Shown: one piece after another, positions 1-64,000 of the stretch | How positions within the stretch are numbered: position 1 is the stretch's first letter | How the letters are laid out: every line of letters starts with the position of its first letter | Source: Mytilus trossulus | Lineage: Eukaryota | Direction of reading: 5' to 3' | DNA: 64,000 bases | Assembly (NCBI RefSeq): GCF_036588685.1 | Contig: NC_086379.1 | Coordinates: 41,354,001 to 41,418,000, forward strand | Notes under the pieces: generated by a model | What the model was told of the DNA's origin: nothing | The model's input: only the letters and a program-made list of their open reading frames with translations | Database searches by the model: none | Translations under genes and position numbers: made by a program

Positions 1-90
1 TTACAATATCTGGTAAAAAGAACGTCGCATTATATGTTTTGACAATAGACATTCTATCATGTGGGGATTTGTTTTTGTTTTTGCTTTTAG

Positions 91-3000
91 AAATAAATAT
101 TCAGACGAGTAAAGACATTTTACTTTATATCCTCGATGAAGTTGAAAAGATTACAAACATACAAAAGATTTCATCATTGGAATGCGAGACCAACATTAAC
201 CAAACAATGCTATCATGCACACGATGTGAAGAAAATCGTTGTCAATCGTAAGTGTTATTTGTTATTAATAATATTAATGAACAATACTCAAAGATACCAG
301 GCTTGGTTGGCTTTATAACTATTTTGATCTGTGTGTCATTGATGAATCTTATCTAGACGAAACGCGAGTCTGACGTATTAAATTATATGCTGGTACCTTT
401 GATAAATATTTAGATAAAATTCGTTTCTTTGATTTGAGAAGTTGTTTTGATATTTTACTAGCCTATGTCGCAAATTTTAAAACTCAATAATGACTCATAT
501 AAACTCAAAATGTGCATCCGTGCAAATTTTTTCCATCATCTTTAATTGAAGGGATTTGGTATGATAAACAAAGTAACAACTATCTCTCAAAGAACCGAGT
601 CACGTGGAAGTAAAGAACTACACATAAAGATCACCGTACGGACTTCCATAATGGATATTGCCCATGCTGTGTAATAGGCAATAAATAAATACCCCCGTTA
701 TAACTTTATGCAAACCAAAAAAAAAACGAAACCGAAAGCACCATCCTGAATTATGCTCATGAGACAATCAAACCAAAAAGAAATAAGACATATGGCACCG
801 ACAACCACGAATGAATGACATGTTTACGACTTCGGTCAGACACATATGAATGTGGCGGGGTTAAATATTTATGCCAGTGCTTAACTATCCCCCTGACGTT
901 AAATGTAGTATATTAGCTCGTCAGTATTCAAAGATAATAAAAATGTTGAATTGATACTCATAATCAATAAATTACTTAAAGGCTCAATAAAAGAACAGAG
1001 GATGAAAGTAAACATTGACGGTATCTTTATAGACGGGCACTATACGAATATAACCTTGAATTTTCGGATTTGATAACCAGTCTATAATAAGTTGTCAGCT
1101 TACTGACATTTTTACTGTCTTGTATCTTTAGATAACAGTTGTCGTCCGATGTGATATTTTACTAATCTGTTAATTTGTTCTTGTCCTGAACATGCATTCG
1201 ATATTTGGACATAAAGCAATCAACAATCACTAATAAAAAAAATTACTTAATCAAAAGAATACTTTTCTATATTCATTTTTCAGCACACCTCCACAAATAC
1301 ACGAACCGATGATTAAAGGATTGTTATATGAAGTAAACAAACCTATTACAAAAGCTGCTAAATTCGGACAGAATGTGGGGCAGTTGGTCAACAATCTAGA
1401 TAGAAAACTTAATTCTTGGTCTGAAGATATCACTTGGAAATTTAATGGATGGTTAAAACAAGCTGAGAAACATGCGAATAATGTTAAAAATGGTATTGTC
1501 GACACTGGTAAAAAAATTAAAACAGGTGCTGAGAATGCTTGTAAAAAAGTTTGGGGTGGAATTAAAAGTAAGATTATGATACGAATTTTAAGATATTATT
1601 ACAATTAGCTATAAACACATTTATCCGCTATTTTGTGCATTTTTCCTTGGATCTTTTTTTTGTGATAATTTTCATATCATGCTTCTCGCTTGAGATGAAA
1701 AAAATATCGCTAGAAACTAAGGAGGCCACGTGGCGTTGCTAACGAAATTGACATTGAAATTGACAACGTCGTCATAGGTAAAATAGCGATAAACAGATTA
1801 TCATTGGTCATCTCAACTCGATTGCCTTTCTCACTTTCGCTGTACCAGCTCAAGCGAGAAGATCAATCTCGTTGAGATAATCAACGATAATCTATAAATA
1901 TAATGAAGCAACGACAACCACTAAAACACAGGTTTCATGCCTGAAATATAAACAATTGCCTTATATTGTTTTTGTCACAAAAATATTACAAAATATGCAA
2001 AAGGTTATATATAAAATAAAAAGATAAATTACTTTGGATGCTCCTATGGTATCTTTCGCCTCATTTTCTTTTCAGTGATTCTCGAGGCCAAAATGTTTCA
2101 AAGTCCAACATTGTTTGATTAAATACAAGTTTCATGACTACTTGAACATTTTTCCAAAACAAATACTTCTTTAATCTCTCCATTAAATGATATATTTACT
2201 TTGAAGTACATGCAGCAATTTGACAACTAAACTATATATTACATTCAGGTATCTTTGGTAAACGGTCATCTAGACATGTGGATAAACGATGTGAACAAGG
2301 TTGTCCGCAATGCGATCGACTCGATACCAAGAGGAATAAACCGGATAAAGTGATACTATCTAGTAAGTAGAACAAAAAAAACAACTGACAGCAACCATAA
2401 ATACTGCTCTTCAAAGATTGCGGTACTTTGTCCCTGCGTACATATGTTTTATCTGCCAAAAACAAGTATCGATAACATTATTTCCTGGCAATTGCAATTC
2501 ATAGTGCCTAGATATATTGCGTTGTGCGATTGCAACACGTTTGCAGTTCTGTCAATAACCGACTTCTTGATTACCTAAAACATGTATGTGTCATATTTGT
2601 AAATATCAAAATTATTACAGAATGCACATATATAGCTTTTAACTATATTTCAGTAGTTAACCAGGAAGCTCTGCATTCAGATATATGACACAAAGCCTAA
2701 TCCATTTACTGTTAAACACGTTATTAGTTCCACTCTATTGAACTTGCAAAATTAGAATGGTTTTTTTTTTACTTCTACATAAATTCATCAAAATTGAATC
2801 GGAGTAATATCAGTGATAAATACATATGTTTATGTAATATGTGTTGGTAGGTTACTTTTTTGAGACATGAAAATGAAATTATCTAGAAATAATTCTCGAT
2901 GCTTGTTTTCAATTGTGTAAATATGTCACAATGATAAAATTGAGAAAGGAAATGGTGAATATGTGAAAGCGAAAACCACCCGACCATAGAGCAGACAACA

Positions 3001-4036
3001 GCCGAAGGCAACCAATGAGTCTTCAATGAAGCGAGAATTCCCGCACCCGTAGGTGTCCTTCAGCTTGCCCCTAAAAATATGCATAACAGTACAGTGATAA
3101 TGGACGTCATACTAAACTCCGAATTATACACAAGAAACTAAAATTTAAAATTTAAAACATATACTTTATTTAACTGTTGATTTTTTTATATGCCAATTAA
3201 TGCGATATTTATTGTTATTATAGTTTGTGGATCCAATTTCGTTTCAAAGCAGAAGAAAATAGCGACAAAATTAAAAGATTTAAGAGCTCTGTACAGTTTC
3301 ATCCTCTCGAAGAACTCGATTGTTTTGATGGTAATTATTTTGTTTTGCCTGCATTTGCCTATCATAATTTGAAGGTTCAATCGTCACTTCTCTTAACAGA
3401 ATACATTTATAAAACATAATTATATTATTATTTTATCTATCATCATTAATCATAATTTCAACATAGTGCAAAACACATAAAAATTCTTCTCCAGACAGTT
3501 TAGTATATATTTCATATACACTCAAATTTTCAGAAAAGTTGGCCGTATTTCAATGAACTTAGAACCGCCAGAAGCATTCATTTTTGGCGTTAATACAAAA
3601 TGTAATCCTGGTATTTGTGACGAGGTTATTTACAACCACTGGGTCGGTGCCACTGCTGGTGGAGTTTTAATTCCCCGATGGTATTATCAGCTCAGTAGTC
3701 AGTACTTCTCTGCTGACATGAATTATCGTTGAGATGCTAATATTTCGAGAATATCATATCTGTTACACCTTTTAAACTTGGATAATCGCTTATTGTTCTT
3801 TTAGTGGTTCGTTATAGAACAGATCAGTATAGATTTTATTGTTTTTCTTTCAGGTGGAGTATGAAAAGAAAAGTGTTCTCTTTACAGGCGGAAAAGTAGA
3901 GTTCAAGACATCATTTGTAACATTTCAAAATGGTAAAAGGAGACAACGATTTAAACTTCCAGGAATGTTTGTTATCTCTGACATTAATGGAATGTCTTTG
4001 AAAATATCACAAGAAGTTTTCAGACGAATGTTTTAA
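91..4036 (+). CDS. Gene A (5'-partial): secreted 8-Cys scaffold / amphipathic-insert precursor, exons 2-6
   Basis: Exons 91-247, 1284-1567, 2249-2362, 3224-3330, 3854-4036, all GT-AG, phases 2/1/1/0, open frame to TAA. Translation includes CETNINQTMLSCTRCEENRC / ...KKVWGGIK-SIFGKRSSRHVDKRCEQGCPQC / ICGSNF / VEYEKKS...FRRMF*. The signal-peptide exon is upstream of the window. AATAAA at 4150-4155. Confidence 0.9.
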
Positions 4037-4638
4037 CAAAAAGTCTCAAACAGGAAATCATAACCTACATTTGAATGTACAGAAATATAAGTTGTCGCTT
4101 TTTTGTATGTGTAACAAGATGCGCCCTTCGTTCATACGTATCAACAAATAATAAAAATGTTTGTCATAGTATGAGTGTTTATTCTTTTTAAATGGTATTT
4201 TATCTTTAGATATTTTCTAAATATACAATTTGCTTAGTTTTCATTTAACCGACAACAAACGTACTGTGCAAAATATGGTATTTATTTAAAATAAAAAGGA
4301 TGGTAATAGTGAATGTTAAGATATAAATATTAATAATATTGGCGTTGTCAGTTTGTTTTAGATTTATGAGTTTGACTGTCCCTTTGGTACCTTTGTCCCT
4401 CTTTTAAGAGATACAGAGTAAACGTTAACATTTTATGTCATAAGCACAAGTTAAACTAAATAGACAATAGGTGTTCACAGAGAGAACATCAAATGTGACA
4501 AGTTTTTCCCAACAACTTATTAAGGCGATACAACGTCTGTCAATAAAATCCAAATCACGAATAGCATACATAATAAAGACATTGGCTACCATTAAGGATA
4601 TTTCTTAATTAGGATAGGTTAAGGTTAAACTTTAGTAA

Positions 4639-6378
4639 AGGAATAGGTTCAGTAAGAACACTTTTTGGCCTCAAAATATAGCAGTTTTACAAAATTGTGA
4701 AAATGTAATGTTTAAGCTATTTATTGGAAAGCAAAATGCTTCTGCTACATAAATATGGGCTGTTTTGACAACACAATGCACATATATCGGGTACTAGCAT
4801 CATTAAGTCATGCTAAATTACTGAAATCTTAACAATTTTAGCATTTTAGTAAAATTTTAGACGGTTTCCGTCGTAAAGGAAAGTGGCGGCATTCGTGTTC
4901 ATTCATAATATTGAAATGTAAGTTGTATTTGATGATAATACATAATATACATAAAGGTTGAGGATGAACAGGGATGCGGCCACTTTCATTTTTGACAAAA
5001 AACATCTGAAAATGACATTTTTTGCATATTTGATAAATTTTCATATCAAAGCTCGAATCAGAGCATTTTAAATGACTAAATTAGTAAAAAATCGTTCACA
5101 AAAACTAATCGAACCAATTGAAATAGACACTTAAGTGTTTGAAAAGTGTCTAAATCTTTCGTTTGATGAACTTGAACCTTTAAACAAACTTATAAGTAAG
5201 GGTTATCGTACCAATATTGTAATTAGATCTCTGAATATAGTTCACATTGGCACTAATATTGATTTTGTCATTAGCAAATTAAAACATAACTAAATTTCAT
5301 TATCTTTTGAGGCGAGATGTATAGAGACACAGACACGTTAATTTTTATTTCTATAGAAGTCGCTCTTCACTATCCTACTACCTGTCGATACATTTATTTT
5401 TGGCATTGCACAAGTCATGTCTTCTTTGACTATTAATGACGTTAAAATACTAAATCCCTGGGATGTGTTTTAGTTGATTTTAGTCTCTGATGCATGATTT
5501 TTTATTATTTATTTGTTTTTGGCTTTTAACTAGCTGTCAGTATCTGCGAGTACTCTCAAATCGTATTTTCTTGTTAATTCGACCTGTTGATACTGTTTAT
5601 AATGCTTTTTTGTTATTTTTTATTTATATGGATCTTGTCTGTACACCAGCTTTGATTATTTGTAATATCTTCATTTTTTCCCTTATTCTTACTACATTTG
5701 TATAAACTTCAAGATTATAATTATTTTTTTAAAACCGGTTTTATTCTAAAGTGAATATTGATTGGTTAAATATTTCTCAGTGATGTCCTGTCATGTCTTT
5801 GTTTGAATTTGTTTGTTAGCATGTTGGTCATGAATGTTTGTCTCTAATATTTAATTAACTGTGCATTTGTATTCAGATATCGCAGATCAAATTTATTCGT
5901 TCATTGTGTAATCATACGTTTTTTGATTGAGTTAAGTCTGCCAATTGATATTTTATCGTGTGTTTTTCTATGTTGTGATATTATGCTATTGTTTCAGAAA
6001 AAGGGAGAAGGTTTGGATCGATTAAAACATATAATCCCGCCGCAAATGTTTGCACCTGTCCTAAGTCAGGAATCTGATGTACAGTAGTTGTCGTTTGTTT
6101 ATGTAATATAAACGTGTTTCTCGTTTCTCGCTTTGTTTATATAGATTAGACCGTTGGTTTTCCCGTTTGAATGGTTTTACACTAGAAATTTTGGGGCCCT
6201 TTATAGCTTGTTGTTTGGTGTGAGCCAAGGCTCCGTGTTGAGGCCGTACTTTAACCTATAATGGTTTACTTTTTAAATTGTTACTTGGATGGAGAGTTGT
6301 CTCATTGGCACTCACACCACATCTTCCTATATTTGTTGAAATTTGAGGCCAAAATCGGCCCTTACCGGATCTACTCCT
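4639..6378. mobile_element. Non-autonomous DNA element (Kolobok-like AGG...CCT ends) interrupted by a retroelement
   Basis: Imperfect terminal inverted repeats AGGAATAGGTTCAGTAAG...TTTTGGCCTCAAA and TTTGAGGCCAAAA...CTTACCGGATCTACTCCT. The superfamily call is tentative because the TTAA flanks are degenerate. Confidence 0.5.
5177..6335 (+). mobile_element. 5'-truncated retroelement (Penelope-like): ORF end plus long 3' UTR
   Basis: Flanked by TTGAA direct repeats (5172-5176, 6336-6340). It begins in an open frame PLNKLISKGYRTNIVIRSLNIVHIGTNIDFVISKLKHN* (5177-5293) and ends in the GTTGTCTCATTGGCA...CACCACATCTTC tail found as fragments throughout the window. Confidence 0.5.
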
Positions 6379-7033
6379 TTTTAATAACCTGTTATTCTAT
6401 TTTACAATAATATCCTCATTTTTGTATGAACGATAGCCATAATATACGAAAAAGTTCAAACTTATAAGTTGAAAAACAATTTGACAACGCTATGGCAAAA
6501 AAAAAAACCCACATCCATACGAATAAAAAACCCACAAGACAAGCCACACTTTTCAAATAACAGCAAAGAAAACTAAAGATTGAGCAACATGAAATCAACC
6601 CAAAAAAAACCGGTGCGGACGTTTTATATGCTCCTGTGATGTCCTATGTGTAATTCTTTGAACTTAAAATTTGAGTAACAGTTTCCCGAAATTGCTTGAT
6701 ATTGAAATTTCATTTATAATGGGTCAAGTATATACTTTCAACAAAGTTTTGTTCAGCTTTCTCCAGGCTAGTACATTTATATATAGACACATAACACTGA
6801 ATACACTGATCATTAATAGCTCTAACGATAAAGTAAAAGATGCGACTGCTTGGTAAAACATGTTTCTATGCCTTGTTTCTACCTGTTATTTGGTTGAGAT
6901 GTATCAGATTGACGATAGTGTATATGTAGCTAAGTTCTCAGTTTCATTGAGAGGCAGAAGATTCTACACGGGTATTCAAACCTCTGAATCGGTCACAAAT
7001 GGAAGCTACCAAGGCCAATGCAGGTGGAAAACC

Positions 7034-7209
7034 ATCTAGAAAAGAACTGTTCTCGGGTAGAACTGTCTGTCAGGACTAGTTCTTTGTATCAGTTTAAGGT
7101 AGAACTGACCAAATCAGTTCTAGATTGGAACTGTTCTAGCTAGAACTGTCTTAAAGGTGTTAGGATGACAGTTCTACATATGAAATGAGAGGTTAGACGT
7201 GATCTACTG
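7034..7209. mobile_element. Solo end fragment of the AGAACTG-repeat element family (see 51888-56196)
   Basis: TAGAACTG/CAGTTCTA repeats ending in TGAGAGGTTAGACGTGATCTACTG, similar to the TIR at 56172-56196. Confidence 0.6.
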
Positions 7210-8396
7210 TTTAGTTGTTAATTACTGTGTCATTTGGTCTCTTGTAGAGAGTTGTCCCATTGGCAATCATACCGCATCTTCTTTTGTTATACCAACAAGT
7301 TTTCTGCTGTCAAACCTTTCTTTCACAGGGTACACTACAACAATATAACAATAAAATAGAAATCAGTTAATAAGGGATTGACGTATTAGATGGATACAAA
7401 GAAGAAAAAACTACGATACGAGGTACTAGAGATTGTTTTTCTTCAAAAAATGTAAAATCAAGAAAGACACACGTATGAGGGTACGCGCAGTTACTGACAA
7501 CTAGTTCAAAGGCTATAAAAACTAATAAATCTGCATGTATCGAAGGGTAGTATTCAATGCATATTGTTGTCTGTCTTTTAGTCGTTGTTTTGTTCTTGTC
7601 ATGTCATTATTTATTCGATGTCAACTTATTTCAATATCCCTTTTGTAACTTTGGCCTCTCTCGTGTCATATCAAATATTATAGTCCTTTTTGAAAATCAA
7701 TAAATGTCAAAGAGACATTCGAGTACACCATTAAAAGAATAAAGATATCTTTAAAAAGATTAAGCATAGTATAATAATTTCGATGATAGTGCTGCAAATG
7801 TGAAAATCGAACAAAATATTGTTGGTAGATTATTATGTATATATTCTTATCAATATGATTTCTGAAGAAAGAAAAAATAGGTTTGATAGGATAAAGCGCC
7901 AGTCTTGAATATTAAACACGTGTGGAGCCAAAAATACTTAAAAATCAAATTTAAACGGATTATAAAGTTTATCATTGACATCTAACTATAAAGAAATCAG
8001 TATATTGTTCTGTTACGATTAATGTACAATCCTTATCATCATAAATGGGAAATCGTTCTTTATATTTAACTATGGATTTGCATCACTTTATATTTAACAA
8101 TGGATTTGCATCACTTTATCAGTTAAAATGACATTCTTCAACATACACCAAAATGCTTATAAAGAGAACCTGTTGCATAAGACGTTTAATGTTCATTCTG
8201 TGTAATAATTGCCTTTTCTTGACGGTACTCATTAGAAATGCATCGATATGGAAATAACATAGGGCTAAAAGGCTACATAATTTAAAAGATATCTTCTGAG
8301 TGCAATTAAAAATCGACTTGTACATATTTTGAATTTGGCAAAAAATTAAGTAGGTTTGATTTAAACCAGGATACAGACTGTGGCAGTGAAAGTGAA

Positions 8397-8848
8397 GGGA
8401 AAATTTCCACAATATTATCGAATACACACTTGAGATGGCGTAAACAAGAAAATTTCCATTTCGATGTGGTTTCCCAAATATATATCTCAACAAAAATAAT
8501 AGATTTTAAATATGACAAGTACGTAATGACATTGTTTTACATATTCTTGTGGTTAAATTACACTAGTTCTGTGAGGTACATCTAAGGTTGGTTCAAGTTA
8601 GATTACACTTATTTAAATATTTATCTTTTAAGATATAAAAAAATATTTTATTAACAAAATGGATATTTTTTTTTATGATAATAGAAAATTAAAATGAAGG
8701 AAAACATGTATATATTAACTTTTTAAATCACATGAATCACCAATTATCCCTCATTTTAATAATAGATGGCTAACCATATCACGTAAATATTAATAGGATT
8801 GCTTTTTTGTAATTAATTCTTGGAACTATCGTAATTTTGCTATATAAA
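8397..8848 (+). promoter_or_regulatory. Gene B promoter: kB-like site, conserved blocks, STAT (GAS) motif and TATA box
   Basis: GGGAAAATTTCC 8397-8408; TCGATGTGGTTTCCCAA 8461-8477 and TGACAAGTACGTAAT 8513-8527 (both identical upstream of C); TTCTTGGAA 8817-8825; TATATAAA 8841-8848, about 50 bp before the ATG. Confidence 0.6.
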
Positions 8849-8894
8849 CACCAACAATCTGCTTCAAAATCAGCCAGCTTTTAAAACTTTTAAC

Positions 8895-11800
8895 ATGTTT
8901 ATCTCTCTACTCGTAGCAGTAGTCGCAGCACTTTGTTCCTGTAATGGAGAACTACTCTCTCTCCCACAAAATAACTTGGATAGTGAGTGAAACATTTTAA
9001 AATTGATTATTATACATGTAAATTTTATTATATCACGTCTTCTTCAACATTCCATTATGCAGTTCAGTTTATTAGTTTAGGTTACGAGCGTTCTTGGTAG
9101 AGGTTGTTTCAGAAACACGTGTTGTTAACAATGGTTAATGTGTATTAGTTTTTTTTCTAGTTTCTGTTTAGTGTCTTTAATCGATGCGCTAGGAGCCGAC
9201 ACACTGTTTCATTTATGTGTATTTATCCAATTGTACATGTATCTTTTTTTACTATTTATTATATGTACTTTAAAGCTGTTTGTCATAAATTATATGGGAT
9301 AGAGAATATATAAGTGAAATTAGCTAATTATTCTACATGCAAAGTCTGACAAACTGATTTCGTTCATGAAAAATTGCAACAAACGTTTGAATCAACTAAT
9401 GCGGTTTATTTTAATATTAGATGTGGTTTTTGATTTGTAGTCTTAATTGTACAGTCAAATTTAAAAATCACAATAATTAGAATAAAAAGATAAAAACAAA
9501 GGTTAAAAAAATTGGATAGGATATAGAAATTTTTACATTATTATAAATAAGTACAAAATTATAATGAAATGAATTCAATTTTTGCAAATAATTTTAAACA
9601 TAATATGTTTTCAGTAATAAACGACCAAGCACGAGCAGATATTGTAGATTATATCGTTGATGAAATTGATGCTACTGTAGAAGAGGAGAAGGTCCTATCA
9701 CTATCATGTGAAACCAAAGTTAACCAAACAATAAAGTCTTGTGATGAATGTGCCGGAAATATTTGTCCAGCGGTGTAAGTAGAAATGGTTTCATAGACTT
9801 GTATAAGAATATCTTTTTTGGTGCTTTCTTTTTTTTAAATAAGAAAATGTGATATTAATTTTAACTTTGATATATATATATGTTCAAATGTTTAAATATA
9901 GATCTTTATGAACCAAATTTCACGGTTGAAAGTTAGTTTTCTGTGTAGACTTTCAATGATTTACCTTGGATCTAGAAAAAAATTATCCTTTTTTAAGATC
10001 ATCAAACTGACATTGTTGCATTAAGGATAAGTGTGGCTTTCAAATTACTACAAAATCATATGTTGATAAAAAATACCACCAGGATTGGATGTTTCGTCAA
10101 CATATTAGTCAAACATGTTAAATATGATTTAACACAACACGTTAAATGTTTTATCTTAAAAGGCAATACATGAGTCTCTGAATTGGCTTTTTCAGTAATA
10201 GGGTTTCAGATTGAAATATTCATTTTTTAAAACTGAATATCTACGGTTACATATTTCGAAAACCATGCAAAGTTCACATTATTGCTTATTACCCATTATA
10301 TTGTCATTAGAGTATCCAAAATATTACACAAAAAGGACACATTTAACAGTAAATAGGCACATGAAAAAGTATGAGTATTTCTTATTTGAATTGAAGTTGA
10401 AACTATTTGTAATCCTTGTAGAGAACTTAGACAAGAGCGAAAGAAAATAGATTTAAGAAAGTTACTAAGTGTGATCCACAAACCTGTGGTACTTGTAGCA
10501 TCTATCGGTAAAAAAGTAGTAAAGGAAGCTGCTAGGTTTGGAAAGAGGATAGGAAAAGTGGTTAATAGAATTGGTGATAAAGTTAAAAGTACAGTAAAAA
10601 AAGTTAGAGTCGGAATTAAAAAAATCGGATCAAAAATAGGAAGTCATGTTAAAAGATTAGGAAAGGGAGTCGCTAAATTCGGCAAGAATATTGGACGAGG
10701 TGTTGCCAAAATAACCAAGAAGGTGGGACGTGGTATCAAGAAATTTGGACAAGGTGTCAAGAAAACTGGCAAAAAAGTTTGGAAGAAAATTAAAAGTATG
10801 TTATGATATACAGATTAATGTTTTAATTTAACTTATAATTGAATTGTCTGAAAAAAATCCGTTCCTCGTGATGATTAATGAAAATAACTCTTTCAACTTC
10901 ATGAAATGTTAATGAATAATTTGTCTTTCAAATATGTTTACTAACAGGTTTGTAAGTCTCATCAAGCTAGTTTTTCATTTTGTGTCCTTCCATATATTTT
11001 ATTATTAACTATTAATTTAACTTTATATTCAAGTTTTCAATTTGATTTGTCATGTACACTGTTTCTTAATAGCATTTGAAAATTTTGGTTTTCTCCCTTA
11101 CAGAAATATTTGGAAAACGATCAACCAGACACCTAATTGAAAAGCGTTGTGTAAGCAGTTGTCCAGTTTGTGACAAACTTGATAAAGACATATTCACGGA
11201 TGAACAAATAGTTGGAAAAAGTAAGTATAAAGTTAATATCTAGATAAGTTATATATTATATATAATATTATATAGTTTTATAGGTAATGACTCGATGCCC
11301 TTCACAAATGCTTGAAATTAACATTTGGTTAATGTTCGTCATCTTCAATTTTCGTAAATGGTGTCGTAATAACTTAGGTCATTAACCTTCTTGTTTGAAT
11401 TGTTTCTCATTTTTCATGGTGAGTCCTTTAATACTAGTATTCAACTTTACGGTATGGCATGGTCTCGTTGTTGAAGGTCGTAAGCCGTAAATGATCATAT
11501 TCACTTATTTGCATTCTTTTTATGCAATCATACCACATCAGTATATTTTTAAATTGTACTTTGTACCAAAAAAATATTAACAATTTCTTTTTTTTGTTGT
11601 TAAGTTAAAAGGCAATTTTAAGAATGCTATACGCGAAATTTAAATTAAAAATATATTTTCTTTTATAACTGTACATTTTCTGCTTTATTTGCAGTATGTG
11701 GGGCAAGTTTTGTTTCAAGACAGAAACAATTATATGAAAAAGTGAGAGGTTTAGAGGACACATACAACTATATAGTGTCCAATGCACCTGTAGTGACAAA

Positions 11801-12768
11801 GGTAATATTTTTCTTATAAGCCTGCTTATACAAATATGTATAAAGTCTAAGATGATGTGGTTAAAAAATTGTTTTATTGTTCATTTGTAACATAGAGGTT
11901 TTATTTTCCTAATACATGTATCATTTTCTTTTGACAAAATTGAACGTTATGTAAAAAAACAAAACATTATTATGTACTCATAAACAGATAGACAGTAAAC
12001 GTAAAAGATATGGCCACTTAGCGACAAAAAACCCCACAAAAACAGTCTTTTCACAGTGTATTGCATTTGAAATATATTATTCAAACTAAAACCGCACTGA
12101 TGATTAAATAAATCCATTTAAGAATTTAGATGAATTCCGTGTGTATGGTTTGAAATAATTTGCATATTGAATCAATATTATCTACAAAATCATATAAGCA
12201 TTGTAATCCCTTTAAGCTATACAGGCTATATTTTTCAAAGTAATTTGAAAATATAAAAAACTACTTGACTGTATTTTTTATAAGAATTCATACATCACAC
12301 AACAAACTTAAAGGCACTATATTTTGTTTGTTAGAGCTTCTTTGCCATAGATTTTTGAATTGGTGGTGTAACAGATCTATTTCTATTTTTGTGTGTAAAA
12401 ATATAAAAAAGACGCCAATCTACCAATCTAAAAAAGTCATTATAATTGATATTTTGTTGTATAACCATCCAAGAATTAAATACAGGATTTCCGTCCAGCG
12501 TTGAAAGTAAACTTTTTTTTAAAGATTGATCTTCTATAATGTCATTATTTGTAAACTGCTATAACCTGTACTTTATATTTTTCAGGTGGAATATGAAACA
12601 AGTAGTATTATTATAGTCAACGGGAAATTGGCATTTAAAAAGTCCTTTGTAACGTATCAAACGAACAAAATCAAGAGGAGATTTCAGCTTTCTGGACTAT
12701 TTGAAATCTCTAACATAGATGGTATGGCCATCAAAATATCAAAGGATATATTAAAGAAAATGCAATAA
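8895..12768 (+). CDS. Gene B: secreted precursor (342 aa) with a highly cationic amphipathic insert; putative antimicrobial-peptide precursor
   Basis: Exons 8895-8982, 9615-9774, 10422-10795, 11104-11220, 11695-11801, 12586-12768; GT-AG; total 1029 nt in frame. Signal peptide MFISLLVAVVAALCSCNG; CETKVNQTIKSCDECAGNIC; Lys/Gly-rich exon 3; KIFGKRSTRHLIEKRCVSSCPVC; ICG; VEYETSS...KKMQ*. Function is inferred. Confidence 0.92.
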
Positions 12769-14608
12769 AGTTACTGTATAGACCATTTAGTCGATAGAAG
12801 GTTAAATAAAAAGGAAAATGTGCAATTAGTTATGACAAAGTTGTTCAGCAATATTATTGTACTAAGTATATACTTGTTGCGCTTGTTAGTATGTTATATT
12901 TTTCTATCCATTTTTTGTTTTGTTTACTTGTATTTAAAAGTTTATTACGTTTTACCTGCAATAAAGATATATCACATATCGTTTTTTTTTATATCTTGCA
13001 TTTTGAAGATACAATGGATAACTACTAGACTCATTTTCCAGAAGTTTACGTTTTATTTGAAAAATAAAGTCACGACAAGACATTTACATTTACTATAGTA
13101 CAGAACGTAGAAGCCACGAGTTGTTAACCTATGTAAAGTTGTTAACCTATGCTTACATCTGCTGTTTCTTGTGTGCACATTTCCGAAAAAGGATTTTGGG
13201 ATTATGATAAACATGTTTAGTAAAGTCAGGAAAATGATGGACTCTATCAGTAGGTTAAAAGTTAATTTTATGAAGAAAAAAAACCCCAAGAGAATAACAT
13301 ATAGCACAATATTCAGCAATGGACAGAAAAGGTGTATATACCAATAAATAAAGCTCTTAAGTATGTTTAAAACAAGTTTTAAGCAAATTGAAAAAGAGAA
13401 AGAATTATAGATCTGCCATTCATGTGTGTCTACACAAATAACAGTTAATAAAGATAAGAAATGTTAAAAAAAATTTGAAGAATTTTAAAAGTGGACTCTT
13501 ACAAGATTTAAGCCCTTCTTTTCCCATTGGTTTCAGGACGGTCAATTTGATATGTTTTCTTTTATATACTTGTATATTGAATTCCTAGTATTGTAAAAGA
13601 AAAACTAATAATATCATATTTGCCTCTTTGATTTTGTAAGTAATTATACAAATGTCTTCAATGATGTTGTTAATTTGGCGGTAATTTATAGCCAATGATG
13701 GCTCCTGATCAAAATCAGACATCAATAAGACACGTTAAGAGAAAAGTCGGATTTCTATCCTAAATGATTGGTTCGGAATATCCTAACATTGTCTGACGTT
13801 TAGAAACGGACTGAGAGCGGAATTAACGGGAACGCTTCCTTAACAATATTTGATTATTGTAAAAATCAAATAAATTGGTTCGTTCTGTCCACATGCTAGT
13901 AGTTATCAAAGGTACCAGACTTATAATTTGATACGTCTGACGCACGTTTCGTCTACATAAGACTCATCAGTGACGCCTAGATACAAATAGATAAAAAGCT
14001 AAACAAGTATAAAGTTGAATAGCATTGAGGACCCAAAATTCCAAACAAATGTCAAAATTGTGTGCCACACATTGTTGTAAGTATAATGGAATTTTACACG
14101 ACTGTCATGATTAGCTTGCTCTAATAACAGGTCTAATCCACTATTTTCTACATAAGAAGTTGTCTATACCAAGTCAGGAATATGACAGTTGTTATCCATT
14201 CATTTATATGTGTTTAAGCATTCGATTTTGACATTTACTGAGGGATTTTCAGTTTCGATTTTTCCTAGGAGTTCGGTACTTTTTACAGGTTTCCAGCCAC
14301 TAATCTCCAGTAACAAGATTTCAATCCGACGTTTAACAAATTTTTTTCGGAATGTCTGGAAGCCATAAAAAAATCCTGATCTTGGGACTGAGGCTGTTCT
14401 ATCTGAAACGTATTTGACATATAAACACTGAAGGCTAAAGTTTCAAATACATGTATCTCATGTACACAAGTTTGCAATATTCACGATTTTCTTTTATCAT
14501 TGTATCCACTGTCTTGCGAATATACCGAACTATGTACACTCGGTGCTCGGCACATGTATATACTGTAGGGTAATTATACATATGTTTAAAGTATTTCCTA
14601 AGCAAGGC

Positions 14609-14910
14609 GACGTAATTGTGAATGATTTGTTTTCATGACAAGTCGCCTTAAGTGGTATTTTGTCTAATGAAATTTTATAAATGAGGAAATGTTTTTAGTA
14701 AATCATGTCAATTATTTTGACAACTTCTACGCCTAGTATACAACTTTACATGTCAAAACAAAGGTATATTATTACACACCTAAACATGTGTATTCGAAGG
14801 TGTATAACAAATACAGCTACACTAAATGTATTCAAGCCTCAGGATTCAACTGAAGTGAGACTTGTAAGGAACGATCTTGACTACAATTTTAATGTGTTTA
14901 GCTTTAACGT
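14609..14910 (+). pseudogene. Orphan relic of a D/E-type promoter and exon-1 start
   Basis: Colinear with 24949-25240 (TTGTGAATGATTT, GGAAATGTTTT, GTAAATCATGTCAA, TTTTGACAACTT, ACATGTCAAAACAAA, GAAGGT.TATAACA). The start codon is lost (ATCTTGACTAC versus ATGATGACTTC) and I found no downstream exons. Confidence 0.7.
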
Positions 14911-17714
14911 CTGTCAATACAAACAATACAATTTCTTTCCATTTGAACTCTTTTTATAATTGAAACTGTACACCATGCGTGCCACTTTTACTATGAAGTT
15001 TCGTAATAAATCATATCTGCATATGAACAGTTCATACGCAATACTATATCTGTTGCAAAGGTCAAAACATAGATTTGTGCGACATATTTTAAACATTGAG
15101 CGTCCGGAAATTACAACTTATACTCAAGTTATATACTATCCATCCCTTTGTCTATAGTATATTTAAAACGTTCACATTTGTTTAAAGTTGTTTCTAACAT
15201 GAAATTACTTGCATGTTCTCAACTTTACATTACAATTTGCCTTACTAGTATATTTTGAACATATTCATCGATGAATCATCATTTTCAGACGAAACATTCA
15301 TCTGCCGAACACACTTTCAATACTGTTACAAAATGCATCTTATATTTAATGCGTTTCCCTCAGTTTTGGTTTGTTGCCCCGATTTTGTTTTTTGTCCATG
15401 GATTTATGAGTTTTGAACAGCGGTATACTACTGTTGCCTTTATTTATGATGTCTGATATTAGACTTTATATTTGTAGGTGCATCTCCTATATAAAATATA
15501 AAATATTTTGTTTTTTAAAGAGGTTCAAAATCCTTGCCAAACTTCCAACTATAACATTATAACCACCGTTAAGGTCATTTTATAAAAATCATTAATATTT
15601 TGATATGAACTAAGGTCTTTATTGCTATTGGATATACCGTGTGCGTAAACCATCATTTTGTTGAGGCCTTGTCTCATATCTACATTTTCCAAACACTACG
15701 TGTACAGCGTACATTAACAAACAGACAAATATGCTAATAAAAACACGTTTAAAACAAAATAACATAATAACGACAACTATTTTTCTTTGAAAGTTTCAAG
15801 ATTACATCACACTATTAATTAAGCTTTGAACTTACATAATTTTAAACGCATTAGAAAACTTAACAATTTCTGAAATGTTCATGCCAGATAAAAACATTTG
15901 TTAACATCGGTAGACCTCCTCCTGCTGCTTTTTTAGTCAAAGGCGTTTATCATTTGGAAAATGATATCATAAACATTACAATATGACAGTTCTATTAATA
16001 TTTATTTATTATTATGATAAATAAAGGCACCAGTAGTATACCGCTGTTCGAAATTCATTAATCGATGGAGAAAAAAACAAATCCAGTTTACAAACTAAAA
16101 CTGAGGGAAACACATCAAATGTAAGAGAAGACGTACGACACAACAGAAACACAACATTTAAATGTAACACACACAGAAACAAAATTTAATATAACAAAGC
16201 CATTTTCCTGACTTGGTACAGGAAATATCAAGAAAAAATGATGGGTTGAACCTGGTTTTGTGCCATGCCAAACCCCCCGCTTTTAAAACGATGTTAAATA
16301 TAACATGAAAATGACAACATTACTTGACAGGACTATACAAATAAATGGGAGAACATATAGGACCTGGTTTTGTGGCATGCCAAACATTCCACTTTTGTGG
16401 CGATGTTTAATATAACATTAAAATGACAACATTACATGACAGGACTACTATACAAATAAATGAAAACATATAGGACAGAGAAAAACACCAATTTAATAGC
16501 TAACAAAAGGTACCAGGTTTAAAATGTAATACACCAGACGCGCGTTTCGTCTACACAAGACTAACCAGTGACGCTCAGATGAAAAAAGTTCGAAAGCCAT
16601 AAAAAAGTACAAATCCGAAAATCATTGAGGACCAAATGTTCCAAAATGAGTTGCATTCAATGTTAGCGGTATATCTTAGAAAAAGTATCCCACCATATAA
16701 TCTGTTACGTTTATTTAATACTAAAACTACTTTATAACTCTTAGATTTCTCATATATATATCGTTATATATTGACATTCTTAATTCAAAATCCATGTCAC
16801 ATTTTGAAAAGAAAAAAAAAACTTCCAAAGGTTAAGGTATATTGGTTTACTTCTGTTCGTCCTAATATACCATTCTGTGTCTTTTTGCAGAAGCCACATA
16901 TCTGTCGTTTTTTGTCGGCAGCTTCAAGTCTGTCTTTCTTGGGTACACAGCTTCATTTTGTAATATCATGTGTCCAACACTTTATGTTTGACGAAAAGAT
17001 GGATTTTGATTATTTGTATATGAATATATTTTGATCATGTTTATAATATGAAGTTGTCATCCAATATTTCTCAGTAATCAACCTCCAGTTTCCTAATATT
17101 TCTTCAAGCTTATTTTTCACATATTTACTGTCATTCCGTCGTAAATTACTGCGAGTTGTTGACCGTAATGTCGTATTTATTTCACAGATTATTACATATA
17201 TATGTTCATAATGTCGTCACTACACTTTCATCCTCTTTTCCCGAATTTGACCTTTCGAATTTTGAATATTATTTGGTTTGCATTTACATGACATGAGCAA
17301 CATGTGGAGCAGGAAATACCTACCCTTTTTTGTAAGGTGCGTGTTGTTCATTCTTAATTTTTTCTATGCTGTGTTTGGTGTACTAATGTTTGTCTGTTAG
17401 CCTTTTTCTTCTTTTTAGCCATGATGTGGCCGGTTTGTTTTCTTGTCATAACTTTGAATGTCCTTTTGGTATTTTGTTCCTCTTTTTTGCATGTGACCTG
17501 AAATATTAGTTTTTTTTATTGTTTGTTAACGATGCTCAGTCATTTTGTGTTGATCTGTGGATGCTTTCCTCTTAGACCAATTTGAAATATGCATGTGCAG
17601 GTCAATTTGATTAAGTAGGTTTAATCTCTAACATTATACAGATACATCTATGAATGTAAAGGGAATGTTTTAACATTATCTAAGTTGTAATACGTATTTA
17701 ATAAACAAAAAAAA

Positions 17715-18153
17715 TCGATGTGGTTTCCCAAGAAATTTATAAACAAAATTAATACTTTATAAATTTTGACAAGTACGTAATCGCCTTGTTTTTGCATGTA
17801 CATGTAGTACAATAACATAAGTGCACTGAGGTGCGTAAGAGGTTTGTTCTTTTGACTTGAAGCTTATTCTAAAAAAATTCTACCTTCAAAATATTAAGAA
17901 AAAAAATTGAAACAAAAACCCATTTATTTTTTGATGGCACAAAATTAAAATGTCTCAAAATTTTAAAATATTGAAGTTTCAAACTCAGATTAAACAACAA
18001 ACATTCCTTGGTTTTACAAGGATGTCTCTTTGACACATTACCCATTTAGATTCTCAATTTTGATTACACAATGGCTACACGTATCACGTAGATTTCAACA
18101 GGTTTTTTTTATCTTAATTAGTTCTGGGAAATCTCGTTATTTTGCTATATAAA
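17715..18153 (+). promoter_or_regulatory. Gene C promoter: conserved blocks, STAT (GAS) motif and TATA box
   Basis: TCGATGTGGTTTCCCAA 17715-17731; TGACAAGTACGTAAT 17767-17781; TTCTGGGAA 18122-18130; TATATAAA 18146-18153. GAS-to-TATA spacing is the same as in B. Confidence 0.6.
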
Positions 18154-18202
18154 CATACATGTATATCTGCTTCCAAATCACTCAATGTGTGATACCTATA
18201 AC

Positions 18203-21200
18203 ATGTTAATTCCTCATATCGTGGCCGTAGTTGCAGCACTTTGTACTTGCAATGGAGAATTACTGGCAATACAACAATATAAATTGGATAGTAAGTTATA
18301 CGAATAGTAAGAAATATAATTTATCTTTAGACCAATTCATTATTGAAATGTTTTACAATATTGTCATACCACGTGTACGTTAACAGTACTCTGAAATATA
18401 TATATTGTACAGTCGACACCATATATCTTAATGTTTATAAACATATATTTGCAATCTAATATCTTATTATTCCAGAAACAAACTAGACGTCTTAACATAA
18501 AAATACATACATAATAATATATAATAAAACAATAAAATCTCAATTATAAGGTTTTTTTTATTCTGAGTTATTTAATTAAAGTATACGTTGCTAACACTTT
18601 TTTACTTGAATGCACTATATGCCATATTTAGAACAGTTACACTAGTACTGTTCTGTACATACATATATTTAAACATCTATATTTACAACTAATTCATTGC
18701 CTTTTTTATGTTGTTACCGACCGGTCAAAATCTATAAAAAAAATTTGAGAAAATATCATTTTTGAAATTAGATTCGTTTATGACAATTGTCAACTATTGA
18801 TTTTGACATACGAAGGCAGTTTATTTATTTTGCTTAATTGAAATTTCTTTAATATATTTACTATTGAACAATAAAAAGAATTTAAACGTCACCTTTATTT
18901 TAGAAACAAGTTCCCGATCGCGAATAGAGTAAAGCAAACCTTACACAAACTTAAGTTTTAATAAGGTTAAGATATTATGAAATTAAAATGAATTGAAATC
19001 TTATATATTTTCAGTAATAAACGTCCAAACAAGCGCAGTTCTGTTTGACTATATCGTTGCTAAAATTAATGACACGGTAGATGAGGAGAAAAATCTTACA
19101 CAATCATGTGACACCAAAGTAAACCAAACTTTAAAGTCATGCGATGAATGTTTACGAAATGGTTGTGAACAGGTGCCAGAGTAGGTAGAAATGATTTCAT
19201 AATTTAACTTAAGAAATTCTTATAATATTGGAATTAAATGCATTATGCTGAACGCTTAATATTACAACACATGTTTAAAAACCTGATTCCTTTGAAGGAC
19301 TTCATAATGGCAATCATCATATTGAGGTTTGTCTCCTATATAGACTTACAACGAAACATCATCATCTTGAATTCAGAAATATGTCAATTTGTAGATAATA
19401 AAAGTATGTTTTTGCCGAATGTAAAGTCTTGAGTTTACTATTCGATGTTTTTAAACTGTTATTTGTTTGTTGGTCGTTTGTCTTAATTTTCCCTGGCGCT
19501 GCCAGTTTCTTTTCGACTAACGGCATCAGTCTTATTTATTTTGTTAACACCTTATCAAGATTTCGTCGAGTCCAAAAAAAGTTATTTAATCATCCTCCTG
19601 TTTAGGTCAAGTGCCGCAAAACTAAAGGTGGAGAAAAAATTTGAAAGTGAACATTACACTGTTGAAAGTTTAAAAGCTCAATTTTTTTTTTCATAAGTCG
19701 AAAAAAATCTTTGTTTGAAGTATAACATGTATTAACGATAGCTTTAAAACGTTTCTTTGAAACTTTTTATGCACAATAAATTGATCATACAATGTCCAGA
19801 TTACTCCAATTATGTTGTGGGTAACTTCCGAATTTATTTGGAGATAATGTGTGTAATACTATAGATCATTATAAAAAAAACCGAATATCAGATGATTTTC
19901 TCAGAATTTATTTATGATTGTGAGCTTTAATTTTTACAGAACACGTTGAAAGTTACATTTACCCATATTTGCATTGTGTAAAAAAATTGAAGTCGAGTGA
20001 AACACATGTCCGTTATTCGCTTGGGTTATAAAATATATGAGACACTCAATAACTTTGAATATTTACCTCTAGCATGGAAAGCTCAGATATGTCTCATAAC
20101 CGAACATAATGTCCGTAATTATTTTTCACGGGAAAACTTGCTTTTGTTAATGAAATCAGATATTTGCACTCATGTGTTTTTAATGTTTTTATTCAAATAT
20201 AACATATGACATAACTTTCGTATAACTTTAGATTTATTTTATAATATTTGTCGTTGGTAACATTTTTAATCTAAATAGAATATCTAGACCTGACTCGGAA
20301 CATTTGCTGAGACCAAACCCAGAAATGTTCCCGCTAATGATCAACACACCTATTCCAGATATAGCTAAATTAATCAAGGAAATTGGTAAAAGAGTTGGAC
20401 ATGAAGCTGCTAGATTTGGAAAGAAAATAGGAAAGGTTTTACAAAAACTAGGTGGAGGAGTCGGACGTACCATAAGAAAGGTTGGAGGAGTTCTAAAAAA
20501 AGTTAGAGGTGGGATTAAGAAAATTGGATCTAAAGTAGGAAGTCATGTTAAAAGATTAGGAAAGGGTGTCGCGAGAGTCGGCAATCATATTGGACAAGGT
20601 GTTGGTAGAATCGGCAAGCATATTGGAAAAAGTGTAGGCAGAATCAGCAAGAATATTGTACGAGGTGTTGGCTCAATCGGAAAAAATATTGGACGAAGGG
20701 TTGGCAGTATCGGAAAGAATATTGGACGAGGCGTTGGCAGAATCGGTAAGAATATTGGACAAGGCGTTGGTAGAATTGGAAAAAATATTGCACGAGGTGT
20801 TGGCAGATTTGGCAAGAATATTGGACGAGGTGTAGGAAGATTGGGCAAGAAAGTTGGACACGGTATTAAGAATACTGGCAAGAAGATTTGGAGTGGATTT
20901 AAAAGTATGTAATAAATAAAAAGATAAATAAGTTAACTAATTCATATTTTCATTAATCGAAATCAAATAATGTAGTTTATATATTTAATCTATAGATTTT
21001 CAAGTAATATTAAATAAGTTCCCACTTTTGAATTCGCCTGTTTTATCATCAAAAATTAATCCTAATTTGCAATACAGGGTTTCAGTCGATTTATTTATTG
21101 TTTTTCTATTATAGTAATTGAATCCCTTGGTTTTTTCCATTGCAGAAATATTTGGAAAACGATCCACACGACATTTAATTGCGAAGCGTTGTTTTCACAG

Positions 21201-23722
21201 TTGTACAGTTTGTGATGAACTTACTAAGAACACTGACGAACAAATAGTTAGAAACAGTAAGTGCATATAGCTTTATTAAACATGTCTATTTTAATATTGA
21301 ATATTAAAAAAAAAACCCGATACCCAAAGAATCGATTTGTATTTCATTGAAAAATGTTATCTTTTATTTTAGCAACAAACGACCATTTAAAGATAGATAA
21401 TGTGTTGTCTGAAGTTTATATATAAGGACATGTAAAGAATACACTCCCCTTTATTTGCAGTATGTGGATCAGATTTTGTTTCAAGACAGCAACACATATT
21501 TGACAAAGTGGGAGGTTTAGAGGACACATACAACTACATTGTTGATCAACCTGTAGTTACAAAGGTAAATGTTTGTTATAGTCTTCAAATCGTGCAAGAA
21601 CGAAACTTTGTTTTTCATACTTTATAGAGTTTTAACATACAGGAAAAACAAATGTTTTCGTTTGTCTATTGATACAAACAAAGTTTTTGCCGATACATGT
21701 ATTACCTTTTTAAAGATGAAATGAGATATTCATATTTATGTTATCACGTTCTGTAACTGACCTGCATTTATTCTGTATAATTGAAATTGTGTACATTACT
21801 TAAAAGGCAACCTAACGACACATAAAAACCCTAAAAGAGAACACATGTTGTGTGTGTATAAACAAATATTTAAAATGCAAAGTTGATCATCATTTCTGTT
21901 AATTATTTAAAATATTATTTTTTTTCAAATTTAAACTGTATGGATTATATTTTCTATAAAAACAAAAATGTTGTGTAGATATAAGGCGGATAGGTTTTCT
22001 TTTGAGTTTGTTATTTCTAAATAAAACTATTAACAATTACTGAATCATTATACAAATGTAGAAATATAAAAATGTAGAAATATAAAAATGTAAAATATAA
22101 GAATGTAGAAATATACAAATGTAGAAATATAAAAATGTAGAAATATAAAAATGTAGAAATATAAAAATGCAGAAATATAAAAATGTAGAAATATGAAAAT
22201 GTAGAAATATGAAAATATAGAAATATAAAAATATAGAAATATAAAATAATATAATTTTTAAATCCATTTGAGTGATGTTGGTTCATCAGCTTTACTATGA
22301 TCAAACTGATAATACAAGAGCTATTCATGTTTATTCAACATATAGGGGAAATTATTACATACAAAACATTAACGGTCTAATTCAACTATTTACAATGCCC
22401 TATATTGAAACTAGTTTTAGAATTTTCACCGATCTTTAATTATTTTTTACCGGGACGTTAAGTTCGTGACAACTAGGTATATTCTCAAATGAAATTGTAT
22501 TATAATAACCTTAATAATGTAGCACAATTATATGAATATTCAAATACTATTCACGGATAAGTAAAAATGGGATGAAAATGGTCCTAACATACGTGTTTAT
22601 CTGATTCATCAAATGTTTCGTTTATGCAAATTTAGTGAGTTTTAATAAACAAAAGAACTATGTTTCGTGAGAGTAGAGCTTTTTTGTTTACCTACGTCCC
22701 CAATGCTAGTTGGTTGAATTATAGTCGCCGTCACGTAAAATTGACACCATGTTTTTTTGTCGAAATTTTCTTAAATATCAACCGCGTTTACTAAAGGTTG
22801 TGCTTTTCAATTAGCGGAAGGAAAATCCTGTCCAAATATCCAATATTTTATTGTGTTTGCACTGTATAATCCTGACCTTCACATAATCCAAGATTCTTTT
22901 GTATGGTGGAATCCGATAATGTTATTACCGGATGTGTTGTCGTGGAGTTCCACGTGCTCTCCATTTACTTGTGTCTCTCGGAGCTTTTCGCCATCCTTAC
23001 GTAAAAAGCGCCGGAAATTGCATCATCAATGACAACAATTTTACCAGAGAGTAACGAATGTTATGGAATAAGGGATCCTCATAGAAACCAAAATGGCGGT
23101 TTTACAATGTAAATAATCTTAAAAAATGTGAATTATAGGATTATACAGTGCAAACACAATAAAAGGTATTACAGTTACTGTAGTGGATATTGGGACAGGT
23201 GTTTTCAGCTAAATGAAAACATTATCTTGAGTAATCGCGGCTGACATTTACATTTTTTTTTCACAAAAAACATGGTGCCAATTTTACGTGACGGCGACTA
23301 TAGTCTCAATAGTTTCAACAGGGCGTTTAATAAACAGTCGTTAAAATATAAATTAAATAACAATCTTTAAATCAAAGATCAACAGACAACAACAGTGTTA
23401 TTGTTGAGTAACCTTCAGGTAATTTTAATATATGATTGCCTTTTTTCATTGGTACCGATTAAAAAAAACACTAATACTGGTTTATAATAATAATGTTAAA
23501 TTGATAAGTACTATTGACTAAACTTTATGCTTTTTATAGGTGGAATATGAAACAAGCAGTCTTATTGTTGCTGGCGGGAAAATGGCATTCAAGAAATCCT
23601 TTGTAACATTTCAAACGGACAAAATTAAGAAACGATTTCAACTATCCGGAATATTTGAATTCTCTAACATAGAAGACATGGCCATAAACATTTCAAAAGA
23701 AATATTAGCTAAAATGCTTTAG
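18203..23722 (+). CDS. Gene C: secreted precursor (425 aa) with an expanded cationic 11-mer-repeat insert; closest paralog of B
   Basis: Exons 18203-18290, 19015-19180, 20279-20904, 21146-21256, 21461-21564, 23540-23722; GT-AG; total 1278 nt in frame. Signal peptide MLIPHIVAVVAALCTCNG; CDTKVNQTLKSCDECLRNGC; NIGRGVGRIGK-type repeats; KIFGKRSTRHLIAKRCFHSCTVC. Confidence 0.92.
20553..20882 (+). repeat. Coding tandem repeat, 33 nt / 11 aa, about 10 units, in gene C exon 3
   Basis: RLGKGVARVGN HIGQGVGRIGK HIGKSVGRISK NIVRGVGSIGK NIGRRVGSIGK NIGRGVGRIGK NIGQGVGRIGK NIARGVGRFGK NIGRGVGRLGK KVGHGIKNTGK. Confidence 0.95.
22054..22245. repeat. 17-bp minisatellite (AAATGTAGAAATATAAA), about 11 copies, in intron 5 of gene C
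   Basis: Directly visible tandem units; explains the spurious ORFs at 22017-22328 and 22037-22267. Confidence 0.9.
22722..23300. mobile_element. Foldback MITE with long TIRs and TA flanks in intron 5 of gene C
   Basis: TAGTCGCCGTCACGTAAAATTGACACCATGTTTTT versus AAAAACATGGTGCCAATTTTACGTGACGGCGACTA. Inverted similarity continues about 160 bp inward (TTTTATTGTGTTTGCACTGTATAATCCT / AGGATTATACAGTGCAAACACAATAAAA). Confidence 0.85.
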
Positions 23723-24948
23723 AGATATCATTTAGACCAATGAGTCAATAAATAGTAATATAAAAATACAAACTGTGCAATAAAATGACAATTTGACTTC
23801 ATCAATACAATTGTGTGTGATATTTTAATATATACTTGTTAAAATTGTAAGTGCGTTATTTTGTTAAATATCATGTTATCTTTAATTGTATTTAAATTTT
23901 TGTTTTACTTTTTACTTAAAATAAAATTCAATTATTTATCGTTGTCTTTTTAAAATATGCTGCATTTTAAAAGAAATTATAAAATACTGATATTTTTCTT
24001 ATCCGCGTTGCAAAAGGTGATGTTTTAAACATTCAATGTATGTATACGATTCATCAGAGATAGACATGTTGTGAAACAATGGTACACAGGAACCTAGTCG
24101 TTTGCGTTTAATGTGATATCGTGTGTACTATTGTTTTTTCTGTTTGTCTTATTTTTTCATGTGTTGTCAGATTATTTTTGATTGTCCCTCTGGTATCGTT
24201 CGCCTCTCTTCTAGAGCTGTTTAGCAATGATTTCTATAGTAATCACTGGTGCTTACTCCGACTTAAAAGCAACAAAGGTAAAGGGATAACTTAGAATATG
24301 AAGCTAGGAATAAAATCCTAATCCACTGATACAAAATGATTTTAACATGAACATTACTCATAAAGGTGTTTGAAAGGTCGGTGACATATTCATTTTTATA
24401 TTTATTTTGAAGAGTACGCATGGCACTTTCCTTCATGAATTTGTTGCGAAGAAATCACTGGTAGATATTTTTTAATACTAAACGTTTCTCATTCCTACGT
24501 TTTATTTTTGGCGGGAATGAAATAAATCACTTTTATTAAGATCAAAACAATAAGAGTCTTAAACTCTTGAACCTGTATTTGATAGATACAAATCTGCTGT
24601 TTAACGTGAAACAAGAATTATTCTTGAAGGTGTGAAATAATTGATTTTTTTGAGAGTTTAAATATTAAGATAATACCATGTTAATATTTGAGAAAACTGA
24701 GGTTGCTGTAGTGACAAAACTAAGTCGGTGACCCCTAATTGTTTTCATCATATTTTGTTTCTTAAATCACGAAATACCTTCACACAGAAAATTTAAGGAA
24801 AAATCACTGGTAGAACTGAACAGACTGTTTGGTCCTTAAATTCACGTTACAATCGATTTCTAATGTCAGTGTCCTCACTTTATAGAAAATTCGCAGTCGA
24901 CATATATATATGATGTCCAGTGTATGACATATGACCACTTCCTCTATA

Positions 24949-25206
24949 GACGAAATAGTTGTGAATGATTTATTGTTGGCAAGTTTTACATTGTCTGAAT
25001 GAAATTTCATAAATAAGGAAATGTTTTAAGGTAAATCATGTCAAAAGTTTTGACAACTTACATGCGTTTGTATACAAATTAACATGTCAAAACAAACGTA
25101 TGTCGTATTTCTGTAAATGTGTAATTTTGAAGGTATATAACACACAGTGCTACAAGTTGTGTATATTAACCTCTAGATTTAAATGACTGTGCAAGCTGTA
25201 ACTTTT
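24949..25206 (+). promoter_or_regulatory. Gene D promoter / 5' UTR (homologous to ~36960-37215 of gene E)
   Basis: TATATAA 25134-25140; colinear similarity with the region upstream of gene E (e.g. AAAAGTTTTGACA, TTTTGAAGGTAT, CCTCTAGATTTAA). Confidence 0.55.
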
Positions 25207-28200
25207 ATGATGACTTCATTCTCAATGTATCTGTTTTGTTTTTGTTTCATCAACTTCTCGTTTACATTAGCTGAAGGAAGATATAAGCGTCAAGCAATAA
25301 ACTTGACGGAACTTGATATAACCAGTGTCAGAAGTAAGTTATGAGATTATTTTTTTTTACAAACTGCATGCACATTTTATCTCTCTGTCTGTTGAGATTT
25401 AACATGATATACAAAATTCTTTAAAAATAATATCATAAAGAAAGAGCACTATTTTAAATATGTTTAAGTAAATATGTTTTTTCATCACCTAGTTTTGCAA
25501 TTTTAAAATTTGATCATGATGATGATGGATGACTTCTGAACGTTCAACTGCAAAGATTTTTTTTGCGGTTAAGATTAAGTATATTTCAAATACTCGTCGA
25601 ATTAAAAATCAGAGTGATTTTTTTTTTATAATGCCAGAAAGGAAGTTAACCACCAGTTGCAACAATTAATTGAAAGTAACAGATAATTAATCTGATTTTT
25701 CTGCTCATAAAACTTGTTTCTTCAATAAATACGCCTTATCATGTACGCTCGAGGTAAAAAAATTGGAGCATTCAAAACCCTAGAACAGATCAGTCCACAT
25801 CGGTTCAAAGGTAAACTTAGACGCATGTCGTTGTTTTATTTTGTATAAGAACAATGGTTATATTTACAAACCGAGTGAATGGTCGTAAATGACACTAAAT
25901 ATACAATATGGCAATCTGCGGTTTGTTTCTATTAATTCTACAATAGGCATTAAACATGTTAAAAGAGGGGCGAAAGATACCAGAGGAACAGTCAAAACTC
26001 ATAAATCGAAAACAAACGGACAACATCATGGCTAAAAATGATAAAATGAGAAACAGACAAATAAAAGTAAACAAGAAACAACATAGAAAACTAAATACTG
26101 AGCAACACGAACCCCACCAAAAACCATTAAAGTTTCTATATTGTACGAAAAATATTAGGAATAGTTAGAATTTTTCTTTCAGATATTGACAAGGAAGCCA
26201 GGAAACAGCTGATGTTCCTGATAGCAGATCGTTTAAATGATACTGTTGTTACACAATCTGATTTGGCTGGAACCTGCCAAAGTAAACTTAACAGTACAAT
26301 AGATGGATGTACTACGTGTAAAGCAGATATATGCGCTAAGTATGTGTATTTTGTATAATAGAAGAATTATTTTAAAACAAAAGTTTTGTAAGAATTAACC
26401 AGAATATTATCTAAATCAACTATATTCAAAGGATACTGTTAGATATATACAAACTTCCCACAATGATATAACGTTCCGTTAAAATAATCTTATAAGCGTA
26501 CTAGTACGCTGAAATTACTAGTAACATATGCCAATTACACATCAGCGGATTAATATGTTGATTCGTTGGTTTTTTCCTAAAAAGTATTGAGAATTCCTTC
26601 GGAACATACATATATGTCAAACTTGGTAAATGAGAGTTGAGAACCAGTCTATTCTTCTTCGCACACGCTATCAAAACCAATAAATAAACTCATCATATAT
26701 TCCAGGATAAAAATTTAAGTATATATGACTGTTCGGTCATGAGATCTTCACTTGGGACTTTATTTTACCTTTTGCAAATTTAAATCCGAGCGTCACTGGG
26801 ATAAATGGAGATGCTCTGTAAGAATACGTAAAATCTCTTTAAAACGTTTTTTTTTGCATTTGAGCGTCACTGGCTATTCTTGTGTTTTTGTCTTATATGT
26901 TCTCCCATCTTTTAGTATTGTAGTCCTGTCATGTTAAGTTGTCGTTTTAATGTTTAATTAAATATTGCCATAAAAGCCAAAGGTTTTGCATGCTACAAAA
27001 CCATGTTCAAACCACCCTTTTTTTCTTGAAATGTCCTGTACCAAGTCAGGAAAATGGCCAGTGTAAATTATAGTTTTGTCTTAGTTCTCCTCTTATATTT
27101 GGTGTTTTTCCCTCAATTTTAATTTCTAACCCGGTTTTTTTTTTTTTCAATCGATTTCTGAATTTCGAACAGCGGTATACTACTGTTGCCTTTATTTGCA
27201 AATTGAATGATTGGTAAAACGGTAAACAATTGTTTTGTACTTGTAATTTTGAGGTAAATTACATAGTAAAGAAGATCGAATTCAAATCAATGTCATTTCT
27301 TTTTTACCTACAACGTTATATATAATAAGTATCTAATATTTGAAATAACAAGTATTTTCTACTTTAACCGTTTTTGCCACATCTGAGGGGGAATTTTGGG
27401 TTCTCAATGCTCTTCAATTTTATACTTGTTTGGCTTTCTAACTGTTTTGATCTGGGCGTCACTCATGAGTCCTTTGTAGACGAAACGCGCGTCTGTAGTA
27501 TTAAATTATACGCATTATACCTTTGATAACTATTGACGGCATTTGTAATAAAAAATAAAATGCATAATTTACTGACAAATATTTATACCGTATAGCAGGT
27601 TATTTTCGCGGGTATTAATTTTTCGCAATTTTCATTGAATAAGGTATACGAAATATTTTGATGGTTGTTATTTTGGCCAATCTTGTATCAATACCTTCGC
27701 TGGTGCATTTTTTAATTGGCGGAATTTATTTTTTTCGATTATGTTCTATCCGCAAAAATAAGCGAAAATAACCATCTTTACGGTACCAGACAATCACTAA
27801 TTTATTACACATCAGGATGTCACATAATAACAATTGAATGTTTACATTAATTTTGTTTCAGTGTAGAAATTCCATCTTTGTCTGAGGAAGTGTTTAATAG
27901 AATTTCAAATGGCAACTACCGTCCGATTACCTATGCCGGGGAGGTTATGAAGGAAATTGCTCAATGGGCAGTTGGAGCTAAAGACTTCTTGGGAGATCGA
28001 ATGGGGCCGTTTCTTAAAAACATAGGAGAAGATCTGCTAGAAGTAGCTAAGGTGCTTGTAAAAGGTGGAAAATATATAGCAACACCTGCAGTTAATGCGT
28101 TCCAAACACTTGGAGGAACAATTGCGAATGCCGGAAGAGAGATAATTCAATCTATTAGTGGTGATGTAAACAATGTCATAGGCGATTTAAAGGGTTTAGT

Positions 28201-31200
28201 TGGAAAGCCTTTCGAAGACTTTGAAAATGCATTGAAAACAGTTCGTCAGACAGTATCAGAAAAGGCACCTGTCGTTTTAAATGCCATCAAAGATGCAGTT
28301 TTACCTGTCTGGGAAAGTAAGATTTATTCAAAAGATATTTAAAGTAGTATCAATCTTTTTAATATATATCTGCGCTAAGTATGTGGATTTTGTCAATAAG
28401 AATAGAATAAGTTATCTAATGTTTCACCAGCCCAGTTACCAACTGTGCTTCGGGACGTCTAAGTGAAACTTGCTGTTATGTAATATTTAAATCTTTGAAA
28501 ATCCAGGAAGTATCTGACTTTGTTTTTTTGGAAACGTTGTTGTATCAGCTATTCGTTGTTCGGTTAAGGTGTTTGCTTTTTAATTATTAGTTAAACATAA
28601 GGGACAATGATCAATAATGCTATCATTACTGAAAATAGACAAGTGCCATCATTAGGGAAAACTAAATGGTATGAATATCAAATTTAAGTCATACAGTTTT
28701 TCTGAATTGACAAGAAACCCCAAGAAACGATGTACTGTTAGAACCGGTTCCATTAGTGAAGTTGGAATTTGCAATAGAGGTCATCGGCAGCTTTGTATGG
28801 CGCTCGTGCTTGTTTTTGTTTCTGTAAAGTATTTGTCTGTTTGCTCTTCTTTTTAAATGATTTTGACATGATGCTGCATCTCTCTTAAGGTTATGTTATT
28901 GATTTCCCTCGATCGTTGATACTAACCGTCGTTTTACACAAACTGACTTTGAAGAAGGGAATGAATACGACGAATTGTATGGTTCTCAGTCTGATAAATG
29001 ACTTTATAATATTTCTGCCTAAAAGATGTGTTATAATTTTACAAACGGCTATGACCTTCATGTGTACCGTTTAGGAACAATGTTTGGCATTTTAGTCTAT
29101 TTTCTATTTAAAGAAATTCCTCCGTTAAAAATATCAAACCCCTTATAGAGAAAAGTACACAGATAATAAAATATCGACCATTTTTTTCAAGACTGTGTTG
29201 TAAGCGACAGGAACATGCAGATCATAAATCAATTGGTTGAATTTTTTCAACATATTATTATAAATAGTAACCAACGATGTTGAATTGTGTCAATCATAGA
29301 TTTAAGTTCAGATATATAACACCATACTTAATTCTATAGAGTAAATAGCCAAATTTTGGCACATGAGTTGACGTATTCTTAACATTTATTACAGAGACAC
29401 TTGGAAAATTGTTCAGGAGAAAACGTTGTGTATCATCTTGTCCGTCTTGTGACAAATTGGATATTAAGAAAAACACAATAAGTCAGATCATCGATTCAGG
29501 TAGGTATTTGGTTATATTAGCCTCCAAGCATAAGGAGAATAGAACTCGTATGAATTCATTTTCAAATAATATTGACTCATTAAAATCTAAAATGCCCCTA
29601 CCATGTCTTTTAGGCAAATTCATAAATCATTAATTGCTATTAGCATTTTGTTAACATGTTTACATTTCCGATACTGAAGGGGTGTCTCTTGAATAAAAAA
29701 AAACTCATCATAGATACCAGGATTTAATTTAGTATATACGCCAGACGCGCGTTTCGTCTACAAAAGACTCATCAGTGACGCTCGAATCCAAAAAAGTTCA
29801 AGAGGCCAAATAAAGTACGAAGTTGAAGAGCATTGAGGACCAAAATTCCGAAAAGTTTTGCAAAATACAGCTAAGGTAATCTATGCCTGAGGTAGAAAAT
29901 CCTTAGTATTTCAAACAATTCATCGTCCTGAATATGCATGAAATATTTCCCACTGGACGTTAAGCAACCAACAATCAATCAAACAATTCAAAAATTTGTA
30001 AACAGTAAATTTATAAAGATAACCATATCAATGACAATTCATGTCAGCACAAAAAGTAAATGGTGTTTAGCATTTCGTAACAAGTATGAAAAAGTTAACC
30101 AGTGTAAAGGAGTATACTTCTGAAGAAGTTTAAGTTTTCCCGTAATAGATGGGACTGCGTCTGGTATATTATGTTCAATTTCGATGAATCAAAAGCTGAA
30201 TATCATAAAATATTTTCCAAGTTCAGTATTTAATAGTATTTAATCAATTTATGATAGTGAAGCTTACATGAAATTTGAATTATAATCAGCAAACAAATAA
30301 CCATCAGATTTATTTCTATCCATTCTAGGGAAGCCTTTATTTATCATAATCAATTCTTCAATATAAAATATGATTTTGTGAACAATTTAGCGATCCTATT
30401 TAATGTTATTTACCTTAGCACTTTTTTTCATAGTTTGTGGTGCAGATACAACAAAACAAAAGAAACAAGCAATGACCGAAATAACATACCTCAAAGACCT
30501 GTACAATAAAACAAAAGACAACGAACAGATAACAAAGGTATGTACCTATAACGTCGTTCATAAATACAATTTGTATTTTACTCAACTTAACTATACAATA
30601 TTACAAACTGAAAAGGCAAAGATTTGATTTGTTTTTTAAGAAGGTTACTTGATTTAAAAGTTTATATATTTTCAACAGCTTTTCATAAACATAAAATGAA
30701 TACTTTGTCGCAAGAGTAACCATACTTGTGCTATTTTCTCCTGTGAAATTATGTCGATCTTGGCTTTAGTCATGACAGTTTTTCCCTGTTCTGTGAATGT
30801 CTTAAGAGTATGAAAGCTTATGTGGAAGTACAGCAACATATTTTAGATTGTACGCCGGAACGATTTCGCATCATCTGTTGAGTACTTAAATATAAAAAAA
30901 GGCTACCTGTTCAAGAACTATTATCATCTTTTAAAACGGCATGAGCTTGAGATGGCACTGTTGTGACGCAGTGTTACTTCTGTTTAATCATACAATAATG
31001 TTATATTACCTCATTTACCAATTAACTAATCGAGATTTAAAATTGGACGAAATGACGTTAGGTTTGTTTTAATGCCATGAACAACCCTTTCGTGAAAATA
31101 CTAGTACTACGAAAATAAGTAAATCCCGCCATGTGTTAAGTAATGACGTTTTACCACGATACATAATTCTTAAAACCAACAAATGAATACATGTCGTTGA

Positions 31201-31513
31201 CCTCTGTCAAGATCTACTTTCAACCTTTGACATTGGAATTAATGCTATGTTAACAATGAATAATAGATAACTTAACGGATACCAACTACAGTATTGTCAT
31301 TTTGTATTTCAGATTGAGTATGATTTGTCTTCAATTGCACTTGATAGTCCAGATAAAATTTATATGGACTCATTTTACACGATCGGAGGATTACAGATGC
31401 AATTGTTTGCCGGTGTCCTAAACATTTCATCACCTGAAGAGACAGGGATGTCAATAGCACAACAGTTTTTCGCTACCGAAATAGCTGATAGACAATCACG
31501 CACGACAGTCTAG
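25207..31513 (+). CDS. Gene D: secreted precursor (~382 aa) with a neutral apolipoprotein-like amphipathic insert
   Basis: Exons 25207-25333 (alternative in-frame ATGs at 25183 and 25210), 26183-26339, 27862-28316, 29395-29499, 30434-30537, 31313-31513; GT-AG; in frame. Hydrophobic leader followed by RYKR; CQSKLNSTIDGCTTCKADIC; TLGKLFRRKRCVSSCPSC; VCG; IEYDLSS...RTTV*. Confidence 0.9.
27586..27785. mobile_element. Small mariner-like MITE (TACCGTA...TACGGTA) in intron 2 of gene D
   Basis: Short terminal inverted repeats with internal TTTTCGC / GCGAAAA repeats. Confidence 0.55.
29700..30055. repeat. Copy of an abundant dispersed repeat (core ACGCCAGACGCGCGTTTCGTCTAC...ACTCATCAGTGACGCTC)
   Basis: The same core recurs at about 340-400 (-), 13910-14040, 16510-16640, 27395-27530 (-), 33260-33510, 38130-38270 and 41765-42210. 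Confidence 0.8.
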
Positions 31514-33510
31514 TGACTTGGGTGTGTTCATATAACCTGGACTAACCATTTGTATCATTTTCTGTCATACAGATTTTTTTAGAATAAAGTATTGATTTTT
31601 ATCAATATGTATTTTATTACTTTGCCTATAGTTATTGTTATCTACTGTTAGCTACTGATTGTATTTCATCCGCATGATCTTAAACATATTTTAGCCTTAA
31701 CCAAAACTGATAATTTTTAAGATAATTTTGCTCTATATGTGAGAGAAAAAGGGCAATATAACGGACTTGTCCTAAAATATAGGAATTTCAATTTTAGATG
31801 ACTCTTAGAGATTATGGTTTTTACTTAATTTTTTGTCCTATCATTTTAGTTCGAATGTTTATAACAACGAGGCTGTAGCGTGATGCCATCACACTGATCA
31901 TTCTGACGCAAATTTAAGTTAACATCTGAATTGAAATGATTTCTACTGACAAAAAGTATAACAACGACTAACAATGTTTAATCAGTTCAAGGACAAAAAA
32001 ACATATTATCTGGAAGAGGTTTTTTTCAGAGCTTTATAAAGAGAGGCAAAGATGCATAGGTGAAAATAAACTGACAATGCCATAGGAGAAATAATAAAAA
32101 AGACAAAAAGACAAAAATTATACATAAGACAAAATAGAACACCAACAACTGAGCAACATGATCCCAATCAAAATACGGAGCTGCAATTTTTAGTGTAGAC
32201 ATCGGTGTAAACTGGATAAGGAGAGTAAGAAATAGCTTTGTTTTCTTATTTGAATAAATTTATAAATAATGTGTTTATTCGCATGCCACATCAAAGAAGA
32301 CACATGAACTACTAAAAAAAACATAACTTTTACGCCCTTTACTTGGATATGACCAAAATCTTCAATAACATATGTTTACACACTGGATGAGAATACAGAT
32401 AATAATTGTATGACGTAATACAACATTAAAGTCAGAAAAACAAATTATATTTTTTTTTATTCACGGCTATGAACTTATCACAGAGTTATGTGAGAAATAT
32501 TCATAGTTTTCATTACAACATTTTATTTGAAGGCAACTCTGAGAAATTGAAGGACTTTAGAATGTTTCTTATAAGGGAAAGGATTTCCTCGGGACTTTAA
32601 AAAACATGCGACATTTTAAGTGAATTGTCCTCGGCGTTCAGTATTTTTATGATTTTTTTTTCAACCTGGACGATACATGAAACCCATTAAACTTTGATCA
32701 ATCTCTTGTTAGTGAGTTAAACTTACCTTTCTTTTTTTTACCAGTTTCGTTACAACAATAGTGTATCTACTAATTATCTCAATTATTTATTTTTACAAAT
32801 TGTTTCTGTTTTGAAATGACATAAATTTTCATCGAGAACTAGCAAAAAGAGAAAATTTACTGTGCAACGATGTGTCTAACCGTAAAAATTTTTAAAAATC
32901 TTTTAGAATACATTTTATTTCAATTTACAAACATTTCTTCATCAATTTTTAACAACTACTGAAAAAGTATTTAAGATTTAAAGAAAAGCAAATAAAGCTG
33001 AGTAAATTAAAAACTTTGTAGAAAGATTTCTCTTAAATGGAATTAATTCTACTCAAGTTTTCGAAGTACTCAAAGCGTATCTTTGCAAATTACTCTGAAT
33101 AAATAAAATATTTGAAAACAAATATGACTGCCAAAAACTTTAAAGTAAAATCAACTCATTGTTCCTGCAAATTTGGGTTGCCTTTCAGAAATAGTCATGA
33201 TTTGTTCAGGAATGTTCATGTTCAATTTTTTGTCATTTATGTTTTTAAAAGGTTCCAATAAACTCATCATAGATACCAGGACTAAATTTAGAATATACGC
33301 CATACGCGCGTTTCGTCTACTAAAGACTCATCAATGACGCTCGAATCCAAAAAAGTTTAAAATGCCAAATAAAGTATGAAGTTGAAGAGCATTGAGAAAT
33401 AAAATTCCTAAAAGTTTTGCCAAATACAGCCAAGTTAATCTATGCCTGAGGCAGAAAAGCCTTAGTATTTCAAAAAATTCAAAAATTTGTAAACAGTAAA
33501 TTTATAAATA

Positions 33511-34699
33511 TACTGAGAACCAATGAAAACGCAACACTTGGTTTCCAAAAATAAAATTTATATTAGAAATGATATTCTTTCAAAATAAATTGTTCTTGAA
33601 CATGAACAATTTTAACAATAGATCGATATCAAACAAAAAAGTGTCATTGTCATTTTTCGGGCGCAATAGGTAAACGAAACATCCAATGTCGAATCATAAA
33701 ACTCACAGTCATAACACAAAATGTTACAACCCCATGGTGCAGCGTAATCTCGACAGCGCCGTTGAATTGATCATCCCGGACGTTTAATGTGATCCCGAGG
33801 ATGTTTTTCCACTTGTCCCGCAAAGCAAACTTAAGCTGACTTTATGATATTGGTGGTGGTTTTCATCGTCTAAACCATGTCAAATCTAATGCAAACTTTG
33901 CTCGATCGGACCAAAATCCGGCGATAAGCATGACTTTTGGCCAAGGCGAGTTCCAAATGTCTATGTAACCACCAATGACAGTTCTTTGTACATAATGAAT
34001 GGTTTTAGGTCTACAGAATTCGATGTTTACGCCAGACGGCCGTTTAGATGTAAGATTGTGGTGCTCTTTAACAATTTCTGCCCAAATTGTGCTTTTCTGA
34101 AATTGATCCAAAGGTTCTACCGTAATCACCATTGAACTCTCGTGACTTTTGGACAGCCACCAGAGTTGATATCGGATAAGTTAAAGACCAAATGTATCGG
34201 TCTTGCTGAGCGTTTCTTGTGTTTTGTACCCGGGGATGTGGCTTATCATTAAATGATTCATTTTGGTTGAATTTGTGGATGATTTAGGTTATTGGAGAGG
34301 CTACAACTTCAGTCTTCTCGTAATTGTATGCTGCGAATAGCTTCATTTGATCATGCCCAAAACTGCATGTCACAAGTTGTCAGAAAGTCCTGGCATTTAC
34401 TCAGATGTTTATTGCAGTTTCTTAACAATAAGGGCGGGAAAATTCATGACATTAGCCAAGCTTTAAATGACAATATCGTGACGATGGTGCGTATGTTGAA
34501 AAGCAGTGAACTCGGTTTATGTCCGTTCAAAATAACCCTTACTTCACATTTGTTCCAAAAATCACTCAACCGTAAAGTTATCGATACTTGTCTTAAAAGT
34601 CATTTTCAACCAACTATACAAATTTCTAATATAAGTAAAATAAAAATTATAAGATTTTTTTGTAAAATAAAAGTGTTGCGTTTTCATTGGCACTCAGTA
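33511..34699 (-). mobile_element. Decayed, internally deleted Tc1 transposon
   Basis: 29-bp TIRs (33511-33539, 34671-34699; 2 mismatches), TA TSD, inserted in a copy of the dispersed repeat whose two halves rejoin. Minus-strand transposase remnants: MPGLSDNL*HAVLGM... from 34396, KFNQNESFNDKP, QQDRYI, and SPDFGPIE (33901-33924) matching the Tc1 SPDLNPIE motif, with stops and frameshifts. Confidence 0.88.
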
Positions 34700-37215
34700 T
34701 ATAACCATATCAATGACAATTCATGTCAGCACAAAAAGTGTTGACTACTGGGATTGTGATACCCTCGGGGAAATAAAACTCCACCAGCAGTGGCATCGAC
34801 CCAGTGGATGTAAATAAACTCATCATAGATACCAAATGATGTTAAGATATGCATCGTTAAGGGCAATCACAATCTCTCTAAGAATTTATGTATTGGTCTC
34901 CATGTTTGGTTCAAAATATGTTTTGCTATGACTCGGACCCTGTTCAGGTCCCGTTAGTTTTATAGAAAAATATTAGGTTTACATGTATAAAAATCCGTTT
35001 AGAGTTGTTTACACTATACACCAAAAAATTACATATAGAATTTAAAAGTTCTTTTTCTCATATTTTTTTTTTTAATAAACTATTTCGAAATTCGTAATGA
35101 CAAAGCCTTTCATAACTACGGAAATGGTTTTTGCACATTACTAGAGGTTCAACAATGACATTTAGTTGCTTACATTAAAAAGAAGATGTGTTACGATTGC
35201 CAATAAAACAATTGTCCATAGGAGACAAAAATGACACAGATTTTAACAATTATAGGTTACCATACGGCCTTTTTCAGTTGCATTTTTATGATTATGATGG
35301 ATAAATGTATCATTTGCAACCAGGACCAATTCCCATTATACTATGTAGAGTTCCGAGATACCCTTTGACTTAACGTTTCGCTTTATATGTTGCCTTCCAG
35401 TTATTAATCCAGACTTCATTGACTACGTATATAAGTTCATTCTTTTAGACTTAAAACAAATCATACTACGTAATATTATAGTACTTTCTAGTTGATGACT
35501 TATACTCGTATTCTATATATTAGCAATTAGGTTTGAGATTGATAAGTTTGAAGACATGTTGAACTCTCATTTATAATACAAGTTAATTATGAGAGCACAT
35601 TCAAGCAGCATATCAAACTTTTGGTATCTTCTAAATACTTTTCTTGTCATGATTGTGATTGTCTTATGTAGAAATCTTTATTTTATAAATAGGAGTAATG
35701 GTGATTTAGAAAAGATGGACTTATTCCTGTGTCTTAACGCTTGGTTTGACATTCTTCAGTATTTTCAACTTTGCGTTGCAACCGAAAAAGAGGAAATACA
35801 AGTACCTAAATATAACAATAGTTTTAGAGTAACAAAATAGTACTGAATATTAAAAGTAGATTTCCAGTACTACAAATTTTAAGCACAGAAATAGTATCTA
35901 TGCAAAAGTAGCAGTGTAGTTACTGTACAGACTACTTATATAAGTCATCTCAGAGTAATTTAAAAAAAAACAAAAAACGTACAATTAAAGAACTTTGTCA
36001 ATATATTTGTGTGAAATGCTTAAAATATTCTTGTTGATCTTGTTTTTTTTTGTTCTATGCTTTTGTTTGCTTTATTGTTTTTTTAACTGTATTTTATGTT
36101 TTACATACAATAAAGATCAGTTATTTACTGTTACAGTAGTCTGTGTTGCATTTTAAAGAAATAAGAAAAATATAGAAAATGAGCTTAGCCGAGTCGCAGT
36201 AGGCAATGTTAAGCTGCGACACTAGAAGGGACATATGATATGACTACTGTTATTAACCTGTACTGGTTCTAGATCCAAAACAACTCTAAAACAAACAATT
36301 TATAAGTAAGAGGATAACCTCCAGTTTTTTGGTGGAGTTCATGTTGCGTAGTCTTTATCTTTCTATGTTGTGTTTGTGTACTATTATTTGCCTGTTTGTT
36401 TTTTGTCATTTTAAGCAATGGTGTTATTAGTTTATTTTCGATTTATGAGTTTGACTGTTCCTCTGGTATCTTTCGCCCCTCTTCTCTGTTTTTTTTTGTT
36501 TGTTCATTAACTGCTGAGATCCCATTTCCCCCCCAATAAAAACGTATTGATGATAGAAAATGTATAGTCCATATAGGCTTTTAAATTTGATTCTATAGTA
36601 AATTTAAAACACTCAAATATACAACATATTCGTTTTTCTTCTCAATTACTATCAAATTTACATACACGATTTGATGACGTAATTATTCTTCCCGCAAATT
36701 TGGAATATTATTATTACTTTTTTGCAACAGGCTGCCACAGTTAGATGTATCTTTTTTTGCTTCTGCTTCTATTCCCTAATAGAATCAGATGTGATGGAGA
36801 ATATACAGAAAGTTATATTTTTTTCTCTTATGAAATACACTTTTAAAGCTATTAGTTTGTCATTACCTTCACCTTCTAGATAATTCTCATACGATCTTTT
36901 CGAAATATATATAGGAGGATGACCCGAATAACTTGTGCACATTTGTTTCCTCGTTAGGGCAATATAATTGTAAATGATTAGTTTTTCGACAATTCATCTT
37001 AAGTTTTACATTGTCTGAAATTTTACAAACAAAAAATTATGTGAAAAGTTTTGACAGCTTATATACATAAGTAAACAACTTATCATGCAACAAAACAACC
37101 GCATGTTTTAATTCTGTGAATGTTCATTAATTTTGAAGGTATAAAACACACAGAGCTTCAAGTTATGTACTTTAGCCTCTAGATTTAAGTGACTGTGCAA
37201 ACTATAACTTTTACG

Positions 37216-40200
37216 ATGACTTCAATCTCAGTGTATCTATTTTGTTTTTGTTTTCTTTCCTTCTCGTTAACTTTCGTGGAATGCAGAAATAACCTCAGAG
37301 CAATAAATGTTGCGGAACTTGATGTTAACATTGTCAAAAGTAAGTTAAGATTAATATTTTACAAACTGCATTTAAATTTGATCTCACTGTTTGTAGAAAT
37401 TCAACATACAAAATACTTCAAAAATCATATCATCAAGAATACAAGTACTTTAAATGTCTGTTCCTACTTACGGAATATCTTTGATGTTTTGCCTTTAAAG
37501 AACTTTAATGATGATTTTGACGAGGATGATAAATGACTATTTAACGTTAACTACAAATTGTTTTGTAAAATATTTGTTTGTTATGACAGTGATTACGATT
37601 ATAACACATTGCTAACTGCTGTACCCCTATTTTTGACAATTTCGTTGTCATTATATGTGACTGTTATACAAGTGAGAGGTTTGGCTAGCTATAAAACCAG
37701 ATTGTATCCACCATTTTCTGCATATGAAAATGCCGGTAACAATTCAGGAATATGACAGTGGGTATGAATTCGTGTTATGTGTTTGAGCTTTTGGTTTTGC
37801 CATTCGATTAGGGTCTTTCCGTTTTGAATTTCTTCTCGATATTTTGTTTTTTAAACGTTTTAAATGCATATTCGAGAGGATTATAAACGATGAGTTAATA
37901 CCCTGATTGTACTACTGAGTTGGATTTGTAACGTGTTACTTCACATGATGAAATCCGACTAGGAGACATTGCATACACATTATTCTGACCCCACGCCGAT
38001 CATTCTTGGGTCTTACTCCTTAATCCCGCGCGTTTATTTATCAAGTTAGGTATTTTACTTGTTGGTGTAAGAAATTATTTTCCCTATAATGAAACTCCAT
38101 AAGAAACCTAAAAAGTTATCAAAGTTACCAGGATGATAATTGAATACGCCAGACGCGCGTTTCGTCTTCATAAGATAAAAAAAAGTTACAAAGCCAAAAA
38201 AGTACAAAGTTGAAGAGCATGGAGGACCCACAAATTTTAAATGTTGTGCCAAATACGGCTAAGGTAAATTTATAAAGAACACAAAAAACTAGGGACACCA
38301 AGAAAATCAAATATCAGGTGAGATAATTTATGCAGGAACTATCAAGTACAATTAAATAATCGTAGACAGCTTAAAAGTTACAGTTAAAATCATGCCACCA
38401 CGACAGTCCTACAGCAACGGCAACAACTAAGGGAAGTAATAATTAAAAAGAAACATAGTATACTGCTCATGAAACAGTTGTGTCAAGGAAAAGAGTTTTA
38501 TTCTGGTATGCTTGGGGCAGAAATTGCAGTGCATGAAAAAAAAATAAACCAGGAGTAGATTTGTCAAAATCGGGTTAAAAGTCAATTTGGTCAGAGAGAA
38601 TTGCAACTTTACAAAGCAAGTGAAGTCAGGTTGTAAATGGCATCAAATACACAGTATGGTAATCTGCGGTTTATCAAGGTATTAGAAGAACACTTGATCA
38701 AATCATTGCTACTTTCCTATTACAATAATTTTATGATCCGATAAGGATTAAAGTGATTAAAAAGAAAATGTTAGTACGTTTAGCTTGAATTTTCAGGTAT
38801 TGACAAGGAAGCTCGGAAACAGTTGTTGTTTCTGATTGCAAATCGCTTAAATGATACTGTATCTACACAATCTGTTTTGGCGGGAAACTGCCAAAATAAA
38901 CTAAACAGTACAATAAATGGATGTTCTACCTGCAAAACAGATCTGTGTGCTAAGTAAGTTATGTACAATTAAAGGTTATCATGCTAAAGATAATGAGATA
39001 AATCAGCAAATTCTGAAACAACGACAACAAGAATGATGCTGCCACTGTTTCAGAGTTTGATAAATTAGAGGCAATAGTATTTCAAATCTCAAAAACACAA
39101 TGCAAAGATACAAATTAATGTAAAAACAAAGCATGCGCAATTCAGAATTTGTCAACAAAACGTTTATGCATACAATGCCCGCCATGACAAGGATAAAATT
39201 CGAATTTCACAGTCCAGGCTATGTGTAAATTTCTCCACAAATCTATGTCTTCCATGAATTATTTCTAAATATTAGCAGCGTTTCTCTGCTAAGTAAGAAC
39301 TTAAGGGGTAGTTAGGTTTAAGGCGTTTTTAATAACTGATACCTATTGCCAGAAAATCACGTATATATTACATATCAGGAAGGCACAATTTAACATAAAT
39401 GCTAAATTTGTTATTTTAATTGATTTTGTTTTAGCGTACAAATTCCATCTTTTTCTGAGGAAGTGCTTAGTAAAATTTCAATAGCCAATTACCGTCCGGT
39501 AACCTACGCCGGAGAGGTAATGAAGGAAATTGCACAATGGGCAGTTGGAGCTAAAGACTTCTTTGGGTATCGATTGGGTCCGTTTCTTGAAAACATAGGA
39601 GATGATCTGATAGAAGTTGCTAAGGTGCTTATAAAAGGCGGGAAATATATAGCATCACCTGCTGCTGAAGCGTTCCGGTCACTTGGAGGATCAATTACGA
39701 AAGCCGGAAGGGAGATAATTCAAGCTGTAAAGGGGGATGTAAACAATATTATAGTCAATTTAAAGGGGCTTATTGGTAAGCCTTTCGAAGACTTTGAAAA
39801 TACATTGAACACAGTTCGTCAGATAGTATCAGAAAAAGCACCTGTCGTTATAGATGCTATAAAAGATGCAGTCTTACCTGTTTGGGAAAGTAAGTTTTCA
39901 ATTGAAAATATATTCAAATTAGTGCCAATCTCTTTTTGTAATCTTTATACAATTTTTGTAAGACAATAAGGCAATAAGATTTCTAGAATGAATTACATTG
40001 TGTATAACCTGCTTTGTTACCAACTGTGCCTTGGTACTGGCTTAAAAATATGAATACTGTCTTTTGTGAAACTTGCTGTTATGGAATATTAAAATCACTG
40101 GAAATCTTGGAATCTCACAGTGGCATTTAGTTCCGTTTTATCAGCCTTATCATTGTTTTAATTTCAAACATTGAATACTACATAAAGTGCATTAAAATGG

Positions 40201-42508
40201 GTTTCAATAATGATATCATAACTGAAAAATGAGACTAATGACAATCATTAAGGAAAAGTTAGTATGTTTCTTTAGTACGTTTTACCCTTCCGCTAAATTG
40301 AGATCATTACCAGCTTTTTGTGGTGTTCCTACTGTTTATTCCATAGTGTTTGTCTAGATGTGATTTGACTCTATTTGTGGCAGGGTGTTGTATGTCCGTC
40401 TATGGCTTATGTTACTAATTTCCGTTCTTTTAACACATACTGACTCTGCAGAAAGGAATAATTTACATCCTCCTTACATTTCTCTATCTGCCGCCGTCAT
40501 CCATGAGGACAATTACAACAATACATTAAAAGATAAAATATATTCCACGTGTACACAGTGTTACCTCAAATACATTATGCTATTATTTAAATAAAGAAAA
40601 AAGTAATTAAAATATTGTAAAGACTTAATTTGTTTTGTGTTGTTTTAAAAAAACATTTCTCTGACATAGTAGTATTTATACACCAAAAAATAGACGCATA
40701 ACAAAAGTGAAATGTAAGTTCACCGGAACATAGATATTTGAAACAATTTTCTTAAAACGACCGCAATAGACGAGACGGGTGCATCTGTGTGTAGTACTTA
40801 TAAAATATATCAGAACTACCAAAACATCATGAATGCATGAATTTCTTTTAGGGACACTAGGAAAGCTGTTCAGGAGAAAACGTTGTGTATCATCTTGTTT
40901 GTCTTGTGAGAAATTGAACGATAAGAAATACACAATAAGTTGGATCATTGAGTCAGGTAGGTATCTGTTTCGATTAGTTTACAAATGTAAGGAGAAAAAC
41001 GTTATATAACTTCCTTTTCAAATAATTTAGGATCTTACTAAAATTACTCTTTACATTTCTTTTGCGTATTTTCTGAAAATAAATTGTAATTGCTATTATT
41101 ATGTTTTTATCATGGTTAAATGTCTTAAACTGAAGGTTTGTCCGGATCCATTGAATACAAAATGTGAGTTAATATCATCAGAACCAGTCTAAGTATTTCC
41201 TCTAAAAGACGTGATATGAGAGTAACGTTCATAGTGTGTAATTTTGAAAAATCAAAGCTGACTACATTATTCTAAGTTATAGTGTTGTTCTGTATAAAGA
41301 AAAAGCACACTAATATTCTTATAAAAGTGAAGGAATTTCGAGCTGAGGCTTACATGAAATTTTCACTACATTTATAATACAAATAGCAAACAATAAACTT
41401 GCATCTAAAAAAATAAAATCGTCATATTTATATCTAGCCTTTGCAATGAAGCCTTTAAATACCATAAGTAATGCTTATCAGAAAATATAGCTTGGTGAAA
41501 AATTTTGCAATCATATTGAATGTCAAAACCTTTGATCATAAATGTGCTTTTTATCGTAGTTTGTGGTTCAGATACAGCAAGACAAAAGAATAAAGAAATG
41601 GCTGAAATAACATTCCTAAAAGACATGTACACTAAAATAAAAGACCACGAACTGATAACAAAGGTATGCACTTACAGTTTATGTTATCATACACGTTGTC
41701 TCTTCCTATTTTTTACTGCACAGTTTCGTCAAAGAATGTAGATATTGGAATTTCAAAATTTATTATCAAAGATACAGCTTTTGAAGGCTTATAATTTAGT
41801 ACGCCAGACGCGTGTTTCGTCTACAAACGACTCATCAATGACGCTCAGATCAAATTAGTTAGAAAGCCAAACAAGTACAAAAATAAAGAGCATTGAGGAC
41901 CAAAACTTCAACAAAAGTTTGGGTTAATACGGCTACGGTATTTAAATCTTTCCCTGGGAAGGGAAAATCCTTAGTTTTTCGAATATTTCCACTTTTGAAA
42001 ACAGTAAGTTTATAAAAATGACCATTTAATTGATATTCATGAAAACACCAAAGTCATGACTACTGGGCTTGTGATACTCTCGTGTACAAAACGTCCACCA
42101 GCAATGGCATTGACACAGTGGTGTCAATAATTATCAAAGATACAAGAAGTATTATTTAATATGCCAGCCACACATTTCGTCTACATAAGACTCAAAAGGG
42201 ACGCTCAGATCAAAATAGTTAAAACTATATTTTCCTATATCTATATATTGTGTAGACAAGGAATAAAAGATTTCTAAACAGATGGTAACTCATTTTATTT
42301 CAAATTTCAGATTGAGTATGATTTGTCTTCAAATGCATGGAGTGGACTTATGATTTACATGGACACATTTGCCTCGATCGGAGGGAAACTGGTGCAACAG
42401 ATAACGGGTGACCTGGACATTTCTGCACCCGTAAGAACAGGGTGGTCGATAGCACAACAAATATTTGATGCAGAAATAGAAAATAGGCAATCAAGCACGA
42501 CAGTCTGA
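37216..42508 (+). CDS. Gene E: secreted precursor (380 aa); recent paralog of D
   Basis: Exons 37216-37339, 38797-38953, 39435-39889, 40852-40956, 41560-41663, 42311-42508; GT-AG; total 1143 nt in frame; exons 2-5 are the same sizes as in D. CQNKLNSTINGCSTCKTDLC; TLGKLFRRKRCVSSCLSC; IEYDLSS...STTV*. Confidence 0.9.
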
Positions 42509-43532
42509 TGACTATGACGTTTTAAGGACACATTCTTATTATATCCTCTCATATTGCTTTTATGAATAAAGTTTTGGCTTTTTGTTACTATCTATTTTAT
42601 CAATTTGTCTTCTGTCATTGTTATCTATTGATAGCTTCATTCTTTTTCATCAACACTATCTTCGAAATATCTTAGTCGTAACTAATACTGATAAAGTTGA
42701 TTTTTCTCGATATGCGCATTTACAGTGTGATCTAAAGACATTTTCTATGTGTCGAATTTTAAATTCTAATGTGGCATTATATTGCCAATAGATATAATTT
42801 AAAACTAAGGAATGGGTCTCCCTTTTGCAAGGATCTGGTTTATTGCCCACCTTTGGTTGTACCTTTTATATCTTTTTGAATTAAGGCTATTCATCTTTTT
42901 AAGTTTTTGATTTTCAAATAATAACTGAAGTTACATTTATTATCGAAATGTGCATCTGGTCCAAAATAAAAATGGTAACGTAAATGTTATAACTATCACT
43001 GGGTCGATGCCTCTGCTGGTGGACTGTTAGCCACTGTATACCAGCCCAGTAACCAGTATTCCCGTACTGCCAGGAAAATACGGATTTGGTTGTTTTTAAA
43101 TTTAGCTTTTACAAAAATTATTTTAAATTGAATTGTATCTCCCTCATGCAAAGCTCTGATTTAACTATACTGTTTGTACTATTTTGGATAATTATATACA
43201 ATAGATCTTTATCTTTTAAATAAGCTTTAAACTCGCAAATTTTTCGACCTCTAGCATCGCCAAAGAGACATTTATTGTCGAAATACGCATTTGGTGCTGA
43301 ACAAATTTGTACTTTTGACGTTATTCATAGTTCTCGTTTACACATTTTATTTAAATCTTTCAAACATTAATACTAAATATTTCGTAAAGTATGTGTTCCC
43401 ACTATGACGTAACAGTACACGAGACATATTCATTCGATTTGGAGATAAGTCATAACATAGAACTGTATATCACGAGCCACACTACTGATATCTTCTATCA
43501 ACATTTGATCTGACAATACTAGTACTGCAAGC

Positions 43533-46500
43533 ATGAGGTCGTTGATATTCTTGGCTGTTATAACTGCTGCTGTATTCCAATGCAATTGTTCCAGTATTGT
43601 CAAAAGGCAATACTTTGCAAACTTGGACGATGGGAACTTACAAAGTAGGTATAAGTTTTTCAAAATTATGGATTAAGTTAACAATAAATAACATGATACC
43701 TTATATTAGGAAAATACAATGTTGGTTCGCAGTGATAGAAATCAAAATGCTGGACCGTTCAAAATGTGTATTTAAAACATCAGAAGAACACTCACTCCCG
43801 GTTTATCACATTAAAAATTGCTAGTCATCACTAACTTGTTGAACCCAGTTCCCTTATGATATCGATGTTTAAAATTTGAAGTAGTAAGTTGGTCTCCTAG
43901 TCGATACGATAGTCCGTAGGTAAAATAACAATATATATGATGACTTTATTGACAAAAGGTTAGCACTTAAAATGAAGCTATTAAACCAAGGTGATGAAGT
44001 TGAAATCATCCTTTTGAAAAGAAAAAAAAATATATGTTTCACTGATGACGACGAATATGTTCAATTTTCTCTTGACATCTCGTAGTTAATAGAAACATCA
44101 CCCAAACGATAAACAGGTGATCAACACAACGATTGCCACATGTGAAGCAGGAATTGCTTATTCTTCTGGGGAACCCGAAATTACGCCTGGTTTTTGATGG
44201 AGTATCCGGTTTTTGTGGCATTGTTCACTCTGAATGCATTTGTGTATTAGTGTGAATTATGTTCGTCTTTATCTTGTGTTTATTTGAGGGGACGGTGTTG
44301 CTTGTATTTATAAATAAAAAGAAGTGGATTTTATGAAAACAAGACAACTTTCCATCTAAATCACAACTTATAAAAGTTAACAATTATAGTTGGCTCACAC
44401 AAAACAGCAAGCTAAGGCTCTAAAGGGCCAAACACAAATAGGAAGTGTAAAGCTATTTAAACAGAAATACCAACAGTCAAATATATATGTTAAAGAGAAA
44501 CAAGAAACAAGAAACACCTATAAACCATTCCAACAAACCACTACTACAGAACAACAGGCTCCTGACTTAGGACAACTGCATACAAATGCAGCGGGTATTA
44601 ACGTTTTTTTAAACACCTTTGCCCTAACCCAAGACCGTAGTCACTGTGCTTAAACGGCCGTGGGTAACTTAAGTTACCCACAGCCCAAGATGGAGCCGCC
44701 TGGCTTCGGTTAGGAAGTTTGCTTCTATATAACTACAATACCATGTATACAAAAGAAATGTTCAGTAATTAAAAAGTTATATAAATCTTTTAGGGAAACT
44801 ATGCAATGTAAAACGTGGTTTGTTAATACAAAAAAAACGATTACAGCACGATTTTCCAAAACACTTATGATGTCCGTAACTTCAAAACATCTTGTCCGTA
44901 ACTTTTTTCCTTATACCAAAAGGGATGTCCGTAACTTTAGCATGATGTCAGTTACTTTCAAAGAATCTTTATTCATGTATGTAATTATTTTTAAAAAGAA
45001 ATGATAAATAACAAAAATACCGAACTCCTAGGAATATTCAAACGGGAAGTCCTTTATGGAACGGCAAAGCCAAAAGCTCAATTTTACACACCAAACGAAT
45101 GGAAAACAACGGTCATATTCCTGCCTTGGTACAGGCATTAAAGTCTCTTATCAAATGGAAAACCCCAAAGCTCAACTGAATGGATAACAATTGCTATTTT
45201 CCTGACTTGGTACAGGCATTTTCTTATGTAGAAAATTGTACAGAAAAATCAAGGTATCTTACATTCTACTGGCTTTATAGATTGTTAACTGCTTAAGTTT
45301 TAGATGATAAATCATGAAATGCAGGTTATAAATCTCACCATTTTCAACTGTAGAAATTACATAAATAGTGAACATATGAAAATCACCTTTAATAGGAGAA
45401 CAAGTTCGGAGGTAAATCCTTAGCAGAAATACATAGATGAATCAGTCCAAACCTCTAAAGAAGATATGTATGATTTGATACCCGATCTTATTGAATCCCT
45501 GAGGTCAATGAAACTTTTAGAAGATTTTAAATCTACCTTTATTGCTTCAATAAAATGACACCTGTTTAACAATATAGCCTTCCATCTACTCCTAGATATT
45601 GGCATTTTTTCTTTCTCACAATCAACAACACATCTAGCTAGATATGGTGAAGAGACCATACTTTTTGGCTAACAATTCAAAAATTATTTAAAGGAAAGGG
45701 TACCATTTTTTTCTGCGGCTACACAGGCCAAGGACTTATCAGTACACAATCTATAAAGCTAGAAGAATGTTAGATAAATTTCGCCGTACCGTCAGATCCC
45801 GTTTTATTCCGGGAATAATTTTTAAAAAAATAATGGAAAATCTGTGACACTCTGGTTTGCTCGTTATCTATGTAATAATTAAGGGGTTTAATAGTGTTTG
45901 TTGTCCTTTAAGTGTTGAGATTGTTAATCTTACAATTTTGAGAAAAAGTTACCCACATCCGAAAATGAAGTTACGGACAGTCTTATTATTTTTGACATAT
46001 AAGTTACGGACATCTTATGCATTTTTTAAAAGTTGACCTTGCGCTGAAGTGAAGTCAAAATTAACAAATTTGTAGTGACGGTAAGTGATTTCTTTATTCA
46101 AAAATCCAATCCATATTTACAAAGATCATGAAAAAACGTTGCAAAACGTAGATTTCGTATCAACTATCATCTCAACAAGTTTAGAGTCCGCCATCTTGGG
46201 CTGTGGGTAACTTAAGTTACCCACGGCCGTTTAAGCACAGTGGTAGTGTAAAAAACATAAAAAGACACACTAGAAAATATAAATTGAGATGGGTTAACTC
46301 GATCAAAAAGATATTTAAACAAAAACAGGTGAACATACACTAAACGAATACGTTTGATCTATGACAATATTAAAACGTAGGTGTCTGTATAAGTAAAGGT
46401 ACCAGTACATTGCTGGTGTTCAAAAGTCACGATTCGATTGAGAGAAAATGAATCAGTTACAAACTAAAGCCGAGGGATACACATCAAACACAGAACTACT

Positions 46501-49500
46501 GAAGTGAAACAAAAACAAACGCCAACTACATGACAGGAATACAGCACAAACAAACGCCAACTACATGACAGGAATACAACACAAACAAACGCCAACTACA
46601 TGACAGGAATACAGCACAAAAAAACGCCAACTACATGACAGGAATACAACACAAACAAACGCCAACTTCATGACAGGAATACAACACAAACAAACGCCAG
46701 CTACATGACAGGAATACAGCACAAACAAACGCCAACTACATGACAGGAATACAACACAAACAAACGCCAACTTCATGACAGGAATACAGCACAAACAAAC
46801 GCCAACTACATGACAGGAATACAACACAAACAAACGCCAACTTCATGACAGGAATACAACACAAACAAACGCCAGCTACATGACAGGAATACAACACAAA
46901 CAAACGCCAACTTCATGACAGGAATACAGCACAAACAAACGCCAGCTACATGACAGGAATACGCACAAACAAACGCCAGCTACATGGCAGGAATACAGTG
47001 CAAACAAACGCCAGCTACATGACAGAAATACAGCGCAAACAAACGCCAGCTATATGACAGGAATACAGCACAAACAAACGCCAGCTACATGACAGCAATA
47101 CAGCGCAAACAAACGCCAGATACATGACAGGAATACAGCGCAGACAAGCGCCAGATACATGACAGGAATACAGCTCGAACAAACGCCAGCTACATGACAG
47201 GAATACAGCACAAACAAACTCAGGAACACTGAGCACAAACAAACTCAGGAACACTGACACAAATAAATAATATAATAGTACATCACAACATGTAAACCAC
47301 AACAGAATAACAACACATATCTTCCATTAGCGACAGCACGGGACGCCACAAACAGTGACGTGTATTATATAGATGTTATAGGTAGTAACAAAAAAAATAG
47401 ACGTAGAAAGAGTGTCAATATGGCAACCTGTACCTAAAACAAATGGCGTTAAATAAATCAACGTCCACATATAACGTTGGGTATAATTATTTTGTTGTAT
47501 AAGAAGTACGGAAGTAAATTTATTTTACAAAATTCATTAATTTGTTGTTCATTGTAAGAGTACAGAAGTGACTAGGACTACTGTATGATAACATTGGTAT
47601 CTTATTACTTTAAACTCGCCCACAATGAATCATTAAGACAACTTTTACATTGTATATGTAGCATTCATATGTATAATCATTTTGGTGAAATGCCATTTTA
47701 TCAAAAATGTTTTAATTTTTCAGAGCTTGATATTGAAGTTAGACGAGAAATTATAATAATGATCGTAGAACAAATCAACAAAACAGCAGAACAACAAAAA
47801 CAGTTGTCAAAGACTTGTGAAGTTAAAATCAATGGCTCTATCGACAACTGTAAAGCTTGTAATCAAGACTTGTGTGTCCCGTGAGTTGGTTTTATCATGA
47901 TTTTGAATATTTCTATACACAATGTTCTTAAATATTATAGAATTAAGAAACGAGCTCCTGTCATTGTTGTAAAACATGGAAGAATTGTTAGCAACATAAA
48001 ATTTAACGAAAACATTAGTAATTGTGTAGGGAAGATAATCATTGTTAAGTTATAAAATGTATATACCTTAGAATAGAAGAACGTCTGAGTCAGTGACAAC
48101 TTTACAACAGAATAGAAGATATACAGTAGATGAATCATACTTTCACGGTTGTGTGTTTTTTTAGATAAAATGTGTTGTTGTGTAAGTTTACTCACGTAAA
48201 TGAGACATATATATACAAAAATGTATATTTGTTTTTAGACAGCCACCTCCTGTTTATGAAGCTATTCTGATAGCTGTTGGAACAGAGGCCCTCAAACCAG
48301 TCCTTGCTGCAGGAGAATTTGTAAAATCTATTGGATCACAATTGTCATCCACTACCAAATTCCTAGGAGGCGAAGCAGGCGAATTTGTTAAAGACCTTGG
48401 AAGCGTTTCTAAAAACATTGGCAATGGTTTAAAAGATGGCGTAAATAAAGCTTTGGATACGATAGGATCTGGTTTTGAAAGTCTTGGCAATAAATTCGCA
48501 GATCTCGGTAACAGCTTGGCTTCTGGAGCAACTGATCTAGCAAACGGTCTAGGAAGTGGTACAACAGATTTGTTGAATGGACTTGGATCAGAATTTACAG
48601 GTCTATCTGGCCAGCTTGGAGGTGGATTAGACTCACTAGGTGGTTCACTTACGGATCTTGGTAACAAACTCGTGGATGGAGTCAAGAATGTAGGAAATTC
48701 GATTGGAAATACATTTGGTCGTGAGTTATACTACGCAAAACATACTAGATATCCATACCATGTAATTATTTCTCTAGAATGGGTAGTTTTTAATTACAAT
48801 GATACCGCTCCCGTTATTTCAGGAGCGAGCACAACTTTTAACATAGAAATAATTAATTAAGTTACATGTATATAAGACATATAACCATCATACACATTCA
48901 TATTAATAAGTCAATTCACAATACGACAATGTGACGTTCTTTACTTTAAAATGGTGTCATACTGTGATAGATGATTGTATTTAAAATTTTGGTTTTCAAA
49001 TGAATATTGAACATATTAGAAAAAAAAAAATTTGAATAATTATAATTAATTTTAAGTATTTTAATGACAAAATGATAGAAAAGTGTCGAATTTTAAATAT
49101 GTTCCTGTCCATTATACAGATATTTTTGGTAAACGTTGTGTACAGACATGCCCAGTATGTGAAAAACTTGATATAAAGAAACACACAAAGGAAGAAGTTT
49201 TACAATCAGGTATTATTTTTCATTTTATAGACTGTATTAGTTTTAGTGCAATGTTGAGTCTATAGATTTTCTATCTTTCTAATCTTTAAGTGTTGGTTTT
49301 GCATTGATGTTGGTCAAATAGGCTTTGTATATCCATTTCTTTTTTTAAACTCTGCTGTGAGATGTCTCTTTGACAATAATACTACATCTCATTATATACT
49401 TCACTAGAAAATGTATATTTAAAGTGCAAAATTATAATTAATATTAACTTCTTTTTGTCTCTTATTGATAATTGTCTTTTTTTGTGTATTATTATTAATA

Positions 49501-50391
49501 AGCAACACTGCATATCCTTGTTACAATTATTTCTACAAAACTAATCAAACAAAAAAACGAAGCAAGCAAAATATGCTTCAAAACTTTTCAGTGATTCTTG
49601 GAATAAGAAGATTTTTTTTTATTTTGCTCAAACAGTTGTTATGTTAACAATTTCAGTGTGTGGAGCAAATACGATTTCCAGTCAAAAGAATGCTATTGAA
49701 ACAATTGCATATCTCAGATCTCTTTACAACACTACCCTCACAAACCATATCGTATCTAAGGTAAAGTATTGATAAAGATTCTTAAATAAAAAAAAAGTAT
49801 ACCTTATTTTCACTTTATCCTCTGTTTGTTTTTTTGTTTTTTAAGAATATCGTTTTAGTGGTCTCATAAATCGGGAATGTGAAGATACTATTAGTATGGC
49901 TTTTTGAGTCAAAAGAGGCGCAACATACCGAAGGAGTGTTCAAGCTCATGAGTCGAGAATAAGCTGAAAACGCCATGGCAAGAAAAAAAAAGAAGCAAGA
50001 CAACAATTCATACTAGTATACAAAACACAGCGCAGAAAACTATATACTGAGTAGATATTTCATAACTGTCAACCAACTCGTAAGATTTCCGAAAACGAAT
50101 CGTGAGTATGTCGTTCTACTTTAATATCTATTAATATATAAATTGATGAAGATAATGTGCAGTCATCATTAACGATCTAAAATACTTGAACATATCTTTT
50201 TCTGATTTCTCTTGCAGGTTGAGTATGATCCAACTTCAATTAAAACAGTTGGTGGTGTCTCCTTTACAAATAATTTTGTAACATACACACTGTACGGACA
50301 AACCGTCCGTCTTCATTCTAGCACAGACTTAAAAATAACAGACATAACAGCAACCGCAAAGACAGTTGCTCATCAAATTTTGAAAAAATAA
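43533..50391 (+). CDS. Gene F: secreted precursor (372 aa) with a Gly-rich, net anionic 11-mer amphipathic insert
   Basis: Exons 43533-43644, 47724-47880, 48239-48720, 49120-49209, 49657-49760, 50218-50391; GT-AG; total 1119 nt in frame. Signal peptide MRSLIFLAVITAAVFQCNC followed by IVKR; CEVKINGSIDNCKACNQDLC; HIFGKRCVQTCPVC; VCG; VEYDPTS...ILKK*. Exon 1 is assigned across a 4-kb TE-filled intron by phase and by similarity to exon 1 of G. Confidence 0.88.
44642..46242. mobile_element. Non-autonomous Transib/RAG-like DNA transposon in intron 1 of gene F
   Basis: Perfect 52-bp TIRs (44642-44693, 46191-46242) starting CACTGTG; 5-bp TSD GTAGT (44637-44641, 46243-46247); subterminal TGTCCGTAACTT x3 on the left and AAGTTACGGACA x2 on the right. 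Confidence 0.8.
46509..47220. repeat. 35-bp minisatellite (ACAAACAAACGCCAACTACATGACAGGAATACAGC), about 20 copies, in intron 1 of gene F
   Basis: Directly visible tandem units, degenerating toward the right end; explains the Cys/Val-rich minus-strand ORFs at 46561-47302. Confidence 0.95.
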
Positions 50392-52454
50392 AAATTCAGA
50401 CTTCTTTTGATTTGTTATTTTATTTACATTGCAGCCAAAAAAGCCTGATTCTCAGAAAAACTAAACGGACCGCCTGCCCTTTTGAATCTCATCCATTTTA
50501 TTTTCCATGGCAAAGAATTATATTTTGAACTTTACTTGTTTAATAAGTCAAAATTTTATACTGATATTTTTATTCTTTCGGATCACAGATTGAACATAAC
50601 GAAGGCTTTTTATATGTGGAATGATTGCCAAGCGAGAAAACTAACGACCTAATTTATGTATACAAAAAATCAATTAACGAGAAACAAATATCTTACACAG
50701 CAAGAAACGATAACTGAGTTACAGGTGCTTCAGAAGGATAGTCAGATCCTGCTCCACATGTATCACCTACTGTGTTATGCCCATCATTCAAGTACAAAAA
50801 TAAGTGATGGTCTTATTCCGTAGGTCACATCCGAGGAAATCAATATGTGGCCTTAACTATTTGAATATATCCGTCGCTGTTTGGTTGAAATTCCAAAAGA
50901 ACATACATATGTAAATGAAAATATAATAATAGTATGATTGCTTAAGATTTATGAATGGGTTCTTTTACGGGGACTAAATGCTTCAATTCAAAATAAATAC
51001 TGTAATTCCTTAATGAATCGAGTTACCGATATAAATGATATTTGATGGGTTTTTTTTACTACAAAGACATATGAGAAGCAATAGTTATCTAAGAGAGGCG
51101 AAATAAAGATATCAAAAAGATAGTCAAACTAGACAACAAGCGTCCTTCATTTTGAGTCATCCTTTTCTTCTTCTAACGAAAACCTTTATGACGTGCTTTT
51201 GGTGTTACTAGTGGAACTAGAATCTAACTGGTACTGCTTGATGTTTGCATGAGCTTACCATTAATTTGTCAGCAATTAGTGCAGACAAGAAATTACTAAG
51301 TACACACAGTTCTGGAGAAGTTGTAAGAGTAAAAAAGAACGCCGCAAGTTTGCGCCTGTCCCAAGTCAGGAGCCTTAGTCTGGTCTTTGTTATTCTTGTA
51401 TGATTTTTAATTTTTGTTTCTTGTGTATAAGTCGCCTCGGACTTTAGTATGACGTCCATTATCACTGAACTAGTATACATATGTGTTTAGGGGCCAGCTA
51501 AAGGACGCTTCCGGGTGCGGGAGTTTTTCACTACATTGAAGACCTGTTGTTGGCCTTCTGCTGTTGTCTGCTCTATGGTCGGGCTGTTCCCGCTTTGACA
51601 CATCCCACATTTACATTTTCAATTTTATCATCCCTTCGCTAAGTTTATTCTCTGAAGTCTAGTGTAAAAGACTAGCAATTCTAGACTGAGTTTTCATACC
51701 TCTAGTTCTATACATGTACATTTCTTATATCGAGAAATATGTCAAAGCAAAGGTATTGATACGTGAAACACAAAGGTTTTAATACAGTTTTGCCAGTTTG
51801 TTTATCATTATTATTGTTTATTAGAACCACCGTAACGCCTACAATAACAAATAAGGGGATGTGGCATGATTGCCAACATGACAACTACAGTGGAGATCAC
51901 TTCTAACCTCTCGTTAAATCTGTCAGGAGAACTGTTCTAGAACAGTACGAAGAACTGTCAGCCTGACACCTTTTAGTCAGTTCTAGGTTAGAACTGTTCT
52001 AGCTAGAACTGATTTGGTCAGTTCTACCTAGAACTGATTTGGACAGTTCTACCTAGAACTGATCCTGACAGTTCTGCCCTAGAACTGATTTGGACAGTTC
52101 TACCTAGAAATGATCCTGACAGTTCTACCCTAGAACAGTTTTAGTCAGTTCTACTTCTAGAACAGTTCTGCGGTTAGAATTGATTACAAATTCTACGGCT
52201 AGAATTGATTTATAAATTCTACGGATAGATTTTGATTTATAAATTCTACGGCTAGAATTGATTTATAAACCTACGGCTAAAATATTGATTTATATATTCT
52301 ACGTCTAGAATTGATTTATAAGTTTTAAGAACTCTTTGTCTAAATATAAAGGCTTCGGCAAAATAGCGATTAATATTATAAAGAGTTTTGCTATTTTGCC
52401 GGTTTTATTTCAAATTTTTCGTGGGCAAGAGACTGTGACATGTTTAACCCCGCC

Positions 52455-52804
52455 AGAGAGCCGTGGTGTAGTGGTTAGTGCATCGGACTACTAACACAAA
52501 GGTTCCTGGTTCGATTCCCGTCTGGGATGAAAATTTCAGGAACTCAATTTTCGGCTCTCCCTCGACACCATTTGCGAGTATGGTCTTGAGGAAACGATGA
52601 TAGTCCGTCGGAAGGGGACGATAAATGGCTGACCCGTGTTAAGAGAGAGCCATATCTCTTGCACGTAAAAGACACCCTTGTAGATTTCGAAAAAGAGTAG
52701 GCTAATGCCGCTACAAGGCAGAACTCGCACCCGCAAAGTGGAAAGGGATTAATATAAGTTGCAAAACTTGTTTCCCAATCCACTATAAATAAATATGTTT
52801 AAAC
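52455..52804 (+). mobile_element. tRNA-derived SINE, full length
   Basis: Pol III A box TGGTGTAGTGG (52464-52474) and B box GGTTCGATTCC (52508-52518); TSD TAACCCCGCC (52445-52454, 52805-52814). The central TCGGAAGGGGACGATAAA...CACGTAAAAGACACCC...TTTCGAAAAAGAGTAGG resembles the Deu/Nin SINE core (from memory). Confidence 0.9.
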
Positions 52805-53199
52805 TAACCCCGCCATATTCTGCATGTACATGTATGTGACTGTTCCAAGTCAGGAGCATGTAATTCAGTGATTTTCTTTTGTTGATGTGTTACATAAATT
52901 ATTTGTTTTCTTCCATTTTTTAACATAAATTAAACCGTTAATATTTGGAGGGGGGGGGGGGCATTTTTATTTCAATTGTTTTACATTTGTCATTCGGGGA
53001 GTCAGGATGACTCGTTTTACATAACAAAATTATCTGACCTTAATGTAATACGTTATTCCGGCCCAGACCACCACGGACGGATCCAGCAGTTTTAAAAGGG
53101 GGGTCCCAACCCAGGAAAAAGGGGGAGGGTCCAACTAAATGTCCTCATTCAAATGCATGAGCGTCAAAAAAAGGGGGGTCCCCCACCGCTCTGGATCTA

Positions 53200-54840
53200 C
53201 CATTGATCCACTATAAACTTAAACTGATCATATTTGATTTCATCATATAAATCTATATACATTTAGCTGCACACTGTAGGAATCTAGTTTATTTTTACGC
53301 AAGGATACCAATCATATAGGAAAACATTAATGATTTCAAAATTTTATTTGCACTCAATTTATAGTACTAGCATGTCCTCTTTTTATTTAAAATATTAAAT
53401 CGTAAACAAATTTGAATATTCGTTTACAAGTAGTTTTCATACCTTGGACGGACCTGTTATACAAAAATCTTTTGACCGCATCACTCTAAACTGACCTTAT
53501 TTGCTCTTTCTTCCTGCAAATCTATATAGCTGCACAGTAATTCAGTTATAATTTTAGGTCAAGAGGGACTGTAATATACAAGTTACAGCAATATTGGAAA
53601 ACAATGACCTCAAAATTTAGTTCCCATGAATTTAAAGTGCCAGCATGACCTCTTTTTATTCAAAGTATTGAATCGTAAACAAATATCAGTAGTTTTCATA
53701 CTTCAGACGGAGTCTTGTAATGAAATATTTTGACCGCATCAATTTAAACTGACCTTATTTGCTCTTTCTTTCTGCAAATCTATACAGCTGTACAGTAATT
53801 CAGCTATAATTTTAGGTCAAGAGAGACTGTAATATACAAGTTACAGCAATATTGGAAAACAATGACCTCAAAATTTAGTTCCCATGAATTTAAAGTGCCA
53901 GCATGACCTATTTTTATTCAAAGTATTGAATCGTAAACAAATATCAGTAGTTTTCGAATCATACTTTAGACCAAGTCGTGTAATAAAATGTTTTGACCGC
54001 ATCAATTTAAACTGACCTTATTTGCTCTTTCGTTCTGCAAATCTATATCGCTGCACAGTAATTAAGTTATAATTTTAGGTCAAGAGGGACTGTAATATAC
54101 AAGTTACAGCAATATTGGAAAACAATGACCTCAAAATTTTGTTCGCATGAATTTATAGTGCCAGCATATCCTCTTTTTATTCAAAGTATTGAATCGTAAA
54201 CAAATATCAGTAGTTTTCATACTTCAGACTGAGTCTTGTAATAAAATCTTTTGACCGCATCAACCAAAACTGACCATATTTGCTTTTTTTTATGCAATTC
54301 TATACATGATATAGTTGGACAGTTCTTCAGTTATAATTTTAGGTCAAGAGGGACTGTAGTTTATAAATAACTTCAATATTGGAAATCAACAACCACAAAA
54401 AAAAATCGCATCGATTGAGAGTACCAGCATTATATTTCCTACTTTTATTCAAAATATCGCATCAGAAACAAACATCAGTTAGTTTTCATACCTCAGATTG
54501 ACTCATGTAACAAAAATATGTGTCTGAGCAATAACAACCAGATCATAGAGCAAACAACAACCGATCACGATGGATTGTATAATTCAAATGACAGTGTGTC
54601 CTCTTTTTATTCAAAATATTGAATTGTTAACAAATTTCAGTAGTTTTGATATATCAGACTGAGTTGTTTTAATAACAAAATTATTTGACCGCATCAACCA
54701 AAACTGAACATATATTCTTTATCATGTAAATATGGCCTCATTGTAAATCAATAATATTTCTATGTCAGGACAGATATTGTATGATAAAGAGGACACCAAA
54801 TTTTGTCCACATCAATTTAGAGCGCCATTATTTCCTCTCT
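53200..54840. repeat. Tandem repeat of ~260-bp units inside the 4.3-kb element
   Basis: TGACCGCATCA recurs at 53473, 53731, 53994, 54252 (spacing 258/263/258) and 54686; three near-identical units with degenerate flanking units. Confidence 0.9.
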
Positions 54841-57220
54841 GTATACGTATCAACAATAGTATTATTTAAGGAATGACTGTAATATTTTTTTCTGTCTATG
54901 AAGAAATAACATAACAAATTTAATGCACACTGAAGTGCGCATAGTGGTTTTTTTTAACAGTGTGCACCACATTTTTTACGTTATTTCGAATTAACAGAAA
55001 AAAGTATTACAGTCGTTTCTTATAATTTAATTCTAAATTCCATTTTAACAAAATGTTTTTAAAACCTTGGCAAACCATGAAAAAACGTTGATGACGTTAC
55101 GGTCACATGACTAGCTTATGTCTATGGGTGCTGATAACAAAATAACGTCAGAAGACCCGTTACATCCAAACTTAAATAATTTAAAAAAAATAACGAACCG
55201 TCACCATGGTCACAAAAGTGAATTTTTAAGTCAGTAGTTCATGATGGTTTTTTTTTTAAACAAAACTATTTAACGGCATCATCCAACACTCACATGACTG
55301 ATTCATATACTTTATTCTAAAATGAAAAGTACATGTATGAGAAGTTCTCTTCTTGGAATATTATACTGACTATACTGTTAATATAATTTGAAGAAGGACA
55401 ATGATTGGTTTTGTTTGTAGCCTAACGTCCAGTGGCAAATATTTCATTCATGTTCAGATCTAGTCTATTTTTTTGACGTTCCAGACTCCAAGATATTATT
55501 CATAATCGTTATGGATAAGTTTGGCAATGAGATAATGCAAATCAGGAACATATATATTAACTTAGATATACTGTTCCCAGTGCAAATGTACATAGTTTTT
55601 TACGTTTAACAACACTGTTTTCATTAATCCCATGATTCATCCTCTGTACAATTTTCGTTTGAACATTTGTCAAAACAGAAAATGAGAATCCTAAATCAAG
55701 AATGTAAATCCAAGGCAAACAAGTTAAATTAAGATTAAAAAAAGTTATATTTCACATGTACGAAGAGACTGTTATAAACGGGGAACGAAAAAACGTAAAC
55801 AATGATGTACGTTTCATTTGCAATCTTATAAAAATATTTCTCCGATGAGTTGGATAACCTCCTATCCACTCTTCGATATTTGTACATGTAAATTTTGATC
55901 AGTAAAAAATATAGAAAATCTGCTATTATATATAGTAAAGTAATTGGAACTGATTTTTTTCTCTTCTAAATTCTAAAGTGCCCTTTCTGCAGTGACGTCA
56001 TTTAGAACTGTTCTTCAGAACTGATTTTGTCAGTTCTACCTAGAACAGTTTTAGACAGTTCTACCCTAGAACTGATCCTGAGAGTTCTACCACGGGTAGA
56101 ACTGTTCTAGCTAGAACTGTTCTATGACAGGTTAGAACAGTTCTATGACAGATTTTTCTGACAGTTCTAATGAGAGGTTAGAAGTGATCTCCACTGTATC
56201 TACCAAGGTTCATCAACAATCGATTTTAGAAAACTAACTACATAATGTATGTCTAAACAATTGCTTTAAAAAAATATGACAGACATGAACAAACGACAAC
56301 CACAGAAATGCAGGCTCTTTGCTTTGGACAGAAAAATAAACCAAATTTTAGGAATAAACATGTTTGAAGGAGGACAGGACAAGTTGTATTGACACCCCTC
56401 CCCAACCACGATTGTTTAACCCTATTCCAGCAGCCCGGCCAACTTTATAGCTCACAAAGTGTTTCGAAAGTCTATTTAGACCAACTAAAATAAACTTGAC
56501 ATTCACCATGTGCAAATATAGGATTTCGCTATCAAAGTTTCTATAAAAATTAACTTTGTCATATATATTTAATAAAAAACGGTCACTGTTCATTTAAGCT
56601 TACAATCTGCCTTTTAAAGAAGCATTCATTTTTGTTAAGGTACTTTTATTCTGTTAAACTAATAGGAGAAAAATACGTAATATCGAAATAAAAATAAATA
56701 TAGGTCCCCGATGAATTAAAAAGACATTTCAATTTTAATGCTATAAATGGACATTTTTGCACCAAAGGGAGATGATGTGGAGTTTTTTCAATGATAAAAC
56801 TTTTCAAAAGTCATCTTGGGGCCAAAACAAATTTAATGTTTGGTTGACTTTTGTACCATATCATAAAGTATCAACCAATAGTGTAATAAATAAAGTAAGT
56901 AATGAAAAAACAACGTTTTAATTTTTGCTGAAATGTTTGTACCCTCTAGCCTACTGTAATTTTTATAATTGGCTCGAAAGATGGCATTTCCTCACAAACG
57001 TTTTGAAAGTACAGTTTGTAATTGTGTTTATGCTGGTCATCACCTTATTGTGTAATTGGCACCTCAGCAAATTTTCAAATATCTATAGAATTATCGATTC
57101 TGTTCGTCACTTACTGACCACATGTAATTTCCCTGATAGATTGTTAAATTCAATAGAGTCCGAATAGATAAGAATTACCACTTGTTATCTTATGTACATT
57201 TTCTGTATACAACTTTTGAA

Positions 57221-60200
57221 ATGGCGTTCACTATGTTATTAGTTGTACTGTGTACATCATTAGTCGCTCTATGTGAGGGAAGACAAAAAGTCCTTACACT
57301 GGCAACTTTGGACACAAATAGTACACAAAGTAAGGTATTTTAGCACTTGCTTGATCATGATGAGTGGTTCTATAACAATATACCGGTATACATATTAAAC
57401 AAATTCAACAAATGTATTAGTGTGGAGGACTTTTGTTTGCTTCTCTCTGTCAAATACAACGTTATAAGTTTTTAAAAGAATTAAGTGAATGGATAATATA
57501 TAAATAATAATGGACTGGGAAAAAGAAAAAAATTGAAAGTTCATTGGCATAAAACTTTGAATATTTGGCGGGAAATTATTCTCTCTAGATTTTTTGGACA
57601 TTTAACAATGAAACCTTTTTCTTTAACAAAAAAAAAACCAATCTATGAAACATAACAAGAACAAGATTTAAAAAAAATTAGCTTTTTAAGCTATAATATG
57701 TGTTGGAATTATAAAGAGGAAATTCAGAGTTAGCAGACAAATTTTTAATGGCACTACATGGATAAGACCAGAGGATTCCAAATATCTGCCAAGAATTAAG
57801 AAGAAAATCAGCGATCATCCTTATATCTTAAATTTCTAATCTCGAAAAAATCCTTTGGACATTTATCAAAATCTACATGCTGTTTAACGTTTAATATCTT
57901 TTTCTTAACTTGTTGTTTTTAATATAAGCTTTTATATGTAGAATTTGATACCTATGTGAGAAGAGAGATACTGTTTTATATACTTAGAAAGATAAATGAA
58001 ACAAACTTTGCCCAGCTCTCATCATCCACTGAGTGTGAAATGAAGATTAACAGCACTGGTGAACAGTGCCAACAATGTCTTGCTGGAGTGTGCCGAAAGT
58101 AAGTTCTAAAATATGACTTCACGTTTAGTGAACACACACTTAAGGATGTGAGTGTGTGTTAATATGTGTTCTATGATCATTCTTAGTATTCAAATACGTT
58201 CTTTCTTCTCCGAGTTTAAAAACATTGACATATGTACAGAAAATATTTATTATGGTAATTATTTGGATTTTCGTAAATATGAAAATATGAAGATGTATTA
58301 TTGTTGTTAATGAAACAACCATCCTACAGAGACCGATTGTCGCAGATTAAAAACACATTTAGGTTACCGCTCGTACTTCAACAATGAGCAAAACCATACC
58401 GTTTAGTAAGCTATAAAGTTTTCGACATGTCAAGACAACTAAAAAGAGAAAAAAACAACGGCCTGATCTTTGGACAAACAATAATTTTATAACGTTAATC
58501 AAATATGATAAGTAGCAACCGATAAAATATATTATGTTAATAAAAAAAACGAACTTTTATACTTTTCAGCAATACGCAAATGTTATATTATCAAAACTCG
58601 ATCAAACAGATTATGCCAACTATCTTTAAGCCAGTATTAGAAGTGAGTAATTTTGTGGACAAAATGGGGAAATCTTTACCAGCTGCTCTAGGATTATTGG
58701 GAGAAGAATCCGGATTGTTCCTTGAAGGACTTGGTCAAATATCTTCTCATCTTGGTTCAGGTTTGACAGGCTTAAAGGAATTCTCTGGAATCGCTTCTAA
58801 TTTACAGTCTTTGGGAGGTAAATTAACATCGCTCTCAAAAGATGTGATAACTGTAAATATCAACAAATTACCAGAGTTTGGTAGTCAGGGCAGCATATTA
58901 GAAACATTGGTACAGCTTGGAGCTCAGAGTTTACTTGATCAAGTCAAAAATAGCTTTTCAAGTATCGGCGATGCGTTAACAGATCTCGGTAACAAAGTGG
59001 TTGGTGGAATTGCAGTCGCTGGAAATGCTGTCATAGATACCGGTAACACTATAGGGAACGCCTTTCATAGTGAGTATACACTTTATTTATTTTGCTGATA
59101 TATTGATTATGCTAAACACCAAATATTTCAAAATTGAAATCACTTAAGGAGATTTATTTCTTGTGTTTTCGACTCTAGAATCTCCAAACTCAGTCAATGA
59201 AAAACATGTAATTACATATCAAAGGGGGATTAACTACGCAAAAAAATACATGTGCGATATCTTAATATATGGAGGTAAACTGCGCTAAAATCCCGATCCT
59301 GCTTTATGAGGGAAATGCATGTCGTCGTGTCATTCATGGGTGGTAAAAACTTAGGAAATGATAATCATATTTGGTGTATCAATAAACATGGAAATAAGGA
59401 GGGATTAGGTCTACGACAAATTGTATTATCCAGTCATGTGCGATAGAAAATTGCGTATCAGCAAGTCATAAAAAATCGAGATGACTTTGGAGTTACCATA
59501 AAATCATTGGTTCCACAGCTTCATAGTGATCGTAACCCTTTATCAGCATTAGCTAGTTTCTTCTAATAGTCGTGCGTATAATATTACCGCGATTAGTTTA
59601 AACATATTTATTTAGAGTGGATTGGGAAACAAGTTTTGCAACTTATATTAATCCCTTTCCACTTTGCGGGTGCGAGTGCTGCCTTGTAGCGGCATTAGCC
59701 TACTCTTTTTCGAACTCTACAAGGGTGTCTTTAACGTGCAAGAGATATGGCTCTCTCTTAACACAGGTCAGCTATTTATCGTCCCCTTCCGACGGACTAT
59801 CATCGTTTCCTTAAGACCATACTCGCAAATGGTGTCAAGGGAGTGCCGAAAATTGAGTTCCTGAAATTTTCATCCCGAACGGGAATCGAACCAGGAACCT
59901 TTGTGTTAGTAGTCCGATGCACTAACCACTACACCACGGCTCTCTACCGCGATTCGAAACCATCTGCAATTTTTTACTCTTCCTTTACAAACTAGTAGAC
60001 CTCCTGATGTTAGTTGGACTGTGTGCTGCTTTTTTATTATTATTATTCCACTTTAAGAACTGGTGGTCGAACAAGATAGGCAAAGACTGCTATGACTTTT
60101 TTTTTGCTATCAAATTAATTTATCGTAAATTTACAAAGGGACAAAAGAGGAGCGAAAGATACTAGAGGGACTGTCAAACTCATAAATCGGAAATGAACTT

Positions 60201-62735
60201 TATGTTATTACAAACTCGATAAATAGTCAATTCGGTCGGTCACAATCGTGAAAAGGGAACGGGATTAATTGTAGTTACGACATAAGGAACATAACGGATA
60301 TCATCTGTGAAACTGGTATTCCATAACGGTCAACCAACTCCTGATGGCGACTGTAAAATTTACGAAGGCATGACTTCAACTTCACTATTTAAGTGGAACT
60401 TTTGGTACGATAACTTCATTGTGAGCACCAACCCTCTATCAAGGAATCATGATAGATAATACAAGCCCGGGGATATCGTATCAGTTTGGAGATATATACT
60501 CCATATGCAAGCGCTGCAGGAATGTTGCTACATAGAAACGGAAAGTTCAGTTGAAACGAGAAGCTGAAATATGCAATAATTATTTCTTTATTTCTAGGTA
60601 TATTTGGAAAGCGTGTTTTGTCTGTTGAGAAACGAGACTGTGACGACCAGTGCCCGGTTTGTGGTAAAATTGATCAGATGTCACATGACACAATGACTAT
60701 TTTAGCAATAGGTAAATTATACTTTGTGTGAATCTGACATACACTAACTTAAGTCACTGCACTCAAAATCTTTATTGATGCATCGCTGTAGCATTTGGCC
60801 CAGGAACACAGTTATTGTCCTTTTCAGAATCTAAGTCTTCATTTTTATTTCTCAAATAGAAAGAAGGTGGAGTAAATTTACACTTAAAAAAAATGGGTCA
60901 TGAATTTTAAAATTAAATAGTGATTTGGTCCAGCTTAAGGTGAAAGATTAGTATTCTGGAAACTGTCAAAAGAGTTCAAGACCGCCTTAACATAAAATAG
61001 ACCATTATATCTAAAGTTAGAGCTGATAAAGAGTTCTATAATTTTGAATGGATATAATTTTTTTTTACCTAGGACTAGGAAAACAGTAATTCAACCTTTA
61101 TTTAACTATCATGATGAAATGCTTACTTTGTATTTGCTGAGAAATTGCAGTGATATTGTAATGGATGGTGACACTTTAATAAAATAAATCTGATCTTATC
61201 TTATCTTATAACCGTGACCAATATTGTTCGTATTATTGACTCCTGTGCAATTACTATCCTCAACATATTCAAGCACAAGGGATCTCATATAAGTTTTAAA
61301 ATATCAGGATCTGTGAAGAAAATGTGCATATTTTTTTTATTACAGTTTGTGGCGAAGGAATAATATACAATCAACGTAATACTCTGGAGCAAGTCAAATA
61401 CCTACAAGGAATTTACAACAATACCATCCAAAACCAACTCATTACAAAAGTAAGTATGCTGTTTATCTTTTAATAATAATATGTTCTCTTTGATATATAT
61501 CAAATCGTTTTGAGTTTGTAAGTTACATGTCTGATGAAGTATTCTCTGAATCACCAGGTCCCATGTTCATCGTGCTATTTGGATACAAAATAAATATAAT
61601 AGTGAGACGTGCAACCTACCATGAACAAAAAAAACATAGCTTCAACTTATTCATCACTTCTTTGTTTTTTACAGGAGATTTGGCCATGGACCCTATTTTT
61701 ACTATATTTTTTGTGTGTTTTTTTTTTAATTACGTTCACAAAAGTCAATCTATGTGTCTCGGTTTATGATACATGTATATGGAGACCATCACTGCAACAA
61801 ATTTGTTATGATATTTCTCCACTCGAGACTGTAAAATTTGATATTCAAAGCGCGAGGCTTACCGGGCGTTTGAAATAATTAAAATTAATCTGTTGAGACA
61901 AATCTTAATATGGGGACGAAGTCCCCAATAACAGTAGAAAATTCAATAAAATAAAAAATTCGGGAAAATTTCCCGAATTTTTCATTGAACTAATGAACTC
62001 AAAATCGTTCAATTTTTTTTATGTCATGTTTTGAAATCCCGGACCTGCGCAGAAATCTACAAAGTACTTCCTTTTTCCGGTTTCATGAGAAAATATATAT
62101 TTATCAGTCTAGTATAAAATAGGAGAAGGACTGCAATACCAATTTCATTTTTTAATAATTCCTTGATATGATAAAACGTTACCTGATGAAAGCGTTTCTT
62201 TGTTTACATTGCATATGACGTCATAACTTAAATAACGTCACAACTAAAATCCCTAACAACAGAACCTAAATCGGAAACGTAAAGGTATTTCCGTTTTTTT
62301 TTTACAAATATTTAGGTTAAAAAAAATCATACAGACTTCGTCCCCATTAACAGGTGATCATTATGCCTGCCTCATATTAAAACGAGTTATAGTGACGGAA
62401 TTTGTTTGTCTTAGCCTTTTCATCCCTTATTTGCTGAAAGTTTTGCATGTTCTTTTTGTGTGACGTCGCCTTTTTTCAAGTATATTTGAAGTAAAAAAAA
62501 ATTGCCTCGTGAAGTTAATTTTTGAATGATAATTATTATGCATATATAATTACAGGTTGAATACGATCCTTTGTCAATTAAAACAGACCACAGAATAGCT
62601 TTTTCCAGGGCTTTTATGACATACAGTGTCCATGGAAGTGTGGACAGATTTCAGACAGATAATGACTTTGAAATAAGTGATCTGAAGAAGTCAGCGAAAG
62701 ATGTCGCTAAGCATATTTGGCAACTTATGAATTAA
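57221..62735 (+). CDS. Gene G: secreted precursor (387 aa) with a Gly/Leu/Ser-rich amphipathic insert; closest to F
   Basis: Exons 57221-57329, 57942-58098, 58570-59069, 60598-60711, 61346-61449, 62556-62735; GT-AG; total 1164 nt in frame. Signal peptide MAFTMLLVVLCTSLVALCEG; CEMKINSTGEQCQQCLAGVC; SIFGKRVLSVEKRDCDDQCPVC; VCG; VEYDPLS...QLMN*. Confidence 0.9.
59595..59944 (-). mobile_element. tRNA-derived SINE, second full-length copy, in intron 3 of gene G
   Basis: Reverse complement of 52455-52804 with scattered substitutions; TSD TACCGCGATT (59585-59594, 59945-59954). Confidence 0.9.
61908..62377 (+). mobile_element. MITE/HINE-like element copy 1 (intron 5 of gene G)
   Basis: Ends ATATGGGGACGAAGTCCCC (hairpin) and GACTTCGTCCCCAT...GCCTGCCTCATAT; TA on both flanks. 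Confidence 0.8.
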
Positions 62736-62752
62736 ATGATTATATTTTGCTA

Positions 62753-63245
62753 ATATGAGGCAGGCATAACCTGTAAATGGGGACGAAGTCTGTATGCATT
62801 ATTTTTTGTAACTTTAATATTTGTTAAAAAAATAAAACGGAAATACCGTAACGTTTCCGATTTTGGTTCTGTTGTTAGGGATTTTAGTTGTGACGTTATT
62901 AAATTATGACGTCATATGCAATGTAAACAAAGAAACGCTTTCATCAGGTAACGTTTTTTCATATCAAAGAATTATTTAAAAAAATGAAAATTGGTATTGC
63001 GTTCCCTCCTTTTTATACTAGACTGATAAATATATATTTTACTCAAAGATTCATAACGAGACCGGAAAAAGGAAGTATATTGTAGATTTCTGCGCCGGTC
63101 CGGGATTTCAAAACATGACATAAAAAAAAGTTAACGATTTTGAGTTCATTAGTACAATGAAAAATTCGGGAAATTTTCCCGATTTTTTTTTTTTTTTTTT
63201 TTTTTATTGATTTTTCTACCGTAATTGGGGACTTCGTCCCCATAT
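62753..63245 (-). mobile_element. MITE/HINE-like element copy 2, inverted (3' UTR of gene G)
   Basis: Reverse complement of 61908-62377 along its whole length; TA flanks; starts 18 bp after the stop codon of G. Confidence 0.8.
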
Positions 63246-64000
63246 TATCTCATCTTTTTACTATAAATCAAGCCTTTTGATGCATAGACTGGTTTATAAA
63301 GCCACACATTTGCATATAAAACACACACAAAAGTCATGTTTGAATATACTAGCCATAGCATTTCGGGGCATTGTCAAGCTGACAATGCGGTATGGGCTTT
63401 GCTCATTGTTGAAGGCTGTACGTTGATGTTGAGTTGTTGATTTCTGTGTCATTTTGTCTCTTGGTAAGTGTTATCTCATTGGAAATCATATCACAGCCTG
63501 TTTTTTTATATTTAAAATTATTTTAATTCCTTCAATAAAGTTTCTACGAAATTTTTGATCACCCTTTTACCTTTTACCCGTTTTTTCATATTTATTATGG
63601 CTATGGTGATATAAATATGTGTAACATCCAAGATTGCTATAAAGTTAAAGTTGAATATTTAGACAACCAAAACCTTATTACTAATAAATACACAAGGAAA
63701 TATGTGTCACTTAATAAGTTAGATAATATTATTTAAGCTTTTTTTTCAAATATTCCAAAACACTTTATAAATATTACCGAAAAACAGACGTATCATGCCC
63801 TCATCGCGCAGCCGTTTACCAAAAAGATAATGATAACATTCAAGTTTAAATGTCATTATACAAATATTTGATCAGATTTATCCTCAAAAGCATTGTTTGA
63901 CTTTTTCAACGTATAGTTCAACTTAATAAAATCTTAAGCAAACAAATGATCCCCTCAATTGAATTAAAAAAAAACAATTCATTGATTACTCGACATGACG

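What the first reader, a model, noticed from the sequence alone, without database searches (positions are those of the whole stretch)
91..62735. Seven-gene tandem array of an unrecognised secreted 'disulfide scaffold + swappable amphipathic payload' family
Seen: seven same-strand paralogs share six exons, intron phases 1/2/1/1/0, a signal peptide, eight invariant Cys (C-x10-C-x2-C-x4-C in exon 2; C-x3-C-x2-C in exon 4; C-G in exon 5) and a V/I-E-Y-[ED] C-terminal domain. Scaffold exons are almost fixed in size (exon 2 157-166 nt, exon 5 104-107 nt). Exon 3, which sits in the middle of the Cys framework, varies from 284 to 626 nt, barely aligns between subfamilies, and always encodes a long amphipathic helix followed by a dibasic cleavage site. 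Known: cathelicidins and annelid BRICHOS precursors pair a conserved prodomain with a hypervariable antimicrobial exon, but there the peptide is C-terminal. Proinsulin has an internal processed segment between disulfide-linked chains. The mussel AMP families I know (defensin, mytilin, myticin, mytimycin, myticalin, CRP-I) do not have this layout. Inference: a modular secreted membrane-active or host-defence system, with an internal payload carried by a two-chain scaffold.
Basis: partly seen in the sequence, partly recalled or inferred. Interest (0 to 1): 0.95.

Follow-up and report, generated by a model that had tools for sequence, protein, structure and literature searches.

The report
Mussel clusterin-like secreted protein gene array
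Seven neighbouring mussel genes encode secreted, disulfide-braced proteins whose layout and predicted fold most resemble vertebrate clusterin (apolipoprotein J), so this looks like an unannotated, expanded invertebrate version of a known extracellular chaperone/lipid-binding design, not a wholly new peptide-delivery system.

Summary
Seven + strand paralogs (91-62735) have six exons, all-GT..AG introns in phases 1/2/1/1/0, eight invariant Cys, a signal peptide and a conserved C-terminal domain. One spliced model is residue-for-residue a Mytilus trossulus RefSeq "uncharacterized protein".

The family is unnamed and has no Pfam hit, but it is not without precedent. Its first Cys cluster (C-x10-C-x2-C-x4-C) has exactly the spacing of clusterin's first four Cys. 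The second cluster mirrors it antiparallel. An invariant KR/RRKR site sits between the clusters. AlphaFold models of two subfamilies both return human clusterin as the top three of 350,542 PDB chains (E 1.6e-3 to 1.1e-2).

Exon 3 is not a swappable payload:
- It is homologous and collinear across subfamilies.
- It lengthens by 33-nt (11-residue) repeats.
- It is under purifying selection (dN/dS 0.11).
- It is acidic in four of the seven genes.
- It lacks a conserved N-terminal release site.

Best reading: clusterin-like two-chain secreted glycoproteins with an apolipoprotein-like amphipathic middle, strongly cationic in genes 2-3. The genome holds at least 18 members. Earlier notes of this scan cover parts of this same window only.

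The parts
91..4036 (+). Gene 1 (exons 2-6; exon 1 lies upstream of the window)
   Evidence: Exons 91-247, 1284-1567, 2249-2362, 3224-3330, 3854-4036. Exon 1 is at L009:9718-9805.
8895..12768 (+). Gene 2 (cationic middle, net +37)
   Evidence: Exons 8895-8982, 9615-9774, 10422-10795, 11104-11220, 11695-11801, 12586-12768.
18203..23722 (+). Gene 3 (longest, cationic middle, net +44)
   Evidence: Exons 18203-18290, 19015-19180, 20279-20904, 21146-21256, 21461-21564, 23540-23722.
20574..20864 (+). 33-nt x 8.8 tandem repeat inside gene 3 exon 3 (11-residue units)
   Evidence: Tandem Repeats Finder: period 33, 80% matches, score 307.
25183..31513 (+). Gene 4 (acidic middle)
   Evidence: Exons 25183-25333, 26183-26339, 27862-28316, 29395-29499, 30434-30537, 31313-31513. 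382/390 identical to M. trossulus LOC134727111 (P0009).
37216..42508 (+). Gene 5 (acidic middle)
   Evidence: Exons 37216-37339, 38797-38953, 39435-39889, 40852-40956, 41560-41663, 42311-42508. The upstream start codon used by the relatives reads GTG at 37189.
43533..50391 (+). Gene 6 (acidic, Gly-rich middle)
   Evidence: Exons 43533-43644, 47724-47880, 48239-48720, 49120-49209, 49657-49760, 50218-50391. The model is 372/372 identical to M. trossulus LOC134727044 (P0017).
57221..62735 (+). Gene 7 (acidic middle)
   Evidence: Exons 57221-57329, 57942-58098, 58570-59069, 60598-60711, 61346-61449, 62556-62735.

Best explanation
The window holds seven functional paralogs of a Mytilus family of secreted, N-glycosylated proteins built like clusterin (apolipoprotein J). 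The order along each protein is: (1) a signal peptide; (2) a long helix carrying the first Cys cluster (C-x10-C-x2-C-x4-C, exon 2); (3) a long amphipathic 11/3-periodic helical middle (exon 3); (4) an invariant KR (IFGKR or RRKR) convertase-type site; (5) a second Cys cluster (C-x3-C-x2-C-x17-C, exons 4-5) that would pair antiparallel with the first; (6) a coiled-coil helix; and (7) a small three-stranded sheet plus C-terminal helix (exon 6). Inferred mechanism: the precursor folds and forms four inter-segment disulfides in the ER. A furin/PC-type protease then cuts at KR, giving two chains that stay disulfide-linked. The amphipathic middle stays attached as the C-terminal half of the first chain and ends in a hydrophobic, Phe-rich tail that may be amidated. 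That middle acts as an exchangeable, apolipoprotein-like surface binder for lipid, hydrophobic or charged surfaces. Paralogs differ mainly in the charge and length of this arm. Genes 4-7 are mildly acidic, consistent with a chaperone- or lipid-binding role. Genes 1-3 are cationic, and the 11-residue repeats in genes 2-3 carry +37 and +44, consistent with binding microbial membranes or polyanions. Shown here: gene structure, conservation, periodicity, charge, purifying selection, and fold and Cys-pattern resemblance. Inferred: secretion, cleavage, disulfide pairing, ligand and function.
For: Gene models and conservation. Clusterin's disulfides are 102-313, 113-305, 116-302, 121-295 and 129-285, with cleavage at R227/S228 and N-glycans in the Cys region (PMC10488069). 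That gives C-x10-C-x2-C-x4-C(-x7-C), identical to exon 2, and a mirrored C-x2-C in the second cluster. Clusterin's three domains are a coiled coil, a disulfide helical domain, and a three-stranded sheet wrapped round the last helix (PMC12527946). The AlphaFold model of P0017 (= gene 6) shows the same element order. Foldseek of that model against 350,542 PDB chains ranks clusterin 7zet_A, 7zeu_A and 7zeu_D as 1-3 (E 5.2e-3, prob 0.97). The model of P0009 (gene 4 type, 28% identical) again ranks the three clusterin chains 1-3 (E 1.6e-3). VIA-align: 7zet_A Z 6.5 (198 aligned, model 30-372 vs chain 25-441; only the clusterin chains span the whole model) and Z 6.9 at rank 1. A divergent paralog on contig C2 has the same six exons and phases, and its exon 4 carries GRKKR followed by C-x9-C-x6-C-x2-C, clusterin's exact spacing. 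That exon's only Pfam hit is PF01093 Clusterin (E 0.047, profile positions 269-296). It is tied to the family by the exon 6 profile (E 7.8e-6 genome-wide; 8e-11 locally). Amphipathic periodicity and charge. The exon 3 part of the model resembles the apoE N-terminal bundle (Z 7-7.9), with sub-threshold ApoLp-III and ApoC-I hits. All 14 copies in the two arrays are intact, with dN/dS 0.11-0.18.
Against: There is no significant sequence match to clusterin. Pfam PF01093 does not hit the window proteins and scores nothing above cut-off in the whole genome. Profile and sequence searches against PDB do not find 7ZET. The Foldseek E-values are modest, TM-scores are low (0.17-0.26), and the model pLDDT is 63.7 and 49.8. 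The two models also share most of their alignment rows, so they are not fully independent. The wide VIA search lists only generic helix bundles, and Z below 8 can be a common helical arrangement. The family has 4+4 Cys, not 5+5, and the fifth Cys of the C2 paralog's first cluster may be intronic. Cleavage, disulfide pairing, secretion, expression site and function were not tested. A two-chain complex prediction gave no verdict.
Confidence: 0.6

Rival explanations
1. Host-defence precursor family. The Cys scaffold is a carrier or prodomain, and the exon 3 helix is cut out and released as a membrane-active (antimicrobial) peptide or set of peptides.
For: Genes 1-3 encode very cationic amphipathic helices (+8, +37, +44). 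Five genes carry the IFGKR motif (Gly-Lys-Arg, the classical amidation and cleavage signal). Genes 2 and 3 also have internal GKR/GKK/RKK sites. Tandem expansion to at least 18 genes is typical of mussel immune effectors. This could hold for genes 2-3 on top of the clusterin-like build.
Against: Four of the seven genes have acidic middles with no dibasic site at all in exon 3, so nothing could free the N-terminal side. Exon 3 is homologous in all subfamilies. It is under stronger purifying selection than the scaffold (dN/dS 0.11 vs 0.18), unlike arms-race peptides. The scaffold resembles a functional protein (clusterin), not a disposable prodomain.
Confidence: 0.2
2. A lineage-specific Mytilus secreted family that resembles clusterin only by convergence (helical hairpin braced by a Cys ladder). 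It would have an unrelated role, for example a mucus, byssus, shell-matrix or gamete-coat component.
For: No significant sequence similarity to any known family. Hits came from named Mytilus species only (galloprovincialis, trossulus, edulis, coruscus, californianus), apart from a few unnamed Logan/ENA contigs. The structural scores are in the range where helical proteins can match by chance (notes).
Against: Exact identity of three consecutive Cys spacings with clusterin. A further three are identical in the C2 paralog. The processing site sits in the same position, an N-glycan sequon lies in the first Cys loop, the small beta/alpha C-terminal domain is the same, and clusterin ranks first in two fold searches. 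Nothing points to a structural-matrix composition.
Confidence: 0.15

Closest known systems
Clusterin / apolipoprotein J (CLU, CLUL1; Pfam PF01093; PDB 7ZET, 7ZEU)
   Same: Both are secreted glycoproteins. The first Cys cluster has the same C-x10-C-x2-C-x4-C spacing, and a second cluster mirrors it for antiparallel pairing. A convertase site lies between the clusters, flanked by hydrophobic, Phe-rich residues. Both have amphipathic helices, a long coiled-coil helix after the second cluster, and a C-terminal three-stranded sheet plus helix. Clusterin is the top Foldseek hit for two subfamily models.
   Different: Four rather than five Cys pairs. The second-cluster spacing differs (x3/x2/x17 vs x6/x2/x7 for the equivalent Cys). 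The cleavage site abuts the second cluster. The middle is a much longer 11/3-periodic helical region, expandable by 11-residue repeats, and in genes 2-3 it is extremely cationic. The family is multigene (at least 18 copies), whereas human CLU is single-copy (PMC10488069). There is no significant Pfam or sequence match.
Exchangeable apolipoproteins (apoE N-terminal domain, apolipophorin-III, apoC-I)
   Same: Long amphipathic helices with 11/3 periodicity. The exon 3 part of the model superposes on the apoE four-helix bundle (Z 7-7.9, rmsd 2.7-3.0, about 115 residues). There are weak ApoLp-III and ApoC-I Pfam hits.
   Different: All hits are below Pfam cut-offs, and the structural match is of the generic helix-bundle kind. 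Apolipoproteins lack the two Cys clusters and the C-terminal domain.
Precursors of helical antimicrobial peptides (cathelicidins, BRICHOS-AMP precursors) and proinsulin-type two-chain processing
   Same: A conserved secreted scaffold combined with a variable amphipathic region. Dibasic processing and a possible amidation signal. Tandem gene expansion.
   Different: The variable region is internal and is homologous among paralogs. It is acidic in four of seven genes, under purifying selection, and has a conserved cleavage site on one side only. No cathelin, BRICHOS or insulin domain was detected.

Membership tests
Clusterin (PF01093) | Significant match to the family profile | tested here: not met
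   No PF01093 hit at E<=10 for exon peptides or for full-length orthologs. The whole-genome six-frame search found nothing above the cut-off. Only the divergent C2 paralog's exon 4 hits it weakly (E 0.047, 13.1 bits vs cut-off 23.6).
Clusterin (PF01093) | Two Cys clusters linked by five antiparallel disulfides (102-313, 113-305, 116-302, 121-295, 129-285) | tested here: inconclusive
   The first cluster's spacing is identical for four Cys. The second cluster has a mirrored C-x2-C, but there are only 4+4 Cys. Actual pairing cannot be tested with these tools.
Clusterin (PF01093) | Internal furin-type cleavage giving two chains | tested here: inconclusive
   An invariant KR lies immediately before the second Cys cluster, with RRKR in genes 4-5 and IFGKR in five genes. 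Cleavage itself was not testable.
Clusterin (PF01093) | Three-domain fold: coiled coil, disulfide helical domain, three-stranded sheet around the C-terminal helix | tested here: met
   The secondary-structure order of the models matches the published description. Clusterin chains rank 1-3 in both Foldseek searches. Full-length VIA alignments give Z 6.5 and 6.9. The strength is moderate: low TM-scores and pLDDT of 50-64.
Clusterin (PF01093) | Secreted, N-glycosylated, with sequons in the disulfide domain | tested here: met
   Hydrophobic N-terminal exon 1. An invariant N-x-[ST] sequon lies inside the first Cys loop in 7/7 genes, and a second sequon upstream in 5/7. This rests on sequence features only.
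Clusterin (PF01093) | Holdase chaperone / lipoprotein activity | not testable with these tools
   Needs biochemical assays.
Cationic alpha-helical antimicrobial peptide precursors | Cationic amphipathic mature peptide | tested here: not met
   Met only in genes 1-3 (+8, +37, +44). Genes 4-7 are -2 to -6.
Cationic alpha-helical antimicrobial peptide precursors | Processing sites on both sides that free the peptide | tested here: not met
   The C-terminal KR is conserved. An N-terminal dibasic site exists only in genes 2 and 3, and genes 4-7 have none in exon 3.
Exchangeable apolipoproteins (PF07464 ApoLp-III, PF04691 ApoC-I, apoE) | Profile match above cut-off | tested here: not met
   Best scores are 15-17.5 bits against cut-offs of 28-36.

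The most novel reading that the evidence does not exclude
The family consists of true remote homologs of clusterin. That would place the origin of this extracellular chaperone/apolipoprotein before the protostome-deuterostome split. In mussels the scaffold would then have been multiplied (at least 18 genes) and re-tooled: the tail/helix region next to the cleavage site grew by 11-residue repeats into a +37 to +44 membrane- or polyanion-binding arm in some paralogs. An extracellular chaperone design would thus have been converted into a host-defence effector while sister paralogs kept an acidic, chaperone- or lipid-binding arm.
Probability: 0.3. Interest if true: 0.8.

Novelty: new variant of a known kind. 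Interest (0 to 1): 0.6.

Why it matters
I found no paper describing an invertebrate clusterin relative in the searchable library. These mussel proteins are all annotated "uncharacterized". If the resemblance reflects homology, it gives clusterin an invertebrate history and a natural experiment: one genome holds at least 18 copies that keep the disulfide/coiled-coil/C-terminal scaffold while the charge and length of the functional arm next to the cleavage site vary. That bears on how clusterin's tails and amphipathic helices work. It also offers candidates for extracellular proteostasis, lipid transport or antimicrobial defence in bivalves. If the resemblance is convergent, it shows the same solution (an antiparallel Cys ladder holding two chains around an amphipathic binder) arising twice.

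Tried and rejected
- Pfam scans of every exon type and of full-length orthologs found nothing above cut-off.
- PDB sequence and profile searches gave only chance hits: colicin A, leptin, designed coiled coils.
- ESM Atlas gave no usable hit, twice.
- Pfam Clusterin against the whole genome found nothing above cut-off.
- The wide VIA search returned generic helical bundles only.
- Structure prediction on an alignment padded with exon fragments failed and was repeated with full-length rows only.
- Two-chain complex prediction (P0017 residues 28-254 with 257-372) gave no verdict, score 0.02. It is evidence neither for nor against.
Exons were searched one by one by reference. Database proteins identical or near-identical to the spliced models (P0017, P0009, P0001) stood in for full-length searches. 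Exons were joined only inside local scripts, to check frames, identities and dN/dS.
- All three word-indexed homolog searches found named hits in Mytilus only, and missed even the paralogs of genes 1-3 and 7. Absence outside Mytilus is therefore not shown.
- The fifth Cys seen after exon 2 of the C2 paralog was rejected as evidence, because both in-phase donor sites lie before it.


Full report
OBSERVATION. The window has no N and is about 31% G+C. A six-frame motif scan finds C-x10-C-x2-C-x4-C exactly seven times, all on the + strand. Each is followed in order by a long open frame, C-x3-C-x2-C and [VI]EY[ED]. I set the exon borders from splice-site context. All 34 introns are GT..AG with phases 1/2/1/1/0. 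Exon 2 is 157-166 nt, exon 3 is 284, 374, 626, 455, 455, 482 and 500 nt, and exon 5 is 104-107 nt. Every model is open to a single terminal stop.

Exon 1 (a hydrophobic N-terminus plus a conserved LD motif, phase-1 donor) was found for genes 2-7. Gene 1's exon 1 lies about 200 nt before the window. The eight Cys, the KR before the second cluster, the CG at the start of exon 5 and the EY at the start of exon 6 are invariant.

ARE THE MODELS REAL GENES? An exon 3 peptide searched against 1.84 billion representatives retrieved a 390-aa Mytilus galloprovincialis protein with exactly the predicted junctions. The gene 6 model is 372/372 identical to M. trossulus LOC134727044 (P0017). Gene 4 is 382/390 identical to LOC134727111.

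Proteins of 373-390 aa sit on Logan contigs of only 1.15-1.3 kb and align ungapped, end to end, with the gene 6 and gene 4 models. Such contigs must be spliced mRNAs. This is indirect RNA support.

All sources call these proteins "uncharacterized". None carries a Pfam domain, apart from two older gene-model fusions.

FAMILY SIZE. Profiles of exon 6 and exon 2 searched in the window's own genome find five groups:
- the seven genes of the window;
- a second, collinear seven-gene array 9 Mb away on the same contig (C7:50.38-50.445 Mb);
- a single gene at C7:28.88 Mb;
- two genes on C9;
- a divergent gene on C2.

The second array is 85-95% identical at the nucleotide level, introns included. All 14 genes are intact. 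Copy-to-copy pS is about 0.09. dN/dS is 0.18 for the scaffold exons and 0.11 for exon 3.

WHAT EXON 3 IS. Its hydrophobicity spectrum peaks at 99-101 degrees per residue in all seven genes, beyond all 500 shuffles. It therefore encodes long amphipathic helices with roughly 11/3 periodicity. Net charge is +8, +37 and +44 in genes 1-3, and -3, -2, -6 and -3 in genes 4-7.

Exon 3 peptides of different subfamilies align collinearly from the same starting point (BLASTP E 2e-7 for gene 4 vs 6, 4e-8 for gene 2 vs 6, 9e-12 for gene 1 vs 2). The full-length alignment has invariant columns across exon 3. Gene 3's extra length is a 33-nt x 8.8 tandem repeat, that is, 11-residue units.

Per-exon identities show that exon 3 is somewhat more diverged between subfamilies (14-25% vs 20-50%). 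In the young pair, genes 4 and 5, it is not (76% vs 59-80%). Genes 4-7 have no dibasic site within exon 3, and only genes 2-3 have one near its N-terminal end.

So exon 3 is one ancestral region that has drifted in charge and length and is now conserved. It is not an exchangeable cassette, and in most paralogs it cannot be cut free.

WHAT THE SCAFFOLD IS. The Cys pattern led me to clusterin before any search. The literature gives clusterin's disulfides as 102-313, 113-305, 116-302, 121-295 and 129-285, cleavage at R227/S228, and N-glycans at N86 and N103 beside the first cluster (PMC10488069). This means C-x10-C-x2-C-x4-C-x7-C paired antiparallel with C-x9-C-x6-C-x2-C-x7-C.

The mussel exon 2 has the same first three spacings. 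The second cluster (C-x3-C-x2-C-x17-C) keeps the central C-x2-C in the mirrored register. The innermost pair is missing on both sides. An invariant N-x-[ST] sequon lies in the first Cys loop.

The crystal-structure paper describes a coiled coil, a disulfide helical domain, a C-terminal three-stranded sheet wrapped round the last helix, and Phe-rich tails created by furin cleavage (PMC12527946). The AlphaFold model of P0017 (pLDDT 63.7, pTM 0.64) has these elements in order:
- a long helix through the first cluster;
- a helical middle;
- a coil containing the KR site;
- two short helices at the second cluster;
- a long helix;
- three strands and a terminal helix.

Foldseek against 350,542 PDB chains ranks 7zet_A, 7zeu_A and 7zeu_D first to third (E 5.2e-3, prob 0.97). 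A model of P0009 (28% identical, pLDDT 49.8) again puts the three clusterin chains first (E 1.6e-3 to 1.1e-2). VIA-align gives Z 6.5 and 6.9 over the whole length.

The residues next to the KR site are hydrophobic and aromatic (F, W), like clusterin's tails.

The C2 paralog adds a bridge. It has the same six exons and phases. Its exon 6 matches the family profile (E 7.8e-6 genome-wide, 8e-11 locally). Its exon 2 has C-x10-C-x2-C-x4-C. Its exon 4 has GRKKR followed by C-x9-C-x6-C-x2-C, clusterin's own spacing. That exon's only Pfam hit is Clusterin, at the right profile positions, though weak (E 0.047).

LIMITS. No sequence method links the window proteins to clusterin significantly. The structural scores are moderate, and helical proteins give middling Z values easily. 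The two models share most of their alignment rows, so the second fold search is not a fully independent replicate.

I therefore do not file the family under PF01093. I call it clusterin-like in architecture and predicted fold, probably a remote homolog (about 0.6-0.7). Cleavage, disulfide pairing, secretion and function are inferred. The two-chain complex prediction gave no verdict.

MECHANISM PROPOSED. The precursor enters the ER, is glycosylated, and forms a four-rung antiparallel disulfide ladder. A convertase cuts at KR. In genes 1-3 and 7 a second KR excises a short spacer, and the Gly before KR could give a C-terminal amide.

The two chains stay linked. The amphipathic middle, attached to the first chain, can fold back as a bundle (apoE-like in the model). 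It could also open onto lipid, hydrophobic or charged surfaces.

Acidic paralogs are candidates for holdase or lipid-binding roles. The cationic repeat-expanded paralogs are candidates for binding microbial membranes or polyanions.

Exons were searched by reference, and database proteins were used for full-length work. The joined-model search step was left out. No N stretches occur in the window.

Noticed in passing
G000:C7:50379001-50449000 (L001-L007): A second, collinear copy of the whole seven-gene array lies 9 Mb away on the same contig. It is 85-95% identical, introns included. All genes are intact, with pS about 0.09 and dN/dS 0.11-0.18. It is either a segmental duplication or a misplaced, very divergent haplotype.
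   Followed up: partly
L011/L012 (G000:C2:10704900-10714300, minus strand): A divergent family member with the same six exons and phases. Its second Cys cluster has clusterin's exact C-x9-C-x6-C-x2-C spacing after GRKKR. Its middle exon is Met/Gln/His/Asn-rich (236-aa open frame). Exon 4 gives a weak Pfam Clusterin hit.
   Followed up: partly
L013-L015 (G000:C9:20205001-20235000) and L008 (G000:C7:28871001-28881000): Three more 4+4-Cys members: a tandem pair about 19.7 kb apart on C9 (RRRR...RR before the Cys cluster) and a single gene-6-like copy on C7, minus strand.
   Followed up: partly
window 37189-37216: Gene 5 reads GTG where the relatives (gene 4, P0001) have their start ATG. The next in-frame ATG at 37216 still leaves a hydrophobic N-terminus, so the signal peptide is probably just shorter.
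   Followed up: partly
window 43645-47723: Intron 1 of gene 6 is 4,079 nt, against 612-1,457 nt in the other genes. It holds a 35-nt x 20 tandem array (46513-47219) with strong AT skew. I did not test that.
   Followed up: no
window 41785-42224 vs L004-L005 (second array, about 50413830-50419944): A 440-nt stretch of gene 5 intron 5 is amplified to about 17 tandem copies (period about 355 nt) inside intron 5 of the gene 4 copy in the second array.
   Followed up: no
window 53464-54515: A 258-nt x 4 tandem repeat, with nearby 25-53-nt palindromic-looking repeats (51980-52321, 56017-56151), in the gene 6 to gene 7 intergenic region. It is probably transposon debris.
   Followed up: no
window 1492-1500 (gene 1 exon 3): Gene 1 has a ninth, unpaired Cys in the amphipathic middle. 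It could form intermolecular disulfides.
   Followed up: no

What the first reader, a model, noticed from the sequence alone, without database searches (positions are those of the whole stretch)
10422..11145. Gene B insert looks like a polyprotein of cationic helical antimicrobial peptides
Seen: about 42 K/R versus 5 D/E in 124 aa (hand count), no Cys, and Gly/Val/Ile/Lys periodicity. Candidate processing sites divide it: RQER (R-x-x-R), AARF-G-KR, SHV-KR, KIF-G-KR. These would yield KKIDLRKLLSVIHKPVVLVASIGKKVVKEAARF-amide, IGKVVNRIGDKVKSTVKKVRVGIKKIGSKIGSHV, and the 49-aa LGKGVAKFGKNIGRGVAKITKKVGRGIKKFGQGVKKTGKKVWKKIKKIF-amide. Exon 2 of B is acidic (about 12 D/E versus 4 K/R), like a neutralising propiece. 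Known: Gly/Lys-rich amidated helices typify cecropin-, dermaseptin- and piscidin-class AMPs. Activity is inferred.
Basis: partly seen in the sequence, partly recalled or inferred. Interest (0 to 1): 0.85.

Follow-up and report, generated by a model that had tools for sequence, protein, structure and literature searches.

The report
Cationic tail exon of clusterin-like mussel protein
The stretch is a real exon of an uncharacterised secreted mussel protein and encodes a very lysine-rich membrane-seeking helix, probably the processed, amidated tail of a two-chain clusterin-like protein and possibly a defence molecule, rather than a string of separate antimicrobial peptides.

Summary
Window 10422-10795 is exon 3 of a six-exon gene identical to Mytilus trossulus LOC134727040 ("uncharacterized protein", 342 aa). 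It has 42 K/R against 5 D/E in 124 codons, no Cys, and strong helical amphipathicity (period 3.6-3.67 residues).

- The exon is not an insert. All seven tandem paralogues in the window carry a homologous exon in the same splice phase. It is always amphipathic, but its net charge runs from -6 to +44.
- Internal dibasic sites occur at chance frequency. There are no spacers, and the helical register runs unbroken across the proposed cuts. Two of the four proposed sites are lost in the M. californianus orthologue.
- Only the terminal F-G-K-R site is conserved family-wide, so cleavage and amidation there are likely.

The family is found across bivalves, has no Pfam model, and no paper on it was found. 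Cysteine clusters flank the variable exon, and the two innermost cysteines are present or absent together. A confident AlphaFold model has human clusterin as its best PDB match, at weak Z (7.2-7.4).

Most likely the protein is a convertase-cut, disulfide-linked two-chain protein with a polycationic tail that binds anionic membranes. Antimicrobial activity and expression of gene B remain untested.

The parts
8895..8982 (+). Exon 1 of gene B: start codon and hydrophobic signal peptide
   Evidence: Matches residues 1-29 of P0158 (XP_063447496.1) exactly and has a GT donor. A TATA-like box lies about 45 nt upstream (read).
9615..9774 (+). Exon 2: acidic long helix with the N-terminal Cys cluster (C-x10-C-x2-C-x4-C) and a conserved N-x-T sequon
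   Evidence: Helical at pLDDT 79-90 by 10-residue block in the AlphaFold model of P0158.
10422..10795 (+). Exon 3, the finding: variable amphipathic payload, 124 codons, net charge +37, period 3.6-3.67 residues
   Evidence: Against the copy 9 Mb away there are 12 nt differences but only 3 conservative residue changes, while the flanking introns are 90-94% identical.
10429..10446 (+).
   Evidence: Present in M. trossulus B, its second copy and one M. galloprovincialis protein. Replaced by non-R-x-x-R sequence in P0178 and P0179, where only K-K persists.
10543..10548 (+). Internal K-R, after A-R-F-G
   Evidence: K-K instead in all C-type proteins and in M. californianus B. No break in the helical register here.
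10651..10656 (+). Internal K-R, after S-H-V
   Evidence: Conserved in all B-type and C-type proteins, but it lies inside their most conserved block. No break in the helical register.
10796..11103 (+).
   Evidence: It is 90% identical to the second copy, less than the exon.
11104..11220 (+). Exon 4: F-G-K-R (11109-11120), a 7-residue connecting piece, E-K-R (11139-11147), then the C-terminal Cys cluster C-x3-C-x2-C
   Evidence: The Phe is invariant and the basic run nearly so across 27 family members.
11695..11801 (+). Exon 5: last Cys and the long C-terminal helix
12586..12768 (+). Exon 6: beta-sheet plus terminal helix domain, and the stop codon
   Evidence: pLDDT 89-93 by 10-residue block, 78 for the last two residues.
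1284..1567 (+). Homologous payload exon of paralogue A (94 aa, net +8)
20279..20904 (+). Homologous payload exon of paralogue C (208 aa, net +44, 33-nt repeat expansion)
27862..28316 (+). Homologous payload exon of paralogue D (151 aa, net -3)
39435..39889 (+). Homologous payload exon of paralogue E (151 aa, net -2)
48239..48720 (+). Homologous payload exon of paralogue F (160 aa, net -6)
58570..59069 (+). Homologous payload exon of paralogue G (166 aa, net -3)

Best explanation
The stretch is exon 3 of gene B, which is Mytilus trossulus LOC134727040 (342 aa). Gene B is one of seven tandem paralogues belonging to an uncharacterised family of secreted proteins found across bivalves.

Every member has the same plan:
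- a signal peptide;
- a long helix ending in a Cys cluster;
- one hypervariable exon encoding an amphipathic helix with hendecad (11/3) periodicity;
- a conserved Phe-Gly-dibasic site, often followed by a second dibasic site;
- a mirror-image Cys cluster, a second long helix and a small beta/alpha domain.

This is the layout of vertebrate clusterin.

Inferred mechanism:
1. The two Cys clusters are disulfide-bonded to each other, so the payload is a closed loop.
2. A prohormone-convertase-type enzyme cuts at F-G-K-R (and at E-K-R, removing a 7-residue connecting piece).
3. Carboxypeptidase and the amidating enzyme leave a Phe-amide end.
4. The product is a two-chain protein whose N-chain carries the payload as a long flexible tail.

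In genes B and C this tail has become polycationic (+37 and +44), with a narrow hydrophobic face. Such a tail would be disordered in solution and would fold onto anionic membranes or other polyanions. That makes a host-defence, antimicrobial-peptide-like role plausible.

Shown: the gene model, the family, the composition, the periodicity, purifying selection and conservation of the site.
Inferred: the cleavage, the amidation, the disulfide pairing, tethering as opposed to release of the tail, and any antimicrobial activity.
For: Gene model:
- Exon by exon the window matches P0158 with canonical splice sites.
- The orthologues P0161, P0003 and P0001 show the same exon junctions.

Family:
- Members come from Mytilus, scallops, oysters, Pinctada and Sinanodonta, and all are named 'uncharacterized'.
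- In alignments A1 and A2 the Phe of the F-G-K-R site and three Cys are invariant.
- Some members occur on 1.1-1.3 kb contigs that hold the whole coding sequence. These must be spliced transcripts.

Payload:
- All seven window paralogues, and 22 of the 27 family members scanned (the five exceptions are short payloads or faulty regex boundaries), peak at 97-101 degrees. Net charge ranges from -14 to +38.
- Against the second copy, exon 3 shows 3 conservative replacements in 12 nt differences, while the introns are 90-94% identical.
- Where it aligns, the payload is highly conserved with the M. californianus orthologue.

Two-chain reading:
- The Cys just before the payload and the Cys just after the processing site are both present in 14 sequences and both absent in 10. 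There are no mixed cases.

Clusterin likeness:
- I noted the Cys layout and central cleavage as clusterin-like before any search.
- The AlphaFold model of the short-payload member P0005 has pLDDT 84.
- Foldseek ranks them 2 and 8.
- Clusterin biology, namely furin cut, antiparallel disulfides and functional tails flanking the cut, is taken from PMC12527946.

AlphaFold model of P0158: payload residues 94-177 are helical at modest confidence, and the last third is disordered.
Against: - No RNA or peptide evidence for gene B itself. No B-type or C-type protein in the searched collection comes from a transcript assembly.
- The P0158 model returns only generic helical bundles.
- Pfam Clusterin gives no hit at E <= 1 on any exon or any full-length member. 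It finds nothing significant in the genome.
- The joint presence or absence of the Cys pair may reflect a single evolutionary event.
- Most family members have neutral or acidic payloads, so the ancestral role is not that of a cationic antimicrobial peptide.
- F-G-K-R is a dibasic site, not the strict furin R-x-[KR]-R motif.
Confidence: 0.55

Rival explanations
1. Exon 3 is a polyprotein that convertases cut at R-Q-E-R, F-G-K-R, V-K-R and F-G-K-R into three free cationic helical antimicrobial peptides of 33, 34 and 49 residues. Two of them would be amidated.
For: - The motifs exist.
- Each proposed peptide is cationic (+7, +9, +18) and amphipathic (z = 2.4 to 7.2).
- Two of the sites have Gly before the dibasic pair.
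- V-K-R and the terminal F-G-K-R are conserved in all B-type and C-type proteins.
Against: - Dibasic pairs are at chance frequency for this composition.
- There are no acidic or other spacers.
- The helical register is continuous through both internal sites.
- R-Q-E-R is lost, and the first G-K-R becomes G-K-K, in M. californianus B. It is G-K-K in all C-type proteins.
- The first peptide contains a hydrophobic motif shared with acidic family members.
Confidence: 0.13
2. The whole payload is released as one polypeptide of about 120 residues, polycationic and amidated. This needs an extra cut just after the N-terminal Cys cluster (R-Q-E-R or K-K) in addition to the conserved F-G-K-R cut. The clusterin-like core would then act only as a carrier or pro-region.
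For: - R-Q-E-R-K-K lies 6-11 residues after the fourth Cys.
- K-K at that place is kept in all B-type proteins.
- The N-domain of gene B is the most acidic in the family (-9). In the AlphaFold model it packs against the first payload helices.
Against: - The R-x-x-R motif is not conserved even within Mytilus B-type proteins.
- C-type proteins and the rest of the family have no basic site there.
- K-K alone is a poor convertase site (general knowledge).
Confidence: 0.15
3. The family, gene B included, has a non-immune role typical of amphipathic-repeat proteins. Examples are lipid transport or an extracellular chaperone role like apolipoproteins and clusterin, or binding of polyanionic matrices such as mucus, shell, byssus or the egg coat. 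The charge of B and C would only tune the ligand.
For: - Most members have neutral or acidic payloads.
- The payload profile hits apolipophorin III (E 3e-7) and apolipoprotein A-IV (E 9e-5) among PDB sequences. It gives sub-threshold Pfam ApoLp-III and ApoC-I hits.
- The tails of clusterin serve chaperone and lipid binding (PMC12527946).
Against: - The apolipoprotein matches are below the curated cut-offs and probably reflect composition and periodicity.
- A net charge of +37 to +44 with a narrow hydrophobic face is extreme for a lipid carrier.
- There is no Tyr or DOPA-type adhesive signature.
- No tissue data are available either way.
Confidence: 0.17

Closest known systems
Clusterin (apolipoprotein J; Pfam PF01093; PDB 7ZET and 7ZEU)
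   Same: - Secreted.
- An N-half helix with a Cys cluster and a C-half with a mirror Cys cluster.
- Convertase cleavage in a flexible central region whose flanks are the functional hydrophobic or amphipathic tails.
- A C-terminal alpha/beta domain.
- Best structural match to the P0005 model (biology).
   Different: - No detectable sequence similarity.
- About half the size in the core.
- Three or four Cys pairs instead of five.
- The central region is a long hendecad amphipathic repeat of 32-195 residues.
- A Gly-dibasic amidation signal replaces the R-I-V-R type furin site (the motif is recalled from memory, not checked with a tool).
Linear cationic alpha-helical antimicrobial peptides (cecropins, dermaseptins, magainins, piscidins)
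   Same: - Lys- and Gly-rich, Cys-free and strongly amphipathic.
- Predicted to be disordered until bound.
- A C-terminal Gly-Lys-Arg amidation signal.
   Different: - The segment is about 120 residues rather than 20-40.
- It lies in the middle of a 342-aa protein with disulfide clusters.
- There is no conserved N-terminal release site.
- The precursor architecture is unrelated.
- Activity is untested.
Exchangeable apolipoproteins and other 11-mer amphipathic repeat proteins (apoLp-III, apoA-IV, alpha-synuclein, perilipins, LEA proteins)
   Same: Hendecad (11/3) periodicity and a narrow hydrophobic face flanked by Lys. The profile gives weak hits to apoLp-III and apoA-IV.
   Different: The hits are below the curated thresholds. 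The charge is far higher, and the repeat is embedded in a Cys-clustered, convertase-processed scaffold.
Myticalins (Mytilus linear Cys-free antimicrobial peptides)
   Same: Same genus. They are described as one of the very few molluscan antimicrobial peptides without Cys (PMC12294457 abstract). They are cationic.
   Different: As far as I recall (not tested here), myticalin precursors are short: a signal peptide, a mature peptide, a dibasic site and an anionic extension. They have no Cys-cluster scaffold and no hendecad helix.

Membership tests
Clusterin (PF01093) | Match to the Pfam Clusterin model above its 23.6-bit cut-off | tested here: not met
   No Clusterin hit at E <= 1 for any exon of gene B, for P0001 or P0002, or for the 18 members of A1. 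The genome-wide six-frame search gave one 14.8-bit chance-level match elsewhere.
Clusterin (PF01093) | Three-domain fold: coiled coil, disulfide domain and C-terminal alpha/beta roll | tested here: inconclusive
Clusterin (PF01093) | Secretory signal and internal convertase cleavage into two chains | not testable with these tools
   The sequence motifs are present and conserved: a signal peptide, and F-G-K-R, R-R-K-R or G-R-R-R-R before the second Cys cluster. Cleavage itself is not shown.
Clusterin (PF01093) | Five antiparallel interchain disulfides between the two Cys clusters | tested here: inconclusive
   There are 4+4 or 3+3 Cys rather than 5+5. The innermost pair is present or absent together in 24 of 24 sequences, as expected for antiparallel pairing. 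This may be a single evolutionary event, and no bond was mapped.
Multi-peptide (polyprotein) antimicrobial peptide precursor | Repeated mature units separated by conserved processing sites or spacers | tested here: not met
   Dibasic counts equal shuffle expectation. There are no spacers and the register is continuous. Two of four proposed sites are not conserved.
Linear cationic alpha-helical antimicrobial peptides | Net positive charge and amphipathic helix | tested here: met
   Net charge +37. The spectral peak is at 100 degrees, and z reaches 7.2 against shuffles.
Linear cationic alpha-helical antimicrobial peptides | A short free mature peptide with measured antimicrobial activity | not testable with these tools
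   No peptide or activity data. No paper on this family was found.
Exchangeable apolipoproteins (PF07464, PF01442) | Match above the curated Pfam cut-off | tested here: not met
   ApoLp-III scores 15.6 bits against a 36.3 cut-off on exon 3. The best E among 18 members is 0.001 for ApoLp-III and 0.0019 for Apolipoprotein; the one Apolipoprotein score seen, 13 bits for P0002, is far below its 90-bit cut-off.

The most novel reading that the evidence does not exclude
Bivalves possess an undescribed effector family built on a clusterin-like, convertase-cut, disulfide-linked two-chain scaffold. Its single hypervariable exon works as an exchangeable amphipathic 'warhead'. In the Mytilus B and C genes it has evolved into an amidated polycationic 11/3 helix of about 120-200 residues that kills or coats microbes. 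This would be the first helical antimicrobial-peptide-type defence molecule in mussels, and it would be evidence that the clusterin architecture predates vertebrates.
Probability: 0.3. Interest if true: 0.8.

Novelty: new variant of a known kind. Interest (0 to 1): 0.6.

Why it matters
Known mussel antimicrobial peptides are almost all compact and disulfide-stabilised, and Cys-free linear ones are rare (PMC12294457). A secreted protein that displays or releases a +37 amphipathic helix would add a new class of candidate defence molecule in an aquaculture species.

More broadly, the family has no Pfam model and no paper on it was found. It spans at least five bivalve lineages and concentrates its variation in one exon, in length, charge and repeat number. 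This makes it a natural experiment in how amphipathic tails are tuned.

If the clusterin likeness reflects common descent, the origin of this extracellular chaperone and apolipoprotein scaffold would move outside vertebrates. The predictions are directly testable by mass spectrometry and simple biophysics.

Tried and rejected
- **Read evidence.** No read-level evidence of expression or splicing could be obtained. Those places were sent to no search tool afterwards: Rfam was run only to 11240, scripts used pieces up to 11103, and locus L001, which spans them, was never used.
- **Sequencing runs.** All listed runs are only guessed to be RNA. The best holds 34% of the sampled words, close to the exonic share of the stretch. 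I treat this as suggestive only.
- **Pfam.** Scans of exons and of full-length members gave only sub-threshold, composition-driven hits such as Chlorosome_CsmC, Collagen_mid, Senescence and ApoLp-III.
- **PDB by sequence profile.** Hits were tape-measure proteins, apolipophorin III, designed bundles and haemagglutinin HA2. All fall on the payload. I rejected them as periodicity matches.
- **ESM Atlas.** No usable hit.
- **Fold search with the gene B model.** Only generic helical bundles, including pore-forming toxins (AhlB, ClyA, Hbl). I rejected these as an effect of low-confidence payload helices packing on the N-helix.
- **Literature.** Searches for clusterin in mussels or bivalves, for six gene identifiers, and for helical amidated mussel peptides found nothing on this family.
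- **Rfam.** Nothing on either strand of 8000-11240. The mechanical minus-strand ORFs at 10296-10481 and 10644-10772 have no support.
- **Spliced model.** I did not search or save a joined model. Exons were searched one at a time by reference, and full-length analyses used database proteins returned by the tools. In one search each exon was only compared in turn with P0158.
- **Profile-profile test against clusterin.** Not possible, because no tool supplied clusterin sequences.
Full report
**What is at the coordinates**

The window is AT-rich eukaryotic DNA with introns. Window 10422-10795 is bounded by an AG acceptor and a GT donor. It translates to 124 codons with 32 K, 10 R, 2 D, 3 E, 17 G, 18 V, 12 I and no Cys.

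Walked exon by exon, the six exons match database protein P0158 residue for residue, with canonical splice sites. The exons are 8895-8982, 9615-9774, 10422-10795, 11104-11220, 11695-11801 and 12586-12768. P0158 is XP_063447496.1, "uncharacterized protein LOC134727040 [Mytilus trossulus]", 342 aa.

I did not search or save a joined spliced model. Exons were searched one by one by reference, and full-length work used proteins returned by the tools.

**It is real and constrained**

A second copy of the array lies 9 Mb away on the same contig. Against it, exon 3 differs at 12 of 374 nt but at only 3 residues (V/I, I/L, K/R). The flanking introns are only 90-94% identical.

The M. galloprovincialis orthologue P0161 differs by a few conservative changes. 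The M. californianus orthologue P0179 keeps the aligned part of the payload highly conserved, with only a handful of substitutions in the last ~60 payload residues, but with 51-aa and 7-aa length differences.

No Rfam family matches either strand of 8000-11240.

**Periodicity**

- The hydrophobicity spectrum of the exon has a single dominant peak at 100 degrees.
- Residue-class autocorrelation peaks at lag 11, then 18, 22, 29, 7 and 4. DNA identity peaks at lags 33 and 54.

This is a hendecad (11/3) amphipathic helix with a narrow hydrophobic face, a Gly-rich flank and a broad Lys/Arg face.

**It is not an insert**

tblastn of gene B's exons against the window finds seven tandem paralogues, A to G, all on the + strand and all with the same six-exon plan. 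Each has a homologous exon 3 with the same acceptor and donor phases.

| Paralogue | Payload length (aa) | Net charge |
|---|---|---|
| A | 94 | +8 |
| B | 124 | +37 |
| C | 208 | +44 |
| D | 151 | -3 |
| E | 151 | -2 |
| F | 160 | -6 |
| G | 166 | -3 |

The five paralogues tested (A, B, C, D, F) peak at 98-100 degrees. Amphipathicity is therefore the conserved property and charge is the variable one.

**The family**

A full HMMER search and word-based searches found relatives in the following, every one named "uncharacterized" or "hypothetical":
- Mytilus galloprovincialis, M. edulis, M. californianus and M. coruscus;
- scallops (Mizuhopecten, Pecten, Argopecten, Ylistrum);
- oysters (Magallana);
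- Pinctada;
- the unionid Sinanodonta.

No Pfam model matches above threshold. No paper on the family was found.

Some members sit on 1.1-1.3 kb contigs that hold the complete coding sequence, so they are spliced transcripts. No such transcript-derived record was found for B-type or C-type proteins.

Alignments A1 and A2 show the common plan described under the best explanation. Across 27 members the payload is 32-195 residues long with net charge -14 to +38. Strongly cationic payloads occur only in Mytilus B and C, in two scallop proteins and in a Pinctada protein.

**The cleavage sites**

- The terminal F-G-K-R is the one site with strong support. The Phe is invariant, a basic run follows in every member, and Gly precedes it in most. 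This is the classical signature of dibasic cleavage followed by amidation.
- In many members a second dibasic pair follows a few residues later, just before the first Cys. A short connecting piece would then be excised.
- The internal sites are not supported as a design feature.
  - With 34% K/R, the observed counts (KR 2, RR 0, KK 9, RK 2) equal shuffle means (2.6, 0.7, 8.0, 2.6).
  - The phase of the hydrophobic moment drifts smoothly from residue 10 to the end, with no jump at either internal K-R.
  - There are no spacer peptides.
  - R-Q-E-R is replaced in P0178 and P0179. The first G-K-R is G-K-K in P0179 and in all C-type proteins. Only V-K-R is conserved, and it lies inside the block that B and C share best.
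- The beginning of the exon is a hydrophobic motif (L-L-x-x-I-x-x-P-V-V type) shared by acidic family members too.

**Two chains held by disulfides**

The Cys that immediately precedes the payload and the Cys that immediately follows the processing site are both present in 14 sequences and both absent in 10, with no mixed case. This is what an antiparallel disulfide closing the base of the payload loop predicts.

The distribution could stem from one loss event, so it counts as one observation rather than 24. If the pairing holds, cleavage at F-G-K-R opens the loop but leaves the payload attached to the core through the N-terminal cluster, unless a further cut occurs after that cluster.

**Clusterin likeness**

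From the Cys spacing, the central cleavage site and the C-terminal segment I noted a clusterin-like layout before any structural search.

- AlphaFold on A1, with the short-payload member P0005 first, gave a confident model (pLDDT 84, pTM 0.70). It has a long helix, a disordered payload, a second long helix, and a small sheet with a terminal helix.
- Foldseek ranks them 2 and 8 of 350,542 chains, at E 0.09 and 0.24.

These scores lie within the tool's stated noise band, and the margin over the next hit is small. The full-length gene B model gives only generic helical bundles (pLDDT 70; payload residues 94-177 helical at modest confidence, the last third disordered). Pfam Clusterin detects nothing in the family or in the genome.

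I therefore claim a shared architecture as likely and homology as open. The clusterin paper describes a furin cut, five antiparallel disulfides, and two flexible tails flanking the cut that carry chaperone, receptor and lipid functions (PMC12527946). The bivalve payload occupies that position.

**Mechanism and odds**

My best reading (0.55) is a convertase-cut, disulfide-linked two-chain secreted protein whose N-chain ends in an amidated amphipathic tail. In B and C the tail is polycationic. It should be unfolded in solution and fold on anionic membranes or polyanions, which suits a defence role.

Rivals:
- release of the whole tail as one polypeptide of about 120 residues (0.15);
- a non-immune apolipoprotein-like, chaperone-like or matrix-binding role (0.17).

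The acidic exon 2 is the conserved N-helix of the scaffold, not a dedicated propiece. It is, however, most acidic in gene B (-9).

**Limits**

Expression and splicing of gene B therefore rest on the RefSeq model and on orthologues. One run holds 34% of the sampled words of the 3.3-kb gene stretch, about the exonic share, but its nature is only guessed. Places 11241-11280 were sent to no search tool afterwards. Cleavage, amidation, disulfide pairing and antimicrobial activity are all inferences.

**Verdict**

The antimicrobial-polyprotein interpretation is partly supported: a cationic amphipathic segment with an amidation signal, yes; a polyprotein, no.

What is there is a member of an undescribed bivalve family with a clusterin-like plan and a hypervariable amphipathic exon. 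I rate it a new variant of a known kind, with interest 0.6.

Noticed in passing
G000:C7:50382213-50402256 (loci L002, L004, L005): A second copy of the A-B-C part of the array lies about 9 Mb away on the same contig. Its B copy is 98% identical in protein over exon 3, and its introns are 90-94% identical. The RefSeq model P0159 (521 aa) fuses the A-like and B-like genes of that copy.
   Followed up: partly
window 20279-20904: The payload exon of gene C is 208 aa with net charge +44. Identity is strong at lag 33 nt (0.58) and 66 nt, so it carries an in-frame 11-residue repeat expansion. Repeat number differs between the window copy, the second copy and the M. galloprovincialis and M. californianus proteins.
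   Followed up: partly
P0178, P0179 versus window 10422-10795: B-type proteins come in a long form with an extra 51-residue amphipathic block (M. galloprovincialis LOC143046950, M. californianus LOC127708553). The short form seen here also occurs in M. galloprovincialis as VDH98837.1. Payload length is therefore polymorphic or paralogue-specific within Mytilus.
   Followed up: partly
window gene C, exon 4 near 21148-21249; protein P0183: RefSeq isoform X2 of gene C (LOC134727041) skips exon 4. It thereby lacks the F-G-K-R site and the C-terminal Cys cluster. Whether this is a real isoform or a modelling artefact is unknown.
   Followed up: no
alignment A2 (family-wide): The Cys just before the payload and the Cys just after the processing site are present together (Mytilus, Sinanodonta and others) or absent together (scallops, oysters, Pinctada) in 24 of 24 sequences.
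   Followed up: yes
whole genome G000: The Pfam Clusterin model finds no significant match anywhere in this 1.3-Gb genome in six frames. The best is 14.8 bits at E 7. Mussels therefore seem to lack a canonical clusterin gene, though exon-by-exon sensitivity is low.
   Followed up: partly
family members P0008, P0013, P0010, P0064: Many neutral or acidic family members end their payload in a His-rich motif (I-G-H-x-I-G-H-I-F before the basic site). One member has 12 His in a 76-residue payload. This hints at pH- or metal-dependent behaviour of the tail.
   Followed up: no
I worked beside them and sent them to no search tool.
   Followed up: no

Follow-up and report, generated by a model that had tools for sequence, protein, structure and literature searches.

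A probable distant relative of clusterin with a long cationic 11-residue repeat in a tandem gene cluster of the mussel Mytilus trossulus

Pleurocidin, piscidin and cecropin exemplify the linear cationic α-helical amidated antimicrobial peptides (AMPs), while α-synuclein, the perilipins and apolipoproteins A-I and A-IV provide examples of 11/3 helices that lie on lipid surfaces. Clusterin, according to a paper on its structure, is a vertebrate protein that makes lipid particles by means of an amphipathic helix (PMC12527946). The myticalins of Mytilus are secreted precursors with a cationic region that is released at a dibasic site and in many cases carries an amide; a 2017 paper noted that helical cationic effectors had not been reported in Mytilus (PMC5577615).

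We analyzed a stretch of 64 000 nt from Mytilus trossulus (NC_086379.1, 41 354 001 to 41 418 000), called the window below; positions are counted from its first nucleotide. Seven paralogues (A to G) lie in tandem in the window, all on the + strand and with a common six-exon plan (boundaries were checked for B and C alone). The protein of gene C is likely to be a distant relative of vertebrate clusterin, the N- and C-terminal parts of the proteins of its family likely forming a clusterin-like, disulfide-clamped two-chain body. The first-pass annotation of this DNA considered the cationic payload of gene C by itself and missed the scaffold, in which the payload exon is situated between two cysteine clusters. 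Our main reading, to which the analysis leads us to give a probability of about 0.5, is that after cleavage at an F-G-KR site the predicted cationic helix would stay attached to the clusterin-like body as its tail, where it would bind anionic surfaces in defence.

The spliced model of gene C has six exons, a CDS of 425 aa and GT-AG ends in every intron; it matches RefSeq XP_063447498.1 (M. trossulus LOC134727041 isoform X1, labelled P0013 here, with residue numbers given accordingly). The CDS of exon 1 (18203-18290) encodes a predicted signal-peptide-like hydrophobic N-terminus, as judged from the sequence; the RefSeq model begins at an in-frame ATG at 18185. Exon 2 (19015-19180) has three N-glycosylation sequons and encodes a long helix with the first cysteine cluster at its end, C-x10-C-x2-C-x4-C (C67, C78, C81 and C86). 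The interval singled out in the first pass, 20279-20904, is exactly exon 3, bounded by AG and GT and running from phase 2 to phase 1; it encodes a Pro-rich linker and the cationic amphipathic insert. Here the KR of HVKR-L (20550-20555), a candidate upstream cleavage site common to B and C, is followed by ten in-frame 33-nt units (20556-20885; 11-aa consensus IGRGVGRIGKN). Exon 4 (21146-21256) encodes IF-G-KR, a short spacer, a second KR and C-x3-C-x2-C, which belongs to the second cysteine cluster. The last cysteine, C338, and a long helix are in exon 5 (21461-21564); exon 6 (23540-23724) encodes β-strands and a terminal helix (α/β-roll-like) and ends with the stop codon. The G-KR of IF-G-KR is an amidation and cleavage signal, as had been recognized; it is located in exon 4, and the ORF continues through the second KR into a 117-aa domain with cysteines.

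RefSeq isoform X2 of gene C is missing exon 4 in frame, so that the two terminal KR sites are lost and only one of the four cysteines of the C-chain is left; this exon is also absent from models of other paralogues. The records concerned are P0003, P0022 and P0031. Genuine skipping of exon 4 may yield an uncut, unclamped form; misprediction is the alternative. We also saw an in-frame stop a few codons past the exon 3 donor (20905-20912 in C, 10796-10806 in B), so that intron retention would give a tail-bearing form without the C-chain. Outside the window, M. trossulus has a second copy of gene C, P0006 (LOC134726494), 95% identical and with ten units; it is either a recent duplication or an uncollapsed haplotype, situated on an 85.4 Mb contig equal in size to that of gene C.

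TRF detected a 33-nt period at 20574-20864, with a score of 307, 8.8 copies and 80% matches; in paralogue B it reported no array of this period. With the register set at 20556, the 119 aa of gene C that follow HVKR make 10 units of 11 aa and 9 residues, and the corresponding 49 aa of B make 4 units and 5 residues, in agreement with the ∼10 and ∼4 copies counted in the first pass. When exon 3 of B and of C were aligned as DNA, the main gap (20583-20780) was 198 nt, that is 6 × 33, along with smaller indels, including ones of 12 and 21 nt; this gap and the ten diverged units bear out the in-frame 33-nt expansion claimed for C. Its direction, growth in C and not loss in B, is taken by parsimony only.

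The polycationic character of the insert was confirmed as well: exon 3 has exactly the claimed 50 K+R, and the net charge of the 119-aa stretch, from HVKR to F-G-KR, is +29. Its D+E number 6 in 208 full codons, the claimed 7 being reached when the split codon is counted. Acidic residues are absent from the last ∼115 aa, as had been noticed, but the acid-free stretch is in fact longer, 169 aa with 45 K/R and no D/E (20406-20904, 166 codons, plus three residues in exon 4). Similarly, the last 116 residues of the exon are free of KR, but they include an RR inside the array (P0013 230-231), in two of the nine B/C sequences, both from M. trossulus loci.

The periodicity of the gene C insert peaks at 98.1°, or 3.67 residues per turn, with a hydrophobic moment of 0.60 reached by none of 200 shuffled inserts (maximum 0.29), so the 11/3 amphipathic pattern held; mean hydrophobicity is low (0.19). 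In a unit, Ile/Val occupy positions 1, 5 and 8 and Gly positions 2, 4, 6 and 9; K/R at positions 3, 7 and 10 are on the face opposite Ile/Val. Units 2-9 differ from each other by 70 synonymous vs 88 non-synonymous codon differences; their DNA identity is 70-88% and 0 of 28 pairs are identical, indicating that most of the array is old.

Matches of exon 3 to Pfam Chlorosome_CsmC (29.7 bits, above the cut-off), Collagen_mid and suprabasin, and those of full-length profiles to tape-measure, haemagglutinin and designed-bundle proteins, were ruled out as effects of Gly/Lys composition. Cut-offs of the exchangeable apolipoprotein families PF01442 and PF07464 were not reached: exon 3 of B scored 15.6 vs 36.3 bits for ApoLp-III, and exon 3 of C had no match to either family.

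Clusterin was top-ranked in five of five fold searches, each weak alone, and its structural alignments with the gene C family have 9-17% identity. The first cysteine cluster of gene C is in register with that of 7ZET, and its spacing was found in 31 of the 42 family proteins scanned. P0013 had no match to Pfam PF01093 at E up to 10; a five-cysteine relative, P0097, scored above the Clusterin cut-off (24.6 vs 23.6 bits), and hhalign connected it, at 99.7%, with the group of gene C. Gene C would thus be a clusterin homologue by transitivity, not a member of PF01093 by cut-off. Its cysteines are arranged 4+4, not 5+5 as in clusterin. Five cysteines per cluster and an extra pair characterize a bivalve subgroup (P0044, P0096, P0097, P0040 and P0059), whose members come nearest to vertebrate clusterin and offer the best candidates for an orthologue of it. 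For the second cysteine cluster the link to clusterin is based on Pfam coordinates and on cysteine spacing; KR or RR stands directly before this cluster in all 20 proteins listed. When the C-domain profile was searched against PDB sequences, four chance-level matches and no clusterin came up; in single-sequence searches clusterin was fifth for P0062 (E 5.3) and not among the matches listed for P0044. A TULIP (tubular lipid-binding) reading had a feature score of 0.82, at the level of a lead, and got no support from the fold searches, in which TULIP proteins are absent among the matches listed.

The literature searched, to which subscription journals and supplements did not belong, has no description of the family or its accessions, although some of the queries were poorly specific; two mentions of 'clusterin' are unrelated (PMC9892467, PMC7472309). 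A search for the term 'protoclusterin' returned one unrelated paper. Invertebrate clusterin-like precursors with defence peptides ('protoclusterins', mainly of echinoderms) have reportedly been described; this and the journals outside the search mean that the link of the scaffold to clusterin may have been published before.

We saw that 52 proteins matched the C-terminal domain profile with E ≤ 0.001 among 1.84 billion representatives. All species-named family proteins were from bivalves (15 of 20 by representative, and one more cluster via other members), of the genera Mytilus, Mizuhopecten, Pecten, Argopecten, Pinctada, Tegillarca, Mercenaria, Mactra, Sinanodonta and Solemya; every annotation looked up was uncharacterised or hypothetical. 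The family inserts range from 37 to ∼280 aa and from -14 to +52 in net charge. Outside Mytilus, cationic inserts are present in Argopecten (P0071 and P0067, one at +16 and the other at +30) and Pinctada (+23 in P0050); the repeat of P0071 is longer and its period peaks at ∼94.7°, not at 11/3. In the C-domain tree these cationic members, some of them long branches, are apart from the Mytilus A/B/C clade, within which B and C are not cleanly separated from each other. A minimal member, P0081/P0034 (LOC134726948), located outside the window, has an insert of ∼37 aa, a short His-containing amphipathic segment with IF-G-KR at its end.

Within the window, paralogue A (approximately 60-4036, its 5′ end lying beyond the window) has a short, mildly cationic insert. 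Paralogue B (8895-12770; six exons, 342 aa) has the short cationic version, with 42 K/R and 5 D/E in exon 3 (10422-10795). The other four, with approximate coordinates, are near neutral in exon 3: D (25183-31513) and E (37211-42508), each with a near-neutral 11/3 insert and an RRKR site; F (43533-50391), with a Gly-rich, slightly acidic 11/3 insert and an F-G-KR end; and G (57221-62735), with a neutral insert and an F-G-KR end. For the inserts of D, E and F, too, the periodicity has its maximum at 98.1-98.8°. The 11/3 register is thus no novelty of C; the 11/3 insert is common to neutral paralogues, B and C being special by charge and C by length.

Several other repeats are present in the window. 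A ∼345-nt element with a tRNA-like head, likely a SINE, occurs in two inverted copies ∼95% identical (52455-52800, + strand; 59615-59945, - strand); ARAGORN called no tRNA. Tandem arrays at 46513-47219, 51996-52321, 53464-54515 and 56017-56151 include a 35-nt minisatellite, repeated 20 times, in intron 1 of F, as well as arrays with a 25/26-nt unit and, between F and G, four copies of a 258-nt satellite.

Numbers of units in other mussels, as well as splicing and allele lengths, were taken from database protein records. In the gene C records, M. californianus and M. coruscus each have 6 units, the RefSeq record of M. edulis has 9 and both loci of M. trossulus have 10; six M. galloprovincialis models on one contig have 8, 9, 9, 9, 9 and 10. 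Two fused M. edulis models stop after 8 and 9 full units and would have 10 and 11 if they ended as others do. In the 10-unit form of M. galloprovincialis unit 4 is duplicated, indicating that this species came to ten units by another route than M. trossulus. The one-contig models differ in length by whole multiples of 11 aa, and the best reading of them is that transcripts from other alleles were mapped to one assembly; they could also be annotation artefacts. The exact steps make polymorphism of unit number within species likely; the variability predicted in the first pass is therefore seen between species and probable between alleles. Signs of recent slippage are confined to part of the records from M. 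edulis and M. galloprovincialis, where they are seen at the protein level. When M. trossulus is compared with the two species that have 6 units, identity is 80-89% in the helix and 66-79% in the scaffold; the helix sequence is held while its length changes. The B-type records (P0015 vs P0016 and P0017) include the short form, as at 10422-10795, and another with ∼51 more helical residues upstream, so the insert of B varies in length too.

In the mechanism that we propose, the gene C protein, predicted to be secreted, would have its two ends clamped by four disulfides forming an antiparallel ladder (modelled on clusterin as C67-C338, C78-C322, C81-C319 and C86-C315). A convertase would cut at FG-KR and at IA-KR, so that the short spacer is lost and Phe302 becomes amidated. 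The tail, with up to 169 acid-free residues (∼250 Å if fully helical), may be disordered in solution and fold on anionic lipid, e.g. of bacterial envelopes, its narrow Ile/Val face being flanked by Gly and backed by K/R; in a mucosal or haemolymph defence role it could serve for microbes to be bound, agglutinated or permeabilised. Exon 3 would act as an exchangeable module with length and charge varying by paralogue. What separates such a tail from a free peptide is whether an upstream cut is made. If both HVKR and F-G-KR were cut, the clusterin-like body would be a carrier from which an amidated lytic AMP helix (119 aa in C, 49 aa in B) is released, a reading favoured by the presence of HVKR in nine of nine B/C sequences and in B and C only, by the charge and moment of the gene C insert, by the ordinary AMP size of the B 49-mer (net +17 to +18 in three B records) and by the processing of mussel AMP precursors by convertase, CPE and PAM (PMC5577615). 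However, none of the 11 non-B/C family members examined has a KR or RR ahead of its terminal site, and a tethered tail therefore looks like the family default. Furthermore, HVKR is followed by L or F in all nine B/C sequences (close relatives, not independent), and an aliphatic residue after KR hinders convertases; such a residue is also present at two of eight non-B/C F-G-KR sites. The K/R at unit positions 10-11 belongs to the repeat register anyway, and going from 6 to 10 units would alter a free peptide by 44 residues. All in all, we consider the free peptide, which is the first-pass model in a refined form and the main rival of the tail, unlikely.

One could speculate, with still less confidence, that the role is non-immune and similar to that of clusterin/apolipoprotein J: the protein would be a lipid carrier or an extracellular chaperone with a tail that covers lipid droplets or lipoprotein particles or attaches to polyanions (mucins, sulfated glycans, DNA, gamete surfaces). 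The 11/3 register shared with neutral paralogues is in line with this idea, as are matches of the family insert profiles to ApoA-IV (E 3.5e-8) and apolipophorin-III (E 1.5e-6), which are composition-driven, tape-measure proteins scoring equally, and the helix-mediated lipid particles of clusterin itself (PMC12527946). On the other hand, a tandem cluster with fast-diverging inserts would be typical of defence genes. Moreover, exchangeable apolipoprotein helices are of mixed charge, unlike gene C, whose polar face is purely cationic throughout the 169 aa. We regard it as very improbable that the repeat was produced by misassembly, or that it reflects neutral slippage in a linker that the protein could do without; unit counts do come from assembly and database records and vary widely with no obvious constraint, but the diverged units include no identical pair, the frame is kept, the helix is more conserved than the scaffold, and the same array is present in records of five Mytilus species, which argues that it was not created by assembly.

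The tethered tail can be placed in a wider picture, which we offer tentatively and hold to be somewhat less probable than its opposite: bivalves would have an expanded clusterin family, as yet unannotated, that serves as a display platform, a clamped body with an exchangeable exon 3 tail, turned into a giant cationic membrane-active helix in mussels and, apparently separately, in scallops and pearl oyster, with a length set by the number of 33-nt units varying between species and alleles. If this were true, clusterin would be older than vertebrates, and surface binding via a cleavage-generated tail would be its ancestral function. Mytilus, scallops, ark shells, pearl oyster, clams, freshwater mussel and Solemya offer the same scaffold with natural variants of the insert, making testable the separate roles of body and tail as well as the time of clusterin origin. 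For mussel immunity, gene C represents a candidate class of helical cationic effectors, and the series of 4, 6 and 8-10 units is a ready test of helix length vs membrane binding.

Compared with 11/3 lipid-surface helices, gene C has the same 3.67-residue period over >100 residues and a low mean hydrophobicity; it differs in having no acidic residues and in placing cationic residues opposite the hydrophobic face, the likeness being one of pattern. With linear amidated AMPs it shares a Gly/Lys/Ile-rich amphipathic helix and an X-G-KR end, and it has their cationic amphipathic helix pattern (net +29, moment 0.60); its predicted helix has three to five times their length, shows strict periodicity and would be enclosed in a folded precursor clamped by disulfides. 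Myticalins resemble gene C as mussel secreted precursors having a cationic region and a dibasic site; unlike gene C, they are Pro/Arg-rich with no predicted secondary structure, have three exons and an anionic C-terminal extension, and a cysteine scaffold of the gene C kind is not described for them in the accessible text (PMC5577615). A further close system is vertebrate clusterin, or apolipoprotein J (PF01093; PDB 7ZET, 7ZEU); gene C would work like clusterin in its design of a body with a tail, and like a helical AMP in the tail. Both are secreted-type precursors with N-glycan sequons and with two cysteine clusters on either side of a central basic site, which in gene C is a candidate for cleavage; the first cluster has the spacing C-x10-C-x2-C-x4-C in both, an amphipathic segment adjoins the basic site, and gene C is predicted to have, as in clusterin, long helices that run antiparallel and, towards the C-terminus, three strands forming a sheet, with a helix. 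The differences are that gene C has four cysteine pairs vs five, that its centre is taken up by a cationic 11/3 repeat, rich in Gly and variable in length, where clusterin has helices 4-7 and short hydrophobic tails, and that, unlike clusterin, it carries a G-KR amidation signal and belongs to a multi-gene tandem cluster.
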